Shown: positions 1 to 29,926 of the stretch, piece after piece | How the letters are laid out: every line of letters begins with the position of its first letter | Position numbering within the stretch: the stretch's first letter is position 1 | IMG/VR virus record: IMGVR_UViG_3300045988_112872 | Origin: a virus | Reading direction: 5' to 3' (one strand) | DNA: 29,926 bases | Notes under the pieces: model-generated | What the model was told of the DNA's origin: nothing | Database searches by the model: none | The model's input: the letters and a program-made list of their open reading frames with translations, nothing else | Translations under genes and position numbers: made by a program

Positions 1-99
1 ATTTTTTTTTTCTTAAAATTATTTGGAAATTTAAAAATAATGTTGTATATTTGTACTATCAAAATAAGAAATAATAAAAATGAAAATTTATTAAAAATA
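1..99. repeat. terminal redundancy, copy 1 (identical to 29828-29926)
   Basis: Read directly: nt 1-99 recur exactly at 29828-29926 (offset 29827). This means a closed circular or terminally redundant genome of 29827 bp. An exact 99-nt overlap could also be an assembler k-mer overlap. Confidence 0.9.
22..53 (+). promoter_or_regulatory. promoter P1 (rightward)
   Basis: TTTG (22-25), 20 nt, TATATTTG (46-53). This matches the Bacteroidota primary-sigma consensus of -33 TTTG and -7 TAnnTTTG. It can also be read as TTGGAA-17nt-TATATT. It is one of three near-identical copies (P2, P3). Confidence 0.55.
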
Positions 100-111
100 A
101 TTGCTAAATTA

Positions 112-143
112 TTTGGAAATTTAATTTTTATGTATTATATTTG
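112..143 (+). promoter_or_regulatory. promoter P2 (rightward), tandem copy of P1
   Basis: aaattaTTTGgaaattt...TATATTTG: TTTG at 112-115, 20 nt, TATATTTG at 136-143. It lies about 90 nt downstream of P1 and shares its flanks. Confidence 0.55.
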
Positions 144-171
144 CAGTATGAAACTAAAACTAATAATTCTA

Positions 172-197
172 GGCAGGTGAAAGTCCTGCCACTTTTT
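172..197 (+). terminator. GC hairpin plus T-tract (intrinsic terminator or attenuator downstream of P2)
   Basis: GGCAGG (172-177), loop tgaaagt, CCTGCC (185-190), then acTTTTTg. It lies about 25 nt after the expected P2 start site and upstream of the helicase gene. Confidence 0.5.
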
Positions 198-206
198 GAA
201 TCTTAC

Positions 207-256
207 TGTCAAGTTTTTTACTCACTTTTAGTAGTAAGAAAATAAAAATATTGACA
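207..256 (+). repeat. conserved intergenic element E, copy 1
   Basis: tgtcaagttttttactcacttttagtagtaagaaaataaaaatattgaca. The arms TGTCAA/TTGACA are inverted repeats. The core is ACTCA-N6-GTAGTAAGA. It ends 30 nt upstream of the helicase ATG. Confidence 0.75.
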
Positions 257-286
257 AAAACTTTAACTATTTAAATTATTAAAATT

Positions 287-2008
287 ATGAAAACATATTT
301 AAACAATTTGATTAATGAGTTGCCAACTAACTGCTTATTTGATAAAGGAAAAGTTGGATGTGGAGGAACTTCAATGGCAATTGAATGTAATAAGCCTTAT
401 GTTATTTGTGTTCCATTTACTAGCTTAGTTGAAAATAAACTTCAACAATATCCAAATGAAAGACGTACTGAGAAGATATTTGGAGTTTATGCTGGAGTTA
501 CTATTAAAGAGATTAAAGATTACGTAGATAGTGTTAAATGTCCTAAAATTATTGTTACATATAACTCACTTCCGAAGGTTATTTCTGCAGTTAATACTAA
601 AGAATACAGTTTATTAGTAGATGAATATCATATACTATTTAATCAGTATAGCTTTAGAAAGGATGCTATTAAACCTGTTTTAGAGAACTATGAATTATTT
701 AAAGATTTTACATTTATGACTGCTACTCCTCTTGAAGAAGAGTTTGTATTAGATGAATTAAAAGATTTAGAATTAGTAAAGCAAGAATGGGATGATGTTA
801 TTGAAACCAAGGTACAAGCCGTTAAATGTAAGAATGTTGAAGCTTCAACTATTAAATTAATTAATGCTGTTCTTAATAATCAAGTCGAAGGTAATGTTTA
901 TATATTTGTAAATTCTGTAGACTTTATAAAGAATCTTATTCAGAAAGCTAAACTTACAGAAGAGAATACCAGAGTTATATATTCCAAAAACAATAAAACC
1001 AAATTATCAATTCATAATTCTACAGTATTAGATGAACCTAAGAAAATAAATTTATTAACTTCTACAGTATTTGAAGGTTCTGATATTTATGATGAAAATG
1101 GAAGAATTGTAGTAGTAAGTGATGCTCAAAAAGCACAAACTCTTCTTGACATCTCAACTTCAATCCAACAGATTGCTGGCAGAATTAGAAATAGTAAATA
1201 TTTAAACTGGATAACTCATCTTTACTCAGCAACAAGATATGCAGATATTAGTTATGAAGACTTTAAAAAGAAGAATATCCAGAATATTGAGGAAACTAAG
1301 ATTGCTGTAGATGCTTACAATGCAATGCCTGAAGTTGCAAGAAAGAAACTTAAAGAATTTACATCTGATACTTATATCCAAGTAAATGATGATTTTACAT
1401 TTACATTTGATCCAAATATGGCTAAGGTAGATATTTTTAACTTTAAAGTGACAAGAGGTTTATATTCTATTAGAACGAATCTTAATAAAGAATATATAAA
1501 GAATGGATTTAAAAAAGTAATAGAATGTGAAGACAACTCTATTAAGATTGATTTTGAATCTGATAATAAACCATTTAAAGAACTAATTAAAGAAGTTAGA
1601 ACAGAATGGGAAAATAAATTTAAACTGAATACTCCACTCTTAAATGATGCTATTATTAAATATCCTTGGTTACCAGAAGCTATTAGTAAATTAGGATTCG
1701 AAAAGATGGCAAGCTTGAAATATTGCATTTCGGATATTAAAGATGCTCTATTAAAGAAATCAAATAAAAGTGCAGATAATAAAGCAGCTAAGAAGTTAAA
1801 TCAATCAATTACTCTTGGAATGTGGTATTCTAACGCTGATATTAAAAAGTTTGTTAAAGAAGCTTATGAAATTAGTGATATTACTATTACTCCAAAAGCA
1901 ACAGAAATTGATAAATATTATGAAGTTAAAAAATGCCAGAAAAGAGTAAATGGTAAACAAACTGAAGGTTATGTAATTATTAATAAAAAATTTGTATTTA
2001 ATAAATAA
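287..2008 (+). CDS. superfamily-2 (DExH) helicase, probable replication initiator/helicase
   Basis: 573-aa intact ORF. Motifs by eye: GKVGCGGTS (motif I-like), LLVDEYH (II), FMTATP (III), TSTVFEGSDI (V), QQIAGRIRN (VI). TAA stop. Its 5 Trp are all TGG and it has no in-frame TGA. Confidence 0.7.
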   Translation: MKTYLNNLINELPTNCLFDKGKVGCGGTSMAIECNKPYVICVPFTSLVENKLQQYPNERRTEKIFGVYAGVTIKEIKDYVDSVKCPKIIVTYNSLPKVISAVNTKEYSLLVDEYHILFNQYSFRKDAIKPVLENYELFKDFTFMTATPLEEEFVLDELKDLELVKQEWDDVIETKVQAVKCKNVEASTIKLINAVLNNQVEGNVYIFVNSVDFIKNLIQKAKLTEENTRVIYSKNNKTKLSIHNSTVLDEPKKINLLTSTVFEGSDIYDENGRIVVVSDAQKAQTLLDISTSIQQIAGRIRNSKYLNWITHLYSATRYADISYEDFKKKNIQNIEETKIAVDAYNAMPEVARKKLKEFTSDTYIQVNDDFTFTFDPNMAKVDIFNFKVTRGLYSIRTNLNKEYIKNGFKKVIECEDNSIKIDFESDNKPFKELIKEVRTEWENKFKLNTPLLNDAIIKYPWLPEAISKLGFEKMASLKYCISDIKDALLKKSNKSADNKAAKKLNQSITLGMWYSNADIKKFVKEAYEISDITITPKATEIDKYYEVKKCQKRVNGKQTEGYVIINKKFVFNK

Positions 2009-2026
2009 AAATATTATATTTGTGAT

Positions 2027-2152
2027 ATGGAAAGTGATATTAAAGAAACAATAAAACAAACAGAAGAGTATATTAAAGAATTGGATAAATGAATGCTCGA
2101 ATGTAAAGAGGCTACTAAAAGATTTGGTGATATTATAGATAAAGTATTATAG
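2027..2152 (+). CDS. small hypothetical protein (41 aa if TGA=Trp)
   Basis: ATG at 2027, in-frame TGA at 2090-2092, TAG at 2150-2152: MESDIKETIKQTEEYIKELDKWMLECKEATKRFGDIIDKVL. It could instead be two mini-ORFs. It is too short to be confident. Confidence 0.3.
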
Positions 2153-2177
2153 ATAAAGTATTAAAAGATAAAGATTA
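2137..2177 (+). repeat. three direct repeats AGATAAAG(T)ATTA (iteron-like)
   Basis: agataaagtatta at 2137-2149 and again exactly at 2151-2163. agataaagatta at 2166-2177. Period is 14-15 nt. They lie just downstream of the helicase gene. Confidence 0.5.
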
Positions 2178-2204
2178 TATGTTTATTTCTAAATTTGATT
2201 AATT

Positions 2205-2345
2205 ATGGATGATTATTTATTTAAAAAGCTTGAAGAACTAGAATACAGAATAGTTCAACTAGAAAACCAGAATAGAGGTTTAGTTTGGGAAGAAGTAGAA
2301 GAAATGCCAAAACCAGAAATTACTAATGCAACATATACTGATTAA
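2205..2345 (+). CDS. small hypothetical protein (46 aa, coiled-coil-like)
   Basis: ATG at 2205, TAA at 2343-2345: MDDYLFKKLEELEYRIVQLENQNRGLVWEEVEEMPKPEITNATYTD. It is packed between neighbouring ORFs on the rightward arm. Confidence 0.35.
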   Translation: MDDYLFKKLEELEYRIVQLENQNRGLVWEEVEEMPKPEITNATYTD

Positions 2346-2346
2346 T

Positions 2347-2490
2347 ATGAAATACCAAACCTATAAAGTATGTATAAATGGAGTGTATTATGTATATGTA
2401 ATACCAGAAAATAGTAAGTTTTTAGTAGACTTACAAACAGGAGATTTAATACCTAAAGAAGATGATAAATTATTTGAAATGATGGAATAA
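2347..2490 (+). CDS. small hypothetical protein (47 aa)
   Basis: ATG at 2347, one nt after the previous stop. TAA at 2488-2490: MKYQTYKVCINGVYYVYVIPENSKFLVDLQTGDLIPKEDDKLFEMME. Confidence 0.35.
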   Translation: MKYQTYKVCINGVYYVYVIPENSKFLVDLQTGDLIPKEDDKLFEMME

Positions 2491-2494
2491 ATGA

Positions 2495-2522
2495 AAATAG
2501 GAGGGCATAAACCCTCCTATTT
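2495..2522. terminator. bidirectional intrinsic terminator between the convergent arms
   Basis: aaataggaggg (2495-2505), loop cataaa, ccctcctattt (2512-2522). It sits between the last rightward ORF (ends 2490) and the last leftward gene (ends 2527). Both flanks are A/T-rich. Confidence 0.7.
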
Positions 2523-2526
2523 CTGT

Positions 2527-3096
2527 TTAAGCGTATTTTCAAATGTATCCTTTAGATGTTTGCTTTAATCCACTACATACTCTACTAATGGCTCCTCTAT
2601 CAGTTCCTACTGCATTAGCCGCTTCAGTACAGCTTTCATATTCCTTAATAAAGTTTCCCTCTAAATCATATTGTAAAACCTTTTTACATCTTTTCTTATT
2701 ATGAATTTCATTACTAATCTTCCAAGGCAAACTATATAAATGTTTCTTACCTTTATTTGATTCTGATAGTTTCTTTCTTCATTCTGGAGAAAATTTTATT
2801 CCATAGTTGCCACCTTCACCTCCTGGCTTCAAGTTTAAACACATTGGATCTACTTCCCATTTATCTCCTATTAATTCATACTCCCTTTTAGATAATTCAT
2901 CTGAATCATTACAGAATGCAATTATTTCTTTTTTATATGCATTAGGAAATCTTTTATAGTAGTTCTTAATAATTTTACCAGAACCTTTATATGGATCTTT
3001 ATATGGGTCTTTTCCTTTATAAATACGCTTACCAATGTAATATTTTCCTCTCAATGAGCCAGCAGTTAAATAAATTTTATAACAATAGTAAAACAT
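2527..3096 (-). CDS. GIY-YIG homing endonuclease (GIY-YIG, NUMOD3-like linker, C-terminal HTH)
   Basis: Joins track ORFs 2779-3096 and 2539-2730 (same frame) through TGA at 2779-2781 (FSPE-W-RKKLSESNKGKK). Reads through TGA at 2539-2541 (SKGYI-W-KYA) to TAA at 2527-2529. N-terminal YKIY...GKYYIGK is a GIY-YIG motif. Confidence 0.8.
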
Positions 3097-3098
3097 AA

Positions 3099-3551
3099 TT
3101 ATATAATTGTAAATTTCTGTCTTCTCTGCAAACCCTCTTTATTCTTCAGTCCTAAATGAATTCAACTAGCTATTCCATTTCTAGGTTTCTCATAAATAAG
3201 TTGATCAAAATCATACTTTTCAATAGCTTCAGTAATCCAAACCTGAAATTCTTTCATTTGGCCGTTACTTGGAATTATATCTGCTGCATACCCTGTTAAA
3301 TGAGCAGAAGTTGAAGATCCTCCTACAGCTTTATTAAGCTCATTACATCTATAACCTGAATTCACACTTATTGCTGGATTCCCCAACCGATTAACATCAC
3401 AATACTCTGCCCAATCACTTCTTAATGGGTCTAAAAGTTTCTCGACTAACTCTATAAGGTGTTCAGTAATCTCTTTATTTGGAGTATTATCTATCTTCTT
3501 AATAGAAGCTGTATCAGATCTTGTTAATTCACTAATAGTAAAATATTTCAT
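3099..3551 (-). CDS. endolysin, peptidase M15 (VanY / L-Ala-D-Glu peptidase type)
   Basis: SGYRCNELNKAVGGSSTSAHLTGYAADI is the M15 H-x6-D zinc motif. The track ORF stops at TGA 3162-3164. Read as Trp it continues ...NGIAS-W-IHLGLKNKEG... to TAA at 3099-3101, restoring the conserved W-x-H segment that holds the third zinc ligand. Confidence 0.8.
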
Positions 3552-3712
3552 TATTTAATAATATCTTTAAGCATAGTATAACGGTAAAATAAATGACATC
3601 CTGCACCAAGTGCTATGAGTACTAATGTAATCCAAAATGGAATTACTTTTACCATTAAAAATACTAAGATTATAATTACTATTGCTATTAAATATTTCAT
3701 CCAATATTTCAT
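3551..3712 (-). CDS. putative holin (53 aa, two hydrophobic helices)
   Basis: MKYWMKYLIAIVIIILVFLMVKVIPFWITLVLIALGAGCHLFYRYTMLKDIIK. Its TAA overlaps the endolysin ATG (TAATG). Missed by the track because it is under 60 aa. Confidence 0.5.
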   Translation of the reverse strand: MKYWMKYLIAIVIIILVFLMVKVIPFWITLVLIALGAGCHLFYRYTMLKDIIK

Positions 3713-3715
3713 AAC

Positions 3716-4369
3716 TTATTTATTTAAAATTATACTTACTTTAATTCCTGCATCTCTTAGTTTTACTCAAGTATCAACTGGCATCTCATTATCACAATAA
3801 GATAAGCCTAAAATTCCAATATCTCTATCTTCTGATTTTAAATAGAATATTGCAATCTTATTAACATCATTAGATTTAAATGTATAATACATTCTTCTAT
3901 CTAATTCCTTTATATCTTCAACATCTCCAAATCATCCTCCTTTTTTAGATGTTTCCAATATAAATAAATAATCAGATAATAGGAAGTCTTTATAGTGACT
4001 TGAAACTGGAGCAACTCCAGGTTCTGTTTCTTCACTATTCATAATTCCATAAGTGAATGGTAATCCTCCTAATCCTGAAGCGCCATTATGATACTCAATA
4101 ACTCAAGCTCTATCTGCATTCGTATCATTTAAAAGGTCTTTAAGGATATATCTAACCTTAAGATCCGCTTCTTGTCGTATTACTTGATTAGTATTATGAA
4201 CTGTTTCTATATAACTTACAACTTTATCATATATTATTCCTGGATTAGTACTTATAATTATTACATAAGAAATAAATATAAATCCAAATCCACTTTTAAT
4301 TATTTTCCACAGTCCATATTTATCTACTCATTCTAATACCTTTCCAAACCAGTTTAATTTATTTTCCAT
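3716..4369 (-). CDS. membrane-anchored protein of the lysis region (217 aa), function unknown
   Basis: ATG at 4369 overlaps the upstream TAA. There are four in-frame TGAs (VLE-W-VDKYG, ADRA-W-VIEYHNG, KKGG-W-FGDVED, PVDT-W-VKLRD) and TAA at 3716-3718. It has an N-terminal hydrophobic helix. This gene is invisible in the standard-code track. Confidence 0.6.
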
Positions 4370-4794
4370 TACATATTATCAGAACAAGTACCCAGAGTAT
4401 TGTCTACAGCTAAATCAACTCTAACAAATACTCCAGTGCAAATATCTTTGAACTTCTGATAAAATGGAGTAAAAATTAAAGGATAAGAAATATCAACTTC
4501 TGGATATTGGTTATTAAATCGGTTAATTATATTAGTTAATGCTAATATTCCAGCTGATTGCTCTTCAAGCTGATTATTATCAGTCTCATCCCATCTTGCT
4601 ATAAAATAGAGATTTAAAGAGTAAGTAATAGTATCCTCATCCATATTAAATGTATTTGGAGTTATATAAAATACATTATATTCAATAGTTGGGATACTAT
4701 TAAGTTCATATATATCCTTACTTCCTACAAAATTAATATTGGGTTCTTCAAGAGCACAAGCTTTTAAATTGTTTATTAATTCAAAATACGTCAT
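4369..4794 (-). CDS. hypothetical virion/neck protein (141 aa)
   Basis: Track ORF 4369-4896 trimmed to the Met at 4794 (MTYFELINNLK...), one nt after the upstream TAA. The upstream part of the track ORF overlaps the preceding gene. Confidence 0.5.
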   Translation of the reverse strand: MTYFELINNLKACALEEPNINFVGSKDIYELNSIPTIEYNVFYITPNTFNMDEDTITYSLNLYFIARWDETDNNQLEEQSAGILALTNIINRFNNQYPEVDISYPLIFTPFYQKFKDICTGVFVRVDLAVDNTLGTCSDNM

Positions 4795-4795
4795 T

Positions 4796-5473
4796 TTACT
4801 TACTCTTTTTATTGTTATCACTTGAAGGGAAATCATAAGCTCTTTGCAGAGGACCTTCACAAGAATTATATCTCCAACCTTTACCTCTAGCTCCACCTAA
4901 CCAAATAGTACAAGATGAACTTGAATACATATTTGGATACATATCTTTAAGAGGTTTATAAGAATACAATTCAGGAAAATCATTATAATATGTAATTACC
5001 CAATTTTGTAATCTCGTTTTAAAGAAATCTGCTTTATCTCTATAATATTTCTTAATAAGATTAACTTGGCTAATATCAGAAGTTAAATCTTTCTCATCAT
5101 CAGTCCTCATAACCCCAAAATTACTCAGCTTAAATGAGATGGGTATAGTAATCTCACTTAATACTTGATAAAGTAAATAAGGCTGAATATAGTAATCTAG
5201 CAATTCTTTATATCTATGATTTTCTGGGTCATCTATTGAAGTAGGATCATAAATAGGAGGTTCTATTGGATGAACTGGTTTATTTGGATCTTTTCAATCA
5301 ATTACTAATTTCTGAATCTTTTCTAAGAGCTTAGTTCCAATTAATGACTGAAGCTCAATATCTTGTGCAAGTTTAATTGCTGACTGAAGATATTTACCAG
5401 AAACATTATTGTCTAGATTAGATTCTGATTTTATATAATCTTCAGATATTAATAGTACATTTCTATATTCCAT
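4796..5473 (-). CDS. putative head-tail connector / head completion protein (225 aa)
   Basis: ATG at 5473 (MEYRNVLLISEDYIKSESNLDNNVSGKYLQSAIKLAQDIELQSLIGTKLL...). TGA at 5294-5296 (LVID-W-KDPNKP) joins it to track ORF 4796-5203. The function guess rests on the N-terminal motif and on position next to the portal. Confidence 0.4.
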
Positions 5474-6116
5474 AATAATATTTATAATTTTTGCAGGGTT
5501 TATTTTTTCTACAAGATCTAGATATACTAGAAGAATCTACATTATTCTTCTCTCCAGCTTCCTTAGCTGATTTATACTCACAAATAAAATTACCATCTAA
5601 ATCATACTTATATACTTTTTTGCACTGACGTTCTGAAATTAGTTGTTTTTCTTTATCTGAGAGTTTCATACCTTTATTTCAAGGAGTTTTGCCTAATCTT
5701 GCCTCCCTCATTTTACGCTTGCTTTCATCTGAATGCTGTTTACCATAAAATGAGTTATTTTCTCCTGATCTTATAATTCTAAGACTATCTTTATAATCTT
5801 GTGAAAAAGAATATCCACAAGTACCGTCTCCTCCATCAGTTAAATTATACCCATATTTTGGATTTCTAGTATTATACTTATAAATCAGAATCTTTTCTAA
5901 AGTCTTAGCACAAGCTTCTGGAAGATTATCTCTAATTATAATATGCTCAAAATTATCTCAACCATATTTTTTAATTGCTCTGCTAAAATAAAGATTATTC
6001 TTGTAACCTTGACCTTTAGTTCCCCATCTATTATTTAAAGTAAGTGATGTTATTCCAAAATATAATTTATTATCAGCTATATTCTTATGGCAGTACACTG
6101 TATAATTATTCAACAT
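5463..6116 (-). CDS. GIY-YIG homing endonuclease (217 aa)
   Basis: ATG at 6116: MLNNYTVYCHKNIADNKLYFGITS...NNRWG...AIKKYG-W-DNFEHIII (TGA 5958-5960) ...LGKTP-W-NKG (TGA 5679-5681) ... C-terminal HTH (track ORF 5463-5669). TAG stop. It overlaps the portal end by 11 nt and the connector start by 11 nt. Confidence 0.85.
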
Positions 6117-7197
6117 TTTCTGCATTGTCTGACATTCCTTTTGGAGTTAAACTAAATGGTTCAATAGTAATACTATTCTTAATGCCGAAGATTTTATCAA
6201 ATGAGTCACAAATTTCTGATTGTATTGGGCGTACAAAAGTACGATTATATAGCTTAAATGCTTCATTAAACTCATTTTCATTAAATCCTGAGCTATAGTT
6301 TAAACCGAACAACGAAGGATTAGCTCTGAAGGCACAGAATATTTGATCTCTGGTTCTCTCAGATAATGATTGATATTTCTCATCAAAATCATCAGAATCT
6401 AATCTTTCAATAGTAGTCTTATTTGCCTCATCTGCATTATATGAAATCAATATTCTGCCAGCATTCTGATAACCAGAGAACTTCTCATTAATATTCCTCT
6501 CAATCTCCTCTCTAATTTCATCTGTAGGTTCCCCATTATTAAAGTTAATAATAAGATTACCCATAAATCCATTATTGATGTTATTTAAATGGAATTCATT
6601 AATATTTTTCTCAGTTTCACAAGATAAAATGGCAGCTCCATAAACAGGAATAGGATATACTCCTCTTGTTATATAACCTTTATTATAAAATATACTAGCT
6701 GGATTTTCATCAGCAGCTCCAAATTTTGGATATTTTATAGCTTTTGCAGACCAAGCTGTCCAATCAGTTGCATAATATAATATATCATTCTTTTCGCTTG
6801 ACCTTACATTCATAAAATCAATATGATAGATCTCTGCAACTCTTCCAAGCATATCTCTAATTACTTGGATAGCATAACCTCCAAATATCATCTTATCAAT
6901 AGTGATTTTTCTCATTATATCAACTATTGTTTCACCTTTCTTGTTTACAACTACTTCAAATCCTGGAGCATTACATTTAACATCATTACCAACAATAAAG
7001 TCAGCAGAACCATTAATAATGGATTGGAGAGTGGCAACATTTAAATATAAATCCCATAGATATAATGGATATTTATTATCTTCTCCTCACATTACATAAT
7101 CTTTTCCTCTCACTTTAGTTTCTGTAGGTAATACGATATTACTTGCAATAAACGGATCAATAGCACTTAACTGAACTTTTGTTTTATTTTCGCTCAT
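6106..7197 (-). CDS. portal protein (363 aa)
   Basis: ATG at 7197 (MSENKTKVQLSAIDPF...GKDYVM-W-GEDNKYPLYLWDLY...), TGA at 7087-7089, continuing into track ORF 6106-6915. The pattern is portal-like (GEDNKYP, NNGFMG, FRANPSLFG). Confidence 0.7.
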
Positions 7198-7576
7198 AAC
7201 TTACGTATGTATTAGGTTTGTCGTATTGATAATTATTATTCTCATAATCTCCAATTCTTATTAATCCTGTTCCCAATATAGGTATTGGTTTACCAGCAAC
7301 TAATATCTGAGTACCATTAGTAAGAGTATTATTATATGTAACCATAATAACTGGATTGCCATATAACTCTGATCTAAATGGATTGTTTACATCAACTATA
7401 ACTTGAAATTTATTTGGATTAGTAAATAAAATATATTGATATTCACCGTCTCTCATTCCTTCTTGAAGTGTAATATCAAACTTATAGTAGATATTCTCAG
7501 AATAATTCTGATTTTCAAGATCAAATGTATAAACTTCTTTAGTAGTTGTATTTTGCATTAATAAAGTATAATTCAT
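7184..7576 (-). CDS. hypothetical protein (130 aa)
   Basis: Intact ORF with a TAA stop. It overlaps the portal start by 14 nt and is the first gene after the 7652-7679 terminator. Confidence 0.5.
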   Translation of the reverse strand: MNYTLLMQNTTTKEVYTFDLENQNYSENIYYKFDITLQEGMRDGEYQYILFTNPNKFQVIVDVNNPFRSELYGNPVIMVTYNNTLTNGTQILVAGKPIPILGTGLIRIGDYENNNYQYDKPNTYVSYERK

Positions 7577-7651
7577 ATTTTACAGCAATTTACATTAGTT
7601 TTACATATCTTTTTCTTAAAATATAAACCAATTTACTAATGTATTAAAATA

Positions 7652-7679
7652 ATTAAAGGAGACCTAAGCCTCCTTTAAT
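7652..7679 (-). terminator. intrinsic terminator (leftward), abutting element E2
   Basis: The 10-nt arms 7652-7661 and 7670-7679 pair, with core aaaggag/ctccttt. The leftward strand has a U-rich tail after the hairpin (aauuauuuua). Confidence 0.6.
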
Positions 7680-7728
7680 GTCAAGTTTTTTACTCACTCA
7701 AAGTACTAAGAAAAAATAAAAACTGACA
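7679..7728 (+). repeat. conserved intergenic element E, copy 2
   Basis: tgtcaagttttttactcactcaaagtactaagaaaaaataaaaactgaca. It begins at the last nt of the terminator hairpin and ends 5 nt from the TAA (7733-7735) of the LRR fibre gene. Confidence 0.75.
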
Positions 7729-7732
7729 AAAA

Positions 7733-8701
7733 TTATGCTGATGCTAAAGTTCAGTTTTTAGATGCAGCTAATGATTTCTGTTCCTCAGTAAGTGCATTAT
7801 AAACGTTAGTATAAAAAGTTAAAGTTTTGGTATCCTTTCCAGTTAAATCACTAACATTTGTAATAATATCAGTTACTGATTGACTATTTAGTGCGCTAAA
7901 ATTTGCTAAATTCATACTTTTATCAGCTCCTTCAACACCCCCAAAATAAGTAACAATAGTATTAGTAAATGCACATATTGAAGCTTTATTTAGATCTCCT
8001 ATTAATGTGCAATTATTTAATTTAATTTTTCCTACTGTTGTAACACCCTCATTATATGAACTAAAGTAATTATATAAAGATAGTTGTCCATTAATAACTT
8101 CAATTTCAGGAACATTACTGCTAACAGAATAAAAGAAAAAATGTAAAGATGATACACCAGTATCAACTTCATTTATCACTTTTAAAGTAGTTGGTAAATT
8201 AGAAGCATTAAAGAATGTTCTTGTTGCATAATTTCAACCAGAGGATAAGGTATTAATTAATTCTAAATTATTTAGTGTGCCTTGAAATCCAGAAAATGTA
8301 TCCGAATCCCCAACACTAATTCTTATATTATCAATATATATATTATATGTGTTTTGGAAGGTATATGATGCGTTATATACTTTAGACAGATCAATATGAC
8401 TTGATATATCTATTGTAGATATGAAATTAGTCCCATCAAATCAATAATGTATATTATCTGGAAGAGAATATTCTATATTATTATATTGCTCTTGTGTCAT
8501 ACTAGAATGTGCAAATGTTAATCCATAATCATTTAAATTAATCTTTCCTCCACCACCTCCAGAAATCTGTCCTATCTTATCTGCATAGCTTCTAAAGGTA
8601 TCGGAATCTGATACAGCAACACCTTTAGCTACAATAGCATCTTTAATGGCACTCTTAGTACCTTCAAGATACGTTAATTTATCAGAAATTGTATTTGCCA
8701 T
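7733..8701 (-). CDS. tail fibre / receptor-binding protein with BspA-type leucine-rich repeats (LRR-A, 322 aa)
   Basis: Joins track ORFs 8441-8701 and 7751-8179 through TGAs at 8441-8443 and 8234-8236. Reads through TGA 7751-7753 (AASKN-W-TLASA) to TAA at 7733. The N-terminus ISDKLTYLEGTKSAIKDAIVAKG is fibre-like. The C-terminus is paralogous to 10117-10959 and 12380-13333. Confidence 0.65.
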
Positions 8702-8702
8702 A

Positions 8703-9224
8703 TTAGATATATTTAAATTTTACCCCTTTATAAGTGTCTGTTCTTCCTTTAAGACAATCTATAACTCTACTATGAGTATACCCATCTATTGATGTTTCAA
8801 TTGCATTTTTATATGTTTTAACTAGTAAATCATTAATAAATAGCCCTACAGGTTTACTAATTTTATCAATACATCTATTTATTCTAGTTCCATATGTATT
8901 ATTATACTTTGCATCACATCATTCTAAATTTTCTACCCTATTATCTGTCTTATTTTCATTTATATGGTTAACATATGGTAGATTGTCAGGATTTGGAATA
9001 AATGCTTCTGCTACTAGTCTGTGAACTTTAATAGCTTTAGGTTTATCTAAGCCAGATACTAGAATTACATAATTATAGCCATATTTATCTATATGCTGTT
9101 TTAGCTTTTTATGTATTTGTTTTCTGGTTCTTCCAATAGAATCTTTAAAAGTCAATGGGTTACTATATACATCTCCTGTAGAAGATACACTATAGTTAGG
9201 ATAATTTGTTAATACTCTATTCAT
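8703..9224 (-). CDS. HNH homing endonuclease (NUMOD4-like N-terminus, HNH, C-terminal HTH; 173 aa)
   Basis: Start at Met 9224 ([21 protein letters not shown]...[13 protein letters not shown]...[27 protein letters not shown] 8919-8921), continuing to TAA at 8703-8705. It overlaps the fibre gene end by 8 nt. Confidence 0.8.
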
Positions 9225-9876
9225 TTGGAATTTCACCATTAATTGTATCAAGAGTAGTTGAAATATTACCAATCTGAGCTTGAATTGCTGAGATTTCTCC
9301 ATCTAACTCTGTCATCTTTGTATTATATGCATCTGTAGTTACATAGTTTGATAACTCACTTTTATCTGCTTTAAGTGCAACTTCATCTTTAGTAGCTAAT
9401 CCAGATACATCAGGAATCTTATTCTCTACAGCTGTAAGCTCTTCTTTAGTAGCAAAATCACTAGTATCAGGAATTTCTGCTTTAGTTGCATAATTACTTA
9501 AATCTACAGATAGTTGCAAACCTTCTCCATTTCTATGTAAAGATAGAGGCTGATTAGCTTGGAATACTTCCATCTTAGAAGTTTCTAACTCCTCAACTTC
9601 TCCTTTAAGATTAGTAATCTCAGTATTAATTGGAACAAGTTTAGCATCTATAGATTGATCTACTAAAGGTGGAACTTGATCTTCAATACTTTCTGTTACT
9701 TTAGTATCAATTAACTCTTCTGCTTTCTCTTCAGAAATGTAATTACCTTTAGGTTGGAATCTTTCATCTGCTTCAATCTTAGTATAAGAACCAACAGGAA
9801 GTTGTCCAGATTCAATACCACATTTCTTACTTACATAGAAAGTTTGTGTATTTTTAGTATTCTTAAGTATAATCAT
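9217..9876 (-). CDS. tail fibre protein, coiled-coil with repeated xATKxE motifs (219 aa)
   Basis: Intact ORF with a TAG stop. It carries repeats such as [38 protein letters not shown], similar to motifs in 10961-12157. Confidence 0.55.
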
Positions 9877-9878
9877 AA

Positions 9879-10115
9879 TTATCTAACTTTTATTGATTCC
9901 TCATACTCTTTAGAAACTTTAATAGCTAATTCTTTATATTCAGCATCCTTATCTAAAGAGACTTCTGATAGATGCTCTAAATCGCAACTTAAAGGACAGA
10001 TACATTCAGTAAATGAACTGTATAATTTAATATCCATTCCTTCTTTATAGTTAGTAAGTATATAACCTTCTTCTGGACTAACTACTTTATATTTTTCTTT
10101 AATTTCAATTTTCAT
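9879..10115 (-). CDS. small protein, paralog of 12159-12380 (possible fibre chaperone/adaptor)
   Basis: 78 aa. It shares EGYILTNYKEGMDIKLYS...CPL with EGYFITSYKEGDDIKEYS...CPL in the other copy. Both copies sit directly upstream of a fibre gene. Confidence 0.5.
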   Translation of the reverse strand: MKIEIKEKYKVVSPEEGYILTNYKEGMDIKLYSSFTECICPLSCDLEHLSEVSLDKDAEYKELAIKVSKEYEESIKVR

Positions 10116-10116
10116 A

Positions 10117-10959
10117 CTAATATGTTACTGACCAGCCTTTACTGGTGATTTGTGATTTTTGCTCTTCTGTTAATGAGTTATATACAGTTTGATGAAATTT
10201 GATTATTAAATTTCTATCTGTAGTATATAATCCATCTATAACATTATCTACTGACTGACTCGTTAATACTGGTAATTTTGATAAATTTAATATTTCTATT
10301 TTAGTGCTTTTCCCTATATTAGTAAACCCTCCTAAATCTGTCAAATAAGAAAAAGGCCCAGAAGCAAATATATTACTATAATCCTGTCACTTTTCTGCAT
10401 TGTATTGTGGCACTGATTCTAAAGATATACAACCTCTAAACATATTGTCTACGGATATTGCATTACTCATATTTATATTTGGTGCATTTTTTAAAGCACT
10501 ACAACCACTAAACATATAATAATATGCAACAGCTATTTGATTATTAATATCTGGCACAGAAACTAAAGAGGAGCAGTTTTGAAACATTTGACTAAATTGA
10601 GTAAATCTAGATAATATATTGGGAACAATTTTTAAGTTACTACACCCATAAAATAATCCATTACCACTATTAATGTTTGCATTTGAAAAATAGGTCATAT
10701 CGGATACATCCTCAATAGAAGTGCTTTCGAATATACTATCATTACCTTTATACCAACTATTTACTGTACTTGCATCACAATCAGTAATTTCATCTTGTCC
10801 AGGAAACAGATTATCTATAACTAACTGTTTAAACTCCAAACTTTTAAATACTATTGGAGTGCAAATATTACTAGGCCAGACTTTGGTACTGCCAACATAA
10901 ATAGCAGTACCTTGTCTGTTACCTACATAAAATGTTTTTAAATCATCTCTAATATTCAT
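10117..10959 (-). CDS. BspA-type LRR protein (LRR-B, 280 aa)
   Basis: Joins track ORFs 10387-10959 and 10117-10344 through TGA 10387-10389 (QYNAEK-W-QDYSNIF). It has LRR units of the form F..C..L...P. The C-terminus is ...SLTEEQKSQITSKGWSVTY. TAG stop. Confidence 0.65.
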
Positions 10960-10960
10960 A

Positions 10961-12157
10961 TTATTCTACAATTAAATATTGTGTATTAGGATCTTTAGTT
11001 GATAAACCATCATACTCTGATTGAGTTAGAACAGTAATAGTATTTATTTGAGGTTGGGTTCCAGTTCCAGCTTCAATATAGTTTCCAGCAGGCTGAATAC
11101 CTAAATCTGATAAACTCTTATTGCCAGATAACTCAACAGAATTAATCTGAGGTTTATTTGTTAACTGAGTATAGTCAGTAGTCCCTCCACCTCCAGATAT
11201 TTCGAGATTACCTTCTCCTAAAATACTTTCACCATTAATAGTCTTTATATTAGTCCCAGAGACTAATTGCTCTTGATAACTATGATAACTAGTATCTGCT
11301 GATACTCCAGTTGGAGTAATAGTAGTTTGAACCAAAGTATGATTAGCTGTAGTACTTTCAAAATGGAAAGTAGCTTGAATATTTTCTCCTGAAACAAAAC
11401 ATACTTCTGGAGCTGCTATATCACCATAACCTAGAATATTTACATAATAAAGCTCAAATGGTGTTTTATTAGCTATAGCATTCTTAACAGCAGCGAAATC
11501 TCCAGAAAGATGAGTAGTGGAATTTATAAATAGAAATGGAATATTAGAACCACTTTCAATTTCTATATTACCTTCTCCAAGTAAAGACTGACTATTGATT
11601 GTTTTGATATTAGTTCCACTTACAAGTAAATCTTGCTTAGTAGCCATCTCTTTATCAAGTGAATCAATCTTATTTCCATCTTCTTCTTGCTTTGTTTTAA
11701 TAATTGATATGTCTGAAGTATTAGTTGCTACTTGAGTAGATAAAGATTCTACCACAGAAGAATCAGCTTTATTGGCAACTGCATCTGAAATTTCAGTTGT
11801 AACCTCTTCTTTAGTTGGATAATCAGCTAATCGTTCAGTTATCTGATTATCAATATTTTCAGCACTTGGAATAGTACTCTTTATTTGCTCTAACTCAGAA
11901 TTAATAGTAACAATATCTTCAGATGACGCTAATCCCAACTCTTCTGAAGTCATATTACCATTTAACTCAATACTATTGATCTCAGGTTTATCCTGAAGAT
12001 CAAAATAGCTATTAGTAGCTAACTGAGAACCATCCATAACCTTAACTTCATCATCCTTGTCAATAACAATAACTTTAGTCACATTTGACTTATCTATTGT
12101 TTCGACTTCAAGGACATTAAGATAAGGAAGAATTGTCTTTTCAGTTTCGTTTGCCAT
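10961..12157 (-). CDS. tail fibre protein with internal repeats (398 aa)
   Basis: Intact ORF. It has the duplicated segment LVSGTNIKTIN(S/G)(Q/E)S(L/I)LGEGN(I/L)EI and the duplicated (D/N)KP(E/Q)INS(I/V)ELxGN. It also has a GGGG linker. Confidence 0.6.
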   Translation of the reverse strand: MANETEKTILPYLNVLEVETIDKSNVTKVIVIDKDDEVKVMDGSQLATNSYFDLQDKPEINSIELNGNMTSEELGLASSEDIVTINSELEQIKSTIPSAENIDNQITERLADYPTKEEVTTEISDAVANKADSSVVESLSTQVATNTSDISIIKTKQEEDGNKIDSLDKEMATKQDLLVSGTNIKTINSQSLLGEGNIEIESGSNIPFLFINSTTHLSGDFAAVKNAIANKTPFELYYVNILGYGDIAAPEVCFVSGENIQATFHFESTTANHTLVQTTITPTGVSADTSYHSYQEQLVSGTNIKTINGESILGEGNLEISGGGGTTDYTQLTNKPQINSVELSGNKSLSDLGIQPAGNYIEAGTGTQPQINTITVLTQSEYDGLSTKDPNTQYLIVE

Positions 12158-12158
12158 A

Positions 12159-12380
12159 TTATTTATTTTTATAAGATTCCTCTTGTTCTTTTAAATATCT
12201 TTCATTTGTTTCTGCATCAATAACCCTATAAATAGATATATCAAAGGTTAAAGGGCAATATAAAATAGTTGATGCACTATACTCTTTAATATCATCACCT
12301 TCTTTATATGAGGTAATAAAATATCCTTCATCAGAGTATAACTTTATAAATATGCTAGTTTCAATATGTAAATGTTCCAT
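12159..12380 (-). CDS. small protein, paralog of 9879-10115
   Basis: 73 aa. See 9879-10115. Its ATG overlaps the upstream TAA. Confidence 0.5.
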   Translation of the reverse strand: MEHLHIETSIFIKLYSDEGYFITSYKEGDDIKEYSASTILYCPLTFDISIYRVIDAETNERYLKEQEESYKNK

Positions 12381-13333
12381 TATGCTAATATCCAGTTTTT
12401 ATTAGTAGCTATTGCTTTCTGTTCATCTGATAATTTTGCCAGATTGGTAGCTCCTAATGTTAAAGTTTTGCTATTCTCCCCTGTTAAATCAACTAATGCA
12501 TTAATAACAGACATTAAAGAATCAGTAGTAAGATTGGTACTTGCTGATAGATATAATCCTGCTCTAAGCTCACCGTTTACTGTAAGATTAGTAATTCCAC
12601 CACATTTTGAAAATATAGGATTTATTGAACCTTCTTGATTTGTGTATGATGGAATGTTTAATGTTACGTCTGTTAATCTAATGCAATCTCCAAACATATT
12701 AGTAGTAGTTACTAATTTAGGAGCATCTAAATTAAGTGTTTTCAGGCTATTATATCCAGGTAAGGCACCTCTGCTAAACATATTAGACCCATCTGTTAAT
12801 TCAGGCATTGGAATAGTGAATGATGTTAAATCATCACATTCTGTAAACATATGTCCGCCATCTTCTAATTTAGGCAATTGCATAGTGAACTCCTTAATGT
12901 TTGATCTTTGACATTTATATCTTCCATCAACTAAATTTTCTCAACCTACAACATTTGCAGGAACAGATGTTCCCGTAAACCTATATAAATTAACTACAGC
13001 TTGCGTAATATCATAAGTTGAAGAAGTTGGCACATTAATAGTAGCTTCAACTTTCTCCATAACATCATAATCAGAGTCAGGAAGAATCTCTATTGGTCCA
13101 TTCTGAGTAATTGTAATTGCTTTGGAAGCTTGAACTGTAGGAACTACTACATCAACAGATACATTTACCTTAGACATTCCATCATATCCCTCATCTGGCA
13201 GTACTTCAAACTCTGCATTTTGAGTATATTCTACTGATTTTTCTTGTAACTTACATTCAGCAGCTTTAATTAAATCTAAATTTTTAGTTGTAGTATTTTT
13301 AGCTACTGGTTCTGATGTGAATACTATTGCCAT
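12380..13333 (-). CDS. BspA-type LRR protein (LRR-C, 317 aa)
   Basis: Joins track ORFs 12941-13333 and 12380-12883 through TGA 12941-12943 (PANVVG-W-ENLVDGRYKC). The C-terminus is ...LSDEQKAIATNKNWILA, with that Trp encoded by TGG. Confidence 0.65.
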
Positions 13334-13388
13334 ATTATTTTTCTATAAAATATAAATTATTCATTATGTGGTATATAAACAAAATAAT

Positions 13389-13412
13389 GGGCAAGTAAAT
13401 TAATACTCGCCC
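13389..13412 (-). terminator. intrinsic terminator after the capsid / tail-tube block
   Basis: On the leftward strand gggcgagt, loop, acttgccc (8 bp with one G-U pair), followed by auuauuuuguuu. Confidence 0.55.
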
Positions 13413-13424
13413 CTCTTTCTGTTA

Positions 13425-13949
13425 TTAAGCACCTACAACGCTTTGGATAGCTTCTGCAGATAACTCATAAGGATAAGAATCTGAATCTGTTGAAAGTGTC
13501 AGAGTATAAGCATTCTGATCACCTTTAGCAGTACCAGTAACACCCGTACCAGCGGAAGCGCTTACATAATCATCTTTACCTAAGAACCAATACTTACCAT
13601 TGCTATCTTCAACAACAACTGCAAGCTGACCAATTGATAAAGCTGCAATCTCTACTCGTTTTGCTGTTTCCATCTTTGTAAATACAAGAGCAAGCTCATT
13701 ACTTACATAATTAACACCAGCACTTTCATCTACATTTAAAGTTGAGGTTAGAGAACCAGTAGCCTTTCTAAATTGGTAGTTATACCATTTAGCTGAAGAC
13801 TCAAGAGTAATAGCTGAAATCATATTGCTCTCAGGATCAACCGTTACACTTTTAACATCTGCATACTGGGTAATCCATACCTGTTTGATTCCACCCAATG
13901 AAGGTTGGCAATCAAGTGTGATTCCTGCGATAGTTATTAAACAAGCCAT
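13425..13949 (-). CDS. abundant structural protein, possibly the major tail (tube) protein (174 aa)
   Basis: Intact ORF directly after the MCP gene and followed by a terminator. It shares the locally higher GC and biased codons of the MCP gene. The function is guessed from position and composition only. Confidence 0.35.
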   Translation of the reverse strand: MACLITIAGITLDCQPSLGGIKQVWITQYADVKSVTVDPESNMISAITLESSAKWYNYQFRKATGSLTSTLNVDESAGVNYVSNELALVFTKMETAKRVEIAALSIGQLAVVVEDSNGKYWFLGKDDYVSASAGTGVTGTAKGDQNAYTLTLSTDSDSYPYELSAEAIQSVVGA

Positions 13950-13989
13950 AATTTCAATATCATTTAGAAGTTAATAAAATCTATTGAAA

Positions 13990-14895
13990 TTAAGCCTTGG
14001 CGCCTAATACTACTTCGTCAGGGAAAGCAACTTGTACACCAGCGTTAAATTCAATAGCTAATCTGAACTCGCGGAAATCCTGTGAATACCACAATTCGAA
14101 TTTCTCTTCATCGTTCATCATATCTACACCATAGAAGAAGTTCTTGTCTAACTGACCAGCAACAATCTTATCAGTTCCATTAAGACCATTAACAGCAATA
14201 ACCTTAACCTGTGAACCAGGAAGATAAATCTCACCATCAAGGCTCTCTCCGCTATAGTGGAAATAGTTCTTCTCAACAAGTTCATTTACGAACTTACGGA
14301 ACATATCGGCACCAACAAGAATCGAAGCACCATCAAGAACCTTCTCAGGAATTGCATTATAAACTGCCATAATGTCAGTATAGGCAGATGTTCCAGCAAT
14401 TGTTACATCTACAGTACCAGCATCATCAGCAAGAATCTTAAGCAGACCATCAAAATACTTCAAGTTATTAGTTTCTGAAGCCGTATCACCCTGCCAGATA
14501 GCTACCTCAATAGCCTCTTTTACGTTCTCTACAACAGCATTTACGAAATCCTCTTCAAAAGGAAGAGTCTTCTGACCAGCGGCTACCTTAACTGCATACT
14601 GAGTCCAGTATTTCAGCATAGCCTTATCGCAATATGCCATATTAATCTTAATATTACCAGTCTTAAGAATTCTCTGAGAAAGAGTCTGAGTTCCAGCCTC
14701 ATCTCAACCACAAGTAAGACCATCACCGAACTGAACATCGGTAGATAACAGGTTAAGAGCAGCATCAGTTTTAATATCTGTCTGAAGATTAAACAAACTT
14801 GCACTCTTAGCTTTTAAAACCGCTTCCTTAATAAGAGGGAGACGTCTTTGCTCCACATAAGCAGGAAGAGTTGTCATTACAGGACTATTTGCCAT
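13990..14895 (-). CDS. major capsid protein, HK97-fold type (301 aa)
   Basis: Joins track ORFs 14704-14895 and 13990-14640 through TGA 14704-14706 (FGDGLTCG-W-DEAGTQTLSQR). It follows the protease and scaffold genes. Size and sequence pattern are typical of an MCP. Confidence 0.75.
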
Positions 14896-14916
14896 AATTA
14901 TTTAAAATTTTATAAA

Positions 14917-15522
14917 TTAACCAATAAAGTTTTTAAGCTTTCTATCTATTTCTGCTATCCCACTTATAGGAGCAGTTGTTTTATTTTCAAGTGTTTCCTC
15001 TGCTGAAAAAGCAGCACTCATCTTACTCATTTTTTCTACAGTCTTTTCAGTAGCTTCTGATTTTCCTTCAAGTTCTGCTACTTTCTTAACAAGCTTATCT
15101 ACAATATCGTAAAGCTCATTAATTTCGCGATGAATAGCGTCGATTGCATCAGTCTCAGTTTCTTTAACACCGTCTGTTTCAACAGCAGGATCAGCAACTT
15201 CCTCAGCTTTTACTCTCTTAGTTCCACAAGCAGCATCAACCTCAACAGTTTTCATACCTTCTTCTGGATCAACTTCAGCTTTAGGATCAGTAATGGACTC
15301 TACTTTGCCGTCTTTAACAACAATCGTTTTGCCATCCTCAGTAACATACTCACCATCAGCAGCAGGTGCATATTCGCCATTTTCATCAGCTACATAAACA
15401 TCCATACCTTCTCTCAGATCCTCGTCTGAATCCCAAGTAAGCACAGCTTTGTCAGTTTTAACATCACTGAACTTTGCAAGCATCTTAGCTAACTCAAGTT
15501 TAATTTTTGTGAATTTACTCAT
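14917..15522 (-). CDS. scaffolding protein (201 aa, acidic, helical)
   Basis: Intact ORF lying between the protease and MCP genes. It is rich in E, D and K with coiled-coil character. Confidence 0.5.
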   Translation of the reverse strand: MSKFTKIKLELAKMLAKFSDVKTDKAVLTWDSDEDLREGMDVYVADENGEYAPAADGEYVTEDGKTIVVKDGKVESITDPKAEVDPEEGMKTVEVDAACGTKRVKAEEVADPAVETDGVKETETDAIDAIHREINELYDIVDKLVKKVAELEGKSEATEKTVEKMSKMSAAFSAEETLENKTTAPISGIAEIDRKLKNFIG

Positions 15523-15528
15523 AATTAA

Positions 15529-16122
15529 TTAATGTTTAACTCTTTTTATTTTTCTCAACATTTTTTGAATCTCTTTAAGTTCCTCATATTCATCAGATTG
15601 TCTTTCTAAAGTGAACAACCCCTCAATAGAGAATCCTTTAAACTTGCCAGCTTTAATTGCATCCCATATAACAGGATTATTTACTTTATAAGTAGCAAAT
15701 AATGAACCATCTGGACAATCAGCAAATTCAACTGGATTAATTCCTCTATCTATATCTTTAACATATAGTTCTTGAAGAATTATTCCAGGAATTACTGAAT
15801 CTTCCAAATGTTCAATATTTACATCAGTAGTTCTCTTATCATACATCATTTTTTCAGCCATTAAACGAAGAGTTTCTTTATCATATTGAATATAATATTC
15901 TCCGTTTTTACTATCCCGTCTAAATATAGGTATATCACATACCATTAAACAAGAAGTAACTATATGTTTTTCTTCATCCATCGAGAACTTCTGAGATTCC
16001 CCAAAAGCAAGCCAATTAACTTGGGTTGCAGGTTTACTGGTCAATGCTACGAACTCTATTCCATCACAATCATCGGCAATAATTGCTTGATATAATGGAA
16101 GATCATTATACATTTTTTCCAT
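15529..16122 (-). CDS. prohead protease, XkdF-like (197 aa)
   Basis: The pattern matches the XkdF family by eye: VALTSKPATQVNWLAF, HIVTSCLMVCDIP, DVNIEH, GSLFATYKVNNPVIWDAIKAGKFKGFSIEG. Confidence 0.65.
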   Translation of the reverse strand: MEKMYNDLPLYQAIIADDCDGIEFVALTSKPATQVNWLAFGESQKFSMDEEKHIVTSCLMVCDIPIFRRDSKNGEYYIQYDKETLRLMAEKMMYDKRTTDVNIEHLEDSVIPGIILQELYVKDIDRGINPVEFADCPDGSLFATYKVNNPVIWDAIKAGKFKGFSIEGLFTLERQSDEYEELKEIQKMLRKIKRVKH

Positions 16123-16200
16123 TTTTTATTAATATATAAGCTATTTTAAAAATGTAATATTGTTACAATCTTTTATTTTTATATATTTATATACTATCAA

Positions 16201-16251
16201 ATGTCAAGTTTTTTACTCAAATTTGTATCTAAGATAAATAAATTTTGACAT
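16201..16251 (+). repeat. conserved intergenic element E, copy 3
   Basis: atgtcaagttttttactcaaatttgtatctaagataaataaattttgacat. The arms ATGTCAA/TTGACAT give 7 bp. It lies between the tape-measure-like gene (stop at 16318) and the protease gene (start at 16122). Confidence 0.7.
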
Positions 16252-16317
16252 AGCACTACTATATAAGCACTGATAATCAGCAACTTACGTAGTAGTGTGT
16301 CATAAATTTTACTCACT

Positions 16318-18633
16318 TTAGAAACTTGCATTTGATTCTGTAACTGCAACTTTAGTTTGAGCAGTAGTAATATCACTCTCAACTACATAACATTTAACTG
16401 GTTGATTCAATTCATCAGTCTCTTTATTGCCAAGTAAATTTCGAGTATACTCAACAGGAGCTTGTGTAAGTGCAGATGGAGCGGATACTGAAGATGATAC
16501 ATCACTACCAGATATTTCTTCATTTTCAATATTTTTAATTTGAAGTAATCCCATAGCAATAGCTGCAGCAGCAGCAATACCACCTAATACAGGACCTACT
16601 ACTGGAATTCCTGCCATAGAGTTATAAGCATTCATTGCTGCAGAAGCGGTATTAAATACGGTAGATATTTTAGCTATAGACTTATAATTTTCCATAGCTT
16701 TTTCTCTCTCCTTTAATGACTTCTTGGAATTATTTGCCTCAAATTTATAGTTTTGAGCTACAGCATCACCTAAACTTCCTAATGCAGCAAAACTTCCTTG
16801 AACAGCAGCTACAATGTCTTTAATTTCATCTTTTTTAGCAGCCTTTATTTTTTCTCCATTAGCTACAATAGCATTTGCAGCAGCAGTATCATTTGCTTCT
16901 CTTTCTGCATTTAATCTTGCATACTCATTATTATACTCTTCTTGAGTTATTAAGCCATTATCAAACGATTCTTTTAAAGTGGTTTGTAATTCTCCAATTC
17001 TTTTATTATCTCTTTCGTAGAATCCTAACTGTATTTCAAGTAGCTCATTAGATTGTGTTATTCTATCGTTCTTTTCACTCTTTATATCTCCCGCAGTCTT
17101 GTATTCGTTTCCAAGACCTGCATTATGTGTATATGTCTTATTATATTTAGTATCTAACTCAGATTGCCTTTGATCAAAAAATCTATTCTCTCGTTCTCTA
17201 AGTTGTTCTAAAGAATTAATTCTATTATTAATTTCTTTACGATACCGCTCGTTCTGATTGTCTAGATACTCTTTATCATAAGCATCATTTATTTGCTTTA
17301 ATCTCTTTCTATATTCCTCAACTGTTATAAGCTCTTTATCTTTAGCTGTTTTAAGAGCATCTAATTGATTTTGATATTTGGTATTTAATTCATCTAACTC
17401 TCTAGCTTCATCATCTAATAGCAGTTTTCTATTCTCTTCATAGAAATCATTGATAACCTTCAGTAAATCAGCGTTACGTTTCTTTGCATCTTCAATATTC
17501 TTTAGATAGTTAGCCTTAGCCTCTTCTCTGGCTTTACGCTCTGCAGAGATTTCCATCAGTTTAATCTTTTCATAAGTTTCTGAAGTTTTCTGCATTAAAC
17601 TATTTCTCTTCTCTATATATGCATTGTAGATACCAGAAGCTTCGTCGTAAGCAGCTCTTTGATCATCATTTAACTTACTTAAAAAGAAATCAACTTCATT
17701 AGAACTAGTTTTTAATCCTCATTGAATCGACTTAGAATAATCTTCCCAAGTGTCATATCCAGATTTCTTAAACTCTTTTCTGAAGTATTTATTACTCTTA
17801 AGTATATCTGTAAATGAATCATTATATGCTTTAGTTACACTTCCAAATTGCTGGAATAATTTAGCATCTAATTCACCTAATGCTTGAGCATAATCCTTTC
17901 AGATTTGTATTTCATTCTTTTTACCTTCAGCTAAATCTCTTTCTCTCTGTCTTTCTAATCCTGCAATTTCTGTATTAGCTTGTGCATAGCTAGTTCCTCA
18001 TTGGTCTGTTATGTCTTTTAACCCTGAAATACTAATTTTTAAATCATCAACTCCAGATGCTGCTTTGATTGCAAAGTCTACTAACATTCCTAATGCTACT
18101 ACTAATGCTCCAATACCTGTTGATATAATAGCAGTTCGTAGCACTCCCATCGCAACAGATAAACCTCCAGTAGCAGTCGTAGCACCAGCCATCGCAACAG
18201 ATAAGGCTTTAAATGATTTTACTCCATTAAGAATACCTTCACCTAAACCTTTTAATCCTCCAATTCCCTGAACTATAGCAATTGCTGCTTGCAATTTAAC
18301 CATAGTTTTTTGAAGATTCTCTGTATCTCTTCCAAATAAAGTAAATGCAGCACTTACAGCCGAAACTCCACCTGCAAGACCGCCAGCTACTTGGTTAATA
18401 CTATCAAAAGCTTTAACTGCATTTACAGTCTTACCTTGCATAGATTCAGTAGCTACATTAAGCTTGTTTTGTGCACTTACAAGCTCTTCAAGTTTTTTGG
18501 AATAGTCAGAACTACCAATTTCCAATGATTCAAGTTCGTCAGTCAAGCCAGCTACTTGTTCTCGTAGCTGCTTGATTGACTTTGTACTTTTAGTAGTATC
18601 TATATCTATTACCTTTTTAATTTCTTCATCCAT
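16318..18633 (-). CDS. tape-measure-like / internal virion protein (771 aa, coiled coils plus Gly/Ala-rich hydrophobic segments)
   Basis: Joins track ORFs 17998-18633 and 16318-17595 (same frame) through TGAs at 17998-18000, 17899-17901 and 17719-17721. I translated the whole gap and found no TAA or TAG. Confidence 0.55.
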
Positions 18634-18635
18634 AT

Positions 18636-21600
18636 TTAAATAGTAATATTTTTAATAGTATCTGCATTTAAAGTAAGTTCTTCCTCATATTTAACAACAC
18701 TTGATAATTGTACTTCAAAATGGAATGGAACTCCTTTTTGAACATATAAATAGTATTCTCCAGTTGTTGCATCACAATATGTACTATCTACAAAGTTGTC
18801 ATTATCTACATAGATATAAGGTTGTACATCTAATACTTTACCATCAGCATCTGTTACTTTTCCAGAAAGCTTTACTGATTTAGATGGATCAGGAGTTTGA
18901 TAAAAATATACTTGTCCTAATCTTTCATAAACATCCGATTGAGCTACTAAACTTAGATAGAAGTTATCTTCAATATATTTAGGATTTTCATTATATTCAA
19001 TAGTCATAGTACTAATTCCAGGTAATCCTTCCATTGGTGAAATATTTGTAATCTTCAAATTATTATACCAACTAACTTTCCAAGGAACATTAGATTCTAT
19101 AGTTACAACTTTACTTCCAGCTTCATACCCTACAGTAACTTCTGGGTCACTTACTTCTATGTATTTACCTAAAGTAGATACTCCTCCTATATAATTATTG
19201 ATGTCTTGAACTCTTATAAATTCACATCTGGTAGTTGCATCAGAATTAACATCATAAGCATCTATTTTATTTAATACCCAATAACTATCTTCAAAATAGT
19301 AAAACTGTCTTAACATATCAAAATTTACTTGTAAATCATTTAATTTTACAAAACAAGTAACTTTCTTAGTATTAACATCAAATTGATCAGTATAGAACTC
19401 TTTCCAGAATTGAGAATAAATAACACTTTGTTCTGGATATGCAATTTTATCTATATAAATTTCTCTTGGTAATCCAAAATCCCAACTAGATATTACATAA
19501 TTACTTGATATATTATATCTTATGAATTGTGGTAAAGAAGTTCTTTTAATTGCAATCTTAGCACCAGCTTCATTAGTTTCTCTAGTAGTATATAAATAGC
19601 AAGGTTCAGAATCATTTAATACAGACATTTCTGTAACATCATCAGTAATCCAATACGTAATAGGATTGCCATCAATATCTTTCATCTCTACATTGCCGTT
19701 ATAAAATAGTAATGTCGATTTAATTTCTTCTAAACTTTGCTCATCATTATCTAATGAATAGAAACAAGTCTTTGCAAATATATCATTACCAGGAACATCC
19801 CACCACTCTGTAGTCTTAGATGAATCAATGAAATTTACTCCATAAAGATCCTGATCGTTTGTTTTTCTTTCAGTAGACGTAGAATGGAATAATTGATAAG
19901 TAATATTATCATTTAAGAAGCAAGGAACAGGTGAACTTGAACTATTAAAATAGTTTCTATAATACTTATCTACATCTCTTGCAGATATTACATTTTCATA
20001 TAAGTTATCTGAGTATAAATCTGTATTATCACTATTAAAATTATATCCTGTATCTAATCTCTGTTGCCCATAAGTTATATCATACTGTTTATTATATTTC
20101 TTTGCATAATACGTCTCAGGAGCTTCTTGTTTCATAGTATATCACTTCTTATCAAATAATAATGGATTAACTGAAAAATCTTTTGAATAATCAATTCGTT
20201 TAGACCAATCTGTTATCTTATTTTTAAAGAAGTTGTTTCTGGTAAATATTCTAATAGTTTTGGAATCTATATCTTTAATAAAATATAATCCAAACATTTT
20301 AGCATAGCTAAGTAAATAATCAGCAGGAGTAGATTCTGTCTTTAACAGCTTCTGCTTAGTAATAAGAGCATCGGATGTTACAGCTGATGGCCAACTTGCA
20401 ATTAATGTGTATTGATCTGAGTCATATAAAAATTCAGACCATCCTGCTACTCTTGATGCAGTAACATTATTTGGATTCATATTATCTGAAGTCCATAAAG
20501 CATCTTGATTATATAAGCTTTCTGTTCTTCTGGCAAATTGAATTGACACCCTTATCTTATTTACTTTTGGCATATCTTTAACCACAAATCTAAAGGTATT
20601 GCTTCCCGTATCACTTTTAAAATAGTACCTCTGCCCACTATCTTTAACAAAATGGCCATAAATAGCCTCAACAGGAGCATCAGTAAGAGGATAATAATTA
20701 AACCAAGTAGATGGTCCAGCTTGAACTTGAGTATTAATCTTATTTGTAAAATTATACAATGGAGAATATGCTATAGGTTTAGATGGAACAGATTCATCAT
20801 CGGCATTATATACAAGTATCTGAACAGTTAAAGATGTTCTATACGGATCATTATGATACTCAATATTTCCCATTTTTCCATTGCGTACATAGGATAAATA
20901 AAGATTATTTGCAGAGGAACTAGCATTAGCATTGAAGAACACCTGAAAATCCATTGAGATATTTACTAAAGTATTAGCAGGTGTTGCAGATAAATCAATA
21001 ATATTTCCTTCTCCAGGAACTATTACCTCGCTGCCATCAACAGAAGTATATCCTCAATTATATGAAGTTGTTGTTCCTCCAGGTTTTAATCCCACTCACC
21101 AGTTATCTTCTCCATATTTAATAAGCTTTGCATTCTCTTTAATAGAATCTGATTCTTCATCTTCACTACTTCCAAGTAATGGAAGAGCTACAAATGATTT
21201 ACTCCAATAAGGATTTGCATAATTAAAGAAGTAATCATCAAATATTACATCATATCCAGAATTCTCTTTTCTACAAATAGTTTCTATAAGCTTAGAAAGT
21301 TTTAACACTGGTCTTTGCATATAACTGCGTAAGTCTCTTATTTCCCATTCTGTATAAGCTCTATTTAATTGTGCTAAAGCATAACCATTATATGGAGTAT
21401 ATGTTGTTCCTCCATCGCTTGCAGATTTGGGAAATAGAGTGTCTCCTGCTGTATTTATTAAACAAGTTTCATTGTCAAAATTCTCATATAAACCATTATA
21501 TGCAGGAATAAATCCAACAAAGCTATCTAATGTAGTAAAGTCGCTATTCCAATAATTATTAAATGATTTATTTACAAAATCTTTATTAATATAAAAATCC

Positions 21601-22085
21601 ATTTCAGTATCAGCAGGTAAAACATTACCTTCCTCATCTGTAATAAAGTATTGTAAATCAGCAAGAGTTCTTAATGATCCATCTTCTTTATATTTAAGCC
21701 CATAGAAGAAATCTCCTAAGCCTCCATATAAAGTAATGTTATATGTAATGACCTTCTGTTTAATTTGTATGGTATTTAATTGCATATAACCAGATTCTAT
21801 TAAATCTCCATTATCATAGATTCCAAAATCAACTCGTTTTGAAGGATTGAAATTAATACCGCTAAACTGACCGTCTTCAATATGTTGTAATCTATCTAAT
21901 TTATAGATTTCTCCAAATATCTTATTATTATTTTTGGTACCAGGTATAGAAATCGTCTTACTAAACGAGTTCTTGACTATAGTGGGGTTTTGGAAATCCT
22001 CAACTGTATAAGTTATAGGAAGACTAATTCCCTCACTACAGTCAACCTCTTTATTTGCAATAAATAATTTAATATTCTTTCTCAT
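18636..22085 (-). CDS. large tail/baseplate protein (1149 aa) with a BACON-like or Ig-like C-terminal region
   Basis: Joins track ORFs 21096-22085, 20142-20954 and 18636-20135 (all one frame) through TGAs at 21096-21098, 21054-21056 and 20142-20144. The gaps were translated by hand and contain no TAA or TAG. Confidence 0.6.
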
Positions 22086-22086
22086 T

Positions 22087-24291
22087 TTATTTTCTATATT
22101 TATCTTGAGAACTTTGCACTTCTATAGTATAATAAAACATATTTTTACCCTGATTACTATACGTCTTATACTCACAACTATTATTAGTAATTATTACAGG
22201 AATAATCTTATTATCTTCCAGGTTATGTAAATATACCATAGTAGATTCTAATAGATGGTGCATCTTTGATGCTTGAGTATCTGTAAGATAATTAGTATAT
22301 AAAGTCCATTCTGGAACTATAGTGTTTAAATACTTATTTTTACTAAACTGAGAAGTGGTATTTAATACCTTTCTTACATAAGTCTGAGATTCAATTTGAT
22401 CCGTTTGTTTAACATTACCTTGTACTAATAAACTATCCCATCCTCCATAAGCATTAGTATAATATAATACATAATTCTTATTAGTAGTATCAATCTGATA
22501 ATTAATAGTTGTAGTAAAAGAGCCAGATTCAACAAATCCTATTTCATATTTACTCTTGCATTCCAAAAGTAAATTACCTAAAGGTTCTGCATAAGTATAA
22601 CCATTAATTCCTTGTCTTAATGTAATATCTACAGTAGTTGCTACTCCTTCAGGTGTAGTATAACGTCTATTAAGCACACCTTCACCAGTTGGGAATATCC
22701 AACTACATAATACATACTGTCTTGAATCAACTAAAGTGTCAATAGGATCACTTAAGAAATAAGGCTTAGTTAAATCTGTATCTTTATAAGACCAATCATT
22801 AAAGAATGTTACAGGCTTTTCACTACCGCTTGAAGTTATTAATGTAAAGGTTTTTAAATAGTTAGGTATAATTTCTGTCTTTCCAAAAGATGGAAATATA
22901 ATGCCGTTATCTAAAAAGTCTTCAGATACATCATTAAGTAAAAATTGTACTCCTGTAGTATCAGGATATTTATAAGCTTTACCAGCATAAATAGTATCTC
23001 CTGCATAATCAAGATGATATTCTATAAAATCATTTAAAGTTTCCTCTTCTCATATATAATCTTTCCATATTGGAGATATATCTACTTTAACCTCTTGTAC
23101 AATATTAAATGAAGTATTTATAACACTAGAACCATTTTTTACTACTGTAACTCCAACTGTTGCTTTTCTTGAAGCATTACCTGTATTTTCTGTAGCATCA
23201 AAATTAATACTTACAATATTCATACCTCCTGGAGTTCCTCTTTCTATTACTAACTCCATTTTACTTAACCAAGTCTGAGCATCTGCTGGAATTGCAAATA
23301 CTACATCATCTAAATTATCAGAACCTGTACCGTCTATCTTATATCTTCCTGCTGTATATCCAATACTAACACTGGACTTTAAAGATAAAGAAGTAGCTAA
23401 CTTAGTAATTGGAACTGTAGCATTTAATGTATATCCACCAGAGGTTATTGCAGTAACTAATGCAGCATAGTTTTTAATACTAGTTGTAGCATTATCAGGA
23501 AAAGTAATAACAAAGTATTTATTAACTTTATCAACCATAATATTTGAAGATCCTGGACAAGTTACAGATAATTCTGTTATCTCTTCCTCAGTACTTGTTA
23601 GAGTGCACATAAATCTATCAGTAACACCTGGGCCAGCTCCATAAGTTCCAGATGATGGATTAACTATTAACTTCAAATCTTCTGGAACTCCACTCTTTTC
23701 AATAGTAAAGCCATAACTATAAGAAATAAACTTATTAGTATCATAATAAGCTCCTAATTGAATAGTTCCAGTAAGATTAGTATTCCATTGAGTATTAGCA
23801 TTTACTGTAATCTTAAACTTAATAGAGCAGGAATCCCATTCTAATACCTCAACACTTACTAAAGCAGTAGCATTTACTACATCACAAGTTCATTTAATAA
23901 TATCTGCTCTACCTAATATATATTCAACAGTATAAGTACCTCCAGTATTGGGTACTGTTATACTGCTATTTGCAGGATAATATCCAGGAGCTTGACTATG
24001 AAGATAAACTGGCATAGTATCTTCTAATTGAGCAGTAGTCAGTCCTTTTGGGTATAATCTAAATATTGTAGAAGAGTCTGTTGTAATAGTTGAGGGATTT
24101 GTAAAGTTAATAGTACAACCACTTGTACTTGCATTAGAAATAGTAACATCTAATGGACCCTCTTCTGAATAGTCATCTCCTCATAGCCAATAATCATATA
24201 CTCCTGTAAGACCTCATCCTGGATTTTCCCATTTAACAGGATATGTTCCTGTACTTCTTGGTATTCCTAATTTACTTGGTATAAATGTCAT
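22087..24291 (-). CDS. virion protein with BACON-like domain (734 aa)
   Basis: ATG at 24291. TGAs at 24214-24216, 24181-24183, 23890-23892 and 23050-23052 join an untracked N-terminal 205 aa to track ORFs 23050-23676 and 22087-22677. The segment ADAQTWLSKMELVIERGTPGGMNIVSINFDATENTGNASRKATVGVTVV...FNIVQE looks like a BACON domain. Confidence 0.6.
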
Positions 24292-24293
24292 TT

Positions 24294-24773
24294 TTAAAAG
24301 TCTTTAAATACATTATTAACTTGCGTTTCTAAATCTTTTGTAATTGCATCATCTAACAATGCAACAGCCGAAAGCTCATCTAAAGATTCTTCTAATATAC
24401 GCTTTCCTTGTGTTCCTTGTAAATGAATCTTTCTTGCAACTAAGTATGCAAGTTGATCTGTAGATGGAAGTTTACCTCCATAAGGTCTTGGTAATACAGG
24501 TTTAGTTCTTATCCAATTCTTTATTTCCCTAATAGGTGGAAATTTACCTGGAGATCTACCTTCTTCCAAATACTTTCAGTAATCTTGAATTTGTAAGCTG
24601 ACTTCATAAGTTCCATCTTGATCCTCAACAATGTAGTTTAAAGTATTACCTAATGTACCTGTATCATCAGCATTATTCTGTAATAACTTCTGTCTATATA
24701 TTGAAATCAATTGACTTCCATATTGTCTTAGTACTCCTTCAAGATTAGGGAATTTTAAATCTTGACTTGTCAT
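24294..24773 (-). CDS. neck / tail-completion protein, HK97 gp10-like (159 aa)
   Basis: Joins track ORFs 24576-24773 and 24294-24569 through TGA 24576-24578 (LQIQDY-W-KYLEEGRSPGKFPP). It has a DTGTLGNTL motif followed by W.YlEeG, as in the gp10 family. Confidence 0.4.
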
Positions 24774-24820
24774 TTTTTATAAAATATATTGTTCTGAATA
24801 TTAGTAGCTATACAAAAAAG

Positions 24821-24843
24821 CAAGGGAGATTTTTACTCCCTTG
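24821..24843 (-). terminator. intrinsic terminator (leftward) ending the early/packaging module
   Basis: caagggag (24821-24828), loop, ctcccttg (24836-24843). On the leftward strand it is followed by cuuuuuug. It overlaps element E4 by 2 nt. Confidence 0.7.
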
Positions 24844-24891
24844 TAACTTTTTTATATTATCTTAGTACCAAATATGAGTAAAAAGGTTACA
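24842..24891 (-). repeat. conserved intergenic element E, copy 4 (inverted orientation)
   Basis: The reverse complement reads tgtaacctttttactcatatttggtactaagataatataaaaaagttaca. It has the same core ACTCA-N6-GTACTAAGA. The arms have changed together to TGTAAC/GTTACA. Confidence 0.75.
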
Positions 24892-24892
24892 G

Positions 24893-24988
24893 TTAGTGTC
24901 TCCTCTTTCACTCTTCTATTTGTCTTTTTTCTTCATTTCCTTTATCTATTAGATAACATATAATATTAAGAAACTCTTGAATATACAT
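24893..24988 (-). CDS. possible mini-ORF (31 aa) in the largest non-coding gap
   Basis: ATG at 24988: MYIQEFLNIICYLIDKGNEEKRQIEE-W-KRRH with one TGA. TAA at 24893-24895, one nt from E4. It is very short and may be non-coding. Confidence 0.2.
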
Positions 24989-25035
24989 ATCATAGACTTG
25001 ATGCCAATTTAATCTTGTAACTTCACTAACTCTGT

Positions 25036-25695
25036 CTATTCAACAAACCCAGTTCCATTTTGCACCAAACTCACTGTTTTCCGAGACTGAACGATCATCT
25101 TCCTTAATTGATACTTCTTCACTGGATCTTTCTCCTTCTTCAGCATCTTCTTCATCTCCCTTATTGAAGAGATTAGGGTACTGACCGTTAATGCGGCTAA
25201 TAGATTGCAAAAAAAAACCATAATGTCATTTATGACAGTAATTGGAATTTTATCATATAACTTATCTGCCAGTTCAATTAAATCATAGCCTTCATTATAT
25301 TTCTTACCTTTTGGAATTAAGAAGCATAAAAAGATATATTTAAAATTCTTTTGATAGTCTTTATAAAAGTTCTGAAAATCTATATATTGAGCAGCAGTCA
25401 TCTGCCTAATATTTAATTGTACAGTATATTTATCTCCAGCAATAGTATATTCAGTTTCTGGAGCCTTAGCTTTGTATTTATTGATTATAAATTGAACTTT
25501 ATTAAGTTCTACAGCTAGTTCATCTAACCCCATACTCAAAAGAGTATCTCTTGTTTTATCTGGATCATCTGAAAGTAATGCACATATCTCAATACTTCTA
25601 TCTAAATCAGTCATCTTTGCATTACTGTTTATAAACTCCATTAGAGCTTCATATTGTTTAAGACTTACGTCTTCCCATTTAGTTGCTATATTCAT
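25036..25695 (-). CDS. hypothetical protein (219 aa)
   Basis: Intact ORF whose ATG overlaps the TerL stop. TAG stop. I recognise no motif. Confidence 0.5.
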   Translation of the reverse strand: MNIATKWEDVSLKQYEALMEFINSNAKMTDLDRSIEICALLSDDPDKTRDTLLSMGLDELAVELNKVQFIINKYKAKAPETEYTIAGDKYTVQLNIRQMTAAQYIDFQNFYKDYQKNFKYIFLCFLIPKGKKYNEGYDLIELADKLYDKIPITVINDIMVFFCNLLAALTVSTLISSIREMKKMLKKEKDPVKKYQLRKMIVQSRKTVSLVQNGTGFVE

Positions 25696-26942
25696 TATTT
25701 AATTGCAATATTATAAGTTCCTTTATTTGTATTTAAAGCATCATAAGCTAACATTAAAGATATACAAGTATCATCATTAAATCCAGATGGAGCATTATAT
25801 GATACATTTCCAGTCTTTGGATTATAACTGGCTTCATATAGTCTTAATTCATTTAATAGTTTATCATCCTTTAAAATACCAATCTTTTCATTTTCTAATG
25901 CAGCTTGTAGCTTATTTACAATAGCTGCCTTAGACTTATTAGTAGTTAAAAACTTAACTATCCGTAATTTAGGATTCCTTTTTACAAGAATATCATAAAA
26001 CACTGAACCTATTGAGTTTTGTTCGACTTGAACTATCTTTATAAATCCCTGATACTCAGTAAATATATTTGTCAGTAAATCAACTTGTTCTGTTGGAGTT
26101 TTGTCGTTAAAATACTTTATAAAGACCATCTGCCCATTTTCATTTAAAGCTGTAATACAAGTATAGTCTTTACCAGAACCAGTAGCCCAGTCAACTCCAA
26201 TATAAAGATTATGATATTCAGGTTTTTTATCAATTATGCAGTTAGATATATTATTAAAGAGACAACCATCATCATCTGCAAACTCCCCAAGATATTCAGT
26301 TCTAAATTTATTTTTAGAGGTTGTAAGGCGATACATTTCAAGTTTATCCTCACTCAATAGCATAGAGGTATCTTCTAATGCTCAATCAAAGGATTGATAA
26401 TATTTGCTAAAATTGCCATCAAAGCCTTTTTTAAAGCATTCATAAAAGAATCCTTCTCTAAACCTTGGAGTACTAATTATAAGTATCGGAGCATTCCATA
26501 CATCAGTGGTAGGCTTAATAATTTCAAATACTTCATCTTTAAGATAAGCTGCCTCATCAAGTACTAATAATCCACTAACGGAGAATCCTCGTAATGAATC
26601 CATTTGTTCTCCAGATCTAAATAGTATAGAACTGCCATTATTAAACTCTAATTCTAATAAGGTTTCATTCTTTCTTCTTAATATATCAGAGTCTATAACA
26701 GCTTGTACAAGTTCTTTAAATACCTTTCTAGATTGTCCAAGAGTTGGTTCAACTATACAATTAACACTCCCAGGATAATTTATAGCGAATCTCAATAATT
26801 CATTTTCTGCCAAGAACGATTTACCTACCTGTCTCTTTGCTTTAATTGTAAAGATTTTACCAGACCTATATGAGTCATTCATAGCAGTATGTACCTTTAA
26901 TTGATAGATAAATGGGCTATATCCTTTATATATTTTTGTCAT
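25695..26942 (-). CDS. terL: terminase large subunit
   Basis: Joins track ORFs 26382-26978 and 25695-26363 through TGA 26382-26384 (YYQSFD-W-ALEDTS). Walker A KRQVGKS, Walker B LLVLDEA, coupling motif STP, nuclease domain IGVDWATGSGKDY...FNDD. The start is taken at Met 26942. The alternative Met at 26978 would give a longer overlap with the upstream gene. Confidence 0.85.
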
Positions 26943-27378
26943 TGTTAATTGGATCTCCAAATTTAAACTGGACTTCATTATTCTGAATAGCTACAATAGT
27001 CTCAGGTTGATTTAATCCAAACATACTATTTATAGTCTTAATAATCTCATTTGCAGCTCTAATATCTCCCTTACTAATAGCAGTATCCAGTAATGATTCC
27101 AATCTTGATAATTGTATATGTCTAAGATTTTTTATAAGGTTATCATTCTTTTCAGCAATTATCTTATAAGCTTCTCCAATATATCTTGCAGCCGTTGATT
27201 GGCTTACATTATATTTACTTTGAAGTTCTTCACTTACTTTATTTCTGGACCACCCTTTATTAAATAATCTTGCTGCATAAAGATATTTAGTTTTTTGTTC
27301 GTCTATTTGATCCTCTTTTACTTCTTCCTTTTTCGGTCTCCCTATTTTCTTCGGCAGTTCCTGATTCTTTACTTTCAT
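26926..27378 (-). CDS. DNA-binding HTH protein, probable terminase small subunit (150 aa)
   Basis: It lies immediately upstream of terL and overlaps it. It has a basic N-terminus (GRPKKEE) and an HTH-like segment WSRNKVSEELQSKYNVSQSTAARYIGEAY. Confidence 0.4.
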   Translation of the reverse strand: MKVKNQELPKKIGRPKKEEVKEDQIDEQKTKYLYAARLFNKGWSRNKVSEELQSKYNVSQSTAARYIGEAYKIIAEKNDNLIKNLRHIQLSRLESLLDTAISKGDIRAANEIIKTINSMFGLNQPETIVAIQNNEVQFKFGDPINNDKNI

Positions 27379-27622
27379 TTTCCTTTAGTTTTTCTTGATA
27401 TTCAAAATAGATTGGGGCAATCCTCTTTATAAGATTAAGTATACAAGTAGCACAAGCTACGCTCATTCTATATTCTTGTTCAATTAAATATTCATAAATC
27501 TCTTTAAGCTTAATTACATCCTGCTTTTGTACATTTCTGCAATAATTAGACTTAGTTGCAGTTACAAATCTATCTTCAAATCCTCTTAAATATTTAAACT
27601 GCTCTTCTGTTAATTGTTTCAT
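27287..27622 (-). CDS. hypothetical protein (111 aa)
   Basis: Track ORF 27287-27631 trimmed to the ATG at 27622 (MKQLTEEQFKYL...). Its last 92 nt overlap the next gene in another frame. Confidence 0.45.
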   Translation of the reverse strand: MKQLTEEQFKYLRGFEDRFVTATKSNYCRNVQKQDVIKLKEIYEYLIEQEYRMSVACATCILNLIKRIAPIYFEYQEKLKENESKESGTAEENRETEKGRSKRGSNRRTKN

Positions 27623-27711
27623 AATTAGCACTTTTTAGTATAAGTAAATATAGAAATTAACTTTCCATTCTTGTAGTGATAAATAACTTCTGTTTCCATA
27701 AAATATAATTT

Positions 27712-28041
27712 TTAATCAATAAGTTTGTATATAACATCTATCAGCTTAGTAGATGCATCTTTTAATAATATCATAATATCTTTAATAATTGGAGTCATAA
27801 ATGCTAATAGTGCAATATACCCAACCATTAAAATTGAAAATTGACTTGTAATAAGAATATATATTAATCCAATTCACCAAGTCATACATAAACTGCAATC
27901 TAAAGGTTTTAGTCTTCAATCTTCTTTATAAGGTATACCTTTAAATAGTCTTTTTCAAATACTGTGTTTAAAACTATCCAAAGCCCCAGATAAATCAATT
28001 ATAAAGACTATTATTACTGCTATTATAAATAATTCTAACAT
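27712..28041 (-). CDS. small membrane protein (109 aa, about 3 TM helices, CxxC motif)
   Basis: ATG at 28041. It has three TGAs (KHSI-W-KRLF, YKED-W-RLKPLDCSLC, MTW-W-IGLIY, the last adjacent to a TGG Trp). TAA at 27712-27714. It is absent from the standard-code track. Confidence 0.6.
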
Positions 28042-28280
28042 AATCTCTCTCTTATTTGTTTAATAAATCTTTGAATTGTAGTATGACTAATTCCTAATAT
28101 TCTTCCCACTTCTCTATAACTGTGATATTCAGCATATAATATGATTACTGTCTTATCTGCCTTATTAAGCTCAAGTCATTTTGGATATATACTTAATAGT
28201 CTATCATCCATATTTGTAAACATACTATAGTCTATTTCATACTCAGTAAGTAAATCGTCAATATTAATCTTCCGTTTCAT
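28035..28280 (-). CDS. sigma-70 family region-4 protein (HTH half of a split sigma factor; 81 aa)
   Basis: ATG at 28280: ...SIYPK-W-LELNKADKTVIILYAEYHSYREVGRILGISHTTIQRFIKQIRERLC. TAG at 28035-28037. It has the region 4.2-type HTH pattern and is absent from the track. Confidence 0.6.
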
Positions 28281-28572
28281 TTAATCAATCCTCCAATTCG
28301 TCATTTTGTTGTTCAAGTGGTTCTTTAACAATCTCATAATATTTCTTATAGGTATAGTAATATCTACTTGTTTTACTAAACCAATAATTCTTAAATAATC
28401 TTGTAATCCAAAATTTCAATTCATTTTTGCTATCAAGCTGATTTAATTTTGGATTTGAATACTCTAGTATTTCTACAAAAATCATTTGAACACAGTCATC
28501 ATCTGCACCAAATTTTTGCTTAAGTTCCATAATAAATGGATAGTACTTTTCTACAATTTCGTTATTACTCAT
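28264..28572 (-). CDS. sigma-70 family region-2-like protein (N-terminal half of a split sigma factor; 102 aa)
   Basis: Track ORF 28285-28572 read through TGA 28285-28287 to TAA at 28264-28266. DDCVQMIFVEILEY and FWITRLFKNYWFSKTSR resemble ECF-type regions 2.1-2.4. Confidence 0.45.
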
Positions 28573-29059
28573 ATGTTCACATATATCCTCCTGCTGTTTT
28601 TCGCTGCCCTTTAAGAACCTTTACAATATTTCTAGATTGTATATTTAGTTCTCTCTCAGCATCTATTGCTGAATCCCATCTTTTAATAACTATTCCATTT
28701 AGTAATTGCAGTATTGGTTTCTTATGACTATATCCAGCTCGCAGATTATGAGTTCCATAATTATTATTATAATTATAAGTACACCATTCTAAATTAATTA
28801 CATTATTATTTGATTTATTTTCATCCTTATGATTTATACAAGGATAGTTATTCGGATTAGATATAAAAGTTTCAGCTACTAATCTATGTATATAACACTT
28901 CTTTTTCAAATTTTTATTATATAATGTTACTGTAAAGTACCCATTAGTTTTTACTTGAGGTTTTAACCTCTTTGGAACTGATGCTCTTAAACTTCATATT
29001 GAGCCATCAGTTCCAATTTGGTAGTTTTCAAAATTAAGTATTCTTTTATAGGCTATCAT
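28565..29059 (-). CDS. HNH homing endonuclease (NUMOD4-like N-terminus, HNH, C-terminal HTH; 164 aa)
   Basis: ATG at 29059: MIAYKRILNFENYQIGTDGSI-W-SLRAS (TGA 28994-28996) ...NGYFTVTLYNKN...IHRLVAETFISNP...INHKDENKSNN. It reads through TGA 28577-28579 (AGGYM-W-TYE) to TAA at 28565-28567. Confidence 0.8.
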
Positions 29060-29483
29060 TTGCTATATAATTACTAAATTCTGTATTTACATCTATCTTA
29101 ATGGCTTTCTTTAAAGACAACTCTGTTTTTAATGAATAGCCATAAGTTCCTCCAAAATCTGTTGTAGAACAACCATATTTCATAGAATCCTTTATAAAGG
29201 CTTGTTTTATATCTTTAAATATATATACTCCATCATCAAATATTATTACTAATATAGAATTATTTCTTGATAGCATATCAAATTTATCCCTATTAATAAT
29301 AGTGGTTGGATATTTATTAGAATTGAATCTTCTTCTTTTAACTTCAATTATATAATCAATTCCATTCCAATTAAATGTTCCATCATACCTGGAATAATCG
29401 TCTTTACATCATTCTATATCTATATTAAATTTCTCTTTAAATAGATTCTTTGTAAAGACTAAACTTCTTATATCTGTTTTCAT
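29046..29483 (-). CDS. PD-(D/E)xK-like nuclease (145 aa)
   Basis: ATG at 29483 overlaps the upstream TAA. TGA at 29409-29411 (NIDIE-W-CKDDYSRYDG) joins it to track ORF 29046-29276. D...IDYIIEVKRR resembles the D-x(n)-E-x-K motif. Confidence 0.4.
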
Positions 29484-29722
29484 TATTTTATATTATTAAT
29501 TTTAAGTGTTAAATCACAATATTCTTCATATAAATTAGATACTTCTTCACTTGCTGGATTAACCCACATTACTGAATCTAATTTATGTTTTAATTCTGCT
29601 CTTTCTAATCTTAATTCAAATGTTTTATGTTGTCTTTCCTGATAGACTTCATTTACTCTAAAACCTGCAACAATTGAAGATGCAATTAAAAGACCAACTA
29701 AAATTTTATTTATTTTTTTCAT
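29483..29722 (-). CDS. small membrane-anchored protein (79 aa), first gene of the leftward arm
   Basis: Intact ORF with an N-terminal hydrophobic helix (ILVGLLIASSIVAGF). TAA stop. Confidence 0.5.
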   Translation of the reverse strand: MKKINKILVGLLIASSIVAGFRVNEVYQERQHKTFELRLERAELKHKLDSVMWVNPASEEVSNLYEEYCDLTLKINNIK

Positions 29723-29766
29723 AATTTTATTATTTAATATGTTAATACTTGTTTATTATTGTACTA

Positions 29767-29798
29767 CAAAGATAATACATTTTTATTCAATTTCCAAA
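29767..29798 (-). promoter_or_regulatory. promoter P3 (leftward), same type as P1/P2
   Basis: The leftward strand reads aaaaaaTTTGgaaattgaataaaaatgtatTATCTTTGtag: TTTG (29798-29795), 20 nt, TAtcTTTG (29774-29767). It lies about 45 nt upstream of the ATG at 29722. Confidence 0.55.
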
Positions 29799-29827
29799 TT
29801 TTTTGACAACTTTTTTCATAATTTTTT

Positions 29828-29926
29828 ATTTTTTTTTTCTTAAAATTATTTGGAAATTTAAAAATAATGTTGTATATTTGTACTATCAAAATAAGAAATA
29901 ATAAAAATGAAAATTTATTAAAAATA
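29828..29926. repeat. terminal redundancy, copy 2 (identical to 1-99)
   Basis: See the feature at 1-99. Confidence 0.9.

What the first reader, a model, noticed from the sequence alone, without database searches (positions are those of the whole stretch)
1..29926. No suppressor tRNA or release-factor gene in a TGA-recoded phage whose host signals look like a standard-code, walled Bacteroidota
After re-joining, the only non-coding stretches are:
- the junction control region (about 29723-286);
- four 60-190-nt gaps around the E elements;
- short spacers.

I could find no cloverleaf-capable, T-arm-like (GGTTCGAATCC-type) sequence in any of them or elsewhere. I also found no RF or aminoacyl-tRNA-synthetase gene.

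MCP, portal, TerL and endolysin all need TGA decoding. So the phage must depend on something outside this genome.

The host signals are:
- three promoters matching TTTG-N20-TAnnTTTG;
- start codons preceded by A/T only, with no Shine-Dalgarno sequence;
- BACON-like and BspA-type LRR domains;
- an M15 peptidoglycan peptidase, which argues against wall-less code-4 Mollicutes.

Three explanations remain. The host could be an unrecognised code-4 walled bacterium. The phage could exploit host near-cognate tRNA-Trp readthrough. Or a helper element could supply the suppressor.
Basis: inference. Interest (0 to 1): 0.75.

Follow-up and report, generated by a model that had tools for sequence, protein, structure and literature searches.

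The report
TGA-recoded gut phage lacking suppressor tRNA
A complete 30-kb gut phage reads the stop codon TGA as tryptophan yet carries no tRNA, release-factor or synthetase gene to do so; this gap is real here, but it is already documented for most such phages and is still unexplained.

Summary
The window is a circular ~29.8-kb tailed phage (99-bp terminal overlap). It has 38 in-frame TGAs in 21 of 35 genes, including MCP, portal, TerL and the M15 endolysin. In relatives these TGAs interchange with TGG, so TGA means Trp, not Gly.

ARAGORN, relaxed ARAGORN and the Rfam tRNA model up to E=10 find no tRNA. At least 18 fully covered sister genomes have none either. Pfam finds no release factor or synthetase.

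Host signals point to Bacteroidota:
- four correctly placed TTTG..TAnnTTTG promoters;
- no Shine-Dalgarno use;
- relatives in Bacteroidales contigs;
- recent tail-fibre exchange with a ~168-kb TGA-recoded crAss-like phage.

The finding is not new. Published surveys detect opal suppressor tRNAs in only 15-35% of code-4 phages.

New here:
- TGA is kept out of the capsid module (0/10 Trp sites against 67/89 elsewhere) and nearly out of the early helicase gene (1/110 Trp codons).
- TGA is under-used for an AT-rich genome.
- The family also contains standard-code and TAG-recoded members.

These points argue against a native code-4 host. They favour decoding supplied in trans, at limited efficiency, in a standard-code host. 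The crAss-like partner shows no suppressor in the 50 kb examined. The mechanism remains open.

The parts
1..99 (.). Terminal direct repeat, identical to 29828-29926. It is an assembly overlap of a circular genome.
   Evidence: Exact 99-nt match of the two ends.
22..143 (+). Two Bacteroidota-type promoters (22-53 and 112-143; TTTGGAAATT...TATATTTG) that drive the plus-strand early genes.
   Evidence: Pattern search: 4 unique sites, all intergenic and correctly oriented; sequence read.
29767..29798 (-). Bacteroidota-type promoter at the head of the long minus-strand operon.
287..2008 (+). Early 573-aa SF2 helicase-like protein with 0 TGA and 5 TGG. The family is common in Bacteroidales phages and integrative elements.
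   Evidence: - TGA:TGG is 1:109 over 24 distinct orthologs.
- AF2 model has pLDDT 81, and Foldseek hits SF2 helicases at E~1e-8.
- Homologues lie beside Bacteroidota-type integrases.
1991..2490 (+). Fourth promoter (1991-2022) and three small early ORFs. The first ORF has a conserved TGA at codon 22 and is disrupted here by a short duplication.
2494..2523 (-). Strong hairpin terminator where the two transcription directions converge.
3099..3551 (-). Peptidase M15_3 endolysin. Codon 130 is TGA in all 17 distinct orthologs.
   Evidence: Pfam E=5.8e-15; site conservation.
3552..4369 (-). A 53-aa membrane ORF (3552-3713) and a 217-aa membrane-anchored protein with 4 TGAs. Together they look like a lysis cassette.
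6106..7197 (-). Portal protein, with TGA at codon 37.
   Evidence: Pfam Phage_portal E=5e-13. That site is TGA 14 / TGG 14 / Tyr or Phe 9 in relatives.
13425..16122 (-). Capsid module: protease, scaffold, MCP and tube-like protein. It is essentially free of TGA across the clade. The MCP TGA at codon 64 is private to this genome.
   Evidence: - Codon counts are 0-6 TGA against 26-210 TGG per gene.
- 0/10 Trp sites use TGA against 67/89 elsewhere, P=4e-6.
16318..24291 (-). Tape-measure-like protein (771 aa) and two large tail proteins (1149 aa and 734 aa), with 3, 3 and 4 TGAs.
   Evidence: Orthologs of the 1149-aa protein average about 7 TGAs.
25695..26978 (-). Large terminase, with TGA at codon 199.
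   Evidence: Pfam Terminase_6N/6C; site conservation.
7733..13333 (-). Tail-fibre / receptor-binding region: LRR-like proteins and a fibre with a Phage_tail_C tip. In sister genomes this is the recombination zone with the crAss-like phage.
   Evidence: Shared fibre DNA is shown.
2527..3096 (-). GIY-YIG/NUMOD homing endonuclease. It is one of four; the others are at 5463-6125, 8703-9302 and 28565-29059. These genes have the highest TGA fractions (0.6-0.72).
28035..28572 (-). Two overlapping small genes. Together they cover region 2 and region 4 of an ECF-type sigma factor.
   Evidence: Pfam Sigma70_r4_2. NCBIfam sigma70-ECF positions 4-104 and 117-161, both weak.
16201..16218 (-). 18-nt repeat GAGTAAAAAACTTGACAT, also at 7678-7695 and 206-223. 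They are promoter-like, not tRNA-like.
   Evidence: 3 copies against 0.11 expected. Conserved in 75 of 119 related loci.

Best explanation
**What it is (shown).** This is a complete, apparently virulent ~29.8-kb tailed phage of gut Bacteroidales. It belongs to a family whose members use code 11, code 15 or code 4. This lineage reads TGA as Trp and encodes no tRNA, release factor or synthetase. TGA decoding is therefore supplied in trans.

**How it most likely works (inferred).** The infected cell is a standard-code bacterium in which UGA is read as Trp with useful but limited efficiency. The genome is built around that limit.
- The early SF2 helicase gene is almost TGA-free.
- The mass-produced capsid module is kept TGA-free.
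- Low-copy tail, packaging, lysis and homing-endonuclease genes carry 1-7 TGAs each. Each TGA then acts as an expression throttle or timer.

**Source of the decoding (my commitment).** The host's own tRNA-Trp(CCA) reads UGA once competition from RF2 is relieved. The relief could come from an unidentified early phage product or from an intrinsically weak host RF2. This would be a code switch that needs no suppressor tRNA gene. I put it at about 0.35.

A suppressor tRNA-Trp(UCA) gene resident in the host population is nearly as likely, at about 0.3. It is listed as the first rival.

The general claim, trans-supplied decoding in a standard-code Bacteroidales host, I hold at about 0.7.
For: **No decoder in the genome or the clade.**
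- Tool results.
- At least 18 sister genomes of 29-32 kb are fully covered by tRNA-free loci.
- No RF or aaRS.
- Non-coding space is limited to promoters, terminators and three 18-nt repeats.

**TGA means Trp**.

**Standard-code Bacteroidales host.**
- Promoters and no SD use.
- Relatives sit in Bacteroidales contigs.
- Homologues of the early gene lie beside Bacteroidota-type integrases. One is a TAG-recoded prophage flanked by standard-code host genes.
- A circular 30.8-kb sister genome shares 2258 bp at 95% identity with the fibre gene of a crAss-like phage.

**Limited-efficiency decoding.**
- Capsid module: 0/10 Trp sites use TGA against 67/89 elsewhere, P=4e-6.
- MCP 1 TGA to 210 TGG, helicase 1 to 109, against 0.36 overall and 0.6-0.78 in endonuclease and fibre genes.
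- TGA is 35% of Trp codons, while other A/G codon pairs are 67-90% A-ending.

**Termination needs RF1 only.** All stops are TAA or TAG.

**The same puzzle in the co-infecting phage.** No Sup-TCA appears in 50 kb that includes the crAss-like phage's tRNA block. Four of seven published opal-recoded Zeta crAss genomes also lack it, despite having 18-25 tRNAs (PMC12386605).

**From established knowledge.** tRNA-Trp is the natural misreader of UGA. prfB (supK) defects are UGA suppressors. RF1-deleted E. coli reads UAG efficiently with near-cognate tRNAs.
Against: - No anti-RF2 or tRNA-modifying gene was identified. The only large TGA-free early protein is a generic SF2 helicase. The other candidates are small ORFs with no family match.
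- Genes just downstream of the host-type minus-strand promoter already carry TGAs, including the sigma-like pair (TGA fraction 0.3-0.74). The switch would therefore have to act very early.
- One small plus-strand ORF has a conserved TGA.
- Early-gene avoidance is only suggestive at the site level (1/4 sites, P=0.06).
- No phage anti-RF2 factor is known as a precedent.
- The host was not identified below phylum or order level. Its code and tRNA set were not examined.
Confidence: 0.35

Rival explanations
1. A suppressor tRNA-Trp(UCA) gene outside this genome does the decoding. It could sit on the host chromosome, in a resident prophage or plasmid, or in a co-infecting TGA-recoded phage such as the ~168-kb crAss-like phage that shares fibre DNA with this lineage.
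For: - Dependence on a trans factor is shown.
- Sister genomes have recombined recently with a TGA-recoded crAss-like phage. The two must therefore meet in the same cells.
- Some Zeta crAss phages do carry Sup-TCA (PMC12386605 Table 1).
- Yutin 2021 proposes host-encoded suppressors.
- TGA avoidance in the capsid genes fits competition with RF2.
Against: - The crAss-like partner's tRNA block holds only Leu, Met, Lys and Ile tRNAs. This covers 50 of 168 kb.
- The phage carries a full structural and packaging set. It reaches 763x coverage on its own contig. That is atypical for a helper-dependent element.
- I know of no reports of suppressor tRNAs in Bacteroidales chromosomes (own knowledge, not tested).
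Confidence: 0.3
2. The host is an unrecognised walled bacterium that natively reads TGA as Trp, or lacks RF2. The phage simply matches its host's code.
For: - Two unrelated phages that exchange receptor-binding DNA are both TGA-recoded. Neither shows a suppressor.
- TGA is never used as a stop.
- TGA and TGG interchange freely at 90/103 Trp sites.
- Low-expression genes approach the A-ending equilibrium (0.6-0.78).
Against: - TGA is excluded from the capsid module (P=4e-6) and nearly from the early helicase gene.
- TGA is only 35% of Trp codons in a 30% GC genome, where other A/G pairs are 67-90% A-ending.
- Close family members use standard code (L074, with no TGA at all) or TAG recoding (L142, L185).
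- Promoters and initiation signals are Bacteroidota-type. No code-4 gut Bacteroidota turned up in the literature search or is known from genome-wide code screens (own knowledge).
- The M15 endolysin excludes wall-less Mollicutes.
Confidence: 0.12
3. The phage does encode a decoder, but as a non-canonical RNA that tRNA finders miss. Examples would be a truncated, split or permuted tRNA, or one embedded in a coding region.
For: - Borges et al. favour undetected non-canonical tRNAs.
- Relaxed ARAGORN gives two 'tca' candidates against 0.18 expected in shuffles.
- Conserved non-coding elements exist.
Against: - The Rfam tRNA covariance model finds nothing at E<=10.
- Both 'tca' candidates lie inside conserved coding sequence. 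They have mismatched stems and no T-loop or D-loop signature.
- The total count of relaxed hits equals noise.
- The remaining non-coding stretches are promoters, terminators and an 18-nt repeat.
- No tRNA appears in any of about 60 related contigs.
Confidence: 0.05

Closest known systems
Alternatively coded (code 4, TGA->Trp) gut phages of Borges et al. 2021/2022, especially the small Garnet, Amethyst and Topaz clades (22-34 kb)
   Same: - Low GC, about 30 kb, from gut metagenomes.
- The family mixes codes 11, 15 and 4.
- Structural and lysis genes are recoded, and a key early gene is free of the recoded stop.
- Relatives occur as recoded prophages in standard-code Bacteroidales.
- A suppressor tRNA was detected in only 35% of code-4 genomes.
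   Different: - No integrase was found, and no integrated copy of the close clade.
- The complete absence of any tRNA is shown across a whole clade, and almost no non-coding space is left.
- Membership of a named clade could not be tested, because no reference sequences were on hand.
Opal-recoded Zeta-group crAss-like phages (Yutin 2021; PMC12386605)
   Same: - TGA->Trp recoding, mainly in late genes.
- Bacteroidales-type signals.
- Several complete genomes lack a Sup-TCA tRNA.
- One such phage shares fibre DNA with this lineage at 95% identity.
   Different: - Unrelated virion and replication modules.
- 160-190 kb with 4-34 tRNAs, against 30 kb with none.
Phages of Mycoplasma and Spiroplasma (hosts that natively use code 4)
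   Same: TGA codes for Trp, no suppressor tRNA is needed, and GC is low.
   Different: - This phage has a peptidoglycan peptidase, Bacteroidota promoters and no SD use.
- TGA is the minority Trp codon and is excluded from the capsid genes.
Code-25 phages of Absconditabacteria and Gracilibacteria (TGA->Gly)
   Same: In-frame TGA, no phage suppressor needed, walled host.
   Different: Here TGA aligns with Trp and aromatic codons, not Gly.

Membership tests
Stop-codon-recoded (code 4) phage | In-frame TGA in conserved essential genes, with coding density restored when TGA is read through | tested here: met
   38 TGAs in 21 genes. Minus-strand ORF cover rises from 21.9 to 27.3 kb.
Stop-codon-recoded (code 4) phage | TGA aligns with tryptophan in homologues | tested here: met
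   TGA aligns to TGG 617 times, then to Phe/Tyr codons. 90/103 Trp sites are mixed TGA/TGG.
Stop-codon-recoded (code 4) phage | TGA is not used as a terminator | tested here: met
   Stops are TAA 30 and TAG 5.
Stop-codon-recoded (code 4) phage | Phage-encoded suppressor tRNA(UCA), RF1 or TrpRS (frequent but not universal; 15-35% in surveys) | tested here: not met
   No tRNA. No RF or aaRS.
Stop-codon-recoded (code 4) phage | The recoded codon is avoided in early or standard-code-compatible genes | tested here: met
   Helicase gene has 1 TGA to 109 TGG. The site-level test is only suggestive (P=0.06). One small early ORF has a conserved TGA.
Phage of Bacteroidota | -33 TTTG / -7 TAnnTTTG promoters upstream of operons | tested here: met
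   4 unique sites, all intergenic and correctly oriented. About 2 would be expected over the whole 30 kb on both strands.
Phage of Bacteroidota | No Shine-Dalgarno use | tested here: met
   4/35 starts have an SD-like motif, against 0.14 background.
Phage of Bacteroidota | Direct host link (prophage, CRISPR spacer or culture) | tested here: inconclusive
   - Only distant relatives sit in Bacteroidales contigs (MCP 49-52%).
- Early-gene homologues lie beside Bacteroidota-type integrases.
- Fibre exchange with a crAss-like phage.
- No spacer search was possible.
Phage of a native code-4 host (Mollicutes-like) | TGA is the preferred Trp codon in all gene classes, and the host is wall-less | tested here: not met
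   TGA is 35% of Trp codons and 0/10 sites in the capsid module. An M15 peptidoglycan peptidase is present.
Code-25 phage (TGA->Gly) | TGA aligns with glycine | tested here: not met
   Gly codons are negligible among aligned codons.
Named Borges clades (Garnet, Amethyst, Topaz) | TerL falls inside the clade in a phylogeny | not testable with these tools

The most novel reading that the evidence does not exclude
This would be a code switch that needs no suppressor tRNA gene. An early phage product, or a host trait, removes RF2 competition, so the host's ordinary tRNA-Trp(CCA) reads UGA. The number of TGAs per gene then sets the yield and timing of low-copy tail, packaging and lysis proteins. 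The same mechanism would serve the co-infecting opal-recoded crAss-like phage. It would explain why most code-4 phages, and by analogy many TAG->Gln phages, have no detectable suppressor.
Probability: 0.3. Interest if true: 0.85.

Novelty: new member of a known kind. Interest (0 to 1): 0.45.

Why it matters
How recoded phages are translated in standard-code hosts has been an open question since 2014. Most code-4 phages have no detectable suppressor tRNA, and the usual answer is that the tRNA was missed.

This clade makes that answer untenable for at least one lineage:
- dozens of complete 30-kb genomes;
- over 90% coding;
- no tRNA-like sequence under the most permissive models.

The clade is also small enough to test. 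There are about a dozen uncharacterised early ORFs, it is abundant in gut samples, and it has a defined crAss-like co-infecting partner. The gene-class pattern of TGA use gives a quantitative prediction, namely decoding at limited efficiency that acts as an expression throttle. Reporters, ribosome profiling or metaproteomics can check that prediction.

Practically, such phages are mis-annotated and mis-hosted unless the code is handled correctly.

Tried and rejected
1. **Near-identical GenBank phage.** None found for the window or for the crAss-like partner.
2. **148-kb IMG/VR contig as a prophage in host DNA.** Rejected. The extra 118 kb is a TGA-recoded crAss-like phage. It is joined to the small phage inside a fibre gene that genuine 30-kb genomes share with that phage, so the contig is probably an assembly chimera.
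3. **Concatemer explanation for that contig.** Rejected. TerL, MCP and portal each occur only once.
4. **Relaxed ARAGORN 'SeC(tca)' hits at 3298-3392(-) and 5259-5356(+).** Rejected as noise. They lie inside conserved coding sequence, have poor stems and get no covariance-model support.
5. **Leaky-termination context.** The +4 base after TGA is not enriched for weak contexts; C is in fact depleted.
6. **The 573-aa TGA-free early protein as a translation factor.** Rejected. It has an SF2 helicase fold and sits in replication and integration modules of Bacteroidales elements.
7. **TGA->Gly (a CPR host).** Rejected.
8. **Walking the crAss-like genome to its tRNA block.** This used the last four viral scans (and the earlier 41). 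The block was reached, and no suppressor was seen. About 118 kb remains unread.
9. **Literature search for code-4 gut Bacteroidota.** Nothing found.
10. **PHROGs and NCBIfam.** They added almost nothing beyond Pfam.

Full report
**What the window is.** The first and last 99 nt are identical, so the 29,926-nt window is a circular genome of about 29.8 kb. GC is 26-36%. A short plus-strand module (287-2490) faces one long minus-strand operon (29722 down to 2527).

Pfam identifies these proteins:
- TerL (25695-26978), portal (6106-7197) and an XkdF-type protease (15529-16122);
- a Peptidase_M15_3 endolysin (3099-3551);
- a fibre with a Phage_tail_C tip;
- four free-standing GIY-YIG/HNH homing endonucleases;
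- a sigma-70 region-4 protein.

The MCP (13990-14895) is recognised by PHROGs and by homology. No integrase or DNA polymerase was found.

**Recoding is real and means Trp.**
- Reading TGA through raises minus-strand ORF cover from 21.9 to 27.3 kb.
- There are 38 in-frame TGAs in 21 of 35 genes, including MCP codon 64, portal 37, TerL 199 and endolysin 130.
- All 35 terminators are TAA or TAG.
- In 137 related loci the window's TGAs align to TGA (1202), TGG (617) and then Phe/Tyr codons, not Gly.
- 90 of 103 Trp sites are TGA/TGG-polymorphic among relatives.
- One caveat: the MCP TGA is private to this genome. Relatives have TGG or TTC there.

**No decoder gene.**
- ARAGORN finds nothing on the linear or circularised sequence.
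- Rfam finds no tRNA, tRNA-Sec, tmRNA or intron, even at E<=10.
- Relaxed ARAGORN gives 12 hits against 10.5+-2.9 in dinucleotide shuffles.
- Its two 'tca' calls lie inside conserved coding sequence, with broken stems and no T-loop or D-loop signature.
- A positive control worked.
- None of about 60 related contigs holds a tRNA. At least 18 of them are 29-32-kb genomes fully covered by the fetched loci.
- No RF or aaRS domain occurs in any ORF.
  - 3552-3715 is a 53-aa membrane ORF.
  - 24900-25045 looks like a frameshift extension followed by a terminator.
  - The rest are promoters, hairpins and three copies of an 18-nt repeat.

**Host signals.**
- TTTG-N17-23-TAnnTTTG occurs at four unique sites (22-53+, 112-143+, 1991-2022+ and 29798-29767-). 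All are intergenic and point into operons. About 2 are expected over the entire window.
- SD-like motifs precede 4/35 starts, which equals background.
- BACON and LRR_5 are sub-threshold and should not be leaned on.
- Better evidence:
  - MCP relatives (49-52%) lie in Bacteroidales contigs, one inside a 646-kb 'Bacteroides sp.' contig.
  - Homologues of the 573-aa early protein sit beside Bacteroidota-type integrases in 83-132-kb host contigs. One is a TAG-recoded prophage next to tRNA-Thr, with standard-code flanks.

**An unexpected partner.**
- One relative sits on a 148-kb IMG/VR contig. The extra DNA belongs to a phage of about 168 kb, 32% GC and strongly TGA-recoded.
- Its TerL is crAss-like, and it also lacks SD use.
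- The join lies inside a fibre gene.
- A circular 30.8-kb sister genome (contig 133025) carries 2258 bp that are 95% identical to that crAss-like fibre gene. Another sister shares 1689 bp at 89%.
- The two phage lineages have therefore recombined recently, and so share host cells. The 148-kb contig is probably an assembly chimera through the shared stretch.
- I walked the crAss-like genome to its tRNA block, using synteny with the published Lera genome.
- In 50 kb of a 168-kb contig only Leu(TAG), Lys(TTT) and Ile(TAT) were found. Sister contigs add Leu(TAA) and Met(CAT). There is no Sup(TCA).
- This matches the literature. Four of seven opal-recoded Zeta crAss genomes have 18-25 tRNAs but no TCA suppressor.

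**How TGA is used.** Over distinct orthologs, TGA/(TGA+TGG) is 0.36 overall.

| Gene or class | TGA : TGG, or TGA fraction |
|---|---|
| MCP | 1 : 210 |
| Tube-like protein | 2 : 113 |
| Scaffold | 0 : 26 |
| Protease | 6 : 80 |
| Early helicase | 1 : 109 |
| Homing endonucleases and one fibre | 0.6-0.78 |
| Tape measure | 0.62 |
| TerL | 0.47 |
| Endolysin | 0.44 |

- At the site level the capsid module uses TGA at 0/10 Trp sites against 67/89 elsewhere (P=4e-6). The early genes give 1/4 (P=0.06).
- TGA is 35% of Trp codons, while other A/G pairs are 67-90% A-ending.
- The +4 base shows no leaky-context bias.
- Endolysin codon 130 is TGA in all 17 distinct orthologs.
- A standard-code relative (L074) has neither in-frame nor terminal TGA. 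Another relative (L142) is TAG-recoded.

**Interpretation.**
- The dependence on an external decoder is established.
- A native code-4 host is disfavoured by the gene-class pattern, by the under-use of TGA and by the mixed codes in the family.
- Simple leakage cannot deliver proteins with 4-7 TGAs.
- Two options remain:
  - decoding by the host's own tRNA-Trp once RF2 competition is removed;
  - an external suppressor tRNA gene.
- I rank the first slightly higher. The same suppressor-less state recurs in the unrelated co-infecting crAss-like phage and in published complete genomes. The phage also terminates only at RF1-readable stops.
- No effector gene was found. The only large TGA-free early protein is an SF2 helicase.

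**Novelty.** The absence of suppressor tRNAs in recoded phages is documented. Borges 2021 found them in 35% of code-4 genomes. Cook 2024 found them in 11/73. Yutin 2021, citing Ivanova 2014, noted the same mismatch. This is a new, unusually clean member of a known class, not a new kind of system.

Noticed in passing
window 206-223, 7678-7695, 16201-16218 (all minus strand): An 18-nt repeat, GAGTAAAAAACTTGACAT, with about 20 nt of similar upstream sequence (TTTTCTTAGTAC...). There are 3 copies against 0.11 expected, and it is conserved in most relatives. One copy sits just upstream of the TGA-free capsid module, and two are followed by hairpins. It looks like a phage-specific promoter or regulatory site.
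   Followed up: partly
window 28035-28572 (minus strand): Two overlapping small genes (102 aa and 81 aa) match positions 4-104 and 117-161 of the ECF sigma-70 model. This could be a split or frameshifted phage sigma factor, and it might read the 18-nt repeat. Both genes contain TGA.
   Followed up: partly
L066 13780-16035 (IMGVR_UViG_3300045988_133025) vs L153 14310-16565; also L134 1-1685: Circular ~30-kb sister genomes carry 1.7-2.3 kb of fibre gene that is 89-95% identical to the fibre of a ~168-kb TGA-recoded crAss-like phage. This is recent exchange of receptor-binding modules between unrelated phages. The 148-kb contig IMGVR_UViG_3300045988_175865 is probably a chimera formed through this stretch.
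   Followed up: yes
L205 19118-19541 (IMGVR_UViG_3300045988_161810): A bona fide tmRNA gene (Rfam RF00023, 68.5 bits, E=2e-25) lies in phage-like 31% GC sequence of the TGA-recoded crAss-like phage. Its predicted tag is AKNTVRKMANKVMPLATPMRAQVAFAA. A ribosome-rescue RNA in a stop-codon-recoded phage may be relevant to how UGA is handled.
   Followed up: partly
window 3099-3551, codon 130: The endolysin's TGA is invariant: 17/17 distinct orthologs have TGA and none has TGG. Most other Trp sites flip freely. This fits selection for a recoded stop as a lysis gate. Two further fixed TGA sites are g3716-4369 codon 201 and g22087-24291 codon 134.
   Followed up: partly
window 2027-2188 (plus strand): In relatives a small early ORF of 53 aa has a conserved TGA at codon 22, directly followed by ATG or ATA. 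In this window a short duplication (ATAGATAAAGTATT) truncates it. It could act as a readthrough sensor, or it may simply be dispensable.
   Followed up: partly
window 24830-25045 (minus strand): Downstream of the 219-aa gene, an overlapping frame continues for about 50 codons (...WHQVYDMYIQEFLNIICYLIDKGNEEKRQIEEWKRRH). A strong hairpin terminator follows. This may be a programmed frameshift extension.
   Followed up: no
L185 (ena:ERZ28598220 scaffold_71, 132 kb), about 5900-21740: A TAG-recoded prophage with an integrase, next to host tRNA-Thr(CGT). Its flanks are standard-code host genes at 39% GC. It shares the 573-aa early helicase family (44% identity) but has a different, HK97-type capsid module.
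   Followed up: partly
window 172-190 (plus strand): A GC-rich hairpin plus a T-run lies about 30 nt after the second early promoter and about 100 nt before the helicase start codon. It could be an attenuator or the end of a very short transcript.
   Followed up: no
L211 15638-15710 (IMGVR_UViG_3300045988_166303): A more distant crAss-like relative carries 14 tRNAs, including tRNA-Trp(CCA), but no Sup(TCA). I did not check whether such phage tRNA-Trp genes have features that favour reading of UGA.
   Followed up: no

Follow-up and report, generated by a model that had tools for sequence, protein, structure and literature searches.

A Stem-Loop Element Associated with an SF2 Helicase-Like Gene in Uncultured Gut Phages

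Stem-loop origins of replication beside an initiator or helicase gene include HSV-1 OriS and OriL, which work with the SF2 helicase UL9, the origins of geminiviruses and circoviruses and other rolling-circle origins, the phiX174 PriA assembly site, and the M13 minus-strand origin. In these origins, a variable stem carries a conserved loop; HSV has three origin copies, and UL9 reads the sequence of the arms. The T4 origins oriF and oriG and the T7 primary origin instead combine a promoter with an AT-rich unwinding element. ECF sigma promoters have a -35 box with AAC, a spacer of 16 to 17 nucleotides (nt), and a -10 box with CGT, as in the TGTAAC-N17-CG type, and palindromic repeats of the REP and MITE type are extragenic and bear terminal inverted repeats. 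The PeSLs of T4-like phages are composite terminator/promoter cassettes (PMC2839356, PMC4122927).

The element described here, E, is an intergenic sequence of about 50 nt that occurs four times in the IMG/VR record IMGVR_UViG_3300045988_112872, a stretch of 29,926 nt referred to below as the window. Its stem changes by paired, compensating mutations, which argues that E is a real structured control element. Its unusual features are a deep linkage to an unnamed helicase family, a strand-polar amplification that runs against most genes, and the existence of stem-swap, inversion, and empty-site alleles.

The element and its setting in the window

The window corresponds to a circular genome measuring about 29.8 kb (a repeat search found bases 1 to 99 identical to bases 29828 to 29926), with a G+C content of about 29%. 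TGA columns align with Trp in TerL alignments, indicating that TGA is read as Trp; with stops limited to TAA and TAG, the open reading frames (ORFs) fuse into proteins of 1149, 771, and 734 amino acids (aa). No suppressor tRNA was found in the window or in 18 relatives, and a tRNA scan of the window returned no match. Under this code, the plus strand carries one gene, the SF2 helicase-like gene at 287 to 2008 (573 aa, free of in-frame TGA), and all other genes are on the minus strand, running from 29722 to 2527. With almost every gene on the same strand, GC skew carries no information.

Searches for known relatives gave little: megablast with 25 kb of the window against cultured phages found no match, tblastn with TerL gave matches that were all below 30% identity, and scanning species genomes with a TerL alignment, in search of the host, turned up no relative. 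A distant relative (L257:1-7100) is a prophage whose flanking host genes stop at TGA and contain no in-frame TGA. A 148-kb "viral genome" (IMGVR_UViG_3300045988_175865; L015, L017, and L076) proved to be a tandem concatemer with a unit of 29,846 bp, repeats one unit apart being 100% identical, and was ruled out as a host contig, jumbo phage, or prophage. Within the window, four minus-strand genes resemble homing endonucleases (2527 to 3096, 5463 to 6125, 8703 to 9302, and 28565 to 29059), two of them GIY-YIG-like and two HNH, and both HNH genes have a 138-nt repeat in common (8886 to 9023 and 28751 to 28888). The 518 nt from 2009 to 2526 contain no convincing gene; they hold a plus-strand promoter and a strong hairpin (2494 to 2523), with room perhaps for a small ORF (2326 to 2490) or an RNA.

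E occupies four of the five largest gaps between genes, and three of the five terminator-like hairpins of the window touch a copy (the five are at 172 to 190, plus strand; 7679 to 7652, minus; 24843 to 24821, both strands; 13412 to 13389, minus; and 2523 to 2494, minus). The four sequences read the same as those quoted in the preliminary description, and a repeat search recovered them independently (direct family D4 and inverted pairs I4, I5, and I11); an exact 18-mer, TGTCAAGTTTTTTACTCA, is present three times in the 30 kb. That all copies are intergenic, as first noted, still holds when TGA is read as Trp.

The founding copy, E1 (207 to 256, plus strand), has type I arms (TGTCAA..TTGACA) and lies 30 nt 5' of the ATG of the helicase-like gene, in sense orientation. 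Just 5' of it, on the plus strand, is a GC hairpin with a T-run that resembles an intrinsic terminator (172 to 197), and most of the distant relatives read have the same arrangement, with E placed between terminator and helicase gene. E2 (7679 to 7728, plus) has type I arms (TGTCAA..CTGACA) and is antisense to the flanking minus-strand genes; it begins 4 nt past the stop of gene 7733-8701 and abuts a minus-strand terminator-like hairpin (7652 to 7679), which touches its TGTCAAG end. E3 (plus), also with type I arms, separates the stop of gene 16318-18633 from the start of gene 15529-16122, at a position that carries a type II allele in other genomes; it had been correctly located but assigned to 16201 to 16251, and it is in fact 49 nt long, from 16202 to 16250. 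E4 (24842 to 24891, minus) is opposite in orientation to E1 to E3, has type II arms (TGTAAC..GTTACA), and forms a near-perfect dyad around a central GTAC. Gene 25036-25695 has a frame-shifted extension whose stop precedes the beginning of E4 by 1 nt, and the end of E4 overlaps a terminator-like hairpin (24821 to 24843, scored on both strands) that is kept in relatives whatever the E allele. The three GC hairpins previously noted beside E1, E2, and E4 are confirmed as terminator-like, and E lies next to terminators at operon borders. The core had been given as ACTCA-N5/6-GTAnTAAGA, but E3 reads GTATCTAAGA, which misfits GTAnTAAGA; the constant spacing is ACTCA-N10-TAAGA.

Two other features adjoin these copies. 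To the right of E3 and before the stop of gene 16318-18633 is an 8-bp inverted repeat (CACTACTA at 16254 to 16261 and TAGTAGTG at 16290 to 16297), which may be the counterpart of the GC hairpins beside the other copies. Near the end of gene 25036-25695 (window 24893 to 25100, minus strand), a slippery -1 heptamer, GGGTTTG, opens an alternative frame of about 47 conserved codons that stops 1 nt before E4, and this site resembles the programmed frameshifts of G/GT-type tail chaperones.

Upstream of E1, two tandem early-type promoters on the plus strand (23 to 51 and 113 to 141) fit TTGGAA-N17-TATATT or, alternatively, TTTG-N20-TAnnTTTG; transcripts from them would run into the hairpin at 172 to 197 and then into E1. 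Repeats of the early-type promoters at 16 to 157 (plus), about 29766 to 29804 (minus), and 1985 to 2023 (plus) fit the same two patterns, the second being that of Bacteroidota, and their ATTTGGAAATT box is common to relatives down to 40% TerL identity (L208 and L249). The repeats of L208 were examined as candidate E copies and ruled out, as they are early promoters.

Orthologs, alleles, and stem pairing

The helicase-like protein has 757 homologs and no Pfam, PHROG, or NCBIfam name. E is a previously undescribed, covariation-supported cis-element, and it is tied to this very large, unannotated family of phage SF2 helicase-like genes. The protein carries the motifs DEYH, TAT, and QxxGRxR and a Walker A sequence, GCGGTS, that lacks the usual Lys. 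Its predicted structure is an SF2 two-RecA core with an extra C-terminal domain (pLDDT 82). A PDB sequence search gave no match; the Foldseek matches are generic SF2 proteins with DEAD-box RNA helicases at the top, hairpin-bound DbpA being one of these, and the origin-binding helicase of HSV-1 appears at rank 24.

An inverted repeat lies between the terminator-like hairpin and the helicase ATG in most relatives read, at 32 to 56% helicase identity. Counting all relatives, this hairpin spans 32 to 100% helicase identity, and the E-like interior of T-run, loop, and A-run is recognizable down to about 41%: relatives at 41 to 56% have a stem of 11 to 13 bp, unrelated in sequence, around a T-run, an AT-rich loop, and an A-run. 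The stem is made up of the variable arms plus the T-run paired with the A-run, and it encloses an asymmetric, semiconserved loop of 22 to 26 nt (A[C/A]T[C/T][A/C], 4 to 7 nt, G/GTA, and an A-rich stretch), whose motif is only partly conserved beyond the clade. The perfect stems of L258 (TGAGGGTT/AACCCTCA, 13 bp), L295 (GCTAGA/TCTAGC, 12 bp), and L257 (CCTATAT/ATATAGG, 11 bp) were equaled by 0 to 1 of 300 shuffles, in a perfect-arm test that has low power in AT-rich DNA, where only long stems stand out. Shorter stems are present in L294 (CCTTACA/TGTAAGG, 7 bp by reading of the sequence) and L289 (TTAC/GTAA, in two tandem copies), and those of L297 (GTGTGACA/TGTCACAC, a perfect 8 bp), L337 (GTGTAACA/TGTTACAC, also a perfect 8 bp), and L329 (GGTTACA/TGTAACC, 7 bp by reading) enclose interiors that differ from that of E. 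No comparable hairpin was found upstream of the helicase gene in L260, L292, or L296. A MAFFT alignment of the distant orthologs did not bring the arms into register. In the L297 lineage, one side of the stem carries an extra G in L316, and L330 has that G plus a matching C, variants that look like a compensatory insertion.

The helicase-upstream hairpin occurs once per contig in the L297 lineage and in one copy in the L258 locus, indicating that the four-copy state is specific to the clade of the window. The distribution of copies points to the one 5' of the helicase-like gene as ancestral and normally single in this group of uncultured gut phages, and to the three extra copies as an acquisition of this clade. 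Relatives of the L249 type are fully syntenic (portal, 73%; TerL, 57%) and have the helicase module replaced by an HTH_36 gene with three direct repeats; nhmmer found no credible E in them, an absence that may only reflect their greater distance at this level of TerL identity.

Direct repeats are found beside replication or integration modules in several of these phages: ATTTTGAGTAC three times in L249 (6800 to 7000), pairs of GTACC-N-AAAATC in L097 (5290 to 5380 and 7555 to 7640), and GTACCAAAAAGGG twice in L258 (9845 to 9900). They resemble the GTAC..AAAA part of the E loop, and one L097 site has 12 nt (ATATTTGGTACT) in common with E4. The repeats of L097 (GTACC..AAAATC) and L249 were considered as homologs of E and set aside, as they are loop-like but homology could not be shown.

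Among close relatives, we compared about 45 human-gut contigs from IMG/VR and ENA (29 to 33 kb; TerL 81 to 100% identical), gathered by searches with the 18-mer and with TerL. In the ENA assemblies ERZ779875 and OHQS01, the TerL protein is 100% identical to that of the window. A profile search with nhmmer located E at the same four positions in these approximately 45 relatives. Type I arms read TGTCAAG..(T/C)TGACA, and type II arms are found in forward orientation at positions 1 and 3 and exclusively inverted at position 4, such that the two types replace each other at all three positions. Rarer types are TGTCTA..TAGACA, TGTGAAG..TCTCACA (L245), and GCTGG..CCAGC (L246, position 1). Arms of 5 to 7 bp are present in every allele but one, the E1 allele of 046576/L287, which has no right arm. 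The left half of E (arm, T-run, and ACTCA) is its most conserved part, and the central 5 to 6 nt are free to vary. By manual count, E3 and its counterpart in the 046576 lineage differ at 0 of 44 positions outside the central spacer, versus 17 of 90 flank positions.

Position 4 is the most changeable. It carries a forward type I allele at about 25 loci, giving four copies on one strand (e.g., contigs 120591, 097310, 119598, 140557, and 073522), an inverted type II allele at about 31 loci, and no E in L246, the only source of an empty site. The flanks are conserved to within about 5 nt whether E is forward, inverted, or absent; the filled forward site is flanked by direct repeats (TAAAA/TTAAA), and the other copies show no consistent duplication. 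Since this copy can be inverted or empty, it is at least dispensable or orientation tolerant. Orientation and allele type at this position are fully linked across the approximately 56 loci: inverted copies are always type II and forward copies always type I. With no type I allele inverted and no position-4 type II allele forward, active flipping is not indicated, and no recombinase gene was found in the window; E as an active invertible promoter switch (inverton) was rejected on these two grounds. The forward E4 allele and E1 have in common a loop dimorphism (CTTTT or AATTT).

In E4, both arms were initially seen to differ together from those of the other copies, a change that is real; the family has at least five types of complementary arms, of which this is one, and five occur within the clade (TGTCAA/TTGACA, TGTAAC/GTTACA, TGTCTA/TAGACA, TGTGA/TCACA, and GCTGG/CCAGC). 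Across 16 distinct arm combinations, aligned as arms only and joined by an artificial linker to hold the register, 91.7% of the cells of the six outer arm pairs are paired, and five of the six pairs have changed on both sides. None of 500 shuffles did as well, and slid registers were 6 to 33% paired. The preliminary description had proposed following the covariation across homologs, and there the pairing is held and the arm changes are compensatory, including at positions other than that of E1 (types II, III, and IV at positions 3 and 4). Of the two causes originally suggested, selection on pairing gains from the many additional arm types, and a dyad-symmetric site for a single protein does not fit, because unlike arm types coexist within single genomes (the window, contig 093071, and L246). 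The commonest arm mismatch is A.C on the forward strand, which is G.U on minus-strand RNA, and the wobble evidence is mixed between strands. Folded with RNA parameters, six helicase-upstream hairpins have energies of -9 to -14 kcal/mol (z = -2.6 to -3.75); when folded as single-stranded DNA, the copies of the window form only weak structures (-3.8 to -5.6 kcal/mol; z = -0.55 to -1.8).

Possible roles of the element

We tentatively favor, at rather less than an even chance, the reading of E as a putative replication-module site, a strand-specific hairpin or cruciform in the DNA that would serve helicase loading or priming. E would be a stem-loop cis-element belonging to the phage helicase module and would act on DNA, as an extruded hairpin or cruciform or as an exposed single strand. 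A phage protein would recognize its loop, the likeliest candidate being the helicase-like protein with its C-terminal domain, and E would serve as an origin-type loading or priming site whose polarity is set by the strand that carries the loop. The tandem promoters and the short terminated transcript beside E1 may activate or prime that site. The three further copies were added in the clade of the window at the ends of minus-strand operons, as a rule all on the strand of the helicase gene. Only single strands can pair in this way, and the loop is oriented by the helicase strand and not by the transcription around it: many genomes have their four copies on the helicase strand regardless of local gene direction. 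A DNA hairpin or cruciform thus accounts for the largest number of observations. Weighing against it are the weak single-stranded DNA folds, the Walker A sequence without Lys, the generic nature of the Foldseek matches, the invertible or empty position 4, the need for a promoter in or near E1, and the lack of iterons, none of which were found beside E1 in the window. Strand-polar replication sites had been among the alternatives first listed, on the basis that all copies point away from the junction region; that pattern is contradicted by the roughly 25 related loci with a fourth copy oriented like the other three, and the idea survives in modified form.

A promoter is the next reading to consider, and a possible one, though we are doubtful of it. 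Forward E would be a phage-specific promoter/operator cassette in which E1 drives the helicase-like gene and E2 to E4 drive plus-strand antisense or primer-like transcripts into the 3' ends of late operons, maybe with host core RNA polymerase and a two-piece ECF-like sigma factor. The stretch between the terminator T-run (197) and the ATG (287) is only 89 nt long, and E1 fills 207 to 256 of it, so that a helicase promoter must overlap E if there is no read-through of the terminator. E1, E2, and the E4 allele in forward orientation each have a GC hairpin on their 5' side, and type II copies read TGTAAC-N16/17-GTA, resembling ECF promoters. As to the sigma factor, two adjacent minus-strand ORFs (28264 to 28572 and 28035 to 28280; 102 and 81 aa, overlapping by 17 nt) match the N-terminal (4 to 104) and C-terminal (117 to 161) parts of the ECF sigma model TIGR02937, each below the curated cutoff, and the 81-aa ORF passes Pfam Sigma70_r4_2 (26.5 bits versus a cutoff of 25.7). 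The pair is separate in 31 of 31 homologs and never fused. The earlier remark on split sigma proteins is weakly supported by these matches, and the pair is possibly a two-piece sigma factor.

The geometry of E argues the other way. The promoter-like spacing first reported (GTCAAG/GTAACC, 16 to 17 nt, GTAnTAAGA) is not conserved: by reading of the sequences, the distance from arm to GTA box is 17 to 18 nt in the window copies and 13 to 19 nt in the helicase-upstream orthologs, and the arms are unrelated among orthologs and within genomes. As described from the outset, E1 and the window E4 face their downstream genes, whereas E2 and E3 are antisense to every neighboring gene; so is the forward E4 allele (about 25 loci), and the initial judgment that a simple promoter model does not fit all copies is borne out by these orientations and by the spacing. 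A promoter scan combined with reading found neither TTTG/TAnnTTTG nor TTGACA/TATAAT with the right geometry in E. The Bacteroidota sigma-A promoter, TTTG-N19-21-TAnnTTTG, is absent from every E allele, though present at 23 to 51 and 113 to 141; some alleles carry, by reading, cAnnTTTG without a -33 box. The promoter reading also leaves the complementarity of the stem unexplained and has to accommodate a fourth copy that can be flipped or missing. Moreover, the sigma-like pair is present in syntenic relatives of the L249, L253, and L256 types, in which nhmmer finds no credible E. Given that the geometry is not kept, that the arms differ within genomes, that three copies are misoriented, and that relatives with the sigma pair have no E, these comparisons indicate that E is not a simple promoter. 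Two variants of the idea were dropped: outward-facing TTGACA arms as -35 boxes are followed by a -10 box only at E3-left and weakly at E1-right, and the likeness of ACTCAC to T7-type promoters was discounted because the window has no single-subunit RNA polymerase gene.

That E works as RNA appears unlikely to us, although several features are typical of RNA elements, among them the compensatory stem changes and the z scores of the RNA folds. On this account, E1 would be a protein-binding or stability hairpin in the 5' untranslated region of the helicase mRNA, reached by read-through of the hairpin at 172 to 197, and the other copies, as reverse complements, would be stability or processing hairpins in the 3' untranslated regions of late operons that could pair in trans with the helicase leader. 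The positions of E2 and E4 at 4 and 1 nt past stop codons, directly before terminator hairpins on minus-strand mRNA, agree with this, as do the G.U pairs that the commonest mismatch would form there, the hairpin-bound DbpA and other DEAD-box RNA helicases at the head of the Foldseek matches, and the loop dimorphism common to E1 and the forward E4 allele. However, RNA from E2, E3, and forward E4 would present the complement of the loop, and RNA from E1 and inverted E4 the loop itself, such that one RNA-binding protein cannot read all copies. In addition, E1 requires read-through of the upstream terminator, the E1 and E4 loop dimorphisms match within the genome in only four of the six genomes with a forward fourth copy, the wobble evidence does not single out one strand, and Rfam 15 gave 0 matches at E ≤ 1 across the whole window. 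Decidedly improbable, in our estimate, is a trans-acting network of sense and antisense hairpins, in which E1 in the helicase mRNA leader would kiss or form duplexes with the E hairpins at late-operon 3' ends, so that late transcription would be coupled to the shutting off or processing of the replication gene, or, alternatively, a tethering of the helicase-like protein by these hairpins, as DbpA is tethered to an rRNA hairpin.

Least probable of all, and very unlikely, is a selfish or neutral nature of E2 to E4, which would then derive from E1 as a miniature inverted-repeat element or by gene conversion and be tolerated only between genes, without a function of their own, as the terminal inverted repeats, the closely conserved flanks and TAAAA/TTAAA repeats at position 4, and the mutual replacement of types I and II might suggest, against which stand the pairing kept at positions other than E1, the greater conservation of E3 than of its flanks by manual count, the fixed positions in about 45 genomes, the strict linkage of orientation to type, the failure to find a transposase gene, and the lack of any multicopy presence in 185,579 species genomes.

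Other classes were examined and rejected. E is not reported as an intrinsic terminator by the scan that finds its neighboring hairpins, and its stem is AT rich; a T-run follows the E stem, on the opposite strand, in L258 only. As a host repeat, E is dismissed because the 18-mer has 25 scattered single matches in the species genomes, versus approximately 17 expected by a rough estimate, several of them ordinary palindromes or promoter regions with an A-tract and TTGACA, and the full E occurs in none. Nor is TTTTACTCA a dispersed half-site, as it is not enriched (29 matches versus 23 expected). E as a recombination hot spot was ruled out because the breakpoints in identity between relatives are not concentrated around it (1 of 246 within 40 nt of a copy versus 4.3 expected).

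The stem, loop, and strand of E offer a handle on replication start or expression timing in uncultured, stop-codon-recoded gut phages, and its natural alleles (stem swaps, an inverted copy, and an empty site) are ready-made genetic controls.

Comparison with known systems

E differs in at least one defining feature from the cassette and promoter classes and agrees with the origin class in the only features of that class that can be computed. It is like REP and MITE-type repeats in its length of about 50 nt, its terminal inverted repeats, its extragenic location just past stop codons, and its presence in either orientation, or absence, at one site. It departs from them in having only four copies at fixed positions, the same four in all relatives rather than many copies or new insertion sites, in not occurring in bacterial genomes, and in having a founding copy fixed 5' of one gene across deep divergence.

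The resemblance to ECF promoters lies in the type II sequence and in the ECF-like sigma that the phage encodes in two pieces; unlike those promoters, E conserves neither spacing nor boxes among orthologs, has three misoriented copies, and has a right arm that mirrors the left, which a promoter does not need. Similarly, PeSLs and E are both short conserved cassettes repeated in intergenic DNA at module borders, with a stem-loop and conserved adjacent sequence and with alleles swapped between relatives, but E has no host early-promoter consensus, most of its copies oppose the neighboring genes, breakpoints do not gather around it, and its ends covary as a stem.

With the origins of T4 and T7, E1 has in common tandem promoters 5' of an AT-rich structured element and a replication gene, and the genome has several dispersed sites. 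In contrast to those origins, promoters are found beside E1 only, a terminator separates them from E1, and R-loop priming is without support here.

As to stem-loop origins, UL9 reads arms, whereas the arms of E are free to vary; neither an HUH nuclease gene nor a primase gene was found in the phage, and by eye E has no sequence similarity to the HSV, rolling-circle, phiX174, or M13 origins. The features in common are an inverted repeat around an AT-rich center, strand specific and possible in several copies per genome, with a compensated stem and a conserved loop, and linked across lineages to a helicase-like gene whose product has an extra C-terminal domain and counts the HSV-1 origin-binding protein among its Foldseek matches. 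If the helicase-loading reading is true, E would be a phage counterpart of the palindromic origins that are read by an SF2 origin-binding helicase.

Follow-up and report, generated by a model that had tools for sequence, protein, structure and literature searches.

The window analyzed here, a 29,926-nt stretch of DNA, is the whole circular genome of an uncultured tailed gut phage with approximately 39 genes. In this genome, UGA almost certainly serves as a regular tryptophan codon, with UAA and UAG left as the sole stop codons (translation table 4). Our explanation as a whole, that of a recoded gut phage with a Bacteroidota host and a UGA-reading tRNA supplied from outside the phage genome, is highly probable. 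The terminal direct repeat of 99 nt (positions 1–99 and 29828–29926, 100% identity, spacing 29,827) is an assembly overlap, giving a closed genome of 29,827 bp; circularity was also seen in relatives, in which the end of the window runs into its start.

When only TAA and TAG were treated as stop codons, the minus strand between positions 2527 and 29722 resolved into 35 contiguous head-to-tail ORFs. Over the 9,421 codons, the coding frame contained 38 TGA but no TAA or TAG, whereas the two other frames contained 687 and 966 TAA or TAG codons. These 38 TGAs in 21 genes match the count in the initial annotation exactly, and the affected genes (21 of the 36 main genes) include those for the large terminase (TerL), portal, major capsid protein (MCP), tail proteins, endolysin, and homing endonucleases; two further small ORFs are likewise interrupted. 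The reading frame and protein similarity are unbroken across every TGA. The coding density was 95.4% under table 4 and at most 82.0% under table 11, and the median gene length was 189 and 129 amino acids, respectively, which is the gain that the initial annotation had expected. As also claimed there, table 11 splits the TerL gene into 25695–26363 and 26382–26978 and the MCP gene into 13990–14640 and a fragment ending at 14895, and it removes the genes at 3716–4369, 27712–28041, and 28035–28280 altogether. The total of about 45 genes, with about 40 ending in TAA and five in TAG, was revised to approximately 39 (the 36 main genes plus three small plus-strand ORFs), of which 33 end in TAA, six in TAG, and none in TGA (31 TAA and five TAG among the main genes); the statement that no gene ends in TGA holds. 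TGA accounts for 34% of the Trp codons, whereas other A/G-ending codon pairs are 67–97% A-ending; TGA is therefore tolerated, not favored, as a Trp codon. The base at position +4 is the same after TGA as after TGG, with no bias toward leaky stops.

The minus-strand operon begins with g35 (29483–29722) and g34 (29046–29483; TGA at 29409, shared with 28 relatives). These are followed by an HNH endonuclease (g33, 28565–29059; TGAs at 28994 and 28577), g32, with no assigned function (28264–28572; TGA at 28285), an HTH/sigma-70 region-4-like protein (g31, 28035–28280; TGA at 28176), and a small membrane protein (g30, 27712–28041; TGAs at 27955, 27916, and 27874). From g34 to g30, eight of the 14 Trp codons are TGA, and there is no early-to-late gradient in TGA use. 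TerL (g27, 25695–26978, Pfam Terminase_6N and 6C) contains a TGA at 26382, and MCP (g19, 13990–14895, PHROG 11320 and 1623) one at 14704. Between them on the same strand lie a structural-module protein (g25, 24294–24773; TGA at 24576), tail proteins of 734 amino acids (g24, 22087–24291; TGAs at 24214, 24181, 23890, and 23050) and 1149 amino acids (g23, 18636–22085; TGAs at 21096, 21054, and 20142), and a tape-measure-like protein (g22, 16318–18633; TGAs at 17998, 17899, and 17719). The remaining interrupted genes encode a BspA-type LRR protein (g14, 10117–10959; TGA at 10387), two LRR-like paralogues, g17 (12380–13333; TGA at 12941) and the tail or receptor-binding protein g10 (7733–8701; TGAs at 8441, 8234, and 7751), an HNH endonuclease (g11, 8703–9302; TGA at 8919), the portal protein (g08, 6106–7197, Pfam Phage_portal; TGA at 7087), a GIY-YIG/NUMOD3 homing endonuclease (g07, 5463–6125; TGAs at 5958 and 5679), a DUF6712 protein (g06, 4796–5473; TGA at 5294), a membrane protein that is invisible under table 11 (g04, 3716–4369; TGAs at 4328, 4103, 3932, and 3767), a Peptidase_M15_3 endolysin (g02, 3099–3551, Pfam E = 5.8e−15; TGA at 3162), and a NUMOD1 homing-endonuclease-like protein (g01, 2527–3096; TGAs at 2779 and 2539). 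The endolysin gene adjoins that of a holin-like protein of 53 amino acids with two transmembrane segments (g03, 3551–3712), which has no TGA; in relatives, this gene has 0 TGA and 53 TGG. The eight TGAs singled out in the initial annotation (5958, 5679, 28994, 28577, 2539, 3162, 26382, and 7751) are all in place, as are the matching ends of the LRR paralogues: NKN-W(TGG)-ILA in g17, SKG-W(TGG)-SVTY in g14, and SKN-W(TGA)-TLASA in g10. At least two more conserved TGAs were missing from that list, namely 2090–2092 on the plus strand (in orfA) and 24908–24910 on the minus strand. The latter lies in an ORF (24893–25210) in the −1 frame over the end of g26, which closes with EEW(TGA)KRRH, shows codon-like conservation with an invariant TGA in 20 relatives, and could represent either an extension reached by frameshifting or a small gene of its own.

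The reading of TGA as Trp is supported by four independent sequence comparisons. In approximately 100 related contigs, the TGA columns of the window are occupied almost exclusively by TGA or TGG: the first set of relatives had TGA in 452 cases, TGG in 171, and other codons (TAC, TAT, or TTG) in approximately five, and the second set had TGA in 169 and TGG in 128, followed by Phe, Tyr, and others, with four Gly codons. Conversely, the window residues opposite in-frame TGAs of the relatives were W in 1008 cases, Y in 94, F in 18, and G in four, which bears out the initial assignment to Trp. The residues at the window TGA columns in standard-code relatives, which have no in-frame TGA, were F in 57 cases, W in 43, Y in five, and G in one, with W in 8/8 at residue 56 of g30 and in 7/10 at residue 66 of g25. 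At 14704 in the MCP gene, 49 relatives had TGG and eight had TTC; the portal column was TGG in 26, TGA in seven, and TAY in seven, and the TerL column was W in relatives with at least 56% identity and F in more distant ones. Outside g00, 51 of 75 conserved Trp columns were polymorphic for TGA and TGG among relatives. The endolysin aligns to the D-Ala-D-Ala carboxypeptidase 1LBU, its TGA is kept in 12 relatives, and its third zinc ligand, His132 (ASW-I-H-LG), lies two residues past the TGA, so termination there would yield an inactive enzyme. The predicted peptides across the TGA are TDAALNLLSTDVQFGDGLTCG-W-DEAGTQTLSQR for MCP and YYQSFD-W-ALEDTSMLLSEDK for TerL.

The initial annotation placed the recoding across the phage; this is correct for most genes but is an overstatement, because g00 (287–2008, plus strand; 0 TGA, 5 TGG) systematically avoids TGA, as judged from three to five Trp columns in related, non-independent genomes. 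In relatives, g00 contains one TGA and 120 TGG, and none of its three Trp columns is polymorphic. This sole large plus-strand gene encodes an SF2 helicase-like protein (C-terminal domain) and is probably a replication initiator; its AF2 model (pLDDT 84.9) retrieved DEAD-box helicases and HSV-1 UL9 in Foldseek. Homologues of g00 were found within Bacteroidota-type integrative elements, adjoining Arm-DNA-bind_5/Phage_int_SAM_5 integrases and BACON, OmpA-like, and CBAH genes. We suggest that g00 may be kept free of TGA, as are the integrases in alternatively coded gut phages. Downstream lie orfA (2027–2152, 41 amino acids), orfB (2205–2345), and orfC (2347–2490), all on the plus strand. Neither orfB nor orfC contains a TGA, and g35 on the minus strand likewise has none. 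The in-frame TGA of orfA was present in 27/27 relatives, and the protein sequence of both halves of the ORF is conserved in relatives with as little as 64% identity. An invariant TGA in the same operon as g00 counts against our explanation.

Several signals point to the host, most probably a member of the Bacteroidota that has a peptidoglycan wall. All four unique matches to the promoter consensus TTTG-N20-TAnnTTTG (PMC12632263) lie in the correct orientation upstream of g00 (tandem motifs at 22–53 and 112–143, plus strand), orfA (1991–2022, plus strand, directly upstream), and g35 (29767–29798, minus strand), with approximately two matches expected genome-wide. The Shine–Dalgarno core GGAG/GAGG is missing upstream of 34 of the 36 genes (present in two), and 28 genes have A at position −3. 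The M15 endolysin beside a holin-like gene and the location of the g00 homologues in Bacteroidota-type integrative elements are further host signals. The recoded relative L035 carries an integrase of the Arm-DNA-bind_5/Phage_int_SAM_5 type and a GH108 lysin with six TGAs. Standard-code relatives occur within Bacteroides metagenome-assembled contigs of 189 kb and 587 kb, and another relative, L124, is a prophage that is recoded at TAG and lies in a chromosome using the standard code; the g00 homologue of L124 has no in-frame TAG. Against our explanation, relatives with 44–49% TerL identity were binned in both Bacteroidia and Clostridia genomes, and neither a CRISPR match nor an integrated copy linked the window directly to a host. 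On balance, we lean toward a Bacteroidota host that itself uses the standard code.

No decoder was recognized in the phage. The window contains no tRNA (ARAGORN with default and relaxed settings; Rfam at E ≤ 5) and no tRNA with a UCA anticodon in a custom cloverleaf search, and ARAGORN found none in the 35 TerL-centered and 58 MCP-centered loci or the eight further contigs. Neither Pfam nor PHROGs revealed a translation-related domain among the proteins scanned, and no release-factor or tRNA-synthetase gene was recognizable in the genome or its relatives. A Sup-TCA tRNA is reported in only 35% (Borges preprint) or 15% (PMC11210395) of table-4 phages. The UGA-reading tRNA would thus come from outside the phage genome, from the host or another element in the cell; alternatively, a phage-encoded factor of some kind may enable UGA decoding. 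The decoder would be present early in infection, because the TGA-rich g34 to g30 lie directly behind a host-type promoter. TGAs in the first genes behind this promoter, with no gradient, count against our explanation and are better explained by a cell in which UGA decoding is already in place than by a phage-induced switch.

It is rather unlikely that a standard-code host is switched without a tRNA by one of approximately 20 unannotated phage proteins, which would disable RF2 or alter tRNA-Trp(CCA), or that a helper phage or prophage in the cell provides a UGA suppressor tRNA; we assess the two jointly. Such schemes share all host signals with our explanation and accommodate the standard-coded g00 and the lack of a tRNA despite the wide distribution of the lineage, and the suppressor is missing in 65–85% of table-4 phages; Blastocrithidia offers a precedent for decoding UGA as Trp in the absence of a UCA tRNA. 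However, the domain searches yielded no candidate protein, g00 resembles an ordinary SF2 helicase or origin-binding protein, transcription of TGA-rich genes from the start would leave almost nothing translatable before the switch, and the +4 context lacks a leaky-stop bias.

A phage mirroring a code-4 host, which would have no RF2, possess tRNA-Trp(UCA), and make phage machinery unnecessary, is unlikely. It would explain the absence of a tRNA from the complete genome and from relatives, TGA in every module and already in the first genes downstream of the host-type promoter, the lack of TGA stops, and a +4 base expected for a plain sense codon. GenBank table-4 phages mostly infect Mycoplasma or Spiroplasma (PMC11210395), but a peptidoglycan endolysin with a holin speaks against wall-less Mollicutes; walled code-4 gut bacteria with 31–40% GC have lately been reported in Eggerthellaceae. 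The promoters and missing Shine–Dalgarno sequences instead indicate Bacteroidota, for which no code-4 lineage is reported in the literature. The low TGA share of Trp codons, the avoidance of TGA in g00, the standard-coded or TAG-recoded relatives of the same group, and the published Garnet prophages in Prevotella also argue against it.

Code-25 phages, such as those of Absconditabacteria and Gracilibacteria, are present in both gut and oral datasets (Borges preprint), but TGA as Gly is refuted by the alignments, with Gly codons in only four of approximately 950 cases at the window TGA columns and one G against 43 W and 57 F in standard-code relatives, and is exceedingly improbable. True stops (pseudogenes, assembly errors, selenocysteine, or occasional programmed readthrough) have nothing in their favor beyond fragmentation under the standard code and are equally improbable: the same TGAs are found again in dozens of contigs that were assembled independently (IMG/VR, ENA, and Logan), frame and similarity continue past each, TGA and TGG alternate at the 38 sites, the sequence context is unbiased, and Rfam found no SECIS-type element.

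Our explanation, a recoded gut phage reliant on an outside tRNA, places the window with the alternatively coded gut phages of Borges et al., so this kind of recoding is already known. As judged by the published description, the window resembles their small (~24–34 kb) Prevotella-associated Garnet type, whose prophages are located in Prevotella; the integrases of Garnet and Topaz avoid recoded stops, and the TGA-free g00 of the window parallels them. The relatives show a series in which high-GC members use TGA as a stop (L047, 59% GC, in 4/11 genes), low-GC members hardly or never use it (L045, 31% GC, no in-frame TGA and one TGA stop in 12 genes; L166, 28% GC, neither), and the window clade reads it as Trp, which is the route proposed by Borges et al. 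for recoding. A TerL variant (P0008, 415 amino acids) 100% identical to that of the window over 97% of its length occurred in 123 sequence-collection blocks.

The window has a G+C content of 29.7%, and its bases 1–99 recur identically at 29828–29926. Because of this exact terminal repeat, and because in related contigs the window end continues directly into the window start, we regard the window as a closed circular genome of 29,827 bp. When TAA and TAG were taken as the sole stop codons (translation table 4), the minus strand at 2527–29722 contained 35 head-to-tail ORFs with 38 in-frame TGA codons in 21 genes, and the 9,421 codons of frame 0 included 38 TGA and no TAA or TAG, with hundreds of each in either other frame. 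This recount agreed with the initial annotation, which had given the same numbers of TGAs and of genes containing them and no TAA or TAG in the gaps; its statement that no gene ends in TGA also held for all 39 genes, which were terminated by TAA (33) or TAG (6; 31 TAA and 5 TAG in a 36-gene set). Within conserved genes, the reading frame was intact on either side of the in-frame TGAs, and Pfam domains spanned or flanked them. The TGA codons were found in structural and lysis genes: TerL (25695–26978), the portal (6106–7197), MCP (13990–14895), the tail proteins, and the M15 endolysin (3099–3551). Pfam-type identifications were obtained for TerL, the portal, the M15 endolysin, a GIY-YIG endonuclease, two HNH endonucleases, and a NUMOD1 protein, and the further identified genes encoded MCP, a prohead protease, a BspA-type LRR protein, and a sigma-region-4-like HTH protein.

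Under the standard code (table 11), the breakup reported earlier was reproduced exactly: TerL fell into 25695–26363 and 26382–26978, MCP into 13990–14640 and a short piece, and the genes at 3716–4369, 27712–28041, and 28035–28280 disappeared. The coding density was 95.4% with table 4 and at most 82.0% with table 11, and the median gene length was 189 and 129 aa, respectively. Therefore, annotation, host-range, and taxonomy pipelines need table 4 for this phage, because table 11 splits or loses the terminase, capsid, portal, tail, and lysis genes. The public gene calls retrieved for contigs of this lineage already use table 4, and products of 1149 and 771 aa are among them. ERZ28644505, ERZ27258701, ERR4571452, and SRR33022505 are examples of samples with this phage.

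To assign the codon, we compared the window with 35 IMG/VR loci around TerL, 8 ENA/Logan contigs, and 58 loci around MCP. At the TGA columns of the window, the relatives carried TGA (452), TGG (171), and about 5 other codons (TAC, TAT, and TTG) in the first set, and TGA (169) and TGG (128), followed by Phe, Tyr, a few others, and four Gly codons, in the second. Conversely, the window residues opposite the in-frame TGAs of the relatives were W in 1008 cases, Y in 94, F in 18, and G in 4. TGA and TGG were interchanged among the relatives at 51 of the 75 conserved Trp columns outside g00, the helicase-like gene on the plus strand; at the MCP codon at 14704, 49 relatives had TGG and 8 had TTC, and TGA occurred in the window genome only. 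Standard-code relatives had F (57), W (43), Y (5), or G (1) at the TGA columns of the window, and at residue 199 of TerL, homologues with at least 56% identity had W and remoter ones had F. These comparisons support the initial proposal that TGA is a Trp codon in the window phage. A reading as Gly (table 25) is excluded because Gly was negligible at the TGA columns. The pseudogene, selenocysteine, and sporadic-readthrough readings are likewise excluded; the base distribution at position +4 was the same after TGA as after TGG, and no readthrough signature was found in this nucleotide context. Furthermore, the TGA of the endolysin precedes the third zinc ligand, His132, by two residues, so a stop at this codon would yield a dead enzyme. 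The peptides predicted across the TGA sites are TDAALNLLSTDVQFGDGLTCGWDEAGTQTLSQR for MCP and YYQSFDWALEDTSMLLSEDK for TerL.

The use of TGA was uneven. TGA accounted for 34% of the Trp codons, whereas the other A/G-ending codon pairs were 67–97% A-ending; TGA is thus tolerated rather than favored as a Trp codon. The sole large plus-strand gene, g00 (287–2008), contained no TGA and five TGG codons, and across 26 relatives its homologues had 1 TGA versus 120 TGG, compared with a TGA proportion of approximately 0.4 in the remaining genome. None of the three well-aligned Trp columns of g00 was polymorphic, and its Lys, Glu, and Gln columns varied as elsewhere. Hence, the description of recoding across the whole phage holds for the 21 TGA-containing genes but has to be restricted at g00, which avoids the codon. 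The predicted structure of g00 (pLDDT 84.9) consists of an SF2 helicase core and an additional C-terminal domain, with similarity to DEAD-box helicases and to the HSV-1 origin-binding protein, and on this model g00 is probably a replication initiator; searches of g00 against PHROG and PDB sequences gave no match. A role as a code-switch factor was rejected, since the fold is that of a generic SF2 helicase and nothing ties g00 to translation. In the Garnet and Topaz phages, the integrases avoid the recoded stop codon (Borges preprint, bioRxiv 10.1101/2021.08.26.457843). The avoidance in g00 parallels this behavior, except that the avoiding gene of the window is a helicase-like replication gene and not an integrase. 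A scheme of standard early genes and recoded late genes does not fit, because orfA (2027–2152), directly after g00, contained TGA in 27 of 27 relatives, and because TGA made up 8 of the 14 Trp codons in g34–g30, the genes right behind the promoter of g35, the first gene of the minus-strand operon. Thus, the phage seems to require UGA decoding as soon as infection begins.

The relatives differed in their use of TGA. In L047, a related locus with 59% GC, TGA terminated 4 of 11 genes. A second locus, L045 (31% GC), had no in-frame TGA and used TGA as the stop in 1 of 12 genes. The closest standard-code relative found, L166 (IMGVR_UViG_3300029905_000019; 30.1 kb, 28% GC), whose MCP is 66% identical to that of the window and which shares 18 genes with it, carried 32 TGG and no in-frame TGA, and none of the 17 genes checked ended in TGA, so that the codon appears to be unassigned there. 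TGA corresponded to Trp in the clade of the window, in L165, and in L035. It has been proposed that recoding proceeds through the loss of a stop codon at low GC and its subsequent capture as a sense codon (Borges et al., bioRxiv 10.1101/2021.08.26.457843). As judged from these codon counts, the phage group shows the entire proposed route, from TGA as a stop through TGA unused to TGA as Trp. A different code was seen in L124 (positions 5652–21740 of the 132-kb contig ENA ERZ28598220), a TAG-recoded (table 15) prophage beside a tRNA-Thr(CGU) in a host chromosome whose own genes use TGA stops; it had 13 in-frame TAGs in TerL and 3 in the portal, and none in the integrase or the g00 homologue, and no suppressor tRNA was seen in the fetched part. 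Against GenBank phages, megablast of window positions 13000–27000 and tblastn of MCP gave no match, and the tblastn hits of TerL were confined to Thermus and haloarchaeal phages, with identities of at most 28%. A single-sequence TerL scan of genome contigs gave no match, and a TerL profile scan detected only distant standard-code relatives (≤49% identity).

Several indirect signals bear on the host. The motif TTTG-N20-TAnnTTTG occurred four times when the terminal duplicate was excluded, compared with about two expected by chance anywhere in the genome, and all four copies lay just upstream of first genes in the correct orientation: at 22–53 and 112–143 (+) before g00, at 1991–2022 (+) before orfA, and at 29767–29798 (−) before g35. 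This arrangement is the −33/−7 promoter form of Bacteroidota (PMC12632263). A GGAG/GAGG core was present upstream of only 2 of 36 genes, and A occupied position −3 in 28 of 36. Scarce Shine-Dalgarno sequences together with A at −3 are typical of Bacteroidota, unlike Firmicutes. Homologues of g00 with 44–47% identity were found in standard-code contigs, adjacent to genes for Arm-DNA-bind_5/Phage_int_SAM_5 integrases, BACON, OmpA-like, DPP-IV, and bile-salt-hydrolase proteins; an integrase of the same type is encoded by the recoded L035 (47% TerL identity), together with a GH108 lysin containing six TGAs. Standard-code relatives with 39% TerL identity lay within 189-kb and 587-kb Bacteroides MAG contigs. 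Relatives with 44–49% TerL identity were binned in Bacteroidia MAGs and also in Clostridia MAGs, which counts against a Bacteroidota host. Lineages with code 4 have been described in Bacillota, Pseudomonadota, Verrucomicrobiota, and, more recently, Actinomycetota, and not in Bacteroidota (GTDB authors' preprint). The indirect signals agree in pointing to Bacteroidota, a phylum without a known code-4 member. A 148.6-kb IMG/VR contig (IMGVR_UViG_3300045988_175865; loci L014, L150, and L189), in which a relative is embedded in a sequence about five times the genome length, was considered as a candidate host contig, but the 38 kb examined consisted entirely of recoded phage-like DNA, with an unrelated fibre-like region upstream of the homologue of g15; the contig may instead be a concatemer or a chimeric assembly.

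No decoder was found in the phage genome. ARAGORN, with default or relaxed settings, and Rfam at E ≤ 5 detected no tRNA in the window, and a custom search of the window for a cloverleaf with a UCA anticodon gave only weak matches inside genes; ARAGORN also found no tRNA in the approximately 100 related loci. The "tRNA-SeC(tca)" candidates that ARAGORN reported at low threshold at 26948–27020 and 28957–29029 were rejected because they lie within coding sequence, lack T-loop features, and are blank in Rfam, and no release factor, aaRS, or other translation-related domain was found in any protein scanned. The 262-nt "intergenic" segment at 24774–25035 was discarded as a hidden RNA gene, being partly coding and otherwise composed of a repeat element and a hairpin. 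Sup-TCA tRNAs are carried by 35% (Borges preprint, bioRxiv 10.1101/2021.08.26.457843) or 15% (PMC11210395) of table-4 phages; because 65–85% of the described table-4 phages thus have none, the missing suppressor tRNA is typical and neither unique nor class-defining.

How UGA is read can be explained in several ways. Apart from the two readings that follow, the balance of the probability lies with a suppressor that the host cell provides, or with something else. UGA decoding driven by the phage itself or dependent on a helper, without a phage tRNA, is possible but improbable. In its strictest form, in which a tRNA-less 39-gene phage makes a standard-code Bacteroidota cell read UGA as Trp from the first minutes by an undescribed mechanism, we consider it doubtful. 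Such a mechanism could involve a small phage protein that neutralizes RF2 or alters the decoding by host tRNA-Trp(CCA); alternatively, the phage could rely obligately on the UGA suppressor tRNA of another resident phage. That the host itself uses code 4 also seems rather unlikely. Phages of Mycoplasma and Spiroplasma, which take table 4 from their hosts, resemble the window phage in reading TGA as Trp, in needing no phage tRNA, and in being AT-rich; unlike them, the window phage has a peptidoglycan peptidase and a holin, promoters of the Bacteroidota type, and TGA in a third of its Trp codons. A Mollicutes host in particular is disfavored, because the Peptidase_M15_3 endolysin, with its Zn-ligand motifs, adjoins a holin-like gene, and the two imply a peptidoglycan wall. 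The lineage makes a good test case: it has a closed genome in which the lack of a tRNA is robust, its indicated host phylum contains no code-4 member known so far, and its first genes already require TGA. It sharpens the question of how table-4 phages, mostly without a suppressor tRNA, are translated, and the outcome would be either an undiscovered host that uses code 4 or carries a suppressor, or a code-change mechanism of a new kind. If the host is a standard-code Bacteroidota, the compact genome is a good system for finding such a mechanism: since the genome is small and natural variants are many, the responsible factor could be found by testing a handful of genes.

The recoding of TGA to Trp in gut phages is already established bioinformatically (Borges preprint, bioRxiv 10.1101/2021.08.26.457843; Cook et al. 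2024, PMC11210395), and proteomic proof exists for TAG-to-Gln recoding only (PMC9523058). The window phage is a further member of these recoded gut phages, which gain a complete, very compact, and widespread lineage. It shares with their code-4 subset (Borges; Cook) the low GC, the TGA-encoded Trp in structural and lysis genes, the close standard-code relatives that have lost TGA stops, and the one gene needing the standard code (here g00) that avoids the recoded stop, and with most table-4 phages the lack of a detectable suppressor tRNA. Unlike the code-4 subset, it has a closed 29.8-kb genome, tRNA-free by three methods, with approximately 100 related loci tRNA-free by ARAGORN, and its recoding is not limited to a late block but begins with the first genes that follow a host-type promoter. 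The Garnet clade comprises small recoded phages of 34 ± 5 kb, with Prevotella prophages of about 24 kb (Borges et al., bioRxiv 10.1101/2021.08.26.457843). In size class, in host signals of the Bacteroidota type, and in having the structural and lysis genes as a single recoded unit, the window phage is close to the Garnet type; some of its relatives are also temperate with an integrase (L035 and L124). In contrast to the described Garnet examples, which are TAG-recoded and carry an integrase, with a suppressor tRNA in the representative, it is TGA-recoded and has neither an integrase nor a tRNA. The mixture of codes 11, 15, and 4 among its relatives also occurs in some clades of the Borges study. 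The code-25 phages of Absconditabacteria and Gracilibacteria likewise have in-frame TGA in most genes, but there TGA is Gly, and no suppressor tRNA is needed because the host decodes it.

The genome also contains several small features. A −1 frame ORF at 24893–25210 (−) overlaps the final 175 nt of g26 (25036–25695) and extends 140 nt into the supposed gap; missed by the public gene calls, it shows codon-like conservation in 20 relatives with an invariant TGA at 24908–24910, and may represent either an extension of g26 through a programmed −1 frameshift or a separate small gene starting from an internal ATG (MYIQEF...). A repeat of approximately 55 nt lies at 203–260, 7675–7732, and 16198–16255, with a diverged copy near 24840–24890. 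It has quasi-palindromic ends (TGTCAA...TTGACA) and an internal hairpin, and in every case it separates gene blocks; after the copy at about 24.8 kb come a GGGAG...CTCCC hairpin and a T-run. The repeat may serve as a late promoter, operator, or processing site, with a possible link to the sigma-region-4-like g31. After g00 there are three conserved small plus-strand ORFs, namely orfA, orfB (2205–2345), and orfC (2347–2490), and a GGAGGG-CATAAA-CCCTCC hairpin near 2500–2520, where the plus- and minus-strand operons converge, looks like a bidirectional terminator.

Four genes of the homing-endonuclease type occur within 30 kb: NUMOD1 (2527–3096), GIY-YIG/NUMOD3 (5463–6125), and two HNH genes (8703–9302 and 28565–29059). 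Close relatives differ in which of these genes they have and where, with L036–L043 having additional copies or lacking some, and the genes appear to be actively mobile. Three paralogous LRR-type proteins (7733–8701, 10117–10959, and 12380–13333) share the conserved C-terminal tail LTEEQK...SK-x-W. Interspersed with them are the small paired ORFs g13 and g16 as well as g12 and g15, which encode coiled-coil fibre proteins. This region is the least conserved among the relatives and looks like a cassette of exchangeable receptor-binding modules.
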